Source: Candidatus Cloacimonadales bacterium (GTDB lineage: Bacteria; Cloacimonadota; Cloacimonadia; Cloacimonadales; JAFGVF01). Taken from it: 64,000 nt of DNA. Each line of letters opens with the position of its first letter. The stretch's first letter is position 1. The position numbers and the translations under genes were made by a program. The stretch covers positions 96,001 through 160,000 of the forward strand of contig CAXXOU010000002.1 of the NCBI GenBank assembly GCA_963677495.2, read 5' to 3'. This document shows positions 1 through 64,000 of this stretch, piece after piece. Below the pieces are notes generated by a model. It had not been told where the DNA came from. It saw only the letters and a program-made list of their open reading frames with translations, and did no database searches.

Positions 1-38
1 ACTTCCAAGCAATTATATAACTTATGAAAGGAGAGCCT

Positions 39-686
39 ATGCCACAGATTATCAGTGCAAAAGAGGCAGCTGAACTTGTAAAACAAGGTGACAAGCTTCT
101 CATTGGTGGATTCCTTGCAGTGGGAGCACCGGAATCAATTATTGATGCTCTTGTTGAGAAAGGAACTAAAGATCTTACACTTGTTGTGATTGCTTCCGAT
201 TGGGAAGATAGAGGAATGGGAAAACTCATTGTAAACAAACAGGCAAAAGCAGTCCAGGTGTCACATCTTGGGACAAATAGAGAGATTCAGAGACAGATGA
301 ACGAGGGTGAGATAGAAGTAGAACTTGTTCCTCAAGGTTCTCTTATGGAACGTGTGCGTGCTGCCGGTGCAGGATTAGGTGGTGTATTAACACCTGTTGG
401 ACTTGGTACTCTTGCAGCTGAAGGCAAACAAGTAATTAATGTTAATGGCAAAGATTTCTTATTAGAAGAAGCTCTTCCGGGAGATGTTGCTATTATCAGA
501 GCTCATAAAGCAGACAAACAAGGTAATCTTGTGTATAGAAAGACTGCCCGTAACAGTAATCCGATTATGGCTACCGCAGCTAAAATAGTGATTGCAGAGG
601 TTGATGAGATCGTAGAAACAGGTGAGTTAGACCCTGAACAGATTGTTACATCCAGTATCTTTGTTAACTACCTGGTGAAGAAATAG
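39..686 (+). CDS. atoD: Acetate/3-oxoacid CoA-transferase subunit A
   Basis: GGFLAVG N-terminal motif, PQGSLMERVRAAGAGLGGVLTPVG, KADKQGNL..RKTARNSNP; SD AAGGAG before ATG 39; paired with subunit B. Confidence 0.9.
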   Translation: MPQIISAKEAAELVKQGDKLLIGGFLAVGAPESIIDALVEKGTKDLTLVVIASDWEDRGMGKLIVNKQAKAVQVSHLGTNREIQRQMNEGEIEVELVPQGSLMERVRAAGAGLGGVLTPVGLGTLAAEGKQVINVNGKDFLLEEALPGDVAIIRAHKADKQGNLVYRKTARNSNPIMATAAKIVIAEVDEIVETGELDPEQIVTSSIFVNYLVKK

Positions 687-695
687 GAGCAGATC

Positions 696-1376
696 ATGAT
701 AGATAAAACAGATAAAAAGTATAAAAGACAGATTATTGGCTGGCGTGTTGCTCAAGAGATGAAAGATGGTGATTATGTGAATCTCGGTATCGGTATTCCT
801 ACTATGGCTGCCAACTACATCCCTGAAGGTGTGAATGTTGTTTTCCAAAGTGAGAACGGTATCATGGGTGTAGGTCCTGCTCCTGCAGATGGAATGCAGG
901 ATGAGGATATGATTAACGCCGGTGGTGGATATATTACTCCTGCGAAAGGTGCATGCTATTTCGATTCATGTGTTAGCTTCGGCATTATCCGTGGTGGACA
1001 TCTTGCAATGACTGTACTTGGTGGTTTACAAGTAGATGAGAAAGGCAATCTAGCTAACTGGATGATTCCCGGTAAGATGGTTCCCGGTATGGGCGGAGCT
1101 ATGGACCTTGTTGTCGGTGCTAAGAAGGTTGTTGTAACTATGGAACATACTGATAAAAAAGGTAACCCAAAGATATTAAAGAACTGTAATCTACCACTCA
1201 CAGCTATGGGTGTTGTTACTATGATTGTAACAGAGATGGCTGTGATTGATGTAACTGATAAAGGTTTAGTACTTCATGAAGTAGCTGAAGGCTATACAGT
1301 AGAAGAAGTTGTGAATGCAACTGAAGCTGAACTTATTATCCCTGAGAATGTAGGGACTTTTAGTTTGCCGCAATAG
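696..1376 (+). CDS. atoA: Acetate/3-oxoacid CoA-transferase subunit B
   Basis: VNLGIGIPT, catalytic QSENG, GNLANWMIPGKMVPGMGGAMDLV. Confidence 0.9.
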   Translation: MIDKTDKKYKRQIIGWRVAQEMKDGDYVNLGIGIPTMAANYIPEGVNVVFQSENGIMGVGPAPADGMQDEDMINAGGGYITPAKGACYFDSCVSFGIIRGGHLAMTVLGGLQVDEKGNLANWMIPGKMVPGMGGAMDLVVGAKKVVVTMEHTDKKGNPKILKNCNLPLTAMGVVTMIVTEMAVIDVTDKGLVLHEVAEGYTVEEVVNATEAELIIPENVGTFSLPQ

Positions 1377-1394
1377 AATAGTTTTGATAGATGT

Positions 1395-1425
1395 GGGAGC
1401 TCATTATAATGAACTCCCTTTTTTT
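1395..1425 (+). terminator. Rho-independent terminator after CoA-transferase operon
   Basis: GGGAG-CTCATT...AATGAA-CTCCC hairpin followed by a T-run. Confidence 0.6.
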
Positions 1426-1426
1426 A

Positions 1427-1515
1427 TCCTGAAAGGATAACCCAATGTTAGCCATGTGGCTTTAGCCCATGGATTAAGAATAGAACACCGATTCGACCCT
1501 GAAGGGGTCGCCCAA
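1427..1515. repeat. REP-like palindromic flank (left) of HUH transposase
   Basis: CCTGAAAGG, AGCCATG..CCCATGG and GACCCTGAAGGGGTCGCCCA; imperfect inverted copy of 2025-2112. Confidence 0.75.
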
Positions 1516-1959
1516 TCAAATATAATCTTCATTGAAATCAACCCCGGCATTGTGTAACATTTGTTTATACTCTTCTTTAGAAGAAAATAGTTTGTGATGT
1601 TCCTGCTGATGTTTTATGTAATCCATTATTGGTTTTCTATCTCTCCACGTGATTGAGAATGCCCCATATCCATTTTGCCATCCTCTAAAACTTGGACATA
1701 CATCATTCTCCTTCATCCAATTTCCTAAAGATGCCTTCATAAGTTTAACAAAGTCAGATAAGCATTGCTGAGGATGTATTGAACACAGTACATGTATATG
1801 GTCATCCATCATGTCCATTTGATAAACGTATGATTTATGGTTCTTAAGAACTCCCCATAAATAGCCTAAAATCTCATCTCGTTTCGATAGATTCAATGTA
1901 CGATAACGTTCTTTTGTACTAAAGACAATGTGATACAATATTTGAGTAAAAGTGGACAT
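1516..1959 (-). CDS. tnpA: IS200/IS605-family (Y1 HUH) transposase, stand-alone, REP-associated type
   Basis: YHIVFSTK, HUH motif DHIH, WQNGYGAFS, catalytic Tyr in YIKHQQEHH; no tnpB nearby. Confidence 0.9.
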   Translation of the reverse strand: MSTFTQILYHIVFSTKERYRTLNLSKRDEILGYLWGVLKNHKSYVYQMDMMDDHIHVLCSIHPQQCLSDFVKLMKASLGNWMKENDVCPSFRGWQNGYGAFSITWRDRKPIMDYIKHQQEHHKLFSSKEEYKQMLHNAGVDFNEDYI

Positions 1960-2024
1960 TGTTCCTCCTGTTTTCTACAGATATAGATAATATAACTAAG
2001 AATAGATTTTGAGCAATATTGTGA

Positions 2025-2112
2025 TGGGCAACCCCTTCAGGGTTGAATATTTAATTGCAATTTTCCCATAGGTTAAAACCTATGGCTAACCGTGGGTAAC
2101 CCTTTAAGGGTT
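2025..2112. repeat. REP-like palindromic flank (right) of HUH transposase
   Basis: TGGGCAACCCCTTCAGGGTT ... CCATAGGTTAAAACCTATGGCTAA ... GGGTAACCCTTTAAGGG; mirrors the left flank. Confidence 0.75.
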
Positions 2113-2166
2113 AAGGAGAAAAGGGAGCCTGCTATTGCAAACTCCCTATATTATATATTAAATCTA

Positions 2167-3318
2167 TTATTTAAAAGCTTCCATACCTGAATAGTCACGA
2201 TAGAAGTCGTAACTCTTTAGTGTACGAATATCATCTTCAGTTTCGCTATTTGTAGCAATACGAGCGATTAACTCACCCATACCTGGTCCGAGCATGAAGC
2301 CTTGACCACTCATGCCAACACAATTTATGTAGTTCTCAATCTCTTTGGTTCTTCCAACGATTGGGAAACCGTCAGGAGTCATCGGATATTGACCTCTCCA
2401 AGTTCTACGCACTTTGTAGAAGCGAAGGCGTGGATAAATCTTAAGCATTCTACGAGCTATAGTAGGCAGGAATTCAGAAGTTGCTTCATTATCGATACCT
2501 ACGATTGGAGGGTCAGGAGTATAACAGAATACAATCTGACCTTCATGGTTCTGGTAGAAGTAGAAGTTTGCTGAGCCCGGGGCTTTACGCATATCGATAA
2601 CCATAGGACCAAAGAATCTTTTAACAGGATCAGAGATACCAGCTTCGTGGTTATCAGGGAATACTTTTACATCAAGTCCAACCATCTTACCAATCTGACG
2701 GGCATAGTTACCGGCAGCGTTAACTACTTGTCCGCAACTATAAACACCTTTATCTGTTTTTACTCCTGTAATCTTGTTCCCGGACATCTCAATACCGGTA
2801 ACAGATTCATTAAAATGCATCTCTACACCTGCTCTTATTGCTCTGAAGTAATATGCAGACATTGAGAGAAGTGGGGAACAGCTTCCATCTTCAGGTGAAT
2901 ATGTTGAACCACGTAATCCCTCCATCTCAACACCTGGTACGATTTCATTATACTCTTCAGGGGAGAGCCAGTTAATGTTCAAACCAAAGCTATGTTGAAC
3001 CTTCATAAGTTCTTTATATTTCTTCTCATGGTCTTCTGAGTAGGCAGGATAAGAGTAACCATTAGACATCCAACCGATATCATCTCCATATACCTCTTTC
3101 CAGGTTGAGAAGATCTCAATACTTCTTTTACATGTTTGAATCTTTCCAAAATCGGAATGAGTAGCTCGCACACCACCAATAGCTTTTTTATTATTTGCTT
3201 GTCCCGGTCCCGGTAAAGAGTCAAGACAAAGTACACTAAGCTTTCTTTCTGCCATCTCAACTGCAGCAGGGAGTCCAACAGAACCTGCACCAATTACAAT
3301 AACATCATAATTCTTCAT
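2167..3318 (-). CDS. FAD-dependent oxidoreductase (DAO / sarcosine oxidase beta / proline dehydrogenase beta-like)
   Basis: GAGSVG Rossmann motif, VVNAAG, W.G.Y..TPDG.PIVG, GMSGQGFMLGP. Confidence 0.85.
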   Translation of the reverse strand: MKNYDVIVIGAGSVGLPAAVEMAERKLSVLCLDSLPGPGQANNKKAIGGVRATHSDFGKIQTCKRSIEIFSTWKEVYGDDIGWMSNGYSYPAYSEDHEKKYKELMKVQHSFGLNINWLSPEEYNEIVPGVEMEGLRGSTYSPEDGSCSPLLSMSAYYFRAIRAGVEMHFNESVTGIEMSGNKITGVKTDKGVYSCGQVVNAAGNYARQIGKMVGLDVKVFPDNHEAGISDPVKRFFGPMVIDMRKAPGSANFYFYQNHEGQIVFCYTPDPPIVGIDNEATSEFLPTIARRMLKIYPRLRFYKVRRTWRGQYPMTPDGFPIVGRTKEIENYINCVGMSGQGFMLGPGMGELIARIATNSETEDDIRTLKSYDFYRDYSGMEAFK

Positions 3319-3321
3319 TAT

Positions 3322-5391
3322 TTACTCCTTACCATCTGCAAATACTTCTAAAGGAACCTCAATAAACACAGGTCTCTTAGTATTTGGTACGACATTCTCA
3401 ACAGGAATTCCTTCCTGTCTAAGGACTTGCTTTATAAGAGTATCACATGTTTTAGCTCCACATGGTCCCATACCTGAGCGAGTAATCGCTTTAATCTGGT
3501 TAAGGTCAGTGATACCTTTTCTGATTAGCTCTCTAACTTCACCAACAGTGACACGTTCGCAAAGGCAAATCATGGCATCATCAGCTTGTCTTTCATCGAT
3601 GATAGTGCCTGTATTTGCTTTAGATACTTCTTCAGCTTGAACGATAAGTCCTGCAATCTTCCGAGCATTAGCTTTAGTTGCTTTTACTCTTACAAGCTGT
3701 GTTCTGTTTGCTTTGTTAGTTAGAACTTGGGTTACTTCTGCTTCTTCAAGCTTGTTACCATCAATATCAACAACTCTTACTTTATTACCCTCAACAACAG
3801 GATAATTACCAACTTCATAAGGCATAGTAACAGTTGGCATATCTGCATCTTTTCTGAAGTCCACGAGCGTTATAGCGAGACCCGGGCAGATAAGAACACA
3901 TTTACCACAACCGATACAGCTTCCTTCATAGATAGGAACACCCATCAAACCACCATCTTCAGTATGGATGGAGTTAGTCGGGCAAACAGTTGTACATGGA
4001 TTACATGGAATCTCTTGCAAACAATGTATAATAGGGAATACACCCTCATCTTTCGGATAGTTTCTGTATGAATGCAATGCACCCGGATGTGATTTAAGCA
4101 CTTCAGCTTTCTCTTCCCAGTCACTTGGAATCTCACCAATCTCTGCACCCATAGCTTTGCAGATTTCAATACCTGCAATCTTACCATTAAACATAGCAGA
4201 GGACGCTTCGGCAATCTCGTGTGCGTCACCTGCAGCAAATACTTTAATACCTGCAATCTCAGCTTCATTAGTAAACTCATCGAGACGATCAAGTCCAACT
4301 GCGATAAGGATAGTGTCGCAATCGAAAGTCTGTTCTGTTCCCGGGATAGGCTCAAATTTATCATTTATAGCTGCAATTGTGATAGAACTAACTTCTTCAT
4401 CACCATTAGCAGAGAGGATTGTATGTGAAGTATATACAGGAACACCGAGTCTTCTCAGTTTATCATCATGCACCTTGTAACCACCACATTTTGGCATTGC
4501 TTCCACAAGACCAACAACATCAATCCCTGCTTGAAGTGCATGATATCCTGCAATAAGACCAACATTACCACCACCGATAATGAAAAGACGTTCAGTTGGT
4601 CTTACAAGGTCACGGTTCACGAGAGTCTGGAACGCACCGGCACCGTAGATACCGGCTAATGTGTTGCCACTAAAGCGAAGGAACTTTTCTCTTGCTCCTG
4701 CAGCATTAAGGATAAGCTTTGGCTCAACTATCTTATAAACGCCATCTTTTACAATTCCGACTTTCTTGTCACTAAAGACATAGAGAGCAGTACTGTTTAG
4801 CCATACTTCTATTGTATCCATACCCATTACTTTCTCTGCAAGCTTTTCACCGATGGCATTACCACGTGTTCCGGCATGAGAATCTTCAACTGAACCAAAG
4901 AATTTATGTGTCTGTAGAACAAGCTTTCCACCGAGTACATTCTTATCATCAACTATCAGTGCTTTTATATTACGCTCTCCGAGCTCAATTGCAGCTGACA
5001 ATCCTGCAGGACCACCACCGATAATAAGTACATCAGTTTGTAGCTCTTCTACAGGTTCAAGATTAGGGTTTTCTTCTGATTCAGGCATTTCAGGTAAACC
5101 GTCAGCCGGTTTCACAATCATATTCTCCTGCACAGCAGTCATACATGATTTAACCGGGATTCCGTTTGCGATTACCATACATTTGGCACACTGACCATTT
5201 GCACAGAATATACCTTGAGCAGTACCATCCTTGTGATGATGTCCGAATGTTTTGATTCCGTTAGCCATTAGTGCTGAAGAGATTACTTCGCCTTCTTTAG
5301 CGATGAGACACTGGTTGTCCCAATAGAACTTTATCTCTTTTTTTTCAGGCACATCAAGCACCGGATGCTGATGGATGCGTTGTTGTTCCAT
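3322..5391 (-). CDS. Multidomain flavo-Fe-S oxidoreductase: 2Fe-2S + FAD/NAD pyr_redox + 4Fe-4S ferredoxin + BFD-like 2Fe-2S
   Basis: FCANGQCAKC..C; GGGPAGL; CNPCTTVCP and CIGCGKCVLICP; CLC...GMGPCGAKTC. Confidence 0.85.
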   Translation of the reverse strand: MEQQRIHQHPVLDVPEKKEIKFYWDNQCLIAKEGEVISSALMANGIKTFGHHHKDGTAQGIFCANGQCAKCMVIANGIPVKSCMTAVQENMIVKPADGLPEMPESEENPNLEPVEELQTDVLIIGGGPAGLSAAIELGERNIKALIVDDKNVLGGKLVLQTHKFFGSVEDSHAGTRGNAIGEKLAEKVMGMDTIEVWLNSTALYVFSDKKVGIVKDGVYKIVEPKLILNAAGAREKFLRFSGNTLAGIYGAGAFQTLVNRDLVRPTERLFIIGGGNVGLIAGYHALQAGIDVVGLVEAMPKCGGYKVHDDKLRRLGVPVYTSHTILSANGDEEVSSITIAAINDKFEPIPGTEQTFDCDTILIAVGLDRLDEFTNEAEIAGIKVFAAGDAHEIAEASSAMFNGKIAGIEICKAMGAEIGEIPSDWEEKAEVLKSHPGALHSYRNYPKDEGVFPIIHCLQEIPCNPCTTVCPTNSIHTEDGGLMGVPIYEGSCIGCGKCVLICPGLAITLVDFRKDADMPTVTMPYEVGNYPVVEGNKVRVVDIDGNKLEEAEVTQVLTNKANRTQLVRVKATKANARKIAGLIVQAEEVSKANTGTIIDERQADDAMICLCERVTVGEVRELIRKGITDLNQIKAITRSGMGPCGAKTCDTLIKQVLRQEGIPVENVVPNTKRPVFIEVPLEVFADGKE

Positions 5392-5517
5392 AGACTTACT
5401 CCCTATTCTATATTTTTCCTCTAAACACTGTTTTGGCTATTCTGTGTCAAGAAAAAATGAGGAGTTATTAATCAGATATTCACTATATATGAGAGCATGC
5501 ACATATATATCATGCTA

Positions 5518-5653
5518 CTCTCTGCAGTAACTAGTCATTGTAAACAGGTTTTAACTTGGCGATAGGTTGGTAAATTCTTGGCAATTAGGCCAAGAATAGG
5601 CCAAGGGTTTACCAAGGGTTTGCCAAGTGTCTACCAAGAATTACTGCAGAGAG
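5518..5653. repeat. 11-bp-phased palindromic element (TTGG -> CCAAG) with 13-bp terminal inverted repeat
   Basis: CTCTCTGCAGTAA 5518-5530 / TTACTGCAGAGAG 5641-5653; (C/G)TTGG at 5555,5566,5577; CCAAG at 5590,5601,5612,5623,5634. Confidence 0.85.
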
Positions 5654-5796
5654 ATGAAGGACAATAAGGGATTAGATCAATCTGTTTTGTAGAGAGTAGT
5701 ATCAATGTGTCTTTCTAACCGGAATTAGTAGATACATAATAGTATTAAATCTTGACAATATGAAATTATTAATGTTGAACATATTTAGGAGGTAAT

Positions 5797-8322
5797 ATGA
5801 AGCAGATTATTACTATTGTATTTATGTTGCTATGTCTAAGTTGTTTTGCTCAAACTCAAAGATTAGTTGGTTCCGGTACTGAGGATGACCCTTATCTAAT
5901 TAGTAGTGAATATGATTTATTCGTGTTTGGTTCGAACTCCGACACTGCCTTTGGTGATACCCTATATTATTTTCAAACATGCGATATATATTTTAGTAAT
6001 ATGGCTCATAGTGTTGTTTATGACGGGTTCTTCTCGTATGGCCAAACTTATGCCCCCTTTAACGGTGTTTTTGATGGAAATAACAAAAGAATAATCTATG
6101 ATGATAATTTACCACCGGTGACAGGAAGTTTCATGGGTTATACTGATGGAGCTGTTTTAAAAAACATTAATCTGGTTAATCTAAATCTCTCATTGAACTA
6201 TGAAGGTGGTGGGTTAGTTAACTCAGCCAATTATACAACATTTCAAAACTGTAGTGTGTCCGGTACAATTACAACTAATCAGTATTATGGAGGATTGGTA
6301 AATCATACAGATAATTGTACAATTGAACAATGCTTTGTTGATGCCTCGATTACTGCAGATGAGGGTACTAACCCTGATATTGGTGGATTAATCAGACATT
6401 GTTACAACTCTTCAGTATCAAACAGCTTTGTTAAAGGATCAATAGATACATATTCAAGTGGAGGTCTGGTTTATGATAATTGGCAATCTACTATCAGGAA
6501 CTGTTATGCAAATGTTGAGAATATTGACAATCAGGATATGGGAGGAATATTTTCAAGTACAACAAATTTTACAGGGGATTCATTACAGAACAATGTATGG
6601 AACTCAGACCTTAATACCTCTGATCAAAGTAATATAATATTTTTCCCACTCTCATCTGATGAGGTATTGGCCGCAACTACAGCTGAGATGCAACTTGAGA
6701 GTACTTATACCTCCAGAAGTTGGGATTTTATCGGTGAAACTGTGAATGGAACAGATGATATTTGGGGGATTCATCCTCAGGTAAATGATGGTTTACCATA
6801 TCTTACTGTCTTTAATCCTCATGTAACAAGCTTTGTCTCTGATAGCACGACTGTATATGTTGATTCACAAATTCAGTTTACTGACACAACAAATAGAAAT
6901 CCCTCAAGTTGGGAATGGGATTTTGATAATGATGGCAACATTGACAGTAATCAGCAAAACCCTACTTATTCGTATGAGTTACCCGGTACTTATACAGTAT
7001 CATTAATTACAGTGGCTGATAGCAGTACTATTACAACAACAAAACAAGATTATATTACTGTGAACCCATTAAATCAACCTGACATTGTTTGTGAAACTGA
7101 TAGCTTGATATTTGGTGCTGTACCTTCTCAACAATCCGTAACTTTACCCATCGTTATTCAGAACATTGGCTCTGTTACATTGAATATAACAGATTTCCCT
7201 TCTACTAATCCAGCATTTTCTGTTCAGTTGTTGCAACAGACTCTGCCTATTTCGTTAGCTCCAGGTAGCTCGCAGCAATTTGAGGTTGAGTTCTCTCCAG
7301 GTAGTGGAGGAGAGTTTGAAGGAGTTATAACTGTGTTGTCTGATGACCCGATACATCCTCAGATTCAAATAAACGTTCATGGAACAGGAAACAGTTTAAC
7401 AGCAGATTTCGAAGCCCATCCTCAGTCAGGAGATGTGCCTCTTAGTGTACAGTTTGTAAATAACTCATCTGGTAATATTACAAGCTATTTATGGGACTTT
7501 GGTGATGGCTTTACATCGACAGATGAGTATGCATTTCATGAATATACAACTCCGGGTACATATACAGTTACCCTTTCAGTTTCTGATGGTAGTTCACAAT
7601 CAGAGAAAATTGAGACTGATTATATAGTTGTAAATGATTATGCAAATATTAGTACAAATCTTACAACCATAGATTTTGGTACAATATATCTTTCTTCCGT
7701 TAGACCTGATTCTACTGTTATTATTACAAATACAGGTGTGTCAGCATTAGAAATTACTGATATAAGTGTCTCAGATGTAGAGGGTGTAAATGGTTTCAAC
7801 TATAACTATCCTAATATGTACACTACCATACTTTCCAATGCGAGTGAAGAGATGCAAGTATCTTTTACACCTCAAAATGTGGGAGAATATCAAGCTAGTC
7901 TGATCTTAACAAACAACTCGAATGCTTCCCCAACTTATACCATTCAACTCACAGGAATTTGTGAGTATAATCCTCCCTTGAATCCTGAAAATGTAACAAT
8001 CATTACTATAGGTAATGATGCTCAGATATCATGGGACCAAGTGACTGAAGATATATTTGGCAATAGTATTACCCCTAATGGGTATATTGTACTTTATAAT
8101 GAATCTCCTAATAGTGTTGAAGAAGATTTCTATTTCTTACAATATGTAAGTGATAGCACAGCCTATACTCATCAAAATGTTGGTTATTTTAGGGACAATA
8201 TGTACTATCAAGTAAAAACATATATTAGTTATGATCCAATTAGAATAGAGGGGCTTGAGCTTTTAAACACTATAGATTCTAAAGAGATTAGAAAAGGTGA
8301 TATTGAGAAGTACTTAAAATAA
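5797..8322 (+). CDS. Secreted protein: GLUG-like beta-helix, two PKD domains, two Ig-like (choice-of-anchor D-like) domains
   Basis: Signal peptide; GSGTEDDPYLI and GGLV repeats; PKD motifs WEWDFDNDG and YLWDFGDG; SD AGGAGG. Confidence 0.8.
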   Translation: MKQIITIVFMLLCLSCFAQTQRLVGSGTEDDPYLISSEYDLFVFGSNSDTAFGDTLYYFQTCDIYFSNMAHSVVYDGFFSYGQTYAPFNGVFDGNNKRIIYDDNLPPVTGSFMGYTDGAVLKNINLVNLNLSLNYEGGGLVNSANYTTFQNCSVSGTITTNQYYGGLVNHTDNCTIEQCFVDASITADEGTNPDIGGLIRHCYNSSVSNSFVKGSIDTYSSGGLVYDNWQSTIRNCYANVENIDNQDMGGIFSSTTNFTGDSLQNNVWNSDLNTSDQSNIIFFPLSSDEVLAATTAEMQLESTYTSRSWDFIGETVNGTDDIWGIHPQVNDGLPYLTVFNPHVTSFVSDSTTVYVDSQIQFTDTTNRNPSSWEWDFDNDGNIDSNQQNPTYSYELPGTYTVSLITVADSSTITTTKQDYITVNPLNQPDIVCETDSLIFGAVPSQQSVTLPIVIQNIGSVTLNITDFPSTNPAFSVQLLQQTLPISLAPGSSQQFEVEFSPGSGGEFEGVITVLSDDPIHPQIQINVHGTGNSLTADFEAHPQSGDVPLSVQFVNNSSGNITSYLWDFGDGFTSTDEYAFHEYTTPGTYTVTLSVSDGSSQSEKIETDYIVVNDYANISTNLTTIDFGTIYLSSVRPDSTVIITNTGVSALEITDISVSDVEGVNGFNYNYPNMYTTILSNASEEMQVSFTPQNVGEYQASLILTNNSNASPTYTIQLTGICEYNPPLNPENVTIITIGNDAQISWDQVTEDIFGNSITPNGYIVLYNESPNSVEEDFYFLQYVSDSTAYTHQNVGYFRDNMYYQVKTYISYDPIRIEGLELLNTIDSKEIRKGDIEKYLK

Positions 8323-8503
8323 ATTATTGTTACTAAAATCGCATCAATATGTGTTTACTGGAATGACTCCATGCGTTTGATAGTCAACTAATCTAAGTTA
8401 TTGGCTCAATACCGAATAGAGTGGAACTCCCATTGGTCGCTTCAAACTTTCGCTTGAAGCTTCGTCTAGACAGGTGGACTCGTCCATCAGATTAAGAACA
8501 TAC

Positions 8504-8682
8504 ACAGTGCCTTTTGCAACGACTTAACTATATTTATTGCCCTTTTTGCACTCTTTCAGTGCTCTAGCAAGCAACGCACTGTTTTCCCACTGTGCACGCA
8601 CTGTGAAGGCACTGCCAACCCACTGTTTCACTGGGTGCACAGTGCGTGCACAGTGGGAAAGCAGTGGGATGACTGCGGTTTT
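8504..8682. repeat. About 180-bp dispersed repeat containing 11-bp-phased CACTG -> CAGTG palindrome (copy 1)
   Basis: CACTG at 8577,8588,8599,8610,8621; CAGTG at 8640,8651,8662; near-identical copy at 53508-53686. Confidence 0.9.
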
Positions 8683-8797
8683 ATGAATGGATTTGTACTG
8701 GAGCGATCTGATCAACTCCAATCTTAAGGAGAAGCATTAAATTAAGAAACCACCTTTTTAAATAGATCAAGAATTTCTAAAATTGCCGTTCTGGTTA

Positions 8798-8908
8798 TAC
8801 CTTCGGAATGGTCCTTAGACCTTGCGAATGGTTCTCTTGAAAGTTTACGTAAAAATAGCAACTTCCACCATTTGCAAGGTCTCGCAAAACTCAACCATTC
8901 CAAAGGTA
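8798..8908 (-). repeat. Solo REPIN-like unit of the 119-bp array family
   Basis: ACCTT-N4-ATGGT at 8799, 8819; ACCAT-N4-AAGGT at 8867, 8894; linkers match the array unit in reverse orientation. Confidence 0.8.
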
Positions 8909-9033
8909 GAGAATCATAATTAGGTTGCCCGATACAACTCTGAAAATAGTTATTGCTTGACATGATAAGTAGCAATGTAGTTATACAAATAGTATTACTC
9001 TATGCAACTTGAACATAGAGTTAGGAGTTGAGT

Positions 9034-10299
9034 ATGAATGAGAAATTGATAATAAAGAATTTTCTTGCTATTGAGCATGCTGAGGTAGATATTAAACGGT
9101 TCAATGTTATAATTGGACCTCAGGCTAAGGGTAAGAGTGTAATAGCTAAGGTGTTGTATTTCTTTCGGACTGCTATGGAATTTTATCTGGTTAGTTTCGA
9201 TAAGTTTTATGATGAGCAAGCAATCATTGATGAACTTATAAACAAGTTTAGAGAGTGGTTCCCATATTATACATGGAAAGAAAAAAGATTCAACTTAAAT
9301 TATATAATAGGTAGCCACATGTTGTCACTATCAAATGAAATTGATTCACTAAATAATCATGTTTTAGTGATGAGTTTTCCAGATAAGTTCACCACTATAA
9401 GAGATACAATACTTGATGAAAAGAAGAGCGATTCATTACTTATGGAGACTAGCTTAAGTAGTGCATTAAAAAAATCATATTTGAGCGTCGAATTTGCCCG
9501 TGAATTAAGATTGCCTTCAATGGAAACAACTTACATACCAGCTTCAAGATCATTTCTCTCGTTTCTACAAAACAATATGTTCTCTTTTATTCGTGGTAAA
9601 AACAAAGTAGATCCTTTCCTAATAGAATTCGGTAGTATTTATGAGACAGCAAGAAGAGAGTATGAAAGTCTTGGTACGGTATTAGATTTGTTTTTAGAGC
9701 TAGATGTAGGAACGATAGATAAAATAAAGAAGATAATAGAAGAAATAGTTCAGGGTAGGTACGTATTCGAAGATAGAAAGGATTGGATAATTAGCTCCAA
9801 CAATATCCAAAAAACAGAATTATCATATAGCTCCTCAGGACAACAAGAGGCTATACCAATGCTTATTGTTTTAGCATATTTTATGTATATTAAGGATGGT
9901 CAGAATTACCACAATCTATGCCTTTTAGAAGAACCTGAAGCTCATCTATTCCCACAGTCTCAAAATCAAGTAATCTCTATGCTATCACTTTTATATGATG
10001 AACTTAAGACAAATTTCTTCATCACAACCCACAGTCCATATATACTCTCAGCCATCAATAACTTGATCCTTGCTGGTGATACTATAAATGCAGGCAAGAT
10101 GACACGTGAAGAGTTTGAAAAGATTAATGGTCCGAGTGCACCAATAAACCTTGATGATGTAGCAGCATACACTATTGTTGATGGTAAAACTGAGTCAATA
10201 GTTGATTATGATTACAGACTTATTGGGGGAGATATTCTTGATAGTGTATCTGATCATTTTTCCAACGTTATGAATGAGCTGTTGAAACGGGATATGTAG
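9034..10299 (+). CDS. ABC-type ATPase (AAA_15/AAA_21-like), putative defence/TA component
   Basis: Walker A GPQAKGKS, signature SSSGQQE, Walker B LLEEPEAHL, TTHSPY. Confidence 0.85.
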   Translation: MNEKLIIKNFLAIEHAEVDIKRFNVIIGPQAKGKSVIAKVLYFFRTAMEFYLVSFDKFYDEQAIIDELINKFREWFPYYTWKEKRFNLNYIIGSHMLSLSNEIDSLNNHVLVMSFPDKFTTIRDTILDEKKSDSLLMETSLSSALKKSYLSVEFARELRLPSMETTYIPASRSFLSFLQNNMFSFIRGKNKVDPFLIEFGSIYETARREYESLGTVLDLFLELDVGTIDKIKKIIEEIVQGRYVFEDRKDWIISSNNIQKTELSYSSSGQQEAIPMLIVLAYFMYIKDGQNYHNLCLLEEPEAHLFPQSQNQVISMLSLLYDELKTNFFITTHSPYILSAINNLILAGDTINAGKMTREEFEKINGPSAPINLDDVAAYTIVDGKTESIVDYDYRLIGGDILDSVSDHFSNVMNELLKRDM

Positions 10300-10300
10300 A

Positions 10301-10729
10301 ATGGATTGGGTAAAGTGTACAATTGCAAGGAAAGATCCAATAATCACTTTGAAAGAAAATGGTAAAGTCTTTAGGTTAATAAACGAAAACAGAATAGAAG
10401 TGAATGAAATAAAAGTAGATAATTGTTTGATTTGTGATAACAGACAGCGATGCGACTATATCTTGGATTATCCGATCGATGAACAGGGTTATGTATTGTT
10501 AATTGAACTCAAAGGGAATGACGTACCTCATGCAATTGAACAATTGAAAGCTACTTTGAGTCATACAAAATCAAAGTATAGTAAGTATTGTAAATATTGT
10601 TTTATAATCTCCTCAAAGTGGCCAAGAATGAGTACTACTAAACAAAAGATAAAAAAAGACTTCAAGAGACTTGGAGCTTTGTTTGATCAAAAAAACAATG
10701 TGTTTGAGTTCAAGGTTTCTGCATTCTAA
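10301..10729 (+). CDS. Small basic protein with PD-(D/E)xK-like nuclease motif
   Basis: RCDY...LLIELKG....AIEQL; starts 1 nt after the ATPase stop. Confidence 0.6.
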   Translation: MDWVKCTIARKDPIITLKENGKVFRLINENRIEVNEIKVDNCLICDNRQRCDYILDYPIDEQGYVLLIELKGNDVPHAIEQLKATLSHTKSKYSKYCKYCFIISSKWPRMSTTKQKIKKDFKRLGALFDQKNNVFEFKVSAF

Positions 10730-11074
10730 TGCAATCCATTTAGGATTGTAAGAATCCATATACTTTACCATGGGTCGGTTGACACCATCGCTAGTATTAT
10801 GTGTTCCTGTCGGAACAAAAGGTACTTGGTCTGCACCATGTTTCCGAAGAAGTCCGTTTTCGCTCCGCAAGCTCCGCATCTGACAAACTCCTTTAGAAAC
10901 AGGATAATTTACTGAAATATATATAAAGATAAGACACTTCTAACACCTTTTCCATAATCAAATATGATGAAAAAGCCAAAAATATCTTGATTTATATTAA
11001 ATAACTCCAAATATGACATACAGTATTTATAATAGGAAAATATACACATAAACAAGCAAAAGAAGGGAGTAGTG

Positions 11075-12412
11075 ATGAAACTAAAGACATTCCCTGGCGG
11101 GGTTCATCCGCATGATTATAAGGAGTATTCGAAAGATGCTGCTATTGAATCAATGGATCTTCCCCAAAAAGTGGTAATACCGCTTTCACAGCATATTGGA
11201 GCGCCATCCAAGCCTGTTGTAAAAGTGGGGGATGAAGTTAAAACGGGACAGATGATTGCCGAACCGGGTGGATTTGTTTCGATTGCCCAGCATGCTTCTA
11301 TTACCGGAAAAGTGACTAAGATTGCCGAATTCCCACATCCATGTGGTACAACTTCAATGGCTATCGAAATCACCGGTGATGGAGAGACTGATGATTGGGT
11401 AGAACTTGCAAACGACGAGAACTTTATGGATTTACCTGTCGATGAGATGAAAGACAGAGTAAAAAATGCAGGTGTATGTGGAATGGGTGGAGCCGGTTTC
11501 CCGACTCACGTGAAACTTAGCCCTCCTCCTGACAAGAAAATCGATACGGTTATTCTTAACGGTGTTGAGTGTGAACCATTCCTAACAGCTGACTACAGAC
11601 TTATGCTTGAAAGACCGGAAGACATAGTTACCGGTTTGCAATTGGTTATGAAGATTACCGGTGCAGAAAGGGGTATGATCGGTATTGAAGCTAACAAACC
11701 TGATGCAATCAAGATTATGCAAAAAGCTGTAAGCCAGTTTAACAACATAAGTGTTGTTGGACTGAAAGTTCGTTACCCTCAGGGTGGTGAAAAACAGCTT
11801 ATATATGCTGCAACCAAGAGAGCAGTTCCAAACAAAGGCGGACTTCCAATGGATATTGGTGTTGTAGTTCAGAATGTTGGAACAGCAATCGCAATCTATG
11901 AAGCAATTCGTTACAAACGTCCTTGTATTGATAGAATTATTACCATCTCCGGTAGTATCGTAAAAGACCCTAAAAATCTTAATGGAAGAATCGGAACCTC
12001 TTTCCAGTCACTCTTTGAGAAGTGTGGTGGAGCTAAAGAGGAGATTGGTAAAATTATCTCCGGTGGTCCGATGATGGGTTTTGCAATTCCTGACCTTAAT
12101 GCTCCAATGGCTAAAGGCTCATCAGGTTTACTTTTCTTCAACAAGAAGATGGCTAAACTTGATAAAGAGCATACATGTCTCCGTTGCGGAAGATGTGTTG
12201 ATGTATGCCCTCACAACCTTATCCCAAGCATGATATCTAATGCTGCTAAAAACGAAGCATGGGAGATGGCTGAGAAAGCAGGAGCTATGGATTGTATGAA
12301 ATGCGGTACATGTGCCTATGTATGCCCTGCCCAGATTAAAATGGTGCAGTGGATAGACATAGCTAAAGTTAACGTCGGACGCATAATGCGTGAAAGACAA
12401 GAGAAGAAATAG
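11075..12412 (+). CDS. rnfC: Rnf complex subunit C
   Basis: GGVHP, QHIGAP, GMGGAGFPT, ECEPFLTAD, two 4Fe-4S motifs. Confidence 0.95.
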   Translation: MKLKTFPGGVHPHDYKEYSKDAAIESMDLPQKVVIPLSQHIGAPSKPVVKVGDEVKTGQMIAEPGGFVSIAQHASITGKVTKIAEFPHPCGTTSMAIEITGDGETDDWVELANDENFMDLPVDEMKDRVKNAGVCGMGGAGFPTHVKLSPPPDKKIDTVILNGVECEPFLTADYRLMLERPEDIVTGLQLVMKITGAERGMIGIEANKPDAIKIMQKAVSQFNNISVVGLKVRYPQGGEKQLIYAATKRAVPNKGGLPMDIGVVVQNVGTAIAIYEAIRYKRPCIDRIITISGSIVKDPKNLNGRIGTSFQSLFEKCGGAKEEIGKIISGGPMMGFAIPDLNAPMAKGSSGLLFFNKKMAKLDKEHTCLRCGRCVDVCPHNLIPSMISNAAKNEAWEMAEKAGAMDCMKCGTCAYVCPAQIKMVQWIDIAKVNVGRIMRERQEKK

Positions 12413-12424
12413 GCCGGAGGATAA

Positions 12425-13492
12425 ATGGAGAATAGATTTAAAGTATCCGCTGCCCCTCATCTGCATGACAAGTCAACCGTGTCCAACGTTATGTGGCAGG
12501 TTGTTATTGCACTTGTTCCTGCTTTGATTGCAGCAGTATATTTCTACGGCATCAATGCCTTGTTACTCACAGTATACGGTGTAGTTGCTGCTGTTGTAAC
12601 AGAATTCCTTATTCAAAAATGGAGAAAAGTTCCTGTGACTATCGCTGATGGTTCAGCTGTTCTTACAGGCTTACTCCTCACATATAACCTTCATGCCGGT
12701 GCACCTTGGTGGCTTCCGGTTGTGGGTTCAGTATTTGCTATTGCCATTGGTAAACAGGTATTCGGTGGATTGGGTAATAACCCTGTGAATCCTGCTCTTC
12801 TTGCAAGAGCTTTCCTTGTTGCCTCATGGCCAACATTAACAACTTCCGGTTGGGTAGCACCAAAGAATGGTATCCTTAGCGGAATCACATGCCTTGAAGG
12901 TCTCGGTTCAAAAGCTGAAGCACTTATTACATCTTCAACTCCTCTCGGTGTTGCAAAGATGCTTCGTGACTCAGACTTTGTTGCCGGACTTGGCAGTGGA
13001 GAAGGTGCTAAGATATTTAACGCTCTTTTTGACTCATCTACACTACAACACCTATTCTGGGGTAATATCGGTGGTGTGATTGGTGAAGTTTCAGCGTTTG
13101 CTCTTCTTCTCGGTGCAGCATGGCTTATCTACAAAAACATTATTGAGTGGAGAATCCCTGTAGCTTACATGGCTACTGTTTTCTTCCTTACCTTTATCTT
13201 TGGTGGAATCAAAGGTTTAGGTCAGTTCTCACTTCTTTTACCTGTATTCCACGTACTTGCAGGTGGTATGGTTCTCGGTGCCTTCTTTATGGCTACCGAT
13301 TATGTAACCTCGCCAATGACGAAGCTTGGACGTATATACTTTGGTATTGGTTGTGGTCTCCTAACAGTTGTTATCCGTCTTATCGGTGGATATCCTGAGG
13401 GTGTTTCTTACTCAATCTTGCTTATGAACCTGGCAGTTCCACTTATCGACAGATGGACACTTCCTAAACCATTTGGTGGGAGGAAGAAATAA
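12425..13492 (+). CDS. rnfD: Rnf complex subunit D
   Basis: KQVFGGLGNNPVNPAL, S-TPL FMN site, GAFFMATDYVTSP. Confidence 0.95.
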   Translation: MENRFKVSAAPHLHDKSTVSNVMWQVVIALVPALIAAVYFYGINALLLTVYGVVAAVVTEFLIQKWRKVPVTIADGSAVLTGLLLTYNLHAGAPWWLPVVGSVFAIAIGKQVFGGLGNNPVNPALLARAFLVASWPTLTTSGWVAPKNGILSGITCLEGLGSKAEALITSSTPLGVAKMLRDSDFVAGLGSGEGAKIFNALFDSSTLQHLFWGNIGGVIGEVSAFALLLGAAWLIYKNIIEWRIPVAYMATVFFLTFIFGGIKGLGQFSLLLPVFHVLAGGMVLGAFFMATDYVTSPMTKLGRIYFGIGCGLLTVVIRLIGGYPEGVSYSILLMNLAVPLIDRWTLPKPFGGRKK

Positions 13493-14061
13493 TGAAGTAT
13501 TATCTTAAACTTGGTTTTATCCTTCTGGCAGTATGTGCTGTTGCGACAGGTATTCTTGCTTATCTCAATACAGTTACTGCTCCAATGATTGCTGAAGTGA
13601 AAAGAATTGACGCTGAGAATGCTCGTAAAGAAGTTATGCCTGATGCTACATCTTTTGAGAAGCAGTTCTTAGTCGATGGTTCTGAGAATGATACAGACAT
13701 CTACTTCATTGCGAAGAACGATGCCGGTGAGATGGTTGGTTATGTAATCACTGTTTCTAAGTATGGTTATAGTAGTGATGTTAAAACTGTTGTTGGTTTA
13801 AAGCAAGACCTTTCAATCAACAAAATCAAAGTTATCGAACAAGCAGAGACTCCTGGGCTTGGTGCAAAGGCATCACTTCCTGAGTTTGCTGATAAATTCA
13901 ATGGCAAGAAGCTTCCTCAGTTGTTAGTAGACAAGGACGGTGGTGAGATAGTATCTATTACAGGTGCAACAATCACAACCAGAACTATCACTGTTTCAAT
14001 CAATGAGGGCATTGTAAAGCTTCAAGCTAAACTCGCTAATGCGGAGGTAACAAATGAGTAA
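13492..14061 (+). CDS. rnfG: Rnf complex subunit G
   Basis: N-terminal TM, ETPGLG, ITGATIT FMN motif. Confidence 0.95.
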   Translation: MKYYLKLGFILLAVCAVATGILAYLNTVTAPMIAEVKRIDAENARKEVMPDATSFEKQFLVDGSENDTDIYFIAKNDAGEMVGYVITVSKYGYSSDVKTVVGLKQDLSINKIKVIEQAETPGLGAKASLPEFADKFNGKKLPQLLVDKDGGEIVSITGATITTRTITVSINEGIVKLQAKLANAEVTNE

Positions 14062-14650
14062 TATGAAAGTATTAACAGATGGTTTCATCAAAGAGAATCC
14101 GGTGTTTATCCTTGTTTTGGGTATGTGTCCTACTCTTGCTGTAACCTCCTCAGTAATGAACTCCTTGGGAATGGGGCTATCAGCAACATTTGTGTTGATC
14201 TGCTCAAACATAATTGTTTCTCTGATTAAGGGTTTCACACCTGCTAAAATCAGAATTCCTGTGTTTATTGTTGTTATTGCTACATTCGTGACAATCGTTG
14301 ATATGACTATGGGTGCTTTCTTACCTGCTTTACACAAATCACTCGGACTGTTCATACCACTTATTGTGGTGAACTGTGTGATTCTCGGTAGAGCTGAAGC
14401 ATTCGCAAGTAAGAACAATGTATTTAAATCTCTTCTTGATGGTATCGGGATGGGACTTGGTTTTACATTTGCTCTTGTAGTTATCGGTGCTATTCGTGAA
14501 GTATTGGGTGCAGGTAAATTCCTTGATATCCCTGTTCTTCCTGAAGCATATATTCAGTCACCAATGCTTGTTGCAATTCTTGCTCCGGGTGCCTTCATCA
14601 CAGTTGGTTTCCTCATGGCATTAATCAACATGTTAAAGAAAGAGAAGTAG
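14054..14650 (+). CDS. rnfE: Rnf complex subunit E
   Basis: LGMCPTLAVT, IPLIVVNCVILGRAEAFA. Confidence 0.95.
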   Translation: MSNMKVLTDGFIKENPVFILVLGMCPTLAVTSSVMNSLGMGLSATFVLICSNIIVSLIKGFTPAKIRIPVFIVVIATFVTIVDMTMGAFLPALHKSLGLFIPLIVVNCVILGRAEAFASKNNVFKSLLDGIGMGLGFTFALVVIGAIREVLGAGKFLDIPVLPEAYIQSPMLVAILAPGAFITVGFLMALINMLKKEK

Positions 14651-14659
14651 GAGATACAG

Positions 14660-15265
14660 ATGGAATTTTTAGCTAGAATGATGGTCATGGCTGTTGGAGC
14701 TATCTTTGTTCAGAACTTTGTTCTTGCCCGTTTCCTTGGTCTGTGCCCTTATCTCGGTGTATCCAAGAAACTTGATTCAGCTTTCGGTATGGGAATGGCA
14801 GTTATTTTTGTTATGACCATGGCGTCAGCGATTACATATCTTATTCAGGTATACTTGCTTGTTCCACATGGACTGCAATACCTGCAAACAATTGCTTTCA
14901 TCCTGACCATTGCGACGCTTGTGCAGTTTGTGGAGATGGTTATTCAGAAGAACTCACCGTCACTTTATAAGTCACTTGGTGTGTTCCTTCCGTTGATCAC
15001 AACAAACTGTGCTGTACTCGGTGTGGCAATACTTAACACTACAGCAAAGTGGCCTGACGGTTCAGCATATAATTTCTTGGATGCAGTTCTCAATGGTTTC
15101 TTCTCAGGTGTTGGTTTTACACTCGTACTTGTGCTAATGGCCGGAATAAGAGAAAGATTAGAATTCGCAAACGTTCCCAAGAGCATGAAAGGTATGCCGG
15201 TGTCCCTGATCGTTGCAGGTGCTATGGCTCTTGCCTTCCTTGGCTTCTCCGGGCTTAAGATGTAG
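14660..15265 (+). CDS. rnfA: Rnf complex subunit A
   Basis: [23 protein letters not shown]. Confidence 0.95.
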
Positions 15266-15273
15266 GAGGAACC

Positions 15274-16260
15274 ATGACATTATTATTACCAGTAATTATA
15301 ATCGGTGCTCTTGGCTTGTTATATGGAATCGGACTTGCTATTGCTTCTGTTGCTTTCCACGTTGAAGTAGACCCTCGAGTAGAGAAGATACTCGATGCAC
15401 TTCCAGGTGCTAACTGTGGTGCATGTGGAAAACCCGGTTGTGGTGGTTATGCTGAAGCAATCGTAGAAGAGGGTGTTGATATCTCTCTTTGTGCTCCCGG
15501 TGGTGCTTCTACAATCCAGGCTATAGCTGAGATTATGGGAATGCAGGCAAGTGAAACAGTGAAGAAGATTGCTTATATCCATTGCTCATGTGGTGGAAAT
15601 GACAACACTAAATTCAAGTTTGAGTATGATGGCGTTCCTACATGTAAATCAGCTGTAATGGTTGCAAATGGTCCAAACATGTGCTCATTCGGCTGTGTTG
15701 GCTTCAATGATTGTGTAGCTGCATGTCCTTTTGATGCTTTCATTATTGATGAAAACAACAACCGAATCATCGATCCTGATAAGTGTACTGCTTGTGGTGC
15801 ATGTGTTCGTGCATGTCCTCGTAGTCTTATCGAGATAGTTAAGTTTGAACAGCAAGTTATGATTGAATGCTCAAACAAAGAGAAAGGCATTGCTGCTAAG
15901 AACAATTGTGGTACAACAAAAGGTTGTATTGGTTGCGGTCTTTGTGCTCGTGCATGTCCTGTTGACGCTATCACAATGGAAGGTAATCTCGCGATTATCG
16001 ATTATGATAAGTGTATCAATTGTGGACTTTGTGCTACTAAGTGCCCTACTAAAGCAATTGAAGACAAGCTTGCAGGTAAACGTAAGAAAGCTAAGATTAT
16101 CGACGATAAGTGTATTGGATGTACAATCTGTGCTAAGAAGTGTCCTGTAGATGCTATCACAGGTGAATTAAAGCAGCTTCATACAATAGACGAAAGTAAA
16201 TGTATTGGTTGCGAAATCTGTTATGAAAAGTGTCCTAAGAAAGCCATTGAGATGGTTTAG
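15274..16260 (+). CDS. rnfB: Rnf complex subunit B (polyferredoxin type)
   Basis: [14 protein letters not shown] plus several CxxCxxCxxxCP motifs. Confidence 0.95.
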
Positions 16261-16277
16261 GACTTAACTATATAGTA

Positions 16278-16313
16278 AAAAAGGCACCCCTTCCGGCGAA
16301 GAGGTGTCTTTTT
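16278..16313 (+). terminator. Terminator after rnf operon
   Basis: AAAAAGGCACC-CTTC...GAAGAGGTGTC followed by T-run. Confidence 0.7.
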
Positions 16314-16330
16314 CACCTTTCAAAGGCAAT

Positions 16331-17170
16331 ATGAAAATCGTATCAAAACTTCAGTCAGGCCTACTCTTAATAATCATCCTATTTGCAATAGTTACAAACG
16401 GATGTGAGAAAAAAGAGGAGATACCTTTCTCTATGCAGGAAAGGCAGGCATTCTCGACTCTAAAAGTAAATCTTAGACGTCAGCTTGATGATCTTACACT
16501 CACAGCTGAGAAGGTCTCACGCTTCTTTTTACCACCCGGTATTAGTGAAGAGAAGATGAGGAGTTATCTACTGGCGGGAGTTGATGCCAGAGACTATATC
16601 ATCTCGTGTGGTCTTATATCCCCTGAAGGTACAATGCTTTATGTTGAACCGAAAGAGTTCAGACAACCGGAAGGTTTACTACTAAGTAAATCTGAGAAGT
16701 TCATATATGTAAAAGAGCAGAATAAACCTTATATGACCTCACTGATTAAGGGGCACAAAGGTATTTTATTACAAGAGTATCTCATTCCTGTGTATAATGC
16801 GGGGAATGAGTTTATTGGTGTTTTGACATTGCTTATTGATACATCAAAACTACTTGACTTTATTGCCTGGTTACCTGAACTTAATACAATAAACCTGCTG
16901 ATGTTTGAGACAGATGGAGCGTTAATATTCAATAACCGTACCGGAAAACTCGGTGGAAATAATCTTAACAATCTTAAAGCTGAGGGAGCCGAACAGTTAG
17001 TAGATCTTATCAAAAGGGCACAAACCGAGGAGTCAGGAAGCTCCTATTACTACCTTTTTGATGAGCTTTACGACATGGAGTTCAGATACTATGCTCAATG
17101 GCTAACAGTACCGTTATCCGGTCGTGAATGGAGAATCTTTATGAATACGGAGTATGAAATTGAAGAATAG
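16331..17170 (+). CDS. Putative lipoprotein with Cache-like sensor domain
   Basis: Hydrophobic signal ending TNGC; PYMTSLI..IPVYN..FIGVL resembles a Cache domain; no cytoplasmic output domain. Confidence 0.5.
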   Translation: MKIVSKLQSGLLLIIILFAIVTNGCEKKEEIPFSMQERQAFSTLKVNLRRQLDDLTLTAEKVSRFFLPPGISEEKMRSYLLAGVDARDYIISCGLISPEGTMLYVEPKEFRQPEGLLLSKSEKFIYVKEQNKPYMTSLIKGHKGILLQEYLIPVYNAGNEFIGVLTLLIDTSKLLDFIAWLPELNTINLLMFETDGALIFNNRTGKLGGNNLNNLKAEGAEQLVDLIKRAQTEESGSSYYYLFDELYDMEFRYYAQWLTVPLSGREWRIFMNTEYEIEE

Positions 17171-17987
17171 TTTAATTGTTTTATTAGCATTGCTACTTGT
17201 AGCTTGTGGGATTAGCTCTGAGAAGAAGGGCAAAGGGATCGTTGTAATCTCTCCTGAAGTTGCAGAGATTATTGCAGAACTCGGTGCTGTTGATGAGATA
17301 GTAGCTGCCACGGATGAGTGTACTTGGCCTGAAACGCTCAAAGAGAAGCCAAGTGTAGGGAAGTTCGGTGAGATAAAGATGGAGGAGATTATTAAGCTCA
17401 ATCCTGCTACTGTCTTCACTACTGAACTTGAGCAACAGGATCTTGCTGATAACCTTGAAAAACTTGGAATTAAAGTTGTACGTATCTATCCTAAATCTGT
17501 AAGCGATGTTTATGTAGCAATTGATAAGATTGCTTCTATTATTGGTAGAGAGAAGGAAGCCAAAGTACTAAACACAAAGCTTAGAACTGAGGTAACAAAG
17601 TACAAAGATACTATCAAAAATAGACCTGATGTTTATCTGGAGATATGGAATAATCCACTTATGAGTGTAACTGATAACTCATTTGTAGGGGAACTTATTG
17701 AAATAGCCGGTGGCAACAATATATTCACAGAACTGGAGAGAGACTATTCCCGTGTAAAACCTGAGAAGGTTATTACTGCTAATCCGGATGTGATACTAAC
17801 ATTCTCGAAGACTGACTTAGATGATTTCAAAGCTCGTAAGGGTTGGGATGGAATCAAAGCTGTAAAGTCAGGTGCAGTATTCGGTGATGAAGTTGTTAAT
17901 CCAGATCATATCTTCCGTGCCGGTCCCAGGTTCGTGCTTGGACTTAACGAACTAAACGAAATATTCAGGAAGTATGAAACAAAATAA
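17154..17987 (+). CDS. Cobalamin/Fe-siderophore ABC substrate-binding lipoprotein (BtuF-like)
   Basis: Lipobox LVAC; VVISPEVAEII, EEIIKLNP, AGGNNIF, RAGPR. Confidence 0.85.
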   Translation: MKLKNSLIVLLALLLVACGISSEKKGKGIVVISPEVAEIIAELGAVDEIVAATDECTWPETLKEKPSVGKFGEIKMEEIIKLNPATVFTTELEQQDLADNLEKLGIKVVRIYPKSVSDVYVAIDKIASIIGREKEAKVLNTKLRTEVTKYKDTIKNRPDVYLEIWNNPLMSVTDNSFVGELIEIAGGNNIFTELERDYSRVKPEKVITANPDVILTFSKTDLDDFKARKGWDGIKAVKSGAVFGDEVVNPDHIFRAGPRFVLGLNELNEIFRKYETK

Positions 17988-18903
17988 GCTTTATCTTTCT
18001 ACAGGCATTATTGCAATACTGGGAGCAGTACTCATCTATCTGTTTCTAACTTTTAAAGCTGACTCACAACTTATCATAATGCAAGTACGCTTACCCAGAT
18101 TACTTCTTGGTCTTTTAGTTGGTGCTGTACTCGCAGGTTGTGGCTCTATCTATCAGATGATGCTCAACAATCCTTTAGCAGAACCGTATATTCTAGGAAT
18201 ATCATCGGGTAGTGCTTTCTTTGCAACTTTGGCAGGGCTATCTGGTATGATTTGGTTTATGCCGATTGCAGGATTTTCCGGTGCCTTACTGACAATGGTG
18301 ATTGTCTGGAGTATAGCTCATATAGGTGGGTGGAGAGATAGCTCCAAACTACTGCTTTCCGGTATTATAGCCGGCATGTTCTTCTCTGCTTGTATATCGC
18401 TCCTTATGTATCTTAATCAACAGGATATTGGCATAATTATCAATGTCCTAATGGGTAATCTTGGAAGAGTGTTTACTAATACAGAGTGGCAAGCATTCAC
18501 AACCATTGGGATTATCTCAGTTCTCTTGCTTGTTTATCTATATCTTTTATCCTTGAAACTTAATATTGTAAGTACCGGTGATCTTTCAGCCGGAAGTCTT
18601 GGAATAAACGTAAAACGACTCCGTCTGCAGATTTTTGTGATTACCTCACTCCTTATAGGTATAACAGTATCTTTTGCAGGTATTATAGGCTTTATCGGAC
18701 TTATAATCCCACATATCGTAAGGATGCTAACAGGCCCTGACCAAAAGAAGGTCTATCCTCTAAGTATTTTAGTAGGTTCACTTTTCCTACTCCTCTGCGA
18801 TTTTCTTTCCATGCATATCGCAGTCATGGAACTCCCCGTTGGAATCATCACATCCTTCCTCGGAGCCCCTTTCTTCGTCTATATTATGGTGAAGAGTAGG
18901 TAG
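17974..18903 (+). CDS. FecCD/BtuC-family ABC permease
   Basis: RLPRLL, NNPLAEPYILGISSG, GIIGFIGLIIPH, ELPVGIITS.LGAPFF. Confidence 0.9.
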   Translation: MKQNKLYLSTGIIAILGAVLIYLFLTFKADSQLIIMQVRLPRLLLGLLVGAVLAGCGSIYQMMLNNPLAEPYILGISSGSAFFATLAGLSGMIWFMPIAGFSGALLTMVIVWSIAHIGGWRDSSKLLLSGIIAGMFFSACISLLMYLNQQDIGIIINVLMGNLGRVFTNTEWQAFTTIGIISVLLLVYLYLLSLKLNIVSTGDLSAGSLGINVKRLRLQIFVITSLLIGITVSFAGIIGFIGLIIPHIVRMLTGPDQKKVYPLSILVGSLFLLLCDFLSMHIAVMELPVGIITSFLGAPFFVYIMVKSR

Positions 18904-18911
18904 TTTGGGAG

Positions 18912-19272
18912 TGCATCATCTGCGTTGATGCATGAATTGCATGGCAATTCCATGTTTATCCTCAACATTTCGAACCCTAAGATGTCTCCACGAGGAAAAC
19001 TTCAATCAATGTTACCTTCCCGATAGGGAAGCATAATAATAGCAATGGGTGTAAACCCATGGATGCGAAATCCTATTACCCAATTCAATGGTAATAAATC
19101 TAAACTAATGCCAATCACATATCTTATGACAGGCTTCCCCAGAACCCCTACTTTCAAGTAGGGGACAGGGAACCACTATAGAACAGATTCCACTCCAGCC
19201 GATTCGCAGAATCGGCTGGAGTGGAATCTGGCAAGTTTGTTTGGAAATCTGCCACCAGATGAATCTGGTGGT
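18912..19272. repeat. Cluster of distinct hairpins between convergent genes
   Basis: Perfect 22-bp stem 19184-19205/19209-19230; CCCCTACT..AGTAGGGG; CCACCAGAT..ATCTGGTGG; ATGGGT..ACCCAT. Confidence 0.75.
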
Positions 19273-19309
19273 TCTAGGGAGCATTATAGACCTTTTACAA
19301 TAGAATCAG

Positions 19310-19909
19310 TTAAAACAACTGGAAGTTATAACTTATTGATAATGTCTGTGTGTTGCTGATAATACTGCTCCCATTCTTTTCCTCTTCAGGATTAGATATC
19401 ATCCAGTTTAAGTTAACGCGATGATGTTTTGATATTTCATATCCTAGTTCGATGAAATAACCTATTCCGTTTAGGGTTTCATAATCATCTTCGAATAGCT
19501 CAGCCCAATCAGAGAATCCAAAACCTGACCCAAAATAACATTTATCCAGAACATCATAATTCGTTTTGTTCTTTAGAAAGATGTTTAATCCAAAAGCATG
19601 TAAGTGGTTCGATACTGTAGCTTCCCTATCTGAGGAATATTCCACTTTGAACCATGATATTTTTTCCACTATGTATATTTCAATATTATTGTCAGGGGAG
19701 TAACCTAGTTTTAGTTGTGTGAAAAGTGCTGGCTCGATTTCAGTCGGAGTCTCAGCTGTAATGAAATCAGAATCAATTTTAAAATTAAAGGATGTACGTG
19801 CTGCACCAATACCTCCGGTTATAAAGAACCCTTTACTCTCTTCGTTAAAGAAGCCAAATATCGGTACTATAAGTAAGCAAGTAGTAATTAATATGATTAT
19901 TCGTTTCAT
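19310..19909 (-). CDS. Outer-membrane beta-barrel protein
   Basis: Signal peptide, alternating beta-strand pattern, C-terminal ISYNFQLF. Confidence 0.65.
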   Translation of the reverse strand: MKRIIILITTCLLIVPIFGFFNEESKGFFITGGIGAARTSFNFKIDSDFITAETPTEIEPALFTQLKLGYSPDNNIEIYIVEKISWFKVEYSSDREATVSNHLHAFGLNIFLKNKTNYDVLDKCYFGSGFGFSDWAELFEDDYETLNGIGYFIELGYEISKHHRVNLNWMISNPEEEKNGSSIISNTQTLSISYNFQLF

Positions 19910-20220
19910 TAGTCCTCCTTTATTATTAAGTAAATTCTTAATGTGTGTATTAATGTTGTCAATATCATTCTACCCGACTGTCAAAGTTAATAATATTCGA
20001 CCTCTTTGGAGTAGTTATTGTGAGGAGTACGGGACCATGCATTACATAGTTACTCACATTTTATCCTTTCAGGATACTAACAACCGGATAACTAATCCTG
20101 AGATTAAGCTTCCTTTGAATCCCTGCCTGTTATTCTCACTCCCCACATATAGCAAACAAGTTTGCTTCATCGCTGCGGTGCAAGTAAGATCTCTGCAACT
20201 AACATGGTTTTACACTCTTT

Positions 20221-20362
20221 CATTGCTCTATCTTAATTCACGGGAGTATGACGGGATTTGCTAAGGATTTTCAAGGGAATTTCTCGGGCAAAGCCCCGAG
20301 AGATTCCCGAGAGAGTCCCGGGTGATTCCCGAGAAAGTCCCGTGAATTAAGATAGTGCAATG
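20221..20362. repeat. 11-bp-phased palindromic element (CGGG -> CCCG) with 25-bp terminal inverted repeat
   Basis: 20221-20245 vs 20338-20362 one mismatch; cores at 20241,20252,(20263,20274),20285 and 20295,20306,20317,20328,20339. Confidence 0.9.
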
Positions 20363-20582
20363 GGACGAGGAGGAGTTTGACAAGAAAAAGTAAGGTTAAG
20401 ATGTAACCAAAACCGGGATAATCTATTCTTATCTTGTAGGAAGTCACTTGATTATGGAATTGAGTTGACGGGAAAAGAAGAAATATAAAAGATGTAATTT
20501 AAGAGTGTCAAATTTTGTGAATGAATATGGTTGTTGAATTGTTATTATTTACATAGTTTATCATTCACGAAGAAATAATGAG

Positions 20583-20810
20583 GTGAGAATGCACGGAAAA
20601 GTGAAATGGTTTAATAAGAATAAGGGTTATGGCTTTATCTTAGATGAGAACAATAAAGAGTACTTTGTACATTGGAAGTCAATTGTAACACCTAATCCAA
20701 TGGATGAGAAGTTTCTTGAGCAAAATGAACCTGTAGAGTTTGATCTGATGCCTACTGATAAAGGTACTCAGGCAGTAAATGTAATACGTACAAGTGTTGG
20801 CTTATATTAG
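20583..20810 (+). CDS. Cold-shock domain protein
   Basis: GKVKWFN..KGYGFI, FVH. Confidence 0.95.
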   Translation: MRMHGKVKWFNKNKGYGFILDENNKEYFVHWKSIVTPNPMDEKFLEQNEPVEFDLMPTDKGTQAVNVIRTSVGLY

Positions 20811-20832
20811 TATAAATGATAACTTTAACTTT

Positions 20833-20863
20833 GAGGTAGGAGCATAGCTTCTACCTCTTTTTT
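20833..20863 (+). terminator. Terminator after cold-shock gene
   Basis: GAGGTAG-GAGC...GCTT-CTACCTC plus T-run. Confidence 0.75.
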
Positions 20864-20868
20864 CTATT

Positions 20869-22653
20869 ATGAAGATACCTTTTTTACCTGTAAACAAAGC
20901 TGAAATGAAGCGCTTGGACTGGGAACGATGTGATGTGATTCTGGTTAGTGGAGATGCATACATTGATCATCCTAGTTTTGCTGCTGCCTTACTTGGAAGA
21001 TTTCTAGTTTCCAAGGGATATCGAGTTGGAATTATTCCTCAACCGGACTGGAAGAACCCTGAAACTTTCAAAGCTCTTGGGGAACCTGCTATTTGTTTCG
21101 GGATAACAGCGGGAAACATGGACTCGATGATTAACCATTATACTGCTCAGAAGAAGAAGCGTTCAGAGGATGCTTATTCTCCTGACGGTAAGGTTGGAAT
21201 GCGTCCTGATAGAGCAACAATTGTCTATACTTCTGCTCTTAAAGCTATCTACAAAAGGACACCTATTATTATTGGGGGTATCGAAGCATCGCTGAGAAGA
21301 GTTCCTCACTATGACTACTGGTCTGATAAACTCAGAAACTCAATTCTTTTTGATTCTAAAGCTGATATACTTATTTACGGAATGGGGGAGAGACCACTTT
21401 TAGATGTTGTAAACTATATCGCTTCCGGTTCACCAATAGCAGATATGGAAGTCAATGGAACGGTGACAATCTCGGCAACAAGTAGCGATAAGCTTTTACC
21501 CGAGTTTAGTGATTGCAAAGAGGGTAAGAACTTCCTTAAGATGCATAGAATGTTTGAAGAGCACTACAGAACCTCAACTATTTACCAGAAGTTTGGGAAC
21601 AGGTATCTTAAACATAATCCACCTGCTGAACCTTTATCAAAACAGGAGATGGATGATCTTTACAACCTGCCTTTCAGTAGGAAACCACATCCTATGTATG
21701 GGAAAGCAAAGTTCAAAGCATTCGATCAGATCAAGGAATCAGTAACATCTCATAGAGGTTGTTTTGGTGGTTGCAGTTTCTGTGCAATCGGTGCGCATCA
21801 AGGCAAGTCGATAAGCTCTCGCTCTCAGAAATCGATAGTTGATGAAGTTAAAACGATTAGCAAGCAACAATACTTCCATGGCACAATCTCTGATATTGGT
21901 GGACCATCTGCTAATATGTATGATATGAGCTGTCGATTGGGGATAAGTCAGACATGCAAGCGTCTATCTTGCCTGTATCCCGATATCTGTCCTAATTTGA
22001 ACTATAGTCATAAACCGAATATAGAGCTCCTTAAAGCTGCGAACAATGTCCCAGGTGTTAAGCACCTTTTTGTTGCATCCGGGATAAGATTTGACCTTGC
22101 TGTTATGGATAGAAAATATACACGACAGATTGCTGAGAAGCATATTGGCGGACACCTTAAGCTTGCACCGGAACATGCTGTTGATAGTGTCTTACAGGTT
22201 ATGCAGAAGCCATCTTCAGAGTCCTACTTATACTTCTGCGAGAAGTTTCAAAAGATCTCTAAAGAGTGCGGAAAGAAGCAGATGGTTATACCATACTTGA
22301 TAGTCGGTCATCCGGGGACTACCCTCAAAGATGCAGTAAAGCTGGCACTTTTCCTTAAAGAGAACAATATAAGGCCTGAACAGATACAGGAGTTTACTCC
22401 AACTCCCATGTCGGTCTCAACAACTATGTACTATACAGGGCTTAACTACTTTACAGGGAAGCCGATCCATGTTCCTAAAGGACGTGAAGTAAGACTTCAG
22501 AAAGCTCTTGCACAATGGTTTGTAAATTCTAATAAAAAACTTGTTCAGGAAGCATTAAAAAAAGCCGGAATGAGTCACCTTGAAAAAGAGTTTTACCGAC
22601 CTGAAAAGAGTAAAAGAGCACCTGCCTCAACTAAGCGTAGACGAAAAAGATAG
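20869..22653 (+). CDS. ygiQ: YgiQ-family radical SAM protein
   Basis: GDAYIDHPSF, GNMDSMINHYT, CFGGCSFC, DIGGPSANMY, FTPTPM. Confidence 0.9.
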   Translation: MKIPFLPVNKAEMKRLDWERCDVILVSGDAYIDHPSFAAALLGRFLVSKGYRVGIIPQPDWKNPETFKALGEPAICFGITAGNMDSMINHYTAQKKKRSEDAYSPDGKVGMRPDRATIVYTSALKAIYKRTPIIIGGIEASLRRVPHYDYWSDKLRNSILFDSKADILIYGMGERPLLDVVNYIASGSPIADMEVNGTVTISATSSDKLLPEFSDCKEGKNFLKMHRMFEEHYRTSTIYQKFGNRYLKHNPPAEPLSKQEMDDLYNLPFSRKPHPMYGKAKFKAFDQIKESVTSHRGCFGGCSFCAIGAHQGKSISSRSQKSIVDEVKTISKQQYFHGTISDIGGPSANMYDMSCRLGISQTCKRLSCLYPDICPNLNYSHKPNIELLKAANNVPGVKHLFVASGIRFDLAVMDRKYTRQIAEKHIGGHLKLAPEHAVDSVLQVMQKPSSESYLYFCEKFQKISKECGKKQMVIPYLIVGHPGTTLKDAVKLALFLKENNIRPEQIQEFTPTPMSVSTTMYYTGLNYFTGKPIHVPKGREVRLQKALAQWFVNSNKKLVQEALKKAGMSHLEKEFYRPEKSKRAPASTKRRRKR

Positions 22654-22707
22654 CTTTAGTTCAACTTAACTGAAAAAACTGTTTACAAACTGGAGTTTGC
22701 CTATTAA

Positions 22708-24234
22708 ATGGCAAAAAACAGATGTGAGGACTTATTGTTAGATAAAATCAGGAATACTGCTAAACATACTGCTGTTTATAGTATAGGTAACATTGCTATG
22801 AAAATCCTTGGTTTCATACTATTACCTCTCTATACAGATAAGCTTCTTCTCAGTGAATTCGGTACATTGGGACTACTGGAAGTTACAGCTATGTTTATGA
22901 TTGCAGTCCTTGGTTTTCGCATTCCAACCGCTATGATGCGTTGGTGTGCAAATGCTAAATCAGAGAATGAGCAGAAAAGGGTAGTTTCAACATCAGTATT
23001 CTCCTTATTGGTAATTCTAGCAATCTATCTTATATCAGTATTCCCATTCAGAGCTAACATCTCGGAAATACTATTTAAAAGTAGTGCTTATTCCTCTTAT
23101 CTAACGATACTGTTTATATCTGTTGCGAGTGAGATAATCAATCAGGTACCATTTGAACTAATCCGATTCAGACAGAAGTCGTTTCTATATACTTTCCTGA
23201 TGTTCATCAGATTTGGAACTGTACTAGGGTTGAACATCTATTTCATCGTATACAGAGGTATGGGAGTGAAGGGTATTATATTAAGTACTCTTATCAGTAA
23301 TCTAATGATAACAGTTCTTACTACTCCTTTCCTGATAAAAAACATATCTTTCAGCTTCGATAAAGCAATTTTTAAAGAGATGTTTACATACAGCTACCCA
23401 CTTATCTTCACACAAGTATCTACAATGCTACTTTCAATGTCTGACAGATACATACTAAACCACTACCTTGATCTGGATCAGGTAGGACTTTATACACTCG
23501 GTTACAAGTTTGCAACTGTGATAAATGTGTTTATCTTAACTTCTTTCCAAATGGGGTTCCTGCCGATAGCATATAAGACATATGATAAACCCAATGCCGG
23601 CAGGTTCTTCTCAAAGACATTAACATATCTTGTGTTTATTAGTATTATTGCAGCTTTGGGACTATCATTCTTTTCTAGAGAAGTGATTCAGCTTATGGCT
23701 AAGAATAGCAATTATTGGGGAGCATACACTATTATCCCTGTGATAACTCTTGCTATTGTCTTTAAGGGTATCCAATGGGTATTCTCATTAGGATTACATT
23801 ATGTGAAGAAAACTAAGTACAATGCCTGGGTCGTACTCACATGTGCTATTGTGAATATCGTACTAAACTTGTTCTTAATACCATTATGGGGGATATACGG
23901 TGCAGCCCTGACAACACTTTTATCAATGATTTTGATGGCTGTACTATTCTATATACAAGCAGGTAGATTCTATAGGATTAAGTATGAACTGAAGAAGCTT
24001 GTTTTACAGGTAATCCTAGGCATTGTACTATATGCGATTTCACTAACATTTTTTAATCTACCGATGCTACCAAATGTATTACTCAAACTCGCTCTTATTG
24101 CCGGTTACCCATTCATCCTTTACATCTTCAAGTTCTATGAGGAGATTGAGCTGGATAGAATGAAAGGTTTCTGGAAGAAGTGGAAAAATCCTTTAACTTG
24201 GGCTTCTCATCTACCGGAACTATTTAAAGACTAA
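22708..24234 (+). CDS. Oligosaccharide flippase / polysaccharide biosynthesis (MOP superfamily) protein
   Basis: LLPLYT..L..EFG, SDRYIL..VGLY, LNLFLIP.WGIYGAA; many TM helices. Confidence 0.85.
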   Translation: MAKNRCEDLLLDKIRNTAKHTAVYSIGNIAMKILGFILLPLYTDKLLLSEFGTLGLLEVTAMFMIAVLGFRIPTAMMRWCANAKSENEQKRVVSTSVFSLLVILAIYLISVFPFRANISEILFKSSAYSSYLTILFISVASEIINQVPFELIRFRQKSFLYTFLMFIRFGTVLGLNIYFIVYRGMGVKGIILSTLISNLMITVLTTPFLIKNISFSFDKAIFKEMFTYSYPLIFTQVSTMLLSMSDRYILNHYLDLDQVGLYTLGYKFATVINVFILTSFQMGFLPIAYKTYDKPNAGRFFSKTLTYLVFISIIAALGLSFFSREVIQLMAKNSNYWGAYTIIPVITLAIVFKGIQWVFSLGLHYVKKTKYNAWVVLTCAIVNIVLNLFLIPLWGIYGAALTTLLSMILMAVLFYIQAGRFYRIKYELKKLVLQVILGIVLYAISLTFFNLPMLPNVLLKLALIAGYPFILYIFKFYEEIELDRMKGFWKKWKNPLTWASHLPELFKD

Positions 24235-24713
24235 TGAGACGTAAACCTAAAGGAAACTTCTGCGAGATAAAGAAATACAGGTTGATTACACCTTCCATTT
24301 GCAGTGTCTGTGAACGTATAGGGTTCTGCAAATCGTTCCGCGAATACTATTATAAAAACAAAACAAAATACAGAAATTTCTGTTACCAACAAGTAGAAAA
24401 ATTTCCTGATAAATATCAATTGGAGGTAGTTTTCATGGCTACAAAGAAGACATTTGTTCAAATCGTGAACAAGAAAACAGGTCAGATCGAAAGGATTATG
24501 AGTATGGATGACCTGAATGCATTAACTCTAGAAGAGAAGATTGGAATCGTAAGAGGAAAGCAATTATTCCAGATTGCTTATGAGATTGAACCTGTGATTA
24601 AGGTTGAAATGAAGAAGAAAGCAATAGTTGAAGAGATTAACTATGAGCCTGAAGAGGTAAAACCGGAACCGAAGAAGACAACAAGAACTCGAAAAACCAC
24701 TCCTAAGAAGTAG
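24234..24713 (+). CDS. Hypothetical protein, Cys-rich N-terminus and basic tail
   Basis: Overlaps flippase stop (TAATG); C..CSVC..C..C; possible internal start at about 24435. Confidence 0.55.
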   Translation: MRRKPKGNFCEIKKYRLITPSICSVCERIGFCKSFREYYYKNKTKYRNFCYQQVEKFPDKYQLEVVFMATKKTFVQIVNKKTGQIERIMSMDDLNALTLEEKIGIVRGKQLFQIAYEIEPVIKVEMKKKAIVEEINYEPEEVKPEPKKTTRTRKTTPKK

Positions 24714-25884
24714 ACTTGTTACCTTTATTAACAAGTCGCTTCTTACGATGCGACCAAAGCTCTCGTTGTTTATCAACTGAGATTGGCATTAGGTTTAGGT
24801 AGTCAATTGCTCTTTGAGTATATTGCAATGCCTTCTCAATGTCTTTTACTTTGTGTTCGTAGTATTTCGCCAGCTCTTCAAGTGCTGCGAAGTTGCTTGT
24901 TAGAATAGGTTTACTCCAGATTTGAACCGCTTTATCAAGTTGTTTCTCTTTCTTGTAAAGTGAAGCTAAACGCAATAAAGCATCAGCATCGGAACAGTTT
25001 TCGTCAATAGTCTCAAGCAGTTCAACTGCACGTTTTTGCATACCGGCATTCTCGTAGTATTTACTGCTTGGCAGGATATGTTCCTCTTCCTCTTGAAGAA
25101 GAATGTTGCTAATATGATTCAGGATTATCGGCATACTCAGAATATCTGTAGCATTATGGTCATGAATCTTGATTATATCATCAAGGTAACCTGTCTCAAG
25201 AAAGTTAAAATACGCCCAGGGGATCTTCCATCCGGGAATCTCATCTTCAGGATTTCTGTTATATCCCAAAACTTCACTTTCAATTGTCTGCAAAGAACAA
25301 TCAATAAGTTTCCCCTTCCAGAACCTTCTGACAATATGCAATAGATCTATCTGTTTAAAGGATTTCACCATGTAATTCAATTGATAGTAGTCGTAACGGG
25401 ACTGTAATAAGTTCATATCATAGCTTTTACCATTATAGTTGACGATTATATCGAAGTCTTCTAAGAACTTTCTTATTTCCTCCAGCATCCTAATCTCACC
25501 ATCAGGAGCATTCAAAAACCACCTTCGAACAACGAACCAGTTATCCACAAAATGCCCCAATCCCACGAGCACTGCATATGAAGCACCACCTGTGTTTAAG
25601 CCTGTTGACTCTGTATCAAGATATAGTACTTTATCATAAGGGACATCACTAAGAATCTTCTCTTTCTTCTTTATTACATCTGCAATCTTTGGTATTGATA
25701 AGGTGCAATTCCCAAACTCTGAATCTAAATCATAATAAACTTCTGAATAAAACAACGACTCTGTTATATATCTACCTTCTATATGGTCAGCAATGGAAGC
25801 TTCTGACTTGTTATCATCCTTCTCCTCGATCTTCTTATTGAGCTGATTAAGAATGTTATCAAGACCTTTCATACTAATGTACAA
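24703..25884 (-). CDS. mrfB: YprB/MrfB-like RNase H-fold exonuclease with TPR C-terminus
   Basis: YLDTESTGL, YNGKSYD, IDLLH, HNATDI; ELAKYYEH TPR; next to a DUF1998 helicase. Confidence 0.8.
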   Translation of the reverse strand: MYISMKGLDNILNQLNKKIEEKDDNKSEASIADHIEGRYITESLFYSEVYYDLDSEFGNCTLSIPKIADVIKKKEKILSDVPYDKVLYLDTESTGLNTGGASYAVLVGLGHFVDNWFVVRRWFLNAPDGEIRMLEEIRKFLEDFDIIVNYNGKSYDMNLLQSRYDYYQLNYMVKSFKQIDLLHIVRRFWKGKLIDCSLQTIESEVLGYNRNPEDEIPGWKIPWAYFNFLETGYLDDIIKIHDHNATDILSMPIILNHISNILLQEEEEHILPSSKYYENAGMQKRAVELLETIDENCSDADALLRLASLYKKEKQLDKAVQIWSKPILTSNFAALEELAKYYEHKVKDIEKALQYTQRAIDYLNLMPISVDKQRELWSHRKKRLVNKGNKSTS

Positions 25885-28348
25885 GCTCCTTTAAAATACC
25901 TAAAACAATCTCTTTAGAGCCTTCACCCTGCTCTGCAACAGGTCCAACACAAGCTGGACAACCATCACTACAGGAACACTGTTTCACAAGTTTATATGCT
26001 TCTCTCAAAAGCTCTGGATATATCTCATAGAGTCTTTTACAAAGCCCGATTCCACCATTTGCACTATCATGGAAGATAAGAGCAAACTCCTCACTCGAAA
26101 GGGGGTTGTTGGACTGATAGTTAACTCTTATATCTTTTCGATCACACATCAGATATACAGGTGATATGTTCTTCATTAGATAAGACATACCGGCAAGCCC
26201 ACTCTGGATAATTAGAGTTCGTTCAGCATCCTTGTGGCACTTTGGACAAAGAGTTGTCAGATTCTCGGGAGCATTAGCTTTCATTCGTGACGGGAAGCTC
26301 TTGAACGGTTTGATATGGTGCACATCAAATGCTTTACCGGATTCTGCTATTCCACATGCTTGACAGATAAACTTATCCCGCTCACGTATAATCTTTTTTA
26401 GATTAGCCCATCCTGGACCATAGTCATTTTTGTCATTATTCCACAGCCCAAGCTGTTTGAAATGCTCAATTGTTTCAGACTTAAAACCAAGCCAGAAACC
26501 GTCAGTTATGACTGTCATTGATGGCATCTCAAGCTCATGATAACTCAGTATCTCATTTGTATACCACTTTTGCCTTTTATAACCTGTAACTGTGTCTGTA
26601 ACCTGTATCTGCCCTGAATATGCTTTCAGCTCTTCTGCATCCTTCTCTTCATAAAGCTCTAAAAGCTCATACTCAGTTTTGCTCATAACCTGAGTGTAAT
26701 AATCTGAGTTAAAAGGCTCTAGCTGTGCTTCTTTCTTCTCAAAGTTCAGGTCGCTCACAAAGTATGTCTCTCCATTATGAATGTAGACAGCTTCAGGGTG
26801 TACCATCCAGTACGCACTTGGTTCATCTACAAGTCCGATTGTTTTACCTTCTGACTGAATTCTAAAGCTTCCTGCTCCGGTACTGCGGAGTGAGAACTTA
26901 TCAGCAGGGAACTCTTGTGACTTCCAATAATACTTATCTCTTGATTTGAATATCTTTCCGAGATTCTGTAGGTAACTTAGGTATTTGCTAAGGTCTTCAT
27001 CGCTTAGAGAGCCAAAATTCTCACCTTGCATAAATGGCTTCTCAAAAAGGGCACATTGCAGGTGAAATAGCAGTATGTACGGGTTGTCAGGATTAATCAA
27101 AGGTTCTTCAGGATTCCTCTCTAAGAGAAACTCGGGATGTTGAATGAAGTACTGATCCAAAAGCCCTGATCCGGCAACAAAGATAGTCATAGACTCAGTT
27201 GCCAGTCTTCCGGCTCTACCACTCTGTTGAGCAACTGAAGCAATACTACCGGGATAGCCACTGATAATCACATTATCAAGTCCACCAATATCAATACCCA
27301 GTTCAAGTGCATTGGTTGCAACCACCATCTTTATCTCTTCGTTTCTCAATCTATTTTCGATCACACGTCTTTCAGCAGGTAAGTATCCTGCTCGATACCC
27401 TAAAATCTCTGCATTTGCATCCTCTTTACTCAAGTTTAGGTATGAGATAAGAAGTTCTACAGAACGTCTGGTGACAGTAAAGATTAAGGATTGTCCCGGA
27501 AAGTCATAGAGGAAGTTACCCACTCTCACAGTTTCCTCGATTATGTTTCTTCTGATCCCAAGCTCTTTATTGATGATAGGGGGATTGTATAAGATAAAAT
27601 GCTTTTCACCGTGGGGAGATCCGTCATTGTCAACAAGCTCAAAATCCTCTTCTATCAGTTTGCTTATGAATGCATCAATCCCTGAGAGTGTTGCAGATGT
27701 GATAATGAACTGTAAGTTACCACCATAATGTGTAACTATGCGTTTCAGTCTTCTTAGTAGGTTAGCTATATGAGAGCCGAATACACCACGGTATATATGT
27801 ACCTCATCAATCACAACATATTTAAGCTTAGAAAAGAACCTGCTCCACTTTGTGTGGTTTGGTAAAATACCCAGATTCAGCATATCAGGATTAGACATTA
27901 TAATCCGAGATGATTCACGTATTTTATTCCTCTTTTCAGTGGGAGTATCACCGTCATAGACACCCGGTTTCTCATCTAATCCCAGTTCAGACATCAGTGC
28001 CGATAACTTAGTAATCTGGTCTTGGGCAAGTGCTTTCATAGGAAATAGTAATAACGATGTAGAATCTAAACCATTAAGAATGCTATTGAGAATTGGTAGC
28101 TGATAACATAGGCTTTTTCCACTTGCAACTCCGGTAGTGATGACAGCGTTTTTACCTTGTAGAATATGTTTAAGAGCTTCAGCTTGATGAGAATACAGAT
28201 GTATTATGTGTCTTTTATTCAAGAGCTTATGCAGTTCTGTATGCATCCCGTCAGGGATATCAGCATAATCAGCCGGTTTCATCGGTCTATGCTTCTCAAG
28301 AACAATATTGTTCCTAAAAGATGGGTTCTCAGTGAAATATTCGTACAT
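25874..28348 (-). CDS. mrfA: YprA/MrfA-like DEAH helicase with DUF1998 Zn site and inserted HNH domain
   Basis: ASGKS, DEVH, SAT, TNALELGIDIG, QQSGRAGR; C-terminal CSCSDGCPAC; HNH CQACG..DVHH..NL..LCPKCH. Confidence 0.85.
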   Translation of the reverse strand: MYEYFTENPSFRNNIVLEKHRPMKPADYADIPDGMHTELHKLLNKRHIIHLYSHQAEALKHILQGKNAVITTGVASGKSLCYQLPILNSILNGLDSTSLLLFPMKALAQDQITKLSALMSELGLDEKPGVYDGDTPTEKRNKIRESSRIIMSNPDMLNLGILPNHTKWSRFFSKLKYVVIDEVHIYRGVFGSHIANLLRRLKRIVTHYGGNLQFIITSATLSGIDAFISKLIEEDFELVDNDGSPHGEKHFILYNPPIINKELGIRRNIIEETVRVGNFLYDFPGQSLIFTVTRRSVELLISYLNLSKEDANAEILGYRAGYLPAERRVIENRLRNEEIKMVVATNALELGIDIGGLDNVIISGYPGSIASVAQQSGRAGRLATESMTIFVAGSGLLDQYFIQHPEFLLERNPEEPLINPDNPYILLFHLQCALFEKPFMQGENFGSLSDEDLSKYLSYLQNLGKIFKSRDKYYWKSQEFPADKFSLRSTGAGSFRIQSEGKTIGLVDEPSAYWMVHPEAVYIHNGETYFVSDLNFEKKEAQLEPFNSDYYTQVMSKTEYELLELYEEKDAEELKAYSGQIQVTDTVTGYKRQKWYTNEILSYHELEMPSMTVITDGFWLGFKSETIEHFKQLGLWNNDKNDYGPGWANLKKIIRERDKFICQACGIAESGKAFDVHHIKPFKSFPSRMKANAPENLTTLCPKCHKDAERTLIIQSGLAGMSYLMKNISPVYLMCDRKDIRVNYQSNNPLSSEEFALIFHDSANGGIGLCKRLYEIYPELLREAYKLVKQCSCSDGCPACVGPVAEQGEGSKEIVLGILKELVH

Positions 28349-28595
28349 CTTATAAATCCTAGTAAGTATTACTTAATTCTTTTACTGATTTGGATGTTTA
28401 CTGTCAATGGAAAACATGAAAGTAAGAAGTCCATTCCTGTCATTTCGTCCATGATGGTCCACTTCTGTTAACTCAAGTCCACTAATTTCCATAATGAAAC
28501 TATTGCTAACCAAAACCTTTTCAAGTCTCTCAAAACCACCTCCCTTTAATAACCCTTCTACGCCCGGTCTATCCATAGGCTTCTCACAGGTTAGT

Positions 28596-28660
28596 CTCCC
28601 GTTGCTCTCCCGTTGCTCTCCCGTTGCTCGCAACGAGTGGGAAACGAGTGAGAAACATCC
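28596..28660. repeat. 11-bp tandem/phased palindromic element (CTCCCGTTGCT x3 -> AACGAG)
   Basis: Three exact 11-mers 28596-28628, then AACGAG at 28632 and 28643. Confidence 0.8.
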
Positions 28661-28668
28661 AAAAAAGT

Positions 28669-28677
28669 TGTGGATAA
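28669..28677 (-). promoter_or_regulatory. DnaA-box consensus (TTATCCACA)
   Basis: TGTGGATAA on + strand, in the region upstream of the mrfA-like gene. Confidence 0.35.
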
Positions 28678-28816
28678 ACCGGGCGCAGAAGGGAAAGTAT
28701 TGACATGTTAAGAAATAGATATCTGGGCTCATAGCGACCGAAAGGGAGTTGGAGCAATTGCGAAATGTGGTAACTGCAAAAGTAGCATCTCTGTAACCAA
28801 GCACATGTAAAAATAA

Positions 28817-28885
28817 ACACGAAAATCACGAAGAACACGAAAAAGGGAAATTTAATATGTTAGTGTCTTTCGTGTGGTTTGTGGT
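28817..28885. repeat. 9-bp-phased inverted repeat (CACGAA x3 / TT(C/A/T)GTG x3)
   Basis: CACGAA at 28818,28827,28836; TTAGTG/TTCGTG/TTTGTG at 28860,28869,28878. Confidence 0.65.
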
Positions 28886-29017
28886 AATTGCCCACCACTA
28901 TGAGTCCAACTCGTAAACTCGCTATAACCCCAATTGTTAAGTAAATTACCTAAATCTCACTTGACAATAGGAATAGTTTATTAACATTCAATATATAAAT
29001 TATTGAAAGGGTTAATC

Positions 29018-30580
29018 ATGAGGAAATTATTGATTTTACTGTTTATAGTATTGGTAGCATCTTTAGCAGGGGAGATGAATCAACTTAGGATTGAAGGAAG
29101 GGCAACAACTCCCAAAGGAGTCTTTATAGCTAAGGATTTAGTTGATAAGAATTTAGAACAAGCAGCGCTGATTATATTTCTTTCAGATATAGATACAGAT
29201 TTAGCGTTTCGACCCTCTAATGGGCTTGTTCGTAAAGTTGATAAGTCAACCCCCGGAAGGTATGAGGTATATGTTTCACCATCTGAGAAGCGAATCAGAG
29301 TTAACGCAATGGGATACACTGAGTTTGAAGTTGTTCTGTCTTCATACAATATTACAAACCTTGAAAGCGGAGAGGTGTATCAACACAATCTTACCGGTGA
29401 TGCGAAAGCTGTAGAGATACCTGTTATTATTACATGTCCTGTGAATGGAGCTGAGGTATATTTGGATGGCACTTTACAAGGTATTATTGAGGATAGAATG
29501 CTGCTGCTTAAGCATGTTGGACAAGGGAAACATAGAATAAGAGTCTCGTTAGATGGATACAAACCGTTTGAGATAAATGAGAGAATAACTTTGGATAATA
29601 ACTCGTTCAAAGTTGATTTGTTGTTCATACAAAAAGAGATTGTTACGATAAAATCAATACCTGTAGGTGCTGAGGTATATATAAACGGGGAGCATCAGCA
29701 AAATAAACAAACGGATACTGAAATCTCTTTGTTTCCGGGAACATATAACGTAACCTTAAAGAAGGTTGGATTTAACGACCTTGAAAGTGTGATTGATGTC
29801 TTTGAGGGTGATAAAAACATATATAGCTTTAACTTCACTGAACATGAATTTTACAATAGGGGTGAAGAGAGCTATTTTGATACGATTTACGATCTGGATA
29901 AAAAAGGGTTTGTTATGCAGGTCTCTTCACTGATTGGAGCATATAATCGATGGACAGGTAAGAAAGGACATTACACTTTTGCCAATCTGTTACTCACACC
30001 AGATGGACTGGGCTACCAAATACCTATGATTGCAAAAGTTTCGTTTATGGTTCCAAGAAAATCAGCTCAAACACTTCGTGCTTATTACGGTGGTCTTAGC
30101 GTGTTGGGTGATATTGTTTTAGGGGAAGATAGTTTGATATTGGATATCGTGTCATTGAATTTTGGTTATATGATTGCATCAAAAGATTTCAAGAGAAGAG
30201 TAATGATTGACTCAGAGTTTTTGGGTAAAGTTGCTTTTAACACTGTGGATGCCTTCAAAGTTAATGGTAAGGAAGTAAAGCTATATGACAATGTTAGGAT
30301 TGAGGATGGAGAGCTTAAGAAGGATGGAGTGTCACCTGTTGCTTGGGTACCGGCACATATTGCTCTGAAGTATGAGCATATGATTAAAGGCTCTTTTTGC
30401 TTGAGCGGAGGACTTGGGGCTTATTTACAGATATCATCTGAAACAGGTGATTGGTATGAAAAGGATGTGATTGAGAATTGGAACAATGCAGATGTACTTC
30501 CAGAAGCTTTTGATGAAGATCCTGACATTTCTGTTTACAAAACAATCATACCTTACATTAGTGTTGGAGTAAGGTTTTAA
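29018..30580 (+). CDS. PEGA-domain protein, possible C-terminal outer-membrane barrel
   Basis: Signal peptide; two GAEVY(L/I)(D/N)G PEGA repeats; terminal YISVGVRF. Confidence 0.75.
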   Translation: MRKLLILLFIVLVASLAGEMNQLRIEGRATTPKGVFIAKDLVDKNLEQAALIIFLSDIDTDLAFRPSNGLVRKVDKSTPGRYEVYVSPSEKRIRVNAMGYTEFEVVLSSYNITNLESGEVYQHNLTGDAKAVEIPVIITCPVNGAEVYLDGTLQGIIEDRMLLLKHVGQGKHRIRVSLDGYKPFEINERITLDNNSFKVDLLFIQKEIVTIKSIPVGAEVYINGEHQQNKQTDTEISLFPGTYNVTLKKVGFNDLESVIDVFEGDKNIYSFNFTEHEFYNRGEESYFDTIYDLDKKGFVMQVSSLIGAYNRWTGKKGHYTFANLLLTPDGLGYQIPMIAKVSFMVPRKSAQTLRAYYGGLSVLGDIVLGEDSLILDIVSLNFGYMIASKDFKRRVMIDSEFLGKVAFNTVDAFKVNGKEVKLYDNVRIEDGELKKDGVSPVAWVPAHIALKYEHMIKGSFCLSGGLGAYLQISSETGDWYEKDVIENWNNADVLPEAFDEDPDISVYKTIIPYISVGVRF

Positions 30581-30604
30581 ATCATCGTAGTTAGAGGTGT
30601 AATC

Positions 30605-31333
30605 ATGGATTTGATAAGAAAAGATAGATATGAAGTGCGTTCTTATGATACAGATTTTCAGGCAAAGCTGACTTTGCCTAAACTTTGTTTGTATTTTCAG
30701 GAAACAGCGTGGAAGCACTCTGAAGATTTGGGAGTAGGTTTTACTCATTTAACAGAACAAAACATGACTTGGGTACTTTATAAACTTATGATAGATATGG
30801 TAGTTTGGCCGAAGTGGGGAGACGTAATTGAGATTCACACATGGCCATCCGGTATGGATAAATTAATGTGCTACCGTGAGTTTCGTATTTATCTGAACGG
30901 TGAATTGATAGGTAATGCATCTAGCTCATGGATAGTAATTGATTTCGAAAGACGAAGACCTGTCCGAACCTCTAAATACTACAATAGTGAGATTGTTAAC
31001 TCTACAGAAAGCTACTTTGGTGATGCATTAGCACGTAAGATGGTCAATCCGGAAAGTTATGCTACATCTTCTATAGAGAAGGTTAAACTCCAGCATATTG
31101 ATGTTAATAATCATGTGAGTAATGCCTGCTATCCCACCTGGTGCTTAAGTTACTTCTCACCTGAGTTTATCAGCACTCATAAGTTAAGAACAGTAGAGAT
31201 GCAGTTCGTTGCTGAAGCGTTATACGAACAGGCACTGGAAGTTAAGATAGAAACTCGAGATTCAGATACATATCATTTGATAGAGTTTAATGGTAAAGAG
31301 CTCTTTAAAATGAAACTGGGGTGGATAGAGTAA
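30605..31333 (+). CDS. Acyl-ACP thioesterase
   Basis: VRSYDTD..FQETA, WVLYKL, HIDVNNHVSNACY. Confidence 0.9.
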   Translation: MDLIRKDRYEVRSYDTDFQAKLTLPKLCLYFQETAWKHSEDLGVGFTHLTEQNMTWVLYKLMIDMVVWPKWGDVIEIHTWPSGMDKLMCYREFRIYLNGELIGNASSSWIVIDFERRRPVRTSKYYNSEIVNSTESYFGDALARKMVNPESYATSSIEKVKLQHIDVNNHVSNACYPTWCLSYFSPEFISTHKLRTVEMQFVAEALYEQALEVKIETRDSDTYHLIEFNGKELFKMKLGWIE

Positions 31334-31352
31334 TAGATCTTTAGATAAAAGA

Positions 31353-31381
31353 AAAAAGGCTGGCATGATGCCAGCCTTTTT
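31353..31381. terminator. Bidirectional terminator
   Basis: AAAAAGGCTGGCAT-G-ATGCCAGCCTTTTT between convergent genes. Confidence 0.85.
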
Positions 31382-31397
31382 ATGTTTATACAAACTC

Positions 31398-31748
31398 TTA
31401 CAAAGAGATTATTTCATAACCCTGTGCGATGTATTGTACCATTGAAGGGTGCCCCATCATGTCACCGGATATTGTTAGTCCCTGCTTCTCAGCCTCTTCC
31501 AGAGTCCCCATCTTGGCAGCACATGCTTTGCAGATGCAGTCAAGAATACCTTTCTCTATAAGCTTCTTGTAAGCCTTATGGAATGGGCATTCCGGTTTAT
31601 TCAACTCAGTGATTAGTTTGGTAGCCTGACCTTCAATAATAAGACGAACATCATATCCCTTTTCATGCAAATCCAGCACATTCAACATACCATGAAAGAA
31701 GCACATCATCTCCCCATTAAAAGCAAATATAGCTATTTTACGATCCAC
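31398..31748 (-). CDS. DsrE-family protein
   Basis: LIIEG.AT, CICKACA..MG, GHPS. Confidence 0.75.
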   Translation of the reverse strand: MDRKIAIFAFNGEMMCFFHGMLNVLDLHEKGYDVRLIIEGQATKLITELNKPECPFHKAYKKLIEKGILDCICKACAAKMGTLEEAEKQGLTISGDMMGHPSMVQYIAQGYEIISL

Positions 31749-31815
31749 TTATTCCTCCTGTTAATGATTATATCATAAATCAATGTAGAGAATAGTCAAA
31801 CATTAAATAGATATG

Positions 31816-31842
31816 AAAAAGGCTGACCTACTGGTCAGCCTT
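31816..31842 (-). terminator. Terminator
   Basis: AAAAAGGCTGACC-tact-GGTCAGCCTT. Confidence 0.75.
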
Positions 31843-31862
31843 ATCGATTTGATTCTAAACTG

Positions 31863-34118
31863 TTATTTCATTACTGTCATTTTGTGGGTATACAAACTTT
31901 CCAGGATTCTCATCTTAACAAAGTAAATACCTGATGATACCTCTTTACCATTCAGGTTTTTACCATTCCAATGAAGTGAATGATTACCTTCAAGATAATC
32001 ATGGGTTCCAAAGTTATAAACAAGTTGTCCTTTGGTGTTATAAACCTTCACTTCTACATCACTATCTTTATTTAATGAGAACATAATGTTAGTTGATGGA
32101 TTAAAAGGATTAGGATAATTCCCAATTAGCTCTGTAGTTAGATTAAGTTGAGGGAGGTCTCCCGGATTCTCCTCCTGCTCCAACACTGCTTCAATTGGTC
32201 CAAACAAATTTGTAACACCATCTATCTCAACAGATTCTAACCAGTATGTATATGTATTTCCACCTTCAACTTCTTTATCTGTAAAGCTATAATTTTGTTC
32301 TGAAGAGTTGTTATGTGCCAAAATCGGATTAGAATTAATTCTAACAGCGTTTAGAAGGCTTGCGTTAGTAGCTCTTAGTAGATTGTAGTTGAGCAAGTTT
32401 GACTCTGATTCGGTAGTCCAATGTATCTGTACACCTTCAGTTTGTACAATACTAGTTGTAAATGAAGACAAGCTAATCGGCAGAGTTGAACCTTGACCAT
32501 TGTTTATTGCAAACTCTTCGACTCCTCGACCTGTTGAAGTATAGTAAAACGCAAAACTACCAACACCGAAGTCAGACATTGAACTAGTTGTTATATCTAT
32601 CCAATCTGTACCGTTCCAATGCACAATTTCATTTGGTGCTGAACTACCTCCAACATCTAATATAATGTGCGTTCTAACACCTTGTGGTAGATAGAGCTTT
32701 AAGCTCATTAAACACCTTGATGGTTGAGGTAAAGGATTGCTTGGTTGATCAGTGATTTGAATTTCTGATGAGAAATCGGATACTTCTGTTTCAAAGATAA
32801 GATCAAGCCAAGGTTCTTCATCTTCTCCATTTAAGTTAATAGTTGGGAAATCGATTCTACCTGATACTGCGCTGTTTACACCATTTACTTCAGAATAGAC
32901 AATAGCATCGGGAACAGTTGATGAGTCAACTGGCTCATCCATAACTGTAAAACTATACTCGATAGCAGTTTCAGTCTCTCCTGAACTGTTATATGGAATA
33001 GCTTTCCAATATACAGTTTCACTCCAGGTTGCTTGATTCAATCTACTATTATACATTTTATCTTCATCCCAATCAATACTCTCTAAAAATGTATTATTCT
33101 GATAAATATTGAAACCTGATGGAGCTCCTGTTCCTTCATATCGCCAATTGACTGTTACTTGTCTTGGCATATCTTGAGAAAGATCTATAGGAAACACATA
33201 CGTCGATGGAGCAGGTTGTGTGTAAAGACTGTATATATTATTATAGTTACCTGTACCTGCTTCATTAGAACCTTGTATTCTAACATAGTATTGGGTATTA
33301 TCGATTAGACTACTTACTGTTGTTGATGTATCAGAAATATCACTACCATTTAGAACAATGTTCGAGAAATCTATAGAATCACTTATCTGATAGTTCCAGC
33401 TTGTTATTCGATAATCGTTTGTATCAGTAAGAGTTATAGTGAAACCATCTGAGGTAGCATTTGATAATGATATTATCGGATTTACCGGAAGAGCATAATC
33501 CCACCACACATCAAGCTCTGCTTTGTAGAAGTCATAATCATCCTCAGCACCACAATCTACACAATCACCTGATTCAGAGTCAGAGTTATCAAAATTTCTC
33601 CATGTGTTTCTTGTAACTGTTTCTGAAAGGTTATAGTGAATATCGTAGGAATCATAACTGTAATAACTATCAGTACCGGAAACATAAGTATGAGTGTCAG
33701 TACCTTCATTTTCATAACCCTGAATTCTTACGTAAACATTGTCTTCATCCGAAAGACACATACCACTCCAACGTTCAGTTGCATTTTCTGGATGCCAGTT
33801 TCCATTTCTATAAGCTCTTGAGCCCGGGACATCTGCCACACTGATCCAACTAGGCCAATTGCTATTGTTAACAGTTGAGCTAACTTGACAAGTTAACTGC
33901 CAAACCGGATCGGCATTACCTTGAAAAAGATTTCGTTCCTTTGTTGTTGCAAAATAGTCGTCTGTCCTGATGTTGTAGTTAATGTAAACCGGATCAGCTG
34001 GATCATTAATTACAAGATTAACCAAGTCTGATCTCATCTGATCATCATTCAACGCTTGTATCCCGTAAACACAAAGAACAAGAGTAATTAAAATAAATAA
34101 TAGTTTAGTACTCTTCAT
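31863..34118 (-). CDS. Secreted protein with FN3 domains and FlgD-Ig/T9SS-like C-terminal domain
   Basis: Signal peptide; YYVRIQGSNEAG FN3; LPISLSSF; GNYPNPFNPST..VYNTKGQLV..WNG..SSGIYF. Confidence 0.8.
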   Translation of the reverse strand: MKSTKLLFILITLVLCVYGIQALNDDQMRSDLVNLVINDPADPVYINYNIRTDDYFATTKERNLFQGNADPVWQLTCQVSSTVNNSNWPSWISVADVPGSRAYRNGNWHPENATERWSGMCLSDEDNVYVRIQGYENEGTDTHTYVSGTDSYYSYDSYDIHYNLSETVTRNTWRNFDNSDSESGDCVDCGAEDDYDFYKAELDVWWDYALPVNPIISLSNATSDGFTITLTDTNDYRITSWNYQISDSIDFSNIVLNGSDISDTSTTVSSLIDNTQYYVRIQGSNEAGTGNYNNIYSLYTQPAPSTYVFPIDLSQDMPRQVTVNWRYEGTGAPSGFNIYQNNTFLESIDWDEDKMYNSRLNQATWSETVYWKAIPYNSSGETETAIEYSFTVMDEPVDSSTVPDAIVYSEVNGVNSAVSGRIDFPTINLNGEDEEPWLDLIFETEVSDFSSEIQITDQPSNPLPQPSRCLMSLKLYLPQGVRTHIILDVGGSSAPNEIVHWNGTDWIDITTSSMSDFGVGSFAFYYTSTGRGVEEFAINNGQGSTLPISLSSFTTSIVQTEGVQIHWTTESESNLLNYNLLRATNASLLNAVRINSNPILAHNNSSEQNYSFTDKEVEGGNTYTYWLESVEIDGVTNLFGPIEAVLEQEENPGDLPQLNLTTELIGNYPNPFNPSTNIMFSLNKDSDVEVKVYNTKGQLVYNFGTHDYLEGNHSLHWNGKNLNGKEVSSGIYFVKMRILESLYTHKMTVMK

Positions 34119-34149
34119 TTATTCCTCCTAATGTTTTCAAATTTATATG

Positions 34150-34166
34150 AGCAATGTAAGAGCCAA
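34150..34166 (-). promoter_or_regulatory. Sigma-54 (-24/-12) promoter for the 31863-34118 gene
   Basis: Minus strand TTGGCTCTTACATTGCT: GG-N10-GC, about 30 nt upstream of the start codon. Confidence 0.65.
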
Positions 34167-34317
34167 ACATAAGTAGGAATAAAGAGTTTTCTTTAACCTA
34201 CAAGTAGACATAGTTTTATAGAAAACGGATAATTAAATTGACAAAGGTTATATACTCTTAGAATTGCTAAAGATGGCGATATCGCTAGCGATAATGCTGT
34301 AAATAACGAAATCGTAG

Positions 34318-36636
34318 GTGTGTATGGATAGAATAAATGAGCTACTTCTAGCTCTTAAAACTGACGGTAAACTTGAGAAAATGTCTACTTATAAGGAACT
34401 GATCAAGTTGTCTATTAGGGAGAGACCACAACTTGTGTATACGAGTTTTGATAAGATGCATGAACTCTTTTGTGAAATCATTGAATTTGATCCGAACATT
34501 GGGAGGTCGGTTAAAAGTAATTATTCTGAAGCAATGAAGTATCTATTTAATCATATTAGAAGTTCCTCTGATGTAGAAGCATTTGATAAATACAAAGCCT
34601 TGTACAACAATTACAATGTTTATATTGATGATAATGTTGTAATAGCAGAGATTAATCAAGTTTTTGGTTATGTTAGCTGGCTGAAGAATGATATTCCCAA
34701 GGGTTTAGAGTATTTAAAAAGATCACTAGTCTCTATTAATGAAACAAGTTCTATGGCAGTACCTCAAAGGTATACAAATATTGGTTACCTATATGAGGAT
34801 CAAGGAGAGTATAAACTAGCAAAAGAATACTATATAAAGGGTTTAAAGTTTGCGAAAGTAAACAATTGTGATGATGCTTTAAAATTTGCATATGCTGCTC
34901 TTGGACGATTGAATCATAGAATCGGGAAGTACCTACTCTCGATTAAGTATTATGAGAACTGTTTGAGTATCTCTGATAGTAATGATGAATCTATAAACGA
35001 CATAAGTGTCAAATCCAATATTGCTATGAGTTATTATTGGCTTGGTAAGCATGAAAAAGCTCTTTCGATACTAATGGGAATAAAGAAAAAATGGGTGAAG
35101 CAGAGGGATCCAGAATTGTATTTCTCAATAGTTTCCAATATTGGATCATGTTATACAAGTTTTGATGATTTCGATGAGGCTTTGAAGTATTATCAAGAGG
35201 AACTGGTTTATGTTAAAAAGAGCAACATTACTTCTAAGTTTATTGGGGTATATCACAATATTGGCCATTGTTATTGGAGGTTAAGTAATTATTCAGCGAG
35301 TGTTGAAATGCTTGAGTTAGCTATGGAATATGCTATGAAGGGGACGAATGAAAGAGATATAATGCTTATAAATCAAACTCTTGGTAGTGTTTACTTTGAT
35401 ATGGGAGAGTTGGATACAGCATTGGATAGATTTCTAATTGCTGAAAAGATTAGTGAAGAGAAAGCTGATTACATGCTACAAGAGAGAATTAAGCACAAAA
35501 TTGCAAGGTGTTATAAAGAGCTTGGGAATCTTGAATCAGCTTATAGTACGTTGCTCGAAGAGATCGATATAGTTAAACGGTCCAGAGATGACATAATAAA
35601 ATCAGATGATGAAACTGATGCAAGTGATGTAGTAACTACTGGTTCCAGACAGCTTTATATTTATCAGGATAGTATGACCTTTCTATCTAAAGAGTTGATT
35701 GAAGAGATTGGTTTGCCAATAATTGGAAGAAGTAAAGAGATTAAAGAGGTGATCGATAAGGCTTTGCTGGCATCAAAGAACAATGCAAGTGTTTTAATAA
35801 CCGGTGAATCCGGAACAGGTAAAGAAGCAATTGCTAGATTGATTCATTATACTAGTGCTAGAACTTCAAACTCGTTCATTGAAGTAAATAGTGCTGTGTT
35901 CTCAGCGAGTTTAGCAATTAGTTCCTTGTTTGGTCATAAAAAAGGATCATTTACCGGTGCCACACAGGATCATATAGGCTTGATACAAGCATCAAATAAA
36001 GGAACTCTTTTCTTTGATGAAGTAGGAGAAATGCCGTTGGAGATACAAGCAATGTTGTTACGAACAATCGAGTCAAAGACAATAGCTAAACTAGGTAGTT
36101 CAAAAAATGAGAAAGTAGACTTCAGGTTGATTACAGCTACAAATCATAATATTCAGGAATCAACCGATAGATCTGAGTTTAGATTTGATCTGTTTCATAG
36201 AATAAACACTATTGAGATTCATATCCCTCCGCTACGAGAAAGAGTATCTGATATTCCACTTCTAGTTAAGTATTATCTTAACTATTTCTCACAAGAGTTG
36301 AATATTAATTGCCCTATTCTAACTCAAGATGCATTACAAAAACTATACTGCTATACTTATCCTGGTAATATTAGAGAACTAAAAAACATAGTTCACAGGC
36401 TACTTCTATTCAAGAAGAACGAAACTATCAAGGAAGATGACATTATTCTGCCTGATGATATTGTTTCAAACACCCAAGAATCTGTGATTAACCTAAATCT
36501 TGAAAGCAATGAGAGACAACTTATTACAATTGCGATGAATCAGACAAATAAAGTCATGACTGAAGCTGCTAAGTTGCTCGGGATCTCACCATACGCCTTA
36601 GCAAGGAGAATTAAGAAGTATAAGTTAGAATTTTAA
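34318..36636 (+). CDS. TPR-repeat sigma-54 enhancer-binding protein (AAA+ and Fis-type HTH)
   Basis: N-terminal TPRs; GESGTGKE, GSFTGA, FFDEVGE, FRFDLFHRI, YPGNIRELKN, AAKLLGIS. Confidence 0.9.
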   Translation: MCMDRINELLLALKTDGKLEKMSTYKELIKLSIRERPQLVYTSFDKMHELFCEIIEFDPNIGRSVKSNYSEAMKYLFNHIRSSSDVEAFDKYKALYNNYNVYIDDNVVIAEINQVFGYVSWLKNDIPKGLEYLKRSLVSINETSSMAVPQRYTNIGYLYEDQGEYKLAKEYYIKGLKFAKVNNCDDALKFAYAALGRLNHRIGKYLLSIKYYENCLSISDSNDESINDISVKSNIAMSYYWLGKHEKALSILMGIKKKWVKQRDPELYFSIVSNIGSCYTSFDDFDEALKYYQEELVYVKKSNITSKFIGVYHNIGHCYWRLSNYSASVEMLELAMEYAMKGTNERDIMLINQTLGSVYFDMGELDTALDRFLIAEKISEEKADYMLQERIKHKIARCYKELGNLESAYSTLLEEIDIVKRSRDDIIKSDDETDASDVVTTGSRQLYIYQDSMTFLSKELIEEIGLPIIGRSKEIKEVIDKALLASKNNASVLITGESGTGKEAIARLIHYTSARTSNSFIEVNSAVFSASLAISSLFGHKKGSFTGATQDHIGLIQASNKGTLFFDEVGEMPLEIQAMLLRTIESKTIAKLGSSKNEKVDFRLITATNHNIQESTDRSEFRFDLFHRINTIEIHIPPLRERVSDIPLLVKYYLNYFSQELNINCPILTQDALQKLYCYTYPGNIRELKNIVHRLLLFKKNETIKEDDIILPDDIVSNTQESVINLNLESNERQLITIAMNQTNKVMTEAAKLLGISPYALARRIKKYKLEF

Positions 36637-36719
36637 GTGTATTAACTTAGAGTTTTTTTAGAATGGTCGCATCGTAACTCCGTCGTTTCCTTTAATATGA
36701 TAGGTGATGCTAAGATGTT

Positions 36720-36784
36720 CCACTCGTGACCCACTCGTGACACTCTCGTGGAAACGCTCAAGTTATCCCCAAAATGTGCATAAC
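36720..36784. repeat. 11-bp-phased CTCGTG triplet followed by inverted DnaA-box-like pair
   Basis: CTCGTG at 36723,36734,36745; TTATCCCCA..TGTGCATAA. Confidence 0.55.
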
Positions 36785-37094
36785 TTATTTATCAGAGTAG
36801 CACATTTCATATTCAAGGGTAAGCCAAGGAGGTGACAAACTCATTTGTTGATAAAAATCAAAAAAAGAAGATAAATTGTGCTTGGTATGATGGTAAAACG
36901 GAATTTGTTGCTTAGAAATTTAGATCAGTATAAATAATTATTGACACCATTTATAAACTCGTCTCTTTTATTTGATATGAAAATTTAAAAAAAGTTATCG
37001 AAACTTGCCATTTATCCATACAGAGTAGAAGATGAATAACGTTTTGATAAAGGTGAAAAGTTTCATTTAAGAGTAAACTATGTGAGGTATCCAT

Positions 37095-40000
37095 ATGAGT
37101 ATAAATTGGAATAATATTAGAACACTAGAAAATTCACAAAATGAAGGTTTCGAGGAATTAGTCTGTCAATTAGCAAGAAAAGAAAACATTCCCAATTTAA
37201 AAAAGTTTATCAGAAAAGGAAAGCCAGATGCCGGTGTAGAGTGTTTTTGGATATTAGATAATGATGACGAAATCGCATGGCAAGCAAAATATTTTACTAG
37301 TAGTTTAGAAGATACACAATGGTCTCAAATAGATAATTCGATTCGAACTGTACTTGATAAACATCCAAAACTAAAAAAATACTATATTGCTATTCCCAAT
37401 GATCCACCAGATGCTAGAATTGAAGGGCAAACTTCAATGTTAGATAAATGGGATTCAAGAGTCACAAAGTGGAAGGGATGGGCTTTAGAAAAAGGACTTA
37501 CAGTAGAATTTATTCCTTGGTGGAGTTCTGATTTAATAGAAAGATTACAAAAGCCTGAGAATGATGGATTGACATACTTCTGGTTTAATAAAGAAGAATT
37601 TACCGATGAATGGTGCAAAGAACAGTCTGAACTATCTATTTCAGACTTAGGCAAAAGATATACACCCAAATTAAATATTAAATTAGAGATTTCAGAAATT
37701 TTTAATGGAATTTCAAGAGACAAAGACTTCCTTAATCAAGTCACAACTCTATTTGATGATTTTCTAATAATGGGTAAAAAAACTATACCAAGAATAGATG
37801 ATTTAGATTCTTGTTCTTCGGCTCTCAAAAAAGAGTTAAAGGCAATTCATGATCTGTTTAGTTCTACAGACTTTCAAGGAATAGAAACTTTACCCGTTAA
37901 TGAGTTTTTGACATCTATCGAAAACACAGATCAAATAGTAACTAAAATCAGAGATTCCTATTTAGAACAAGAATCTAAATTACAAACGAATCCTGATGAT
38001 TATCGCTATTATAAGAAGTTTGGCTCCGAGATAAGTCACATTAGAGATTTTGAGAATTCAATTTACTCACTATCAAGATTTTTAGAAGATACAACCATGA
38101 AACTTGCAAATCATCCTTTTTTATTATTGGAAGGAGAAGCGGGTATAGGAAAATCACATCTGCTTGCTGATATAATTAGTACTAGAACTAAAGATAATCT
38201 TGTTAGTCTTTTATTTTTAGGTCAACATTTTGTTACTGATGAAGATCCTTGGACACAAATATTCAAGAAGAATGATATTAATTGCTCTGTAGATGAGTTT
38301 TTAGGAGCACTAAACTCGAAGGCTCAGATTAGAGGACGAAGAATTATTCTATTTATTGATGCTGTTAATGAGGGCCGAGGTAAGTATTTTTGGAACAATA
38401 ACATTAAGAGTTTTCTTACCAAGGTTAAAAAATATAAATGGTTAGGCGTTGTAATGTCAATACGTACATCGTATTCAAACTTAATTTTTCCAAAGGATGA
38501 AATAAAAGAAGATGAAATCATTAGATATACTCATTATGGGTTTAGAAATCAAGAGTATGAAGCAACAAAACTTTTTTTCAATAATTACGGAATAGAACTA
38601 CCTAGCATCCCCTTGTTGCATCCAGAATTTCAAAACCCCTTATTTTTGTTGTTATTCTGTGAGGGTTTAAATAAAGCTGGTTATACAAAGATTCCTGATG
38701 GCTTACAGGGTATTACTGCTATAATAGATTTTTTTATAACAAGTGTTAATAATATCCTTTCAAAACCAACTCGATTAGATTATCCGAGAAGTATAAACAT
38801 TGTTAGAAAAGCAATAGAATCATTAATCGCATACAAAATTGATAATCATTTAAGGTATGTCCCTTTCGAGCAAGCATTTGTTTTATTTAACAAAATGTCT
38901 CATGAATTTAGTACAAAAAAAAGGGGCTTGATTGATGAGCTAATATCTGAAGGTATCCTTTCTAAAAACTTATTTTGGAATCCAGAAAAACGATATGAAG
39001 AGGGTGTTTATTTAGTCTACGAACGATTCGAAGACCATTTAACAGCTTCATATATCATTGATACAAATCCTGAAATAGAAGAAGCTTTTAAAGAAGGTGG
39101 TACTCTTTTCAATTTAGTTAAGGATGAGATATCTTGCAATATCAATAAAGGAGTGATTGAAGCTCTTACTATTCAAATTCCTGAAAAAAAAGGCAAAGAG
39201 TTTTATGAATATGTCCCTCATATCAAGGATAGTTATCCAATCATTGAATGTTTTGTGCAAAGTTTGTTATGGCGTAAAAATGAAACAACATCAAAGAAGC
39301 TCGTTGGGTATGTAAATTCTACAGTATTAAAATATCAAGGTACTTTTGATTTGTTTTGGGACACCATTTTATCAGTAACATCTACTCCAGATCATTACTT
39401 TAATGCATATTCATTGCATAATAATCTAATGGGATTTAGCTTGCCTGAAAGAGATGCATGGTGGACAATTTACCTAAAACAACAGTTTTATGATGGATCA
39501 CCAGTCAAAAGACTTATTGATTGGAGTTGGAATACAAATGATAAAAGTCATATCTCAGATGAATCAGTTAAGTTGACTTCAATAACTTTATCCTGGTTTC
39601 ATACAAGTACGAACAGAAAATTACGAGATTCTGCAACAAAAGCTTTAATATGTCTTTTGGAAAATAGAATTCATATTTTAATTGAATTGCTTAAGTTATT
39701 TGAAAAAGTTAATGACCCGTATGTATATGAGAGGTTGTTTGCTGTTGCATATGGCTGTTCCGTTAGAACAGAACAAACAGATAAACTAAGTGAACTGAGT
39801 AACTATATCTTTGAGACCATATTCAATGATGAAGTAGAAGTATACCCACATATTCTTTTAAGGGATTATGCAAGGGGAGTAATTGAATTTACTTATTATC
39901 GTGGTTATGATTTAGAGTTTGATATTTCAATGTCAAGACCACCATATAAAAGCTCTTTTATTGGTAGTTACCCAAAAAATGAAGAAATTAATGAGTTGTA

Positions 40001-41327
40001 TGAGCCTAAAGATGAAGAAGGACATTACGGAAAAGAAAAATGGGGTGTCACAGCAATACTATGGTCAATGGCAACTGAACATGGGGCAAGAATGTATGGG
40101 GATTTTGGAAGATATGTTTTTCAAAGTGCATTTAGAAATTGGGATATTGATCCAAATGATTTGAGTAATTTAGCTATTGAGTGGATTTTTAAAAAATATG
40201 GCTATGATTCTGCATTGTTTAATGATTTTGACTTAAAGATTGGTACTGGACGAGGACGGAATACTTTTCCTCATGAACGAATTGGTAAAAAATATCAATG
40301 GATAGCTTTATATGAGATGCTAGCAAGAGTTTCTGATAATTGTAAGAAATATGCAGATTGGAGTTTTCTACATTCAGAAGAGGATGCATTTCAAGGTCCA
40401 TGGGAACCCTATGTTAGAGATATTGATCCTACAATGATAATAAACAAAACAGGAAGTTATGATGAAGAAGCACTTCATGACTTCTGGTGGTCTCAAGAAA
40501 AATATATGAACTGGGAATTTGAGAATGAGGAATGGATAAAATTGATTGAAGACCTTCCTAATTCTAAAAAAATCATAAATATTGTTAACAAATCTGGTGA
40601 AGAATGGCTTGTACTTGAAGGTTATCCTGAGTGGGCAGAATCAAAAAAAGTTGGAGATGAGAAATGGGATAAACCACATAAAAGGATATGGTATCAACTG
40701 AGAAGTTATCTAATTACAGATGATGACTATGTAAAAATTAAAGATTGGGCTTCAAATCAGGACTTTATGGGGAGATGGATGCCTGAAAGCTCCAGTAGAT
40801 ATCAAGTTTTTAGCAGAGAATATTATTGGTCGCCAGCTTACAATTATTTTTATAACAAAGAATATTATGGAGGAATGGAGCTTAAAGAAATACATGAAAA
40901 GATAACTGAAGATTCTATAGGTAATGTAATCTTAACTACTAACAACTTTTTATGGGAAGAAGAATTTGATCAGTCCAAAGAGGATTCAATTCACTTCCTG
41001 AAACCATCAAAGTATATATTTGAGCATATGAAGTTGGTTTATTCTAAAAAAGAGGGTGAGTTTACAGACGATACAGGAGAAGTAATATGTTTTGCACCTT
41101 CTGTGTATTTTGATTCTCAATCTTATCTGATAATAAAGAAGTACCCATTACTTAAGTTCTTAAAAGAATCCAAACTAAGATTACTTTGGACAGTTTTAGG
41201 AGAGAAATCTATCATTGGAGGTCATTCAAACGGAGATGTATTTTATGGTAGGCTTGAAATAAGTGGAGTATACTATTTAAATGAAAACAATGAAGTCGAA
41301 GGAAAAGTTTCTACCAAAGTAACATAA
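37095..41327 (+). CDS. avs2: AVAST type 2-like STAND NTPase with N-terminal PD-(D/E)xK-type nuclease (antiphage)
   Basis: N-terminus WNNIR..GFEELVCQLA..PDAGVE..AWQAKY; Walker A GEAGIGKS; Walker B LFIDAVNE; long helical C-terminus; 1410 aa. Confidence 0.75.
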   Translation: MSINWNNIRTLENSQNEGFEELVCQLARKENIPNLKKFIRKGKPDAGVECFWILDNDDEIAWQAKYFTSSLEDTQWSQIDNSIRTVLDKHPKLKKYYIAIPNDPPDARIEGQTSMLDKWDSRVTKWKGWALEKGLTVEFIPWWSSDLIERLQKPENDGLTYFWFNKEEFTDEWCKEQSELSISDLGKRYTPKLNIKLEISEIFNGISRDKDFLNQVTTLFDDFLIMGKKTIPRIDDLDSCSSALKKELKAIHDLFSSTDFQGIETLPVNEFLTSIENTDQIVTKIRDSYLEQESKLQTNPDDYRYYKKFGSEISHIRDFENSIYSLSRFLEDTTMKLANHPFLLLEGEAGIGKSHLLADIISTRTKDNLVSLLFLGQHFVTDEDPWTQIFKKNDINCSVDEFLGALNSKAQIRGRRIILFIDAVNEGRGKYFWNNNIKSFLTKVKKYKWLGVVMSIRTSYSNLIFPKDEIKEDEIIRYTHYGFRNQEYEATKLFFNNYGIELPSIPLLHPEFQNPLFLLLFCEGLNKAGYTKIPDGLQGITAIIDFFITSVNNILSKPTRLDYPRSINIVRKAIESLIAYKIDNHLRYVPFEQAFVLFNKMSHEFSTKKRGLIDELISEGILSKNLFWNPEKRYEEGVYLVYERFEDHLTASYIIDTNPEIEEAFKEGGTLFNLVKDEISCNINKGVIEALTIQIPEKKGKEFYEYVPHIKDSYPIIECFVQSLLWRKNETTSKKLVGYVNSTVLKYQGTFDLFWDTILSVTSTPDHYFNAYSLHNNLMGFSLPERDAWWTIYLKQQFYDGSPVKRLIDWSWNTNDKSHISDESVKLTSITLSWFHTSTNRKLRDSATKALICLLENRIHILIELLKLFEKVNDPYVYERLFAVAYGCSVRTEQTDKLSELSNYIFETIFNDEVEVYPHILLRDYARGVIEFTYYRGYDLEFDISMSRPPYKSSFIGSYPKNEEINELYEPKDEEGHYGKEKWGVTAILWSMATEHGARMYGDFGRYVFQSAFRNWDIDPNDLSNLAIEWIFKKYGYDSALFNDFDLKIGTGRGRNTFPHERIGKKYQWIALYEMLARVSDNCKKYADWSFLHSEEDAFQGPWEPYVRDIDPTMIINKTGSYDEEALHDFWWSQEKYMNWEFENEEWIKLIEDLPNSKKIINIVNKSGEEWLVLEGYPEWAESKKVGDEKWDKPHKRIWYQLRSYLITDDDYVKIKDWASNQDFMGRWMPESSSRYQVFSREYYWSPAYNYFYNKEYYGGMELKEIHEKITEDSIGNVILTTNNFLWEEEFDQSKEDSIHFLKPSKYIFEHMKLVYSKKEGEFTDDTGEVICFAPSVYFDSQSYLIIKKYPLLKFLKESKLRLLWTVLGEKSIIGGHSNGDVFYGRLEISGVYYLNENNEVEGKVSTKVT

Positions 41328-41503
41328 TGTAGAGAAAGTTTAGCGCTTTCACTATGATAGACATAGTGATTGTAAGCCAAGGTAAGAGATAATTCGTAAC
41401 GGTTCTTGGGTGTGATTAAGGATATTATGAATGCTTGCAATTAATACCGTTGTTATAGGGAAAGAAAAAAGGGCTAACTCATTGCTAGCCCCATTATAAA
41501 AGG

Positions 41504-41579
<76 letters not shown>

Positions 41580-41672
41580 ATCTGATATGCAGAAAATAAA
41601 TTTTGGGCTTAGGTGTCAATAAAAAAGGTTTGGGTGAGAGGATAGGGTAAGATCTTAAACAGTTTCGACAGT

Positions 41673-41815
41673 CATTGTACTGCTACAATTGTTATCACTT
41701 TCGAAGGAGACTCCTATTGAAACCCTATTCAAATGTTGTTTATGGACAACAGGATTTGGACTAGTTTCTGAGGTGGAAGAGTCTGTTGAAACATGATAAT
41801 TGTAGCAGAACAGTG
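41673..41815. repeat. Degenerate palindromic element with imperfect 18-bp terminal inverted repeat
   Basis: CATTGTACTGCTACAATT / AATTGTAGCAGAACAGTG; same length and end style as 20221-20362; inner phasing decayed. Confidence 0.55.
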
Positions 41816-41917
41816 AGATTGAAGTGAGATATACCTATTTCGAAGAAATTAGTATAATAAATATTTTTTACTTTACAACTCAAATGTAAGTTTAGATAGT
41901 AGTATATGGAGGTTTGT

Positions 41918-42925
41918 ATGAAAAAAGTAATATTTGCAATTGTTGTGTTGTGCTTAAGTCTTGCAGTTCAATCAACTGAGTCTGATATGAAAATTGATTT
42001 AACTGAAAGGTTTAACCATAATCAGGGTAGTGTTCAGGAGGATTATACTGAATACCATTATGTTAATGAGGATAGCGATTTGATCGATTATACGATTAAT
42101 TACGAGGGTGCAACAGGTTCCGGTACAGAAGCTGTTAAACAAGTTTATCAATACACAGATTCCGGCGAGATTCTATCTATAACCCAATATTTATTTCATG
42201 AAAATGACTGGGAACCTAACTATTTAGCTGAATACGAATATTGTAGTTATGGGGAAGATTTGCTTTCAATGTATATGTACATGACTGGAGAATGGCATCT
42301 GTATGCTCAAATGGATTATCTTTGGAACAATGGTGTTAACTATAGGACAGATCACTATCTAAGCACTACCGGTGACCCGGAGTTGGTAGGCTATTATCAT
42401 AACACTTATGATGGAGATAACCTAATAACAGAACTTATATATAGTAACATAAACGGGCAGTGGATGCAATACGCCAGAAATGAGTATAGTTATAATCAAT
42501 ATGGAATGGAGACATTGGAGATGTACCAACTAAACTTTAACACGATGACTGAAGAATTCAATGGTAGATACGAGTTTAGTTATCAAGATAGTGTAGTTCA
42601 TGAAAGCCAATTCTTCATTGGTTCTAACTATGATGATGCGACCTTAAGTATTAGTTTGCTATATCATTATGTGCCAACAGCTGTTGAGGAGAATGTGATC
42701 CCAAGACTTACAATATCTGTTTATCCCAATCCCTGTAAAGATTCCTTTAAGATAGTATCAGATGAGCACTTAGCGGATTATGTATTGTATGATGTGAAAG
42801 GAAGAAAACTTAAAGAGATTGACACAAATGATGTAATCGATACATCAAATCTTTCCAATGGAATATACTTTATAAAATCAAAGAATCATAAAACAGCTAC
42901 AAAGAAAGTAGTGGTTGTAAAATAG
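41918..42925 (+). CDS. Acidic Tyr-rich secreted protein with T9SS-type-A-like C-terminal domain
   Basis: Signal peptide; Y-x-Y beta repeats; VYPNP..YDVKGR..LSNGIYFIK..KKVVVVK. Confidence 0.75.
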   Translation: MKKVIFAIVVLCLSLAVQSTESDMKIDLTERFNHNQGSVQEDYTEYHYVNEDSDLIDYTINYEGATGSGTEAVKQVYQYTDSGEILSITQYLFHENDWEPNYLAEYEYCSYGEDLLSMYMYMTGEWHLYAQMDYLWNNGVNYRTDHYLSTTGDPELVGYYHNTYDGDNLITELIYSNINGQWMQYARNEYSYNQYGMETLEMYQLNFNTMTEEFNGRYEFSYQDSVVHESQFFIGSNYDDATLSISLLYHYVPTAVEENVIPRLTISVYPNPCKDSFKIVSDEHLADYVLYDVKGRKLKEIDTNDVIDTSNLSNGIYFIKSKNHKTATKKVVVVK

Positions 42926-42933
42926 GAGGGTAT

Positions 42934-43941
42934 GTGAAGAGAGTCATTAGCATTGCAATATTACTTACTGCAACAATGTTACTAAATGCCATTAATCGTG
43001 ATCCGGTTGTATCTCGAATGATTGGTTATCAGTACGATAATGGGTGGCAACAGGATCGATACATCGATTTTGACTATAATGACAATGGATTGGTTGATGT
43101 TACATCCTACTTCGAAGGCGATGTTGATGCCGGTGTTGAGTATATGAGAACAGTACACTCATATAATGAAGAAGGAGATATCATCCTTGATATGGAGTAT
43201 GATATTGTTACTGATTCTTTGGAACCAGTAGGTAAGGTAGAATATGAGTACTGTGCAGAAGGGCTTGATTTAAAGACTTACTATGCTTGGGAAGATGAAG
43301 CTTGGGAAGTTATTACTATTTGGGATAATCTGTGGCAAGATGGTATTCTGTATAGAATGGATCAAACGGTATATTCTATTTATGGAGATATGGAGATGTA
43401 TGACCTTTATACATACGATGAAGGTCATTTGGTTTCTAAAGTGTCATACTCATATATAGAATACTATGGTGGTTGGGTCCAAATGAGTAGAACAGAATAC
43501 ACATACAACGAACATGGTATTTTTGAAAGAGATGTTTATAATGTGGATCTAACTTCTAATACTGAATACCACTCTTTTCATGAAAGCAATTCCTATATAG
43601 ATGGCTTGTTGTCTGAAACGATTTATTCCTATGCTCAAGGTGCAACCAATGCCCTTGAACTTTATAGACGTTATACTTATGAATACTCTAACACCCCTTT
43701 AGAAGAGAATGTTCAACCAATAGTAAATGTATCTGTTTATCCAAACCCATGTAAAGACAGTTTCAAGCTAACATCAGATACTAGACTTGATGATGTTGTG
43801 TTGTACGATATCAAGGGTAGAAAGATTAAGGATATTGAGGTAAACAATGCAGTTGATACTACTAACTTAGCTAATGGTATCTACTTCTTAAAGTCAAAAC
43901 AGAATAAGGCTATAGCTAAAAAGGTTGTAGTAGTGAAGTAA
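42934..43941 (+). CDS. Paralog of preceding secreted protein with T9SS-type-A-like C-terminal domain
   Basis: Similar repeats (EYEYC); highly similar CTD VYPNPCKDSFK...KKVVVVK. Confidence 0.75.
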   Translation: MKRVISIAILLTATMLLNAINRDPVVSRMIGYQYDNGWQQDRYIDFDYNDNGLVDVTSYFEGDVDAGVEYMRTVHSYNEEGDIILDMEYDIVTDSLEPVGKVEYEYCAEGLDLKTYYAWEDEAWEVITIWDNLWQDGILYRMDQTVYSIYGDMEMYDLYTYDEGHLVSKVSYSYIEYYGGWVQMSRTEYTYNEHGIFERDVYNVDLTSNTEYHSFHESNSYIDGLLSETIYSYAQGATNALELYRRYTYEYSNTPLEENVQPIVNVSVYPNPCKDSFKLTSDTRLDDVVLYDIKGRKIKDIEVNNAVDTTNLANGIYFLKSKQNKAIAKKVVVVK

Positions 43942-43942
43942 A

Positions 43943-45706
43943 ATGAAAAGAGTTGTATTGTACCTATTATTGTTCACAATCTGTTTTTTAAACTCGACTG
44001 AGCAGATACAGATAGGGGATGGGAACATTACAAACTCGCATTTACCTGTATATAATAGAATAAACTATAGTTATTCACAGATGATTTATCCCGATTATCT
44101 CTTTGCTTATGACATTGAGATAATCGGGATTGCTTTTAACCTGAACTTTGACCCGGATACACCAAACCCAGATGCATATAATCAATTCTTTCAGTTACAG
44201 AATGATATTGTTATAAAACTGGGAATGACTGATACTAATAGCTTTAACAACTCATCATGGTTTATAGATAATGATCTTGCCGAGTGCTTCAACGGAACTT
44301 GGAGTTCAGATGACTTTGAGTTTACTGATGCAAGCTCAGGTTGGTTAAATATTTCACTGGAAACTCCTTTCCAGTTTCATCAAGGGCAAAGCTTATTGAT
44401 AAGTATTGATGAAAATAGAGATGGATACCTATCTGCATATGAGAGGTTCTTATGCCATAGTTACGCAGATACAATGGGATTGTACACCGGAAGTATGAAT
44501 ACCAACATTGATCCTAATCAACTGGATAATGAGACTATATATTACGAAACAAATCTACCTAATATTAGGCTTATAGTGAATCGTGAAATGATCTATCCTG
44601 AACAACCTTATCCAATAAATGGGGCTGTTGATATAGCAGTTAATACTAATCTAAACTGGTATTGGAATGCTGAGAGTTATGATATTTTTCTTGGTACTAA
44701 CGAAAACAACTTATCCCTGATAGGGGAGAACCAAGCATCAGAAAGCTTCGATATACCTTTTGATTTACAATTAGATACTAACTACTACTGGAGAGTTGAA
44801 GGTCAGTTCCCTGAAGAGTTAAGAGTCGGGCCTGTCTGGCATTTTGTTACTTTGGAAGGTCAGAATGTCTGTTTCCAGGATGACTTTGAATCATATCCTG
44901 CCTTTCAGGATCTATCACAACCGTGGACGGCTATAGATGGTGACGAAGCTGATACTTATGGCTTAACAGGATGGGACTTCACAGGTGAGGGAGAACCACA
45001 TTGCTTCTTGGTCTGGGAACCGGGACAGTTAACAGACTTTCCTTTCAATGCGTTTACCGGGGAGAAGTGTATAGTATCTCTTGCTTCGGTGATTCCCCCC
45101 AATAGTGATCTAATAATCTCACCTGTCATCGATCCAATAGAAACAGGTTCTTTTAGCTTTGTGGCAAGATCTATGACTGCTCAGTATGGACTGGAAAGAC
45201 TAAAACTCTATATCTATCCTAATGCAGACTTAAGCAATCCTATCTCATTATTGGAGGAAAGCTATCTTGAAGTACCTGATGTTTGGACACATTTTGATTT
45301 CAATATCAGTGAGTGGTCTAACCAAAGCATCAGAGTTGGTATTGAATGTTGCTCCTACGATGCATTGCTCTTAGCAGTTGATAATCTCATGATATCAGGA
45401 GTTACGGCAAACCAGAACAATGTAGTTGAAGCAGTTATCCCCTGTTTGAGCATATACCCCAACCCAATAAGCAATCAAAGTAAGATTGAATTTTATATCA
45501 ATGTCCCTTCAAAAGCAACTCTTTCTATTTATGACATAAAAGGTCGAAGGTTAGGAGAGTACAAACCTACATACGATCAGCTATTAGCAAATAGTATTGA
45601 CATTGAGTGTCTTATAGAAACAGAAGCACTAAGTTCAGGAATATACTTCATAAAACTCGAATCAGGGAATCACTCACAAACCTCAAAGGCAATTTTAATT
45701 AAGTAA
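43943..45706 (+). CDS. Secreted protein with cleaved-adhesin/choice-of-anchor J-like domain and CTD
   Basis: DDFESY..WTAIDGD..DLIISP..LLAVDN; IYPNP..YDIKGR..SSGIYF. Confidence 0.7.
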   Translation: MKRVVLYLLLFTICFLNSTEQIQIGDGNITNSHLPVYNRINYSYSQMIYPDYLFAYDIEIIGIAFNLNFDPDTPNPDAYNQFFQLQNDIVIKLGMTDTNSFNNSSWFIDNDLAECFNGTWSSDDFEFTDASSGWLNISLETPFQFHQGQSLLISIDENRDGYLSAYERFLCHSYADTMGLYTGSMNTNIDPNQLDNETIYYETNLPNIRLIVNREMIYPEQPYPINGAVDIAVNTNLNWYWNAESYDIFLGTNENNLSLIGENQASESFDIPFDLQLDTNYYWRVEGQFPEELRVGPVWHFVTLEGQNVCFQDDFESYPAFQDLSQPWTAIDGDEADTYGLTGWDFTGEGEPHCFLVWEPGQLTDFPFNAFTGEKCIVSLASVIPPNSDLIISPVIDPIETGSFSFVARSMTAQYGLERLKLYIYPNADLSNPISLLEESYLEVPDVWTHFDFNISEWSNQSIRVGIECCSYDALLLAVDNLMISGVTANQNNVVEAVIPCLSIYPNPISNQSKIEFYINVPSKATLSIYDIKGRRLGEYKPTYDQLLANSIDIECLIETEALSSGIYFIKLESGNHSQTSKAILIK

Positions 45707-45821
45707 GCTAAACTTAACTTAATCAAGCAGATTGCAGTGTCCTGAATAAGTTTACCATAGTTTTAGTTACTCAGTTTACTTCAATTGAATGAAATAATTC
45801 TATCTTTTCTAAATTGATTTA

Positions 45822-46610
45822 CTAAGAAGCATATACACTTCCAGGAGTGTTGTAGTCAAGTGAAGAATGATATCTTTTATTATTATAGATATAAACTGCT
45901 TCTTCCGTTGCTTGCAAAGCGACCTTTTTGTTTGGGAATTTCAATTTCATTCCCAGATCATGTTTCAATGTTCTGTTTACTCTTTCAGCGACTGCATTAT
46001 CATAGCAGTGATTCTTTCCTGTCATACTAACTCTTGCATGGCTTCTTTTAAGCAATCCGATGTATTCTTTACTACAGTACTGGACACCATGATCAGAGTG
46101 AAGTATTATACCTCGCGGGATTTTTGTTCCTCTTTTTGCTTTATTAAATGCCTTCACTGCTCCTTTTGTTTCCAGAGTATCAGATAAGTAGTGACCAACT
46201 ATCTTTCTTGAATAGTAGTCTGTTACTAAAAACAGATACATAAACCCCCTTCCAACTGAGATATATGTAATGTCTGTTACCCAAACTTGGTCTTTTTTTG
46301 TGATGTTCGTTTCCGGTAAAAGATTGGGGTATATCTTCAATTTATGCTTCCAGTTTGTTGTAAGTACATATCGCTTGGGAGGTCTTTGCAATAAGTTATT
46401 CATACGTAACAACTCTATTAGTTTATCTCTACTTATCTTTAGGTCAGGATCATTATGTTTTATAAGCATTTTCATTATCATTCGATAGCCTGTTGTCTCC
46501 TGTTCTCGCCGGAGCTCTTCCACGAGTCGCACTATCTCACGGTCTCTCGCAGCATCTCGTTCGAGTATTTTTACATGCTTATTATAGCCTTGTCTTGTAT
46601 AACCGTACAC
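45822..46610 (-). CDS. IS3 transposase OrfB (DDE/rve)
   Basis: WVTDITY, HSDHGVQY, DNAVAERVNRTLK. Confidence 0.9.
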   Translation of the reverse strand: MYGYTRQGYNKHVKILERDAARDREIVRLVEELRREQETTGYRMIMKMLIKHNDPDLKISRDKLIELLRMNNLLQRPPKRYVLTTNWKHKLKIYPNLLPETNITKKDQVWVTDITYISVGRGFMYLFLVTDYYSRKIVGHYLSDTLETKGAVKAFNKAKRGTKIPRGIILHSDHGVQYCSKEYIGLLKRSHARVSMTGKNHCYDNAVAERVNRTLKHDLGMKLKFPNKKVALQATEEAVYIYNNKRYHSSLDYNTPGSVYAS

Positions 46611-46624
46611 CTTACAAATCCTCT

Positions 46625-47059
46625 CTAATCCTCTGTATCGGAGTCCGCATTCAATAGCTCTTTCTTGAGTTTTTCCTGCACTATCGAACCAAGCTTTTTT
46701 TTTAGATCCATACCTAGCTTATTACCGGATACTTCTATCAATGTCTCTAATGCTAACTCTTTAAGATAGCTATCGTCCAATGCACGCTGAAGCCGTCTAT
46801 TCTCCTTGCGTAAGCGGATTAATTCGGTCTTTTCATCTTTAGTCATATAGTGTACCACCTTATCAATCTTTTGATCCATTCCATATTTTTTGATCCAACC
46901 TCGAATGGTTGTCGTACTTGGTATTTTATAAAGCTGAGTTGCTTCACTAATAGTTAAATATCCACTCTCGATTTCGTCTACTACTTTCATCTTAAATACT
47001 ACACTATAGTTTCTCAAAACTCTCTTTTCTTCTTTCTCTTTCATCTCTTTTCCTTTCAT
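46625..47059 (-). CDS. IS3 transposase OrfA (HTH), -1 frameshift into OrfB
   Basis: YS..FKMKVV..WIKKYG, coiled coil; A-AAA-AAG slippery site at about 46694-46700. Confidence 0.85.
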   Translation of the reverse strand: MKGKEMKEKEEKRVLRNYSVVFKMKVVDEIESGYLTISEATQLYKIPSTTTIRGWIKKYGMDQKIDKVVHYMTKDEKTELIRLRKENRRLQRALDDSYLKELALETLIEVSGNKLGMDLKKKLGSIVQEKLKKELLNADSDTED

Positions 47060-47112
47060 AGTTTAGGGTAACTATTTCAGGACAATACAACCCTTACCTT
47101 ACTGCATTAATT

Positions 47113-47193
47113 CCTAGCAATCTCTTGGCAAACACTTGGCAAACACTTGGCTAGGCAAGGAAAGGGCAAGGGAGGAACAAGGTGAAGGCAAGA
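47113..47193. repeat. 11-bp-phased palindromic element (CTTGG -> CAAG)
   Basis: CCTAG/CTTGG at 47113,47124,47135,47146; CAAG at 47156,47167,47178,47189. Confidence 0.8.
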
Positions 47194-47301
47194 GATGATA
47201 TGCCAAAGTCGAGTGCTTAACTTAACATGATTATCACTTGACTTGCAGATAATGACTGTTAATCTGCCTTGAAATTCTATTTACTATTAATTGGAGGATA
47301 T

Positions 47302-48654
47302 ATGAGTAAATTAATGGTCAGTGTATCAGGAATTAGAGGTATTTTTGGAGAAACATTAACTCCTGACCTTGTTATGCAGTTTGCTGCGAAGTTTGGTACT
47401 CTGTGTAACAGAGGTAAGATATTAGTCGGAAGAGATTCAAGAACAACAGGTCCTATTGTTTATCATTCAGTTGTTGCAGGGCTTTTAAGCGTTGGTTGTG
47501 AAGTTGTAAATCTTGGAATCGTTTCAACACCAACAACTCTTCTTGCAGTTGAGGAATCAGATGCAGACGGTGGATTATCTATCACAGCTTCTCATAATCC
47601 TGCTGAGTGGAATGCACTCAAACTTGTGGGTGGAAACGGTATGTTCCTTTTCCCTGAAAATGCTCAGAAATTCATTAAAGATATTGATACTCCTATTGAG
47701 TATTGCAACTGGGATGAAGTTCGAGGTGTAAGCGAAGACTTTGAAGCAACTCAAAGACATATAAAGAAGATTCTTGAGATCCCTTACCTTGATTTAGAGA
47801 AGATAAGAGCTAAGAAGTTCAAAGTTGTTCTCGACTCAGTTAATGGTGCCGGTGGTGTTATCTCTCCAACTCTCCTTAAAGAGTTAGACTGTGAAGTTAT
47901 TGAGCTTAATACAGAACCTACCGGGCATTTTGCACATACCCCAGAGCCATTAACTAAGAACCTTACTCAGATTGCAGATGCTGTTAAAGAACATGGTGCA
48001 GACATTGGTTTTGCAACTGACCCAGACGTAGACAGATTAGCTATTGTAGATGAGAAAGGTGAGTGTATTGGTGAAGAGTTCTCTATCCTTTTAACTGAGA
48101 AGTATATTCTGGCTAAGAACAAAGGTGACATCGTAATTAACCTCTCTTCTTCAATGGCATCAGAAGATATAGCTAAGGAGTTTGGTGTTAAAGTACACCG
48201 AACTAAAGTTGGTGAAATTAATGTTGGTAAGAAGATGAAAGAGCTTAAATCACCTGTTGGCGGAGAAGGTAACGGTGGCGTTATCGTACCTGAAGTTCAT
48301 TACACACGTGATGCTCCGGCCGGTATGGCAGTTATTCTTGGTCTTCTTGCTGAAGATGGAAGAAAAGTATCTGAGATAGTTGCTGAGATTCCTCATTATT
48401 TCTTTGCCAAAGGTAAAATAGAGATTCCAGCTGATAAACTTGATCCTGTTATGGAAAATGCAGCTAAGGTTTACGCAGATTATGAGAAAGATACTCAGGA
48501 CGGACTTAAGATTATTGGTGAAAAGTTCTGGATTCATATTAGAAAGTCAGGAACAGAACCTATTATCCGCGTTTATGTTGAGAGTGAAACTCAAGAAAGA
48601 TCTGACCAAATCTGCCAGGAAGCAATCTCTAAAATTACGAACGGAATAGTATAG
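47302..48654 (+). CDS. glmM: Phosphoglucosamine mutase / phosphohexomutase
   Basis: VSGIRG, TASHNP phosphoserine, DPDVDR metal loop, GEGNGG, RKSGTEP. Confidence 0.85.
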   Translation: MSKLMVSVSGIRGIFGETLTPDLVMQFAAKFGTLCNRGKILVGRDSRTTGPIVYHSVVAGLLSVGCEVVNLGIVSTPTTLLAVEESDADGGLSITASHNPAEWNALKLVGGNGMFLFPENAQKFIKDIDTPIEYCNWDEVRGVSEDFEATQRHIKKILEIPYLDLEKIRAKKFKVVLDSVNGAGGVISPTLLKELDCEVIELNTEPTGHFAHTPEPLTKNLTQIADAVKEHGADIGFATDPDVDRLAIVDEKGECIGEEFSILLTEKYILAKNKGDIVINLSSSMASEDIAKEFGVKVHRTKVGEINVGKKMKELKSPVGGEGNGGVIVPEVHYTRDAPAGMAVILGLLAEDGRKVSEIVAEIPHYFFAKGKIEIPADKLDPVMENAAKVYADYEKDTQDGLKIIGEKFWIHIRKSGTEPIIRVYVESETQERSDQICQEAISKITNGIV

Positions 48655-48667
48655 ATTAAACATATAG

Positions 48668-48703
48668 AGCTACCTGAAACGGATGGTTTTCAGGTAGCTT
48701 TTT
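48668..48703 (+). terminator. Terminator after glmM
   Basis: AGCTACCTGAAA...TTTCAGGTAGCT plus T-run. Confidence 0.8.
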
Positions 48704-48815
48704 TGTCATCCCGATTGAGTGAGGTTACGAACCGACCCTTACGGCTTCGTTCATTTCTTTTCACTTCATTCACTCCGTTCAGAGTGAAAAAGTAAATACG
48801 TTACAAGAGGTAAAC

Positions 48816-49883
48816 ATGCATATATTTAGATCAGATCTTATGGATAAGAAACCAGTTACAGTTAATGTGCCACATAAAGAGATAATGATGTGTCTGAATG
48901 AAAGCACGCTAAATCCATTTAAAACTTTAAGAGAGGAGCTTTTACATAACTTAGAGCAGGTAGAGTTAAACAGATACTATCAATCAGTCACTGAGAAACT
49001 AACCGAAGCTTTGGTGGATTATGTAGGACATGGATTAACAGCAAATAACATTTTCTGGGGGAATGGGGCTGACGAGATGCTATACTACCTTTTTGTAGCA
49101 GTTAGAGAGGATAGTAATTCTTTCGTACTTTCTTTGTCTCCATCATATTTTGACTACAAAAGCTATTCGGGTGCAGTTGGACTTGGAATTAAGTTCATTA
49201 GTTTAAACAATGAGTTCGACTTCGATGTTGATGAATACATAAACCAGCTGAAAGATGATAACTGTAAATTAGGGATACTCTGTAATCCTAACAACCCAAC
49301 AGGTAATACTCTAAGCATGAACAAGATTCACAAGATAATCCAATCTACTGACAAACCGATTGTAGTTGATGAGACCTATTTCGAGTTTTCAAAAGTGACT
49401 TTGGCTGATTATCTGGATAAGTATCCTAATCTCCTACTTGTTCGCTCCTTCTCTAAAGCTTTTTCCGGAGCTGGACTTAGATTTGGTTATCTGCTTTCAA
49501 ATAGTTATAACATTGAGCAGATTAAGAAAGTTCAGACAGTTTTTAATAGCAGTCTTCTCATTCAAACAATGGTGCTGACTATGCTCGAGAACAAAGATGT
49601 TCTACTTAAACACACTGAAAAGGTTATCGCACAAAGAGAATGGCTTTATAAGGAAATGCAAAAACTGGAAGGAGTTGTTGTCTATAAATCTTCTACAAAC
49701 TTTCTAACATTTTCATTAGGTGAAAGCTCATTGAATTTCTTCGATTACTTACAGGATAATCAAATAGCTATTCGGAATGTCGGAGCACATCCTATCTTAA
49801 AAGACTGTTTAAGAGTTACAGTTAGTGATAAAGCACATAATTCTAGTTTCTTGAATCATCTTAAAAGGTTTTTGGAGTTGTAA
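48816..49883 (+). CDS. hisC: Histidinol-phosphate aminotransferase family (PLP class I/II)
   Basis: LNES, GNGADE, CNPNNPTG, VDETYFEF, RSFSKAFSGAGLRFGY. Confidence 0.8.
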   Translation: MHIFRSDLMDKKPVTVNVPHKEIMMCLNESTLNPFKTLREELLHNLEQVELNRYYQSVTEKLTEALVDYVGHGLTANNIFWGNGADEMLYYLFVAVREDSNSFVLSLSPSYFDYKSYSGAVGLGIKFISLNNEFDFDVDEYINQLKDDNCKLGILCNPNNPTGNTLSMNKIHKIIQSTDKPIVVDETYFEFSKVTLADYLDKYPNLLLVRSFSKAFSGAGLRFGYLLSNSYNIEQIKKVQTVFNSSLLIQTMVLTMLENKDVLLKHTEKVIAQREWLYKEMQKLEGVVVYKSSTNFLTFSLGESSLNFFDYLQDNQIAIRNVGAHPILKDCLRVTVSDKAHNSSFLNHLKRFLEL

Positions 49884-49884
49884 C

Positions 49885-50649
49885 ATGAAAGAGAGAATAG
49901 AGCAGATAATCAGGGATGCAGGTCAGATAATAAAGGATAACTTCTATCTTGAGAAGAATATTACTACTAAATCTACAGGTATAGACCTGGTAACAGATAT
50001 TGATAAAAAAGTTGAGCTATATCTTAAGGATAAACTATCAATGGTTATTCCGGGGTCATCTTTCTGGGCTGAAGAGACAGATAACAAGTACACTGAAGCT
50101 GAATACTTGTGGATTATTGATCCCATCGATGGTACAACGAACTTCGTACATAGATTCCCATTTGTAGCAATTTCAGTAGCTCTACAACACAATGGCGTTA
50201 CAATACTTGGATTTGTTTACAATCCTATCATGAATGAGTTTTTCATCGCAGAAAAGGGAAGTGGTGCTTTCTTGAATGGAGATAGGATAGAGGTAGCAAA
50301 AGAGACAGAATTAAAGGCTTCTCTTGTTGCAACAGGTTTTCCTTATGACTACAATGCTGTTCCCAACAATATGAGACATTTTGATGTGATGATGGAGCAG
50401 GTGCAAGGAATCAGACGTCCCGGTTCAGCAGCACTTGATCTATGCCATACTGCTAATGGCCTGTTTAATGGTTATTGGGAGTTTCACTTACAACCTTGGG
50501 ACATGGCTGCTGGTATTCTGATTGTAGAGGAAGCAGGTGGTATAGTTCTCAATACAGAAGGAAAAGAACACACTCTAACTGATAAAGGCTTAATTTGTGG
50601 GAATAAGCAGATAGTTGGGAAGATGTTAGCTGTGTTTAAACAGGTGTAA
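49885..50649 (+). CDS. suhB: Inositol monophosphatase family protein
   Basis: DLVT..D, WIIDPIDGTTNF, GSAALDL, WDMAAG. Confidence 0.85.
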   Translation: MKERIEQIIRDAGQIIKDNFYLEKNITTKSTGIDLVTDIDKKVELYLKDKLSMVIPGSSFWAEETDNKYTEAEYLWIIDPIDGTTNFVHRFPFVAISVALQHNGVTILGFVYNPIMNEFFIAEKGSGAFLNGDRIEVAKETELKASLVATGFPYDYNAVPNNMRHFDVMMEQVQGIRRPGSAALDLCHTANGLFNGYWEFHLQPWDMAAGILIVEEAGGIVLNTEGKEHTLTDKGLICGNKQIVGKMLAVFKQV

Positions 50650-50691
50650 AAACAAACTTTTCCAATTTTCCTCGTCCCACATTCGTAGCAA

Positions 50692-50942
50692 TGCTACTCA
50701 CTACGGTGCAAGTTCAAATTGTCATATTGATTGAGTGATGTACACAGTGCCAATTGCAATAACTTACCGCATTTCAGGGAGTTTGTCAGCCTGATAAGGC
50801 AACGGACTTCCTAAAATGCACTCCAAGTCGCAATTCATGAACTTCTATTCTCGCCCCAAGAACCTACGCTTATCAGCTACGGCTTCTCAGGCACTTCGGT
50901 GCGGTGCTACTCACTACGGTGCAAGTTCATTTTGTCATACTG
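50692..50942. repeat. Direct repeat of a 25-mer in REP-rich intergenic DNA
   Basis: TGCTACTCACTACGGTGCAAGTTCA at 50692 and 50905, each followed by TTGTCATA(T/C)TGA. Confidence 0.8.
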
Positions 50943-51129
50943 AACGTAGTGAGTTTTGCGAGCGTAGCTGAAGGAACTCTCCGATAGCTTTAGTTTCACA
51001 ACTAAGAAGAGCATGTTCCTAAAGATAAGTCAATACTCCAAACGTTAATCCACTAAAGTCATCTGAGCGACCCTTATGTCAATGGCATTTTAAATTGGTA
51101 CAGTTTGGCATTTAAAAATGGTACAGTCT

Positions 51130-51861
51130 TCATTTTTGAAAATTCCTTAGTCTAAAGCTGTCTCCGAGCATTGTAATTGGTTGTGAGTGATGGAGTAATC
51201 TATCAAGAATAGCAGTTGCTATCACATTGTCGTTAAAAATAGCTCCCCATTCATTAAACAACCTATTCGATGTTATGATTACTGATCTAAATTCGTATAA
51301 GAGATGGATGAGTCTAAAGAACAGATTAGCTGCCTTTGTCTGGAGAGGAAGATACCCCATCTCATCTATAACTATCAGATCATTCTTGGCTATATTGCTT
51401 AGATATTTATCTATGTTGTTATCTGCTTCAGCTAGTACAAGTTCTTCGATAAGGTTGTTCAGATTATAAAACACCACCTTATATCCTGCCTTTATTGCTT
51501 CATAACTGAGTGCTGTTGCAACATGAGTCTTACCTACTCCCGGAGGTCCCATTAAAATTATATTCCTCCTCTGCTCCAGCCAGACAAAGTTCTTCCACTC
51601 CTTTACTTGTCTTTTGGTTATTACTTGTTGATAAGCATAGTCGAACTCATCAAAGGTCTTTATTACCGGGATGTGAGCCTGTTTAAGTCTTCTGTTGATA
51701 TTGGTTTGATTCCTTCCTGAGTTCTCTTTTTCAAATAGATAATGTACGAACTCCAGATAAGTCATATTCTGTTTCTCTGCTTCTAAAACTGCACTTTCAA
51801 GAGTATTCAAAATATGAGTACAACGAGCCCTTTTGATGTATGTTTTAGTTATCTCTATCAT
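51130..51861 (-). CDS. istB: IS21 helper ATPase IstB
   Basis: GPPGVGKTH, IDEMGY, ILDRLLHH. Confidence 0.95.
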   Translation of the reverse strand: MIEITKTYIKRARCTHILNTLESAVLEAEKQNMTYLEFVHYLFEKENSGRNQTNINRRLKQAHIPVIKTFDEFDYAYQQVITKRQVKEWKNFVWLEQRRNIILMGPPGVGKTHVATALSYEAIKAGYKVVFYNLNNLIEELVLAEADNNIDKYLSNIAKNDLIVIDEMGYLPLQTKAANLFFRLIHLLYEFRSVIITSNRLFNEWGAIFNDNVIATAILDRLLHHSQPITMLGDSFRLRNFQK

Positions 51862-51862
51862 C

Positions 51863-53395
51863 TTATAACACCTTCATGTAGTCATCTAATGAGCGCTCTA
51901 TTAATGAACTCTCTGAGTCTTGTTGTGGTTCTGATTCTGATAATTCATTTAGCTTCATTTGTCTTACTTTTGCATTCAGAAGCTTCTCTATGGCTGTTGC
52001 CTTTACATGCGAAAGAGTCATTACCTCAGGAAGCACTGACTCCCATACATCTGTTTCATAGTTACGCTTAAACTTGCTTAAGGCTCTCAACTGATCCCTT
52101 GCTATTTTAGGGTTATCATTAACAAGCCTCTGGATTAGTTCTTCTCCTTGGATATATTCACTCATCTCATCCTTTACTCGCTCAATAAGCTCTTGTAGCA
52201 CTACCGTAAAATCCCGATAATGATTAGTGTTTTTGATGATTTTGCCTTTTTCTGTGCATAGCTCATGTTGGCAGATTTCCTTTCTTGTATAAATATCCAT
52301 CACCACTAAAGTGCTCTTTTCTTTTTGCACATATACCTGTTTTCGCTGATACTCTAATGGAACAGAGTACTTATTACCCTCATACGAGATTAAGCCTGTT
52401 TTATCTGCATTACGAACTTCTAAAGTGAAGATAAACTCTGGAATATCTTTTAGCTTTAACCTCTCTTCTTGCCATACTTCTGATGGTACTTTACGGGTTG
52501 TGCCATGGGTTCTGCCGTTAAAGTGTAAAAGCCACTCAAGTCCGCGTGAACGCAGGTCTGCCAGGTCTTTGAACTCTTTGCCATACATAAAGCCATGCTT
52601 TACTTCTGAGACATTACGCTCTACTTTACCCTTGCTTTGTGGATCATAGCCTTCGCATACATGAGGATGAAAGCCCGTTTTTGCTGCAAACTGATGGAAC
52701 TGATTATTTAAGATTACTTCCCGATAGCGTTCCTGTATTACTACAAGCTTTGTCTGGTCGTAAACACACTCTGAAGGGATACCTTCAAAATAGATAAAAG
52801 CTTCACGATGAGCTTCAATAAACCTTGATGTGTTATATGGTGTTGTGCTCCAATGGACATAGCTTTGACGCGAGTGGGAAAGCACAAAAACTATAAAATA
52901 AACTCTTTGACGTTTATTACCCAAAACTACTTTCATCTCACCTGGATCAACTTGAACCTGAACACCGGGAGCCGTCTCGATTACTGCATAATTACGGTAT
53001 TTATCGACAGGATAAGTCTGCTTTAGCTTACGAACAAAATCTCGGAAAGCTCTGTCTTTTGCTTTTATCTCAGGGAACTTTTTCTTAACTTCTAAATATA
53101 GTACACTAGCTCTTAATCGTGGATATTTGCTAAGCCTTTCGCGGACATATTGCTCACATATGGCAAAACTGCTTTCACGAATGCTATTGTTTATTAGTTC
53201 CATGAACTCATCAAGTGTCATATTTATGTATTTACCTACTGTTGTCTTTGATAGAGACAACTCCTCTGCGATCTTACGCTGACTATGCCCTTGCTTATGC
53301 ATAGTTTTTATTGAATGATACACTTCTACTCCAATCATACCTACTCCAAACTGTCTTGAAGTAGTCATTTTTAAAGGTTGGCAGTTTTGTACCAC
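51863..53395 (-). CDS. istA: IS21 transposase IstA
   Basis: HTH, ETAPGVQVQVD, YDQ, KGKVER; the real start may be the downstream MIGVEV. Confidence 0.95.
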   Translation of the reverse strand: MVQNCQPLKMTTSRQFGVGMIGVEVYHSIKTMHKQGHSQRKIAEELSLSKTTVGKYINMTLDEFMELINNSIRESSFAICEQYVRERLSKYPRLRASVLYLEVKKKFPEIKAKDRAFRDFVRKLKQTYPVDKYRNYAVIETAPGVQVQVDPGEMKVVLGNKRQRVYFIVFVLSHSRQSYVHWSTTPYNTSRFIEAHREAFIYFEGIPSECVYDQTKLVVIQERYREVILNNQFHQFAAKTGFHPHVCEGYDPQSKGKVERNVSEVKHGFMYGKEFKDLADLRSRGLEWLLHFNGRTHGTTRKVPSEVWQEERLKLKDIPEFIFTLEVRNADKTGLISYEGNKYSVPLEYQRKQVYVQKEKSTLVVMDIYTRKEICQHELCTEKGKIIKNTNHYRDFTVVLQELIERVKDEMSEYIQGEELIQRLVNDNPKIARDQLRALSKFKRNYETDVWESVLPEVMTLSHVKATAIEKLLNAKVRQMKLNELSESEPQQDSESSLIERSLDDYMKVL

Positions 53396-53507
53396 TTTTC
53401 ACTGCCATCGTGTACCATTTCTCACTGCCATTGACAACCCTTACGACTTCATTCACTCCATTCCATGTCGTTCATTCCGCTCAGGGTGACATCACTAGAA
53501 AAATATT

Positions 53508-53686
53508 CACAGTGCCATTACCAATAACTTAGCTATACTTATTGTCCTTTTTACTCCCTTTTACTGCTCTTTTCACCAACGCGCTGTACACGCACTGTGA
53601 TCCCACTGTGAAGGCACTGCCAACCCACTGTTTCACTGGGTTCACAGTGCGTGCACAGTGGGAAAGCAGTGGGATGATTGCGTTTT
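53508..53686. repeat. About 180-bp dispersed repeat with 11-bp-phased CACTG/CAGTG palindrome (copy 2)
   Basis: Near-identical to 8504-8682, same orientation. Confidence 0.9.
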
Positions 53687-53906
53687 GATAGACAGTTTAA
53701 TCCAATTGTGCAGATGTTGTAAAATTGAGAAATTGTGACTATAACATTGCGATACCAAAGCCAGAGAAGTAATCCCATAATAGAGATAACATTCAGCAAA
53801 ATGACGCTTAATTGTTTGATACTATGGAAATTATTAGATACATCTAACATTAATATTGGTTATTAGACAATTCCAACTATAATATGGAAAATATTTGGAG
53901 GAAATA

Positions 53907-55886
53907 ATGCTGAATAAGAAAATATATATACTTACAATTACAGTACTTGCGCTCCTATTTCTTATAGGTTGTGACGATAGTACTACCGGTCCTGACTATG
54001 ATTATATGGATATCACTGCAGCCAATGCAGTAGATCTGATAAATAGTAATCCTGAATTAATAATAATTGATGTTTCAAACATGTGGAATCTTGGACACCT
54101 ACCAGGTGCTCTGAATTATCCTTTAGGTGATGGTAGCTTTGAAGCTGAAATCCCTAACTGGGATCCTATGGCTATGTATTTAATTTACTGCCACTCTGAT
54201 GCTGCTGCAATAGCTGCTGCTGAGATGCTTGAAGATGAAGATTTTAAACATGTCTATCGCCTGGTTGGTAACTTTGGAGGTTGGGTAGATTCCGGTTATC
54301 CAATCGAAGTAGCTGACTATATGGATATCACACCTGCTAACGCTCAAACTTTAATAAACGATAATCCCGGGATCTTCATAATTGATGTATCCAATATGTG
54401 GGAATATGGTCATATCCCAGGAGCTTTGGATGTCCCTTTAGGAGATGATAGTTTTGAGAATGCTATTCCTACATGGGATTCAATGGCTATGTATCTTGTA
54501 TATTGTCATACAGATGCAGCGTCAATGTCTGCTGCTCAAATGCTTACAGATGCAGATTTCCCACACGTTTATCGTTTAGAGGGAAATTACGGTGCTTGGG
54601 TTGGTGCAGGTTATCCCATCGAAGTAGAAGCATATAGAGATATTGCTCCAGCTGATGCGCAGACTTTGATAAACGATAATCCCGGAATCTTCATAATTGA
54701 TGTATCCAATATGTGGGAATATGGTCATATCCCCGGAGCTTTAGATGTTCCATTAGGAGATGACAGCTTTGAGAATGCTATTCCTACATGGGATTCAATG
54801 GCTATGTACCTTGTATATTGTCATACAGATGCAGCGTCAATGTCAGCAGCCCAAATGCTTGTTGATGCTAACTTCCCCCATGTATATCGTCTTGAAGGAA
54901 ATTACGGTGCTTGGGTTGGTGCAGGTTATCCAATCGAAGTAGAAGCATATAGAGATATTGCTCCTGCTGATGCACAGACCTTGATTAATGATAACCCGGA
55001 TATATTCATTATTGATGTTTCAAACATGTGGGAATATGGTCATATCCCCGGAGCTTTAGATGTTCCATTAGGAGATGATAGTTTTGAGAATGCTATTCCT
55101 ACATGGGATTCAATGGCTATGTACCTTGTATATTGTCATACAGATGCAGCGTCAATGTCAGCAGCCCAAATGCTTGTTGATGCTAACTTCCCCCATGTAT
55201 ATCGTCTTGAAGGAAATTACGGTGCTTGGGTTGGTGCAGGTTATCCAATCGAAGTAGAAGCATATAGAGATATTGCTCCTGCTGATGCACAGACCTTGAT
55301 TAATGATAACCCGGATATATTCATTATTGATGTTTCAAACATGTGGGAATATGGTCATATCCCCGGAGCTTTAGATGTTCCATTAGGAGATGATAGTTTT
55401 GAGAATGCTATTCCTACATGGGATTCAATGGCTATGTACCTTGTATATTGTCATACAGATGCAGCGTCAATGTCAGCAGCCCAAATGCTTGTTGATGCTA
55501 ACTTCCCTCATGTTTATCGTCTTGAAGGGAACTACGGTGCTTGGGTTGATACAGGCTATCCAATCGAAGTAAAAGCATATAGGGACATTACAGCAGAAGA
55601 GCTTTATCAGATGTCTATGGATAACTCAGAATTAGTAATCATAGATGTTTCTCCTATGTATGATCAAGGTCATATTCCAGGAGCAATAAACTATTATGTG
55701 GGTGACGGTTCACTTGATAATGCAATTCCTATGTTAGATTCAGCCGGTTATTATGCAGTATACTGCCATACAGATTCAGCTTCGATGCTGGGTGCACAAA
55801 AACTTATTGATGCAGGATTCATACATGTTTACCGTCTTGAAGGAAACTATGATGCCTGGGTTAATGCAGGTTATCCAGTCGAGTAA
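53907..55886 (+). CDS. Lipoprotein with six tandem rhodanese-like domains
   Basis: Lipobox LIGC; six IIDVS..GH(I/L)PGA..YCH(S/T)D..VYRL.GN..W...GYP units; 315-bp DNA repeats. Confidence 0.9.
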   Translation: MLNKKIYILTITVLALLFLIGCDDSTTGPDYDYMDITAANAVDLINSNPELIIIDVSNMWNLGHLPGALNYPLGDGSFEAEIPNWDPMAMYLIYCHSDAAAIAAAEMLEDEDFKHVYRLVGNFGGWVDSGYPIEVADYMDITPANAQTLINDNPGIFIIDVSNMWEYGHIPGALDVPLGDDSFENAIPTWDSMAMYLVYCHTDAASMSAAQMLTDADFPHVYRLEGNYGAWVGAGYPIEVEAYRDIAPADAQTLINDNPGIFIIDVSNMWEYGHIPGALDVPLGDDSFENAIPTWDSMAMYLVYCHTDAASMSAAQMLVDANFPHVYRLEGNYGAWVGAGYPIEVEAYRDIAPADAQTLINDNPDIFIIDVSNMWEYGHIPGALDVPLGDDSFENAIPTWDSMAMYLVYCHTDAASMSAAQMLVDANFPHVYRLEGNYGAWVGAGYPIEVEAYRDIAPADAQTLINDNPDIFIIDVSNMWEYGHIPGALDVPLGDDSFENAIPTWDSMAMYLVYCHTDAASMSAAQMLVDANFPHVYRLEGNYGAWVDTGYPIEVKAYRDITAEELYQMSMDNSELVIIDVSPMYDQGHIPGAINYYVGDGSLDNAIPMLDSAGYYAVYCHTDSASMLGAQKLIDAGFIHVYRLEGNYDAWVNAGYPVE

Positions 55887-55903
55887 ACAAAAGTAATAAG
55901 TTA

Positions 55904-55938
55904 AAAAACTCTGGTTTACGCCAGAGTTTTTTTTTTTT
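55904..55938 (+). terminator. Terminator
   Basis: AAAAAACTCTGG-tttacg-CCAGAG plus long T-run. Confidence 0.85.
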
Positions 55939-55998
55939 AGTTGAGTTTATAGATCTAGGATATATCTAGACTTAAGATTGGATCTAAACAGTTACATT

Positions 55999-56081
55999 AC
56001 CACGCAACATCCACGGGTAAACCACGCCTAAACCACGCAAGCCGTGGTTAACCCGTGGTTTGGGCGTGGTCAACCCGTGGT
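55999..56081. repeat. 11-bp-phased palindromic element (CCACG x4 -> CGTGG x4)
   Basis: CCACG at 56000,56011,56022,56033; CGTGG at 56043,56054,56065,56076. Confidence 0.9.
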
Positions 56082-56376
56082 AAAGAATCTAATTGATACT
56101 TCATAGAACACAGTTTATCAGAATACATCAAAGACCTTAGATTTTTTATGAGTTTCAACAATACATAGTTATTGACATAAGATGACTAGGGGAGAATATT
56201 AACTTATAAAGTTTGTGGGGAGACTGATAAGCAATTTCAGTTTCGCACAATTAAGTTAGTATTTATTACTGGGAAATCTATCTTCAAAATCAGGGGATAA
56301 TTATTACTTATCATTGAAGTACAACAAAGCAGATTACATCTATTATCGTAATCTGTTTACAGATTAGAGGTTCCTT

Positions 56377-57399
56377 ATGAAAAAAACAATACTTATCCTT
56401 CTTCTTATACTATTATCGTTCTCGATTTTTGCTGAAATCATCACACAAGAGTTCTATTCAATACCTAACAAAGATGGGCAACTATTTCATCATTACTTAA
56501 GTGGAAACATCATGCCAAGAATCACGGCAGCAGACGCAAGAATAGGTGATGAATATGATAGCTTTGCTGGCACAAGAGCTTGTAGTAGAGCATTCCTTAG
56601 CTATCCAATACCTGCCAATTGTGACTCCCTTTTAGCAGAGGGGTATGCTTTAACTCATGCTGAGATGAGAGTGTTTATTGGTAGTTCAACCGGAAACAAT
56701 TTAGTCCCACACACTTACCCAATCTATGATGGGAATGAACCCGGAGTGAGTGAATTTACCACCTATATCGAGAGAGTAGCACTTGGAGATTCACTTGTAA
56801 TAGAGGATTGGGATACACCTGCACTTAGTAGCCCTTATGTATGGCTTACTGAAGAGACATTTGTCGATACTGTTTGCTTAATAGATAGTGTCTACTACAC
56901 ATATTTCGATGCAACACAAGAAGTACTCAATACGATAGAAGAGGATAGAGAAGTACTTTCCTTAAGAATCAGACTGTATCCTGATGCAGATTATGATGAG
57001 TTCACGGATGCTATGGAGATTAATACAGGAGATTTGTTTAATATAATCTTGGAATATCAAGATTGGAGTTTAATCGGAAGAGTTCCTAAGATAACCTATA
57101 CTTTTGATAATAATCCTCAAAGCAATGAGGAGTTAACCCAACCGGATATTAGTTTATATAACCAATATCCTAATCCCTTCAATCAACAAATCAACTTCAA
57201 AAGCAAGGAGAATGGTAAACTTCAAATCTTCAATATCAAGGGCCAGTTAGTTAAGACACTGACAATCACACCAAATGTAGAAATCAAATGGGATGGAAAA
57301 GATGAAAAAGGAAGCCCAATACCTGTAGGAGTTTATCTTTCCCGTCTTACAACAGAGAGTATCATAACTAAACCCCGGAAGTTCCTCTTCTGGAAATAG
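56377..57399 (+). CDS. Secreted protein with FlgD-Ig/T9SS-like C-terminal domain
   Basis: Signal peptide; YPNPFN..IFNIKGQLV..WDGKD..GVY. Confidence 0.75.
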   Translation: MKKTILILLLILLSFSIFAEIITQEFYSIPNKDGQLFHHYLSGNIMPRITAADARIGDEYDSFAGTRACSRAFLSYPIPANCDSLLAEGYALTHAEMRVFIGSSTGNNLVPHTYPIYDGNEPGVSEFTTYIERVALGDSLVIEDWDTPALSSPYVWLTEETFVDTVCLIDSVYYTYFDATQEVLNTIEEDREVLSLRIRLYPDADYDEFTDAMEINTGDLFNIILEYQDWSLIGRVPKITYTFDNNPQSNEELTQPDISLYNQYPNPFNQQINFKSKENGKLQIFNIKGQLVKTLTITPNVEIKWDGKDEKGSPIPVGVYLSRLTTESIITKPRKFLFWK

Positions 57400-57407
57400 T
57401 TAAAAAT

Positions 57408-58521
57408 CTGTACCTTCGTAATGGTTGAGTTTACGAATCCTTCCGAATGGTGCAAATCGGAGAAACTGACGGTTATGCGACATGAGTACCATTGAGAAGG
57501 TCTACGACCATTATCAAGGTAGAAAACTGTACCTTCGTAATGGTTGAGTTTACGAATCCTTCCGAATGGTGCAAATCGGAGAAACTGACGGTTATGCGAC
57601 ATGAGTACCATTGAGAAGGTCTACGACCATTATCAAGGTAGAAAACTGTACCTTCGTAATGGTTGAGTTTACGAATCCTTCCGAATGGTGCAAATCGGAG
57701 AGATTGACAGTTGTGTGACAAGAGTACCATTGAGAAGGTCTATGACCATTATCAAGGTAGAAAACTGTACCTTCGTAATGGTTGAGTTTACGAATCCTTC
57801 CGAATGGTGCAAATCGGAGAAACTGACGGTTATGCGACATGAGTACCATTGAGAAGGTCTATGACCATTATCAAGGTAGAAAACTGTACCTTCGTAATGG
57901 TTGAGTTTACGAATCCTTCCGAATGGTGCAAATCGGAGAAACTGACGGTTATGCGACATGAGTACCATTGAGAAGGTCTATGACCATTATCAAGGTAGAA
58001 AACTGTACTTTCGTAATGGCTGAGTTTACGATTCCTTCTGAATGTTGCAACTTAGAGGGATTAACGGTTATGTGACAAGAGTACCATTGAGAAGGTCTAC
58101 GACCATTATCAAGGTAGAAAACTGTACCTTCGTAATGGTTGAGTTTACGAATCCTTCCGAATGGTGCAAATCGGAGAAACTGACGGTTATGCGACATGAG
58201 TACCATTGAGAAGGTCTACGACCATTATCAAGGTAGAAAACTGTACCTTCGTAATGGTTGAGTTTACGAATCCTTCCGAATGGTGCAAATCGGAGAAACT
58301 GACGGTTATGCGACATGAGTACCATTGAGAAGGTCTACGACCATTATCAAGGTAGAAAACTGTACTTTCGTAATGGTTGAGCTTGCGAATCCTTCCGAAT
58401 GGTGCAACTCGGAGAGATTGACAGTTGTGTGACAAGAGTACCATTGAGAAGGTCTATGACCATTATCAAGGTAGAAAACTTGGAGGAATTGACTGTTGTG
58501 TGTAAATAGCACCATTGAGAA
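57408..58521. repeat. Tandem array of nine 119-bp REPIN-like units plus degenerate partial unit
   Basis: Unit starts 57408,57527,57646,57765,57884,58003,58122,58241,58360; each unit = 2x (A/T)CCTT-N4-ATGGT then 2x ACCAT-N4-AAGGT. Confidence 0.95.
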
Positions 58522-58526
58522 TACAG

Positions 58527-59045
58527 TTAATACTCTAAGCCTTCAGATTCTTTACCAGATTTGTAAAATCTAAAACTCTCTAAATAAGCATCAAAAGATC
58601 CATAATAGTCCACATAATACTTATTAAATACAAATGAATTATTAGTTAGAGCTAAAGATGAGAATTGCTTTAAATAGAGACTTTTAGGATTAGAATGTAT
58701 GTAGTTAATAACAGTATCTAAATATGTATTACCTTTAATCTCTTTAAGTTTCATCGCACTTTCAAATAGAGTCCCGATTCGTTTATGTCTTGCATTATAG
58801 TACTGAGAATATGTATTAAATATATAACGGAACCACTTAAAAATAAGCTTATCGCTGTTTTGTTGGACTAAGAAATGATAATGATTGGGCATGAGAGCAA
58901 ATGCAATAATATTAACATAATCAGGATACTTTGATTCTCTGATAACTGATAAAAGCTTATTGTAATCATAGCTATCTATAAATATTTTTCCTTTGTTACA
59001 ACCTCTATTGAATACATGATAGTACAAGTTCTTCTCCGTAATCAT
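58527..59045 (-). CDS. REP-associated tyrosine transposase (RAYT-like, Y1 HUH)
   Basis: YYHVFNRG, AFALMPNHYH (HUH), YYNARHKRIGTLFE, catalytic Tyr YIHSNP; SD GGAGG. Confidence 0.85.
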   Translation of the reverse strand: MITEKNLYYHVFNRGCNKGKIFIDSYDYNKLLSVIRESKYPDYVNIIAFALMPNHYHFLVQQNSDKLIFKWFRYIFNTYSQYYNARHKRIGTLFESAMKLKEIKGNTYLDTVINYIHSNPKSLYLKQFSSLALTNNSFVFNKYYVDYYGSFDAYLESFRFYKSGKESEGLEY

Positions 59046-59120
59046 TTATCCTCCATGAAATAACATGATTCTCGCAATTATAGTGAATGTCAATAAATAA
59101 TGTAATTGATAACCGTTTGT

Positions 59121-59172
59121 GAGTTGTGTGACAAGAGTACCATTGAGAAGGTCTGCGACCATTATCAAGGTA
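59121..59172. repeat. Half unit of the 119-bp repeat upstream of the RAYT gene
   Basis: GTTGTGTGACAAGAGTACCATTGAGAAGGTCTGCGACCATTATCAAGGTA matches the right arm of variant units. Confidence 0.9.
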
Positions 59173-59197
59173 ATCAGTCGGTTAAATCCATATTGGG

Positions 59198-60106
59198 TTA
59201 CCACTCTCCGACTAGTCTAAGCTCTCTTTCTAAGGTAACACCAAACCCTTTGAGAACTGTAGCTTGAGTAAACTTGATTAAACTAATTACATCATTAGCA
59301 GTTGCATTATCCTGATTGACTATGAAACCACAATGCTTATCAGAGATTCTAGCCCCACCGATTTGATAACCTCTGAGGTCACAATCATCAACCAGCTTGC
59401 CTGTGTAGTGACCTTCCGGTCTTTTAAAGACACTACCACCACTTGGTAGCTCCATAGGTTGCTTAAGCCAACGTTGTTCTTTCAACTCATCCATGCGAGC
59501 TGTAATGTCATTGAGATTCCCCTTTGTGAGCTCAAAAGTAGCTTCCAAAACAATGAAGTCACCAGTTTGGATAATGCTTTGTCTATACCCGAAGTTCATA
59601 TCCGTTGATAACATTGTCACAACTTCACCGGATTTTGATAGTAGTTTAGCACTTTTGAAGCAATCTTTGATCTCTCCGCCATAAGCACCTGCATTCATTG
59701 TAACTGCTCCACCAACTGAACCGGGAATACCGTATGCAAACTCAAGACCGGTGAGACTTAACTCTTTTGCTTTAAGAGTCAGGTCTTCCAATAATACTCC
59801 GCATTGGGCAGTTAGAACACTATCCTTACATTCAAGTTTGTTTAGACGGGTCATGTTTATAACAACTCCTCTAATCCCTTTGTCACTAACCAGGATGTTA
59901 GAGCCATTACCAAGGATGAAATAGGGGAGCTTTTGCTCTTGAACATAGGAATATATATCAATAAACTCTTCGATGTTCATAGGAGATACGAAGATATCAG
60001 CAGGACCACCTATCTTAAAAGATGTATATTTCTTTAAAGGTTCGTCTTGCAGGATTAAAGAATTTGGGAATCTATCAGTAAAATCTCTAATTATATCTTT
60101 AGTCAT
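59198..60106 (-). CDS. murB: UDP-N-acetylmuramate dehydrogenase
   Basis: TSFKIGGPA, GNGSNIL, GIPGSVGGAVTMNAGAYG, SGGSVFKRP, KHCGFIVN. Confidence 0.95.
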   Translation of the reverse strand: MTKDIIRDFTDRFPNSLILQDEPLKKYTSFKIGGPADIFVSPMNIEEFIDIYSYVQEQKLPYFILGNGSNILVSDKGIRGVVINMTRLNKLECKDSVLTAQCGVLLEDLTLKAKELSLTGLEFAYGIPGSVGGAVTMNAGAYGGEIKDCFKSAKLLSKSGEVVTMLSTDMNFGYRQSIIQTGDFIVLEATFELTKGNLNDITARMDELKEQRWLKQPMELPSGGSVFKRPEGHYTGKLVDDCDLRGYQIGGARISDKHCGFIVNQDNATANDVISLIKFTQATVLKGFGVTLERELRLVGEW

Positions 60107-62948
60107 ATTGTAGCTTTTTTAGGAATGGAAGTACTTGAGCTTGCAGCTCTCCAATTGATTGTGTGTTCACAGCTGGAATTGGTAGTACTTCCTTAAAATA
60201 CTTACCATACCTTTTAGTATTTACTCTGTTATCAAGAATTATTATCACACCACGGTCACGTTGAGATCTAATTAATCGTCCGAAGCCTTGCCTAAGCTTT
60301 AGTAAAGCATTAGGAACCATGAAGTGCATGAATGAGTTTTTACCTTCAGCTTCTAACATCTCAATATATGCTTCCACTATCGGATCAGATGGAACTTGGA
60401 AAGGCAGTTTATTGAGAATGAGAAGCTCAAGTGATTTCCCGGGAACATCAACACCTTCCCAGAAGGAGCTTGTGCCAAGTAGGACAGCGTTGCCCTGTTT
60501 TTTAAACTCATTAAGCAGAACTGTTCTATTACCACTTTTGCCTTGTGCTAGAAGGTTTATACCTTTCTTAGCGAAGTCTTCTGCCAGAGCTTCGTATGTA
60601 TTATTCAAATCTTTGAAGGCTGTATAAAGAATAAGTGTGCCTACCTTAGCTGTTGGGAGAAGGTCTTCTAACAATCTTAAAGTCTGGTTGTGGAAAAGGT
60701 TATCCTGTGGTGCAGGTAAGAAGCCTGTAGTTATAAGCTTAGCTTGTTTGTTATAATCAAAAGGAGATTCCACGACTGTCTCAACTGCTTTCTCTTCAGG
60801 TAAAAGATTTATACCCATTCTATTTCTAAAGTACTTGAAGCTACCTCTAAGAGCTAAAGTAGCAGAAGTAAAGACAATAGTATCTACTTTGTTATAGAGA
60901 ATCTCATTTAGAATTGTGCTTACATTTAATGGTGCATAATTAAGAGTCACCTGATATGCTTTCTTCTCTATACCTGGTTTACCCTCTAACCATAAAGCAT
61001 GGTTTTCAAGACCTTTTGATAGAAGCTCATCTATTTCCTGTCTTACTTCAGATATACGCTTGTCCATACCTTCTAGTTGGTTCATATGATCTTCAAGGTT
61101 AGCCATAATATTAGTACTGATTGTGGAAAGAGTATGGTGAATTGTTGCAAGCTTCTGACTAACTTGTGCCCAGAACTTTGAAATCTCACTTAAGCTTCCG
61201 CTAAGCTTTTCTAGATCATTATCAGTTTTAAGTCTTAGTTTATTCCAGTCGCCACGGTCATCTAGGTCATGCGCCATTTCATCGAAGAAGTCAGTTGTGA
61301 AATCAAGCTTTAGTTTAAGTTCTGCAGTAAGAGTTGATATAGCTTTGGATAGTACCTCTTTATAGGATTTATCCATATTACTGTTATCAATGTCTTTCAT
61401 TAAGCCTGTTAAAATACCTGATTCATGTTTCTTGCTTCTATAGTAAAGTGCATTATTAAGAGCAGTGAAATCAGAATAATTGAGTTGGAACCCCATATGT
61501 TTTGAAGCTATATCGGGTAAGTTATGAGCCTCATCACAAATCAAGCAACTATAGTCACCTAGAGTGGCGTTATCATTGCTTAGGTCTGCTAGCATAAGTG
61601 AATGATTGATAATGATTAGGTTAGCATCTTTCAGCTTCTCACGCACCTGCATATAGTGACAATGCTTATAGTGTGAGCATCGTTTCCCAGAACAGATATA
61701 CCTGTCAGCAAGGAGTTTCTTCCAGAGTCCACTATATCTATTCTTATCGAAAGAGCTGTTCTCTGAAACATCTCCGGTAGTCGTAAATTCTTTCCATATG
61801 ACCAGATATAACAAGCCCTTAAGATCGTATGGGTTGGTTATGTCTGCCATATTGAATGTTACGTTATCCCAATAACGGTTACAAATGTAGTTGTCGCGAC
61901 CTTTAACAAGGCCTGCAGTAAAAGGAATTGGTAGGATTTCGCTTAGAACAGGGATGTCTTTGAAAAACAGCTGTTCCTGTAAGTTCTTTGTATTTGTTGA
62001 AATAACTACTCGTTCTTTATTCTCGTAACTGTATTTTATTGCAGGAATAAGGTAAGCAATTGATTTGCCAACACCAGTTCCGGCTTCAACCAGAAGATGT
62101 TTCTTTGTTTTCAAAGCTTGTTCTACCGCAACAGACATGTTTATCTGTCCGGTTCTCTTCTCATAATGCGGGAACTTATTACTAAAGAAAGAATCTTCGG
62201 CAAAAAGGTTTTCAATATCGTAGACCTTTGGATTTGGCATCTTATGTTCTATGAAATTGCCAATACCTTTCTGGGGAGGTTTTGGTCGCTTGGTTTGTAA
62301 GAGAGCATACTTACGCTGGTAGTTGACAATTTTCTCTAGAAATACAGCTAAAGATGTATCAATATCAATACTTCTAGCTATGGTTAATAGATTGCTGTTA
62401 AGTCTAACATCTATGTACCTATCAATGTGCTCAAGAAGCTTAATGAAGATTTTAGCAGTTGTATCCGCATCATGTATCGCTCTATGAGCTGAAGGATTAA
62501 CTACATCGAAGTATTCAGCTATTGTACCTAACTTGTGGTTAACTTCAAACGGTAGATAGATTCTTGTTAACTCAAGAGTATCAAAAACATGATTTGTTGG
62601 TGGCATTATACCGTTTTGAAGCATATGATGTGTTACAAATGGAACATCAAAGTTGGAATTATGAGCTATGAGATAGTTCTCACCAATGAACTCACGAAAT
62701 GATTCTAATACCTCTTTTGCAGGTTTGCCTGACTCAATCTGTTCATCAGTGATATGTGTGAGCTGCTTGATGAAGAATGGAACTTTTTGAGTTGGTTTAA
62801 TAAACTCAGAGAATCTAGCAACTTCGACACCTTGCTGATACTTAACAGCACCAAGCTCTATGATTTCGCAAGTCTCTTTGTTAAGACCTGTAGTTTCGAT
62901 GTCAAATGATATGAAATCGAAATCAGTTATATTGGTATGATCTTTCAA
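60099..62948 (-). CDS. dinG: DinG-family helicase with N-terminal DEDDh 3'-5' exonuclease
   Basis: DIETTG, HNSNFD, HRAIHDA; EAGTGVGKS, DEAH, SAT, FWEGVD, QGFGRLIR. Confidence 0.9.
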   Translation of the reverse strand: MKDHTNITDFDFISFDIETTGLNKETCEIIELGAVKYQQGVEVARFSEFIKPTQKVPFFIKQLTHITDEQIESGKPAKEVLESFREFIGENYLIAHNSNFDVPFVTHHMLQNGIMPPTNHVFDTLELTRIYLPFEVNHKLGTIAEYFDVVNPSAHRAIHDADTTAKIFIKLLEHIDRYIDVRLNSNLLTIARSIDIDTSLAVFLEKIVNYQRKYALLQTKRPKPPQKGIGNFIEHKMPNPKVYDIENLFAEDSFFSNKFPHYEKRTGQINMSVAVEQALKTKKHLLVEAGTGVGKSIAYLIPAIKYSYENKERVVISTNTKNLQEQLFFKDIPVLSEILPIPFTAGLVKGRDNYICNRYWDNVTFNMADITNPYDLKGLLYLVIWKEFTTTGDVSENSSFDKNRYSGLWKKLLADRYICSGKRCSHYKHCHYMQVREKLKDANLIIINHSLMLADLSNDNATLGDYSCLICDEAHNLPDIASKHMGFQLNYSDFTALNNALYYRSKKHESGILTGLMKDIDNSNMDKSYKEVLSKAISTLTAELKLKLDFTTDFFDEMAHDLDDRGDWNKLRLKTDNDLEKLSGSLSEISKFWAQVSQKLATIHHTLSTISTNIMANLEDHMNQLEGMDKRISEVRQEIDELLSKGLENHALWLEGKPGIEKKAYQVTLNYAPLNVSTILNEILYNKVDTIVFTSATLALRGSFKYFRNRMGINLLPEEKAVETVVESPFDYNKQAKLITTGFLPAPQDNLFHNQTLRLLEDLLPTAKVGTLILYTAFKDLNNTYEALAEDFAKKGINLLAQGKSGNRTVLLNEFKKQGNAVLLGTSSFWEGVDVPGKSLELLILNKLPFQVPSDPIVEAYIEMLEAEGKNSFMHFMVPNALLKLRQGFGRLIRSQRDRGVIIILDNRVNTKRYGKYFKEVLPIPAVNTQSIGELQAQVLPFLKKLQYD

Positions 62949-62959
62949 TACTACCTCAA

Positions 62960-64000
62960 TTAGCTTTCTTCATCCGGATTCTCATCCTTATAAAGCTCAT
63001 ATCTACGCATCTTCTTGATAAGACCTTGTCTACTTAATCCGAGATGTTTAGCCGCTTTTGTTTGATTCCAATCAGTAGCTTCAAGAGCTTCATTGATCAT
63101 AGTCTTTTCAAGTTGCTCAACAGCTTCCTTAAGGTTGGTATTCTGAGTTAACATGCTAACAGCTTTTGTGTTTTCTGCAAACCTGTAGATCTCTTCAGAG
63201 AAATCAGACGGTTTGATATAAGACTCATCATCAGCAAGTGTAACAGCACGCTCGATTTCGTTTTCAAGCTGCCTAACGTTACCGGGGAAGCTATAACTCA
63301 TAAGATATTTAAGCGCTTCGTCAGTGAAGCCTTTTATCTGTTTATTGATGCGTTTATTGAACTTATCCAGGAAGTGAATTGCAAGCAACGGAATATCAGT
63401 AGCTCTATCCTGTAAAGCAGGTACTTCTATTTTAATCACATTGAGTCTATAGTAAAGATCTAGTCTGAATTCACCCAATTCCACTTTCTTCTTAAGAGAT
63501 ACGTTTGTAGCACAAACAACTCTAACATTGACTTTCTCAGTCTTTGTTGAACCAACTCGCTTAATCTCACCTTCTTGAAGGAATCTTAAGAGTTTAGCCT
63601 GTGTGGAAAGACTTATATCTGCAATCTCATCGAGGAAGAAAGTACCACCATCTGCTATCTCAAAGAGTCCCTTCTTGTCGTAGGCTGCACCAGTGAATGA
63701 ACCTTTAACATGACCGAATAATTCACTTTCAAGCAGAGTCTCAGGTAGAGCACCACAATATTGAGCAACGAAGGCCTTATTCTTCCTGTTTGAACTGTAA
63801 TGGATAGCTCTAGCGATAAGTTCTTTACCGGTTCCACTAGGTCCGTTCAAGAAAATAGTAGTTGGAGTATCTTTAATCTTGCGGATTACGTCGAAGATAT
63901 CCATCATGCTTTGATGCTTACCGATAATATTAGCGAATATATTGGAAGAGTTTAGCTCTTCTCGAATAATCTCATGCGTCTTCTCAAGGTTAGTGGCGCG
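62960..64000 (-). CDS. Sigma-54-dependent transcriptional regulator (5' end outside the window)
   Basis: GPSGTGKE, ESELFGH..GSFTGA, FLDEI, FPGNVRQLEN, Fis HTH; frame is open to the window edge. Confidence 0.9.
   Translation of the reverse strand, partial: RATNLEKTHEIIREELNSSNIFANIIGKHQSMMDIFDVIRKIKDTPTTIFLNGPSGTGKELIARAIHYSSNRKNKAFVAQYCGALPETLLESELFGHVKGSFTGAAYDKKGLFEIADGGTFFLDEIADISLSTQAKLLRFLQEGEIKRVGSTKTEKVNVRVVCATNVSLKKKVELGEFRLDLYYRLNVIKIEVPALQDRATDIPLLAIHFLDKFNKRINKQIKGFTDEALKYLMSYSFPGNVRQLENEIERAVTLADDESYIKPSDFSEEIYRFAENTKAVSMLTQNTNLKEAVEQLEKTMINEALEATDWNQTKAAKHLGLSRQGLIKKMRRYELYKDENPDEES

Follow-up and report, generated by a model that had tools for sequence, protein, structure and literature searches.

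REPIN-RAYT systems are the textbook case of repeats maintained by a cognate single-copy gene, whose product is an HUH enzyme. Passages on these systems (also REP and TnpA-REP) describe genomes with several families of extragenic hairpins, where each family adjoins a mostly single-copy gene of its own, with repeat abundance following the cognate gene, orphans left after gene loss, and copies that cluster and nest (PMC3116915, PMC3686654). Bacterial MITEs are described as short, intergenic, multicopy and lineage-restricted, often with terminal inverted repeats and long hairpins (PMC3184786), and the BrickBuilt MITE of Porphyromonas gingivalis as having internal repeats in the form of unspaced 23-nt tandem units (PMC4596501). 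In ParR-parC, as portrayed in the passages at hand, small proteins bind only cognate arrays upstream of their own genes, and R1 ParR requires two 11-bp repeats (PMC9426499). Here we analyze a 64,000-nucleotide stretch (the window) of the genome of an uncultured Cloacimonadota bacterium (G000), using a congeneric genome (G001, 1.6 of 3.1 Mb sampled) and further relatives for comparison. A literature search, mostly of open-access main texts, returned nothing on the phased repeats reported below, and the terms searched in the Zophobacter paper (PMC8542988) led to no passage on them.

Phased arrays are a genome-wide feature of G000. Clusters of four words in a row number 161 at a lag of 11 bp and 0-21 at every other lag from 5 to 30. 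Within 1117 intergenic segments there are 159 clusters of 4-mers repeated four times 11 bp apart, as against 0 in 20 dinucleotide shuffles, and 274 clusters of threefold repeats as against a shuffle mean of 3.65. Chance or base composition is excluded as the source of the phasing because of this lag profile and the shuffles. Decayed coding repeats are likewise rejected as the origin, as only 2 of 261 family members lie inside ORFs of at least 120 aa; short ORFs recurring over the arrays are translations of the repeat itself. The 261 members form 14 multicopy families of 2-67 copies each, out of 283 phased clusters in total, and the window loci belong to a population of hundreds of non-coding repeats scattered over the genome, rather than being one-off designs. 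The word differs between families while the 11-bp period is fixed. Arrays are present in 237 of 638 long intergenic gaps and therefore also shape the non-coding DNA of G000. By the ORF calls of this analysis, 40 of 258 intergenic members (15.5%) lie in convergent gaps, close to the background of 93/638 (14.6%). The position upstream of gene starts given in the initial annotation is therefore not a rule, although there is some enrichment in divergent gaps (95/258 against 172/638).

The nine window elements are listed in Table 1. They had been described as sharing architecture and not sequence, which is correct between families but not within them: the 8577 and 53580 loci belong to one family, and multicopy matches are the rule. 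The 11-bp recurrence is exact at eight loci. The flip of the core to its reverse complement is seen at most loci; the 36720 locus is one-sided, as had been noted, and the 41673 locus is indeed decayed. Terminal repeats of 13-25 bp had been assigned to three elements, rightly so at 5518, 20221 and 41673, and a fourth case, at 28553-28693, had been missed. Seven of the nine elements fold into long hairpins (DNA fold, z -4.4 to -9.4). Eight resemble an array upstream of a paralog, outside the window, of one family of ~150-aa proteins. Eight loci have 12-67 genomic matches each, the exception being 28596, which in G000 matches itself only and has 14 matches in the 1.6 Mb of G001; the tree of 58 family proteins contains no CCGTTG-clade gene from G000. 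The decayed element has 12 matches in G000 and 0 in the sampled part of G001, and nothing similar lies upstream of the 58 family genes examined. The F4 array is followed by an inverted pair that we take to be DnaA-box-like. An IS3-like element at 45733-47089 ends directly beside the F1-related array; inspection of the IS3-like and IS21 ends showed a 6-letter likeness of the F1 arm to the end of the IS3-like element and no terminal repeat in common.

Table 1. Phased arrays of the window, with phased words (11-bp spacing), terminal arms and fold scores, and the similar array upstream of a family gene.
Feature	Position	Strand	Remark	Phased words	Terminal arms; fold z	Similar upstream array
F1 array, gene-less, CCAAG core	5518..5653	.	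36 genomic matches	CCAAG x5 (5590-5634); inverted copies at 5555 and 5577	13/13 (perfect) over 136 bp; z -6.7	77% over 136 bp, G000:C4:946602
F0 array, gene-less, CACTG core	8545..8685, ends approximate	.	66 matches	CACTG x5 (8577-8621), then x3 inverted	z -9.2	87% over 141 bp, G000:C4:1447755
F6 array, gene-less, CCCG core	20221..20362	.	22 matches	CCCG x5 (20295-20339)	24/25 (25-bp arms) over 142 bp; z -9.4	86% over 94 bp, G000:C4:23771
CCGTTG-core array, gene-less, 23-bp terminal arms	28553..28693	.	lone copy in G000	CGTT x3, then x2 inverted (28600-28643)	21/23 over 141 bp	84% over 83 bp, G001 gene in L081
F4 array, one-sided, CTCGTG core	36715..36790, ends approximate	.	without long hairpin	CTCGTG x3, one arm (36723-36745)		82% over 68 bp, duplicated genes G000:C2:34113 and C3:24776
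Decayed element, 19-bp terminal arms, adjoins tRNA-Lys	41672..41816	.	two phased words kept		17/19 over 145 bp	
F1-related array, CAAG core	47093..47200, ends approximate	.	adjoins IS3-like element end	CAAG x3 inverted, then x4 (47124-47189)		85% over 48 bp, G000:C4:946602
F0 array no. 2, gene-less, CACTG core	53555..53692, ends approximate	.	same family as the 8577 locus	CACTG x4, then x3 inverted (53593-53667)		88% over 138 bp, G000:C4:1447755
F2 array, gene-less, CCACG core	55996..56083	.	40 matches in G000, 0 in sampled part of G001	CCACG x4, then x4 inverted (56000-56076)		83% over 71 bp, G000:C4:453917

The small gene lies 100-1250 bp downstream of its array and is present in 0-24 copies per genome among 41 relatives. 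Searches of Pfam, NCBIfam, PHROGs and PDB sequences gave no match of weight; 2 of the 144 members gave HMG-box matches at E 0.006, which we regard only as a lead. Tyr72, Arg33 and Lys2 are near-invariant; no histidine occurs among the columns conserved at ≥60%, and none of the 144 members matches PF01797 (Y1_Tnp). A fold search with the predicted model, in which the N-terminal 40 residues were barely covered, found nothing at E ≤0.001 in PDB or BFVD. The best VIA Z was 4.1, and the fold is without a match to known DNA-binding or DNA-cleaving domains, which does not imply that it is novel. Likeness to ribbon-helix-helix proteins is weak (VIA Z 3-4 over residues 48-107); for TraM-N the VIA Z is at most 4.0 (rmsd 2.4 over 49 residues) and the model has a helix at the strand position. 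The N-terminal SGK motif presumably resembles that of DUF6266 (PF19781), for which a search of mostly open-access main texts returned no paper. Identity with DUF6266 was rejected, with no PF19781 match in G000, G013, G021 or among the 144 members; one atlas cluster containing 11% DUF6266 members scored 0.81 against the family, again a lead only. A viral or plasmid origin was discarded as well, low-sensitivity searches having found no relatives in IMG/VR, phages or plasmids. Judged by their sequences, the family genes are under purifying selection; the F0 gene pair has 51 synonymous and 13 non-synonymous codon differences. Within array families, identity over residues 1-34 is 85%, as against 35-43% between families, and most array-linked proteins have a basic N-terminus.

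Arrays are found upstream of these genes and hardly ever downstream. Among 65 genes with full flanks in the relatives, at least three phased words are present upstream of 17 and downstream of 1, and at least four upstream of 12 and downstream of 0, with other lags giving at most 4. In G013, seven of ten family genes have a four-word array, with 5 such arrays in 200 kb of sampled DNA, and the gene-less copies have the same cores as the gene-linked arrays. In the 58-protein tree, the F0 genes of G000 and G001 cluster at 100/100, the F1 genes at 100/100, and the F9 and CCGTTG genes at 100/99 each; F3 and F9 genes fall in a common clade (99/95). Gene clades follow array families across genomes, an agreement also obtainable from linked inheritance alone; the F0 pair and one F1 pair may represent the same ancestral locus. 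Within G000, an array lies downstream of 0/22 family genes and of 33/192 isolated genes, while family-assigned arrays within 1 kb upstream are not enriched (8/22 and 66/192), so that only downstream absence and clade matching stand out, not proximity. Exceptions exist on both sides of the pairing. G000 contains no cognate gene for F5 (21-29 copies), F11, F12 or the 41673 family, and the sampled part of G001 has 9 F6 copies and no F6 gene. Two gene clades (13 and 3 rows of the tree) are mostly without arrays, and so are most family genes of G014 (8 of 9) and of G027 (9 of 10).

Positions and copy numbers of the arrays are lineage-specific. At 0 of 12 syntenic array-bearing junctions is the array present in G001, the two genomes differ greatly in family sizes, and whole families are absent from the G001 sample. 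Non-autonomous mobility, as suggested in the initial annotation, is supported by these observations, and the proposed service by HUH enzymes is not. Two G000 loci (C2:34113 and C3:24776) have 822 bp in common at 96.8% identity, starting at the outer arm of the array and ending with the stop codon; their flanks are unrelated, and the unit has about twice the single-copy contig depth. An F9 pair has the array and gene alone in common within 6 kb on each side. For families whose gene is in only one of G000 and G001, gene-less copies per Mb are higher in the genome holding the gene in 10 of 11 cases (sign test p=0.012, one tie excluded), a comparison of two genomes with G001 at 1.6 of 3.1 Mb and thin margins for F6 and GTAAG. 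Four-word arrays number 0 per 200 kb in two gene-less genomes and one single-copy genome. Filled and empty orthologous sites confirmed array insertions, for which no sharp ends were found; no target duplication was seen at 9 filled/empty pairs, which are diverged and carry other inserted repeats. Excision or circle joints at arrays or at the array-gene unit were not found in four runs of one sample, analyzed as contigs, which drop rare forms.

These features can be compared with the described systems as far as the cited passages go. As in REP/REPIN-RAYT, the repeats are multicopy, extragenic and palindromic, and each has a family-specific gene whose presence is tracked by abundance (10/11 families, two genomes), with F5, F11 and F12 as exceptions. 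In contrast, the partner here has neither a Y1_Tnp match nor conserved histidines, the array is upstream only (downstream 0/22 in G000, 1/65 in relatives) while RAYT repeats stand on both sides, and array and gene can be duplicated together. RAYT repeat units consist of a GTAG/GTGG tetranucleotide and a short palindrome, whereas here phased 4-6 bp words build a 90-150 bp dyad; the tetranucleotide was not noticed as a common feature of the family alignments. Like MITEs, the elements are short, intergenic, multicopy and lineage-restricted, with internal repeats as in BrickBuilt, but phased at 11 bp instead of unspaced 23-nt units. Terminal arms of 13-25 bp are present in four of the nine window elements, the others having short or blurred ends, and unlike MITEs each family has its own non-transposase gene, with neither target duplication nor sharp ends found. 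ParR-parC likewise combines a small protein family with a repeat array upstream of its own gene, binding being a prediction in the present case, but differs from the hundreds of chromosomal copies seen here, where no parM partner came to notice, and the ribbon-helix-helix likeness is weak.

With a probability of roughly 0.55, our analysis suggests that the paralogs likely bind their own array family and likely drive its spread in a RAYT-like manner, the window elements being gene-less copies of upstream arrays. The module would have two parts, an 11-bp-phased inverted array and the ~150-aa gene that follows it. Assembly of the protein on double-stranded DNA would probably be cooperative, with one unit for each helical turn on a single face, and would proceed from the two arms towards the dyad; specificity is predicted to reside in the N-terminal 34 residues. 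The resulting complex may well be required when the array is copied into new intergenic positions, which we consider somewhat better than an even bet. That the protein itself would cut DNA via Tyr72, Arg33 and Lys2 is doubtful; alternatively, it could hand the array to another enzyme. Same-face protein sites and mobile hairpins, offered as alternatives in the initial annotation, each hold in part and are apparently halves of one system, for which the gene-array pairing points to this family as the candidate DNA-binding partner. The population pattern of REPIN-RAYT appears here with a protein family that is unrelated to RAYTs and unannotated, and with repeats of another grammar. With about 15 natural protein-word pairs the recognition code should be accessible by a small binding matrix. 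If the protein solely binds, it would be a compact DNA-reading scaffold re-targeted in nature; should it move DNA as well, it would count as a transposase of very small size and new chemistry. We can only tentatively propose a new class of bacterial mobile DNA, in which a 150-aa protein of undescribed fold would read one 4-6 bp word per turn, re-target via its N-terminal hairpin, and cut and rejoin via the invariant Tyr, in a dozen orthogonal pairs with hundreds of dependent copies.

We consider it unlikely that Y1 or IS transposases of the genome mobilise the elements as ordinary MITE- or REPIN-like hairpins, with the small gene a linked passenger in repeat-rich hot spots. Hairpins and terminal arms are common among the window elements, isolated genes often have an upstream array, and gene-less families exist. 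There are also 14 Y1_Tnp matches in the genome, yet within 1.4 kb arrays lie upstream of 3 of them, downstream of 2 and on both sides of none; a Y1/HUH partner was rejected on this count and for the missing PF01797 match and conserved histidines of the family. Passenger status would further leave unexplained the clade-specific, upstream-only pairing in several genomes, the copy number that follows the gene and the period that stays fixed while the word changes, and target duplications were not seen.

Less probable still is a role of the paralogs as domesticated regulators or nucleoid organisers, with the arrays as operator or address sites that selection keeps near target genes and gene conversion spreads. 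Strict phasing and inverted symmetry fit protein binding, the array upstream of the binder's own gene recalls ParR-parC as described in PMC9426499, divergent gaps are somewhat enriched, and of the 154 TTATCCACA words 84 are no more than 120 bp away from an array. A conserved regulatory-site role for neighbouring genes is nevertheless contradicted because the arrays are without positional conservation (0/12 sites kept in G001). Copies between convergent genes, families missing from the G001 sample and the 0-24 gene copies among relatives also argue against it.

Structured RNAs that bind the protein and spread via an RNA stage, an RNA role having been raised initially, are improbable. One turn of an A-form helix is 11 bp, a fit with the period, the hairpins are long and stable, and arms covary among copies of F1 (permutation p=0.003), with a weak signal also in F3 and F6. 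However, F0, F2, F4 and F5 have no arm covariation, F3 and F4 are largely one-sided, and the strand that folds better, taken relative to the cognate gene, is the sense strand for F0 and F2 but the antisense strand for F1, F3 and F6. An Rfam search at gathering score found only tRNA in the window and left the arrays unmatched.

Integron-like recombination sites for cassette exchange are highly improbable: array-bearing gaps are often synteny breaks against G001 (21/31; repeat-free gaps 8/59), but gaps with other repeats break nearly as often (8/15). Array-specific rearrangement is not supported, nor is an excess of accessory genes beside arrays, where the share with an orthologue is 0.33 as against 0.32-0.37 in the comparison. 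Five divergent family-gene pairs, which would suit such exchange, enclose 4.4-8.1 kb of cargo; in three of them this includes methyltransferase or Lamassu genes.

The arrays (intergenic elements in which a 4-6 bp word recurs at 11-bp spacing and is often then inverted) and their partner gene are real and represent a variant of the repeat-plus-cognate-gene kind, with no description of these arrays found in the literature searched. The phased layout initially annotated at nine window loci was borne out at all nine on re-inspection. The source genome (G000) comprises 3.41 Mb in 4 contigs at 37% GC, the window corresponding to G000:C2:96001-160000; a protein encoded by it has mostly Cloacimonadota neighbours in the atlas, and a relative with 51% identity is named from Ca. 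Zophobacter franzmannii. A genome-wide lag scan yielded a single peak at lag 11 with 161 four-in-a-row clusters, compared with 21 at lag 7, 12 at lag 14 and at most 6 at the remaining lags. Intergenic DNA contains 274 three-word and 159 four-word clusters versus 3.65 and 0 in shuffled DNA. The 283 clusters were sorted into 14 families (67, 39, 37, 34, 24, 21, 19, 4, 3, 3, 3, 3, 2 and 2 members) and 22 singletons, using a filter that missed AT-richer families found later. Conservation is high across a core of 90-150 bp and declines on either side of it. Nearly all family members are intergenic (258/261, with 2 in ORFs and 1 without a neighbour), occupying tandem (123), divergent (95) and convergent (40) gaps. 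Other repeat classes accumulate beside arrays genome-wide, including 21-bp-period palindromes, heptamer runs (the lag 7 and 14 peaks) and long tandem mosaics.

Clustering of ORFs near arrays identified the partner gene, which encodes a ~150-aa protein with 22 full copies in G000, none of them in the window; two partial remnants of it are also present in G000. The family is matched by 366 clusters at 50% identity and is present in 28 of 41 genomes searched, at 0-24 copies per genome. Searches of Pfam, NCBIfam, PHROGs and PDB returned no match of weight. In the predicted structure (pLDDT 95), a beta-hairpin (residues 14-34) is followed by a set of three long helices (42-103), with a small part at the C terminus; structure searches gave no good match, the best rows being weak and including several ribbon-helix-helix proteins. 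Family specificity is highest in residues 1-34, and the most conserved residues are Tyr72 (99%), Gly14 (98%), Arg33 (93%), Lys2 (92%) and Asp68 (86%), with no histidine among them. Two longer relatives apparently hold the domain twice, the N-terminal hairpin being absent from the second copy in P0149. A TATA..TAGAG motif located between array and gene, 50-390 bp upstream of family genes, is perhaps their promoter and occurs in 11/58 upstream regions under a strict pattern. Five divergent family-gene pairs bracket 4.4-8.1 kb of cargo, each pair having one array-less acidic-clade member; PADLOC detected methyltransferase or Lamassu genes in 3/5 cargoes (partial ORFs, 5/10 matched).

Pairing of genes and arrays is indicated by several lines of evidence. 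Paralogs have different arrays upstream, clades of the protein tree pair with array families across genomes, and 8/9 window elements match an array proximal to a family gene. In relatives, arrays lie upstream of 17/65 family genes and downstream of 1/65 (71 genes in chosen loci minus 6 with short flanks). Two G000 loci share an 822-bp unit running from the outer array arm to the stop codon. Gene-less array density tracks the cognate gene in 10/11 informative families between G000 and the part of the congeneric genome G001 covered by all our comparisons (1.6 of 3.1 Mb): F2, F3 and F4 number 39, 35 and 23 in G000 and 0 in the G001 part; for the family to which window element 28596 belongs the counts are 2 and 16, respectively, and its gene lies in that G001 part. 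In 200-kb samples, four-word arrays numbered 5 in G013, which has 12 family genes, and 0 in each of G024 and G031, which have none, and G004, which has one. Against pairing, family genes in G000 alone do not exceed isolated genes in upstream arrays (8/22 versus 66/192), no family gene was found for F5, F11, F12 or the 41673 family, and two cross-genome gene-array pairs may be one inherited locus. Arrays are absent from two clades and from the majority of the copies in G014 and G027, so some members of the protein family do something else.

Array positions are lineage-specific. G001 carries no array at any of the 12 syntenic junctions where G000 has one (a family member at 10, a singleton at 2), and in alignments the array region is extra DNA; at one site both genomes carry an older element whose terminal arms are like those of the arrays. 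Synteny with G001 breaks at 21/31 array gaps; because gaps with other repeats also often break it (8/15), arrays are not read as specific recombination sites. No moving intermediate of the arrays was seen in contigs from four runs of one sample.

We propose, with a probability of roughly 0.55, that the ~150-aa protein would bind duplex array DNA cooperatively, one unit per helical turn, and that the complex would let the array be copied into new intergenic sites, the gene staying behind in most events. The fixed period and changing word would fit a protein-protein geometry that stays constant while the reading head varies. REPIN-RAYT (PMC3116915, PMC3686654) works alike but differs in enzyme and in two-sided flanking, so that the arrays fall outside it on both; MITEs (PMC3184786, PMC4596501) are resembled, without MITE signatures shown; and ParR-parC (PMC9426499) is similar in cognate binding to 11-bp repeats, which we infer for arrays. 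Folding is far more stable than in shuffles for all window elements (7/9) except 36720 and 47113. The polarity of folding is not the same in all families, which speaks against a single RNA or single-strand polarity, with the caveat that copies of one family are non-independent. The suggested service by HUH enzymes was not upheld; neither Y1 (IS200-like) transposase gene in the window has an array within 1.4 kb.

Coordinates of genes, repeats and insertion elements named in the text
Feature	Location	Detail
Divergent family-gene pair	G000:C1:774894-782349	
Divergent family-gene pair	G000:C3:291415-297694	
Divergent family-gene pair	G000:C4:777579-783024	
Divergent family-gene pair	G000:C4:1465698-1474728	
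Divergent family-gene pair	G000:C4:1498355-1504079	
Partial gene remnant	G000:C4:469560-469766	
Partial gene remnant	G000:C4:1040941-1041042	
Two-domain relative	L222:1396-2424	G040
Two-domain relative		P0149
TATA..TAGAG motif	upstream of G000:C4:23771	example
TATA..TAGAG motif	upstream of G000:C3:297242	example
822-bp unit	G000:C2:34113	
822-bp unit	G000:C3:24776	
Other repeat classes	window 8800-8835	
Y1 gene	window 1516-1959	
Y1 gene	window 58527-59045	
IS3-like element	window 45733-47089	
IS21	window 51077-53436	
IS21	G000:C4:1304911	in F0
IS21	G000:C3:196550	in F3
Inverted 9-mers	window 36760-36786	
Inverted 9-mers	window 28665-28680	
Avs2 gene	window 37095-41327	above NCBIfam cut-off

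The IS3-like element of the window and its five further copies in G000 all directly adjoin an F1-type array arm, always on the same side (6/6), with a 3-bp duplication at 4/6; it looks as if this element targets F1-type arrays. IS21 occurs 17 times in G000, with at least two copies inside arrays and most others in other repeats. Inverted 9-mers, which we take to be DnaA-box-like, form part of F3, F4, F9 and other families, and 84/154 exact TTATCCACA words in G000 have an array no more than 120 bp away. The Avs2 anti-phage gene is located between array 36720 and a tRNA-Lys with element 41673.

Follow-up and report, generated by a model that had tools for sequence, protein, structure and literature searches.

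A tagless, double-bulged REP-like hairpin and its tandem array beside a RAYT-like Y1/HUH transposase gene in a Cloacimonadales genome

A stretch of 64,000 nucleotides from a Cloacimonadales genome (the window) contains a tandem array of 119-bp units next to an intact gene for a Y1/HUH protein, which raises the question of how gene and repeats are related and how the array arose. A sequence-only reading had described nine units plus a decayed partial unit near the stop codon of the gene and a half-unit on its other side, all of which were confirmed. The features of the locus are given in window coordinates:

57408..58478, + strand: tandem array of nine 119-bp REPIN/BIME-like units (TRF, variant order, read-graph depth)
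57412..57451, + strand: REP a of unit 1, boxes with triplets CGT and CCG, 12-nt loop (predicted double-bulged hairpin)
57488..57520, - strand: REP b of unit 1, boxes with triplets GAT and CTC, 5-nt loop (predicted hairpin)
58479..58521, - strand: decayed part-unit, spacer and one REP b box (sequence)
58527..59045, - strand: Y1/HUH nuclease-transposase gene, RAYT/TnpA-REP-like, 172 aa (PF01797, motifs, fold)
59117..59172, - strand: half-unit upstream of the Y1/HUH gene, spacer and complete REP b at 59139-59171 (similarity)
8799..8907, strand not assigned: dispersed, solitary REPIN of this repeat family, outside the array (pattern search)

TRF reported a period of 119 with 9.1 copies and 94% matches over 57404-58480. 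Units start at 57408 + 119n and consist of REP a, a 36-nt spacer, the inverted REP b and a short linker. Both REPs recur every 119 bp in the array, REP a being degenerate in unit 6. The decayed part-unit ends 5 bases from the TAA of the gene (58527-58529), and the half-unit matches the right-hand half of units 3 and 9 at 93% identity and lies as a direct repeat relative to the array. Throughout the window the pattern ACCWT-N4-AWGGT was matched 33 times (0.34 expected). The surroundings hold further repeats: an IS21-type element (istA, istB) at 51130-53395 ends in a tandemly repeated 23-bp sequence, a lipoprotein-like protein encoded at 53895-55886 has six rhodanese domains, of which four are near-identical repeats of 315 bp, and CCACG/CGTGG words follow each other at 56016-56085 with a spacing of about 11 bp in a tract that flips orientation. 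A secreted-type protein with a FlgD-Ig/T9SS-like C-terminal domain is encoded at 56377-57399, its stop codon 8 bases before the array. A CACTG/CAGTG-phased repeat was seen near REPINs of this family at 8600-8670 of the window and at L026:2320-2411.

The 172-aa protein is intact and was matched by PF01797 over its cut-off (E 1.4e-10), while the NCBIfam model REP_Tyr_transpos gave a score of 37.7, under its cut-off of 80. As the sequence-only reading had claimed of this Y1-HUH gene, it carries NHYH (H55, H57) and a tyrosine within YIHSNP (Y115), together with GTLFE and a HUH-Tyr distance of 60 aa. It keeps every one of the 24 columns that are invariant among 40 homologs, including the HUH residues, the tyrosine and NP. 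F94 and E95, aligned to the WQ of the E. coli protein, are invariant in 40 homologs as well, and the canonical W94/Q95-type motif that binds the guide of GTAG REPs was not found. The predicted structure (pLDDT 91.8) has its best fold match in E. coli TnpA-REP bound to REP (4ER8), followed by the IS608 and ISDra2 enzymes. Pfam detected no second domain and no C-terminal HTH in this protein or in 7 homologs; a Bac_DnaA_C-like match was seen in reference L115. The genome contains 14 Y1 loci, one of them also in the window (1606-1950, - strand). The closest paralog, found among loci not all compared pairwise, is 56% identical, and 50 of the 97 identical residues are encoded by different codons. 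As expected of a REPtron, this is a single-copy gene with divergent paralogs and an intact HUH and YxxxNP. Membership in IS200/IS605 does not fit: the motif is YxxxNP and not YxxxQ, an identical copy was not found and the neighbours are murB and a secreted protein.

The repeat had been read as a 14-bp core, and each unit as one long hairpin. Co-variation supports a two-box doublet instead. The true repeat unit is a 33-41-nt hairpin composed of two ACCTT-xyz-AATGGT boxes with two bulged T's, in which the boxes of one doublet are predicted to pair with each other in a stem with one bulged T per arm. Within doublets 2.31 of 3 triplet positions pair, compared with 1.17 after shuffling (maximum 1.40 in 5000), a statistic that is inflated by related copies, and the co-variation spans 31 triplet-pair types. 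Among 30 distinct pairs from 119-bp-type units, 2.5 of 6 triplet positions pair across the whole unit versus 4.8 of 6 within the REPs. The long hairpin is the minimum-energy fold of unit 1 (z -2.9), whereas local hairpins are the minimum-energy structures of units 3, 6 and 9 (z -3.1, -1.05 and -1.6). It is therefore a possible fold, rejected as a functional structure because pairing across the unit is not conserved and the co-variation favours short doublets. The units are inverted pairs, as their earlier description as REPIN-like implied, but they do not have the two like REPs and the conserved whole-unit hairpin of a REPIN in the strict sense. Of the 39 convergent REP pairs in the genome, 22 combine an a-tail with a b-tail, two are a+a and 15 include an unclassified tail.

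The foot and loop-closing stem positions of 124 distinct copies contain 68 G.T pairs and no C.A pair on one strand, so that one strand of the hairpin appears to be the selected strand. A GT[AG]G foot was found in none of the 124 copies on this folding strand and in three on the other strand. The canonical GTAG tag is thus missing from the 5' foot of the stem, and the earlier claim that these repeats differ from GTAG-type REPs was borne out. An excess of cases in which the folding strand equals the gene strand just after stop codons (30 to 8) was discarded as a geometric result of convergent pairs.

It had been proposed to search the whole genome for such doublets. In the 3.4 Mb on 4 contigs, 163 ACCTT-xyz-AATGGT doublets were found at 94 loci, compared with none in 3 shuffled genomes. 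Only 15 of them lie inside long ORFs, which make up 85% of the genome. The flanks that travel with REP copies are very variable in length and shared flanks stop at many points; no fixed element end or cleavage motif emerged from comparing the shared flanks of the copies. This is as expected if cuts occur at low-specificity sites away from the hairpin. A promoter scan returned 5 sites where 7.1 were expected. In viral contigs 4 stretches had a doublet, none of them near the gene, and no homolog of the Y1 protein was found there.

Within the phylum, the repeat accompanies the protein. Both flanks of the gene carry the abundant extragenic imperfect palindrome expected of a REPtron, and the 56%-identical paralog on contig C4 has the same REPs on both sides. 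Three distant paralogs (28-37% identity) had no adjacent REPs of this family. These REPs also accompany homologs of 45-55% identity from other families within the order. In a survey of 177 genomes of the phylum, the doublet was present in 21 of the 23 genomes with a homolog of at least 200 bits, in 16 of 40 with weaker homologs and in 10 of 114 without a homolog; the 200-bit threshold was chosen after seeing the data, and related genomes are not independent. The two remaining genomes with a homolog above the threshold carry a C-bulge variant. The sequence-only reading had named RAYT homologs devoid of these repeats as part of what would speak against it; close homologs instead sit between the same hairpins, which supports its view of a RAYT-like gene with cognate non-GTAG repeats. 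One family had doublets in none of its 76 genomes, though 16 carry distant homologs. Two drafts, G137 and G140, speak against the link: they contain 53 and 46 doublets, yet no homolog was found in them at E<=1e-20. A complete congener has 3 doublets and no homolog with the queries used. Its suhB-murB gap measures 54 bp versus 8.5 kb in this genome, where the interval holds the IS21 element, two secreted-type proteins, the array and the Y1/HUH gene. A congener's homolog (L010, G002:C272) is split into two frames and is still flanked by T-bulged REPs, and an intact close relative is present on a metagenomic contig (L159). At L046 the flanking repeat extends into the 3' end of the reading frame, whose final residues and stop codon it provides.

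More distant relatives were collected by an alignment-based scan of genome contigs, as a single-protein scan gave nothing. This yielded 561 confirmed relatives, from which 79 loci were kept, plus 80 metagenomic loci, 23 of which were inspected. The best-scoring named loci belong to Cloacimonadota. Many of these relatives lie between related two-box hairpins. The hairpin is perfect and lacks the extra T in Chloroflexota, Calditrichota and Ignavibacteriota; other homologs have C-bulged forms or forms whose outer stem reads ACA/TGT instead of ACC/GGT, and those of Anaerolineales a distinct form. By strict counting, many family members showed none of the tested hairpin types; at most loci without the tested patterns, however, the hairpin next to the gene is stronger than any within it. 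A careful tree was built from 60 chosen rows, of which 54 had been assigned a hairpin type, either from the pattern or on inspection, and 6 were outside references, plasmid proteins judged 2.1-like by motif. The E. coli protein, whose branch was very long in a quick 129-row tree, was omitted. All 54 rows with flanking hairpins and no HTH formed one clade (100/100), a clade of 15 rows united the bulged hairpin types (99/97), and the present gene fell into a short-tail group of 10 (100/100); in both trees the nearest references were the 2.1-type plasmid proteins. As judged from these sequences, related hairpins track the protein tree across several phyla, and since kin share hairpin labels this shows tracking and does not prove co-evolution.

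Movement of the gene itself is suggested by five loci of the Anaerolineales clade (L064, L076, L079, L080 and L088), where an hsdM gene (HsdM_N and N6_Mtase) follows the REPtron. Of 15 loci that could be scored, these 5 have a direct repeat of the initial 36-106 bp of hsdM on the far side of the REPtron, the stretches concerned lying 100-180 bp upstream and 90-260 bp downstream of the gene. By their sequence, these duplications look like whole-gene insertion with a target duplication of variable length. A sister group (L058, L070, L071, L100, L105 and L112) has an AAGTG..CACCT/AGGTG..CACTT two-palindrome hairpin beside the gene.

How the array grew can be read in part from its variants. The array had been called homogeneous, and in-place amplification by the HUH enzyme had been proposed. 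It is instead a mosaic whose units follow the order A A B, A' A' C, A A B'. The B-type spacer also occurs in the half-unit and in the decayed piece, either side of the gene, and for this reason the B-type unit looks ancestral. This order suggests that growth probably took place in several rounds, with block duplication and mixing. Amplification by the enzyme stays plausible; a homogeneous product of a single rolling-circle step does not, as one-step copying of one monomer does not fit the mosaic. In-place amplification is also not a new idea, since rolling-circle-like models for BIME arrays are in print (PMC2817692, PMC3333891).

The strongest rival explanation concerns the amplification step only. 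It holds that the enzyme seeded the repeats and that the host lengthened the array by slippage, unequal RecA exchange or gene conversion. The three-unit periodicity and the mosaic sharing of variants agree with it, as do arrays of this REP at a distance from Y1 genes (C1:523126, C4:701534 and C4:1185845) and the many arrays of other families. Against it, 8 of the genome's 14 Y1 genes have a tandem array no more than 600 bp away versus 2.9% of random places, an approximately 20-fold enrichment beside Y1 genes of several kinds, although the direct repeats with which REPtrons start would favour arrays near such genes under host lengthening as well. The longest array of this REP adjoins its own gene, and in vitro the TnpA-REP of E. 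coli generates additional units (PMC3333891). Between enzyme-driven and host-driven lengthening the balance is about even, and the host version by itself is given a little less than an even chance. Arrays of at least 2.8 copies were seen at 8 of 92 homolog loci, so that long arrays do not appear to be a trait of the family, and short-read drafts may collapse arrays.

Other arrays of this kind were observed. At L009:1034-2400 a homolog of 46% identity lies inside an 83-bp array with four units per side, the gene standing as if it replaced a spacer, and a close metagenomic homolog has a 4 x 99 bp array. Directly upstream of a distant paralog (L002), five 97-bp units of a different repeat family form an array at G000:C2:349911-350396, with further copies of that family downstream.

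Taken together, the locus is probably a REPtron, in which an intact Y1/HUH gene stands among tagless double-bulged hairpins that its product likely recognises and nicks when single-stranded, and the array is a BIME-2-like cluster. By analogy with studied enzymes, the 163 hairpins were likely cut and spread by this transposase and its relatives. Following the precedent of E. coli TnpA-REP and the IS200/IS605 enzymes, the ACCTT..AATGGT strand would fold when exposed at a replication fork or in an R-loop, and the enzyme would bind the stem, the two bulged T's serving it as the mark that a GTAG tag provides elsewhere. Bulges and loops of hairpins are known to act as strand and specificity marks (PMC8266576). 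Tyr115 would then nick low-specificity sites at a variable distance from the hairpin; strand transfer or extension from the freed 3'-OH would copy REPs with variable flanks to new sites, and the same step could add units in place. The array itself may have passed from an ancestral gene-flanking B-type unit to an A variant and on to multi-unit blocks that were duplicated and mixed.

Readings that leave the transposase aside fare poorly. The paired boxes might be operators for a double-strand DNA-binding protein, with the transposase gene as a bystander, and each box is indeed near-palindromic with invariant outer bases. The central triplets nevertheless co-vary with the partner box, wobble pairs are strand-biased, the box spacing of 19-20 or 26-27 bp is not helical and the repeat type changes with the transposase clade, all of which renders operators improbable. 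The earlier idea of a reservoir that is transcribed and processed into structured RNAs of about 119 nt gained nothing from the analysis and appears no more probable than operators. The array begins 8 bases after a + strand gene and could be co-transcribed with it, and the preferred strand is the better folder as RNA too. Single REPs between co-directional genes, in turn, have the folding strand on the mRNA strand in 11 cases and on the opposite strand in 20, and this want of an mRNA-strand preference points to DNA rather than RNA. Each unit also has one hairpin per strand and no conserved whole-unit hairpin, and no Rfam family reached its cut-off in a search that gave one chance-level match.

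Integron attC sites have a box layout of two palindromic boxes. Units that recall this logic through two palindromic boxes with extrahelical bases (PMC8266576), and a gene between direct repeats in the manner of a cassette, might suggest attC-like or CRISPR-like repeats, a highly unlikely reading given that no integron integrase, which a cassette array would call for, was found over the TIGR02249 cut-off in the genome (0 matches), and given no unique spacers or cassettes between the nine units. Equally unlikely is an assembly artefact made from one or two units. Contig depth, a rough measure of repeat copy number, was taken from assembly-graph pieces of 4 runs of one sample, the same from which the assembly was made, and none of the contigs of these runs crosses the array from end to end. 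The piece of graph that covers 57408-57504, common to 6 of the 9 units, reached 5.8-7.1x the depth of the single-copy flank, the array junction piece reached about 6x where 6 copies were expected, the variant units have separate graph pieces of their own, and 19 columns vary across the nine units. As far as can be told from depth, this argues against an artefact.

Comparison with described systems places the locus closest to the E. coli REPtron (rayT/yafM, TnpA-REP subclass 2.2), with which it shares the Y1/HUH fold. There too, the gene is bordered by clusters of inverted two-type REP pairs, and the BIME-2 clusters have bulged stems and tandem copies that are conserved within a locus (PMC3333891, PMC2817692). 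The present array likewise consists of head-to-tail two-REP modules alternating in orientation, and its pairing of a-tail with b-tail REPs recalls y and z in BIMEs. In contrast to E. coli, the hairpin has two boxes, two bulges and no GTAG foot, and the proteins share 15% identity, with FE where E. coli has WQ. The REPINs of P. fluorescens SBW25 are also inverted REP pairs, occur in tandem clusters of up to five beside RAYT genes and belong to several RAYTs per genome, each with its own repeat (PMC3116915, PMC3337134). Both REPs of an SBW25 REPIN are of one group and the whole hairpin is kept, whereas here pairs are usually a+b and the long hairpin is not conserved. TIRtrons share with this locus non-GTAG repeats, some of them 'double palindromic' and in dimers or clusters, that flank genes of tyrosine transposases (PMC3733652). 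They differ in that TIRs are terminal inverted repeats, often GGGGWSAS, while the units here are directly repeated REPIN units; in addition, the TIRYTs of subclass 2.1 carry an HTH and this protein does not, the TIR sequences being compared by description (PMC3733652). Subclass 2.6 shares atypical non-GTAG hairpins and differs by WQ and an HUH-Tyr distance of 82 aa, and subclass 2.8 shares NHYH and differs by W[YH], a proline-rich N-terminus and GTAG REPs (PMC6006769). The distinguishing motifs of 2.8, as described, were not found in this protein, the trees having been built with references of other kinds.

The protein appears 2.1-like, as judged by motifs and by plasmid references that were themselves chosen by motif. 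With subclass 2.1/Group 1 it shares NH[YF]H, F[QE], Y[IV]HxNP, the HUH-Tyr distance of 60 aa and a downstream serine motif, and it fits the second motif set of this subclass (PMC6006769, Table 1), with FE for FQ, no core insertion and a proximal serine motif. It has YIHSNP, while YIHLNP is common in its relatives (2.1 motif Y[IV]HLNP). Unlike subclass 2.1, whose median length is 238 aa, it has 172 aa and no C-terminal HTH (PMC6006769). Within the parts of the literature consulted here, no REPs are reported for subclass 2.1 (PMC6006769), abundant REPs are tied to RAYT Groups 2 and 3 only (PMC5581495) and Group 1 is treated as domesticated (10.1101/2021.07.10.451892). The present gene, flanked by abundant REP hairpins, departs from this picture (PMC6006769, PMC5581495), which may reflect searches that required GT[AG]G. 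No two-box REP is listed in the REP table of PMC6006769, as compared in part by motif search. Literature searches by motif text and by Cloacimonadota with REP/RAYT terms gave no such REP among the matches listed, and figures or tables outside the searched text might hold one. Arrays beside RAYT genes are already known, about one third of RAYT genes adjoining a BIME (PMC2817692, PMC3333891), as are rolling-circle-like models, and the array alone is ordinary REP biology. What is new, on the strength of the sequence comparisons, is a tagless double-bulged REP tied to an HTH-less clade with subclass 2.1 motifs.

A broader proposal, which we consider possible but less likely than not, is that an overlooked RAYT-REP lineage spanning several phyla is hidden in the supposedly 'REP-less' subclass 2.1. 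It would require jointly that HTH-less enzymes read tagless hairpins, that copying with variable flanks makes arrays and moves the enzyme's own gene, and that strand identity was acquired stepwise by added bulges (perfect, then C- or T-bulged hairpins) in step with the protein. If so, the family would supply an HUH cutter that needs no guide and comes in natural variants of differing specificity, as well as a stage between IS200 and RAYTs that has not been domesticated. The family also challenges the published view of subclass 2.1/Group 1 as REP-free. The systems in which the spread of REPs and the growth of BIME arrays have been tested all depend on a GTAG tag; this one offers tagless pairs of protein and hairpin with natural compensatory variants across phyla, and the nine-unit array with its marked units could report the gain or loss of units.
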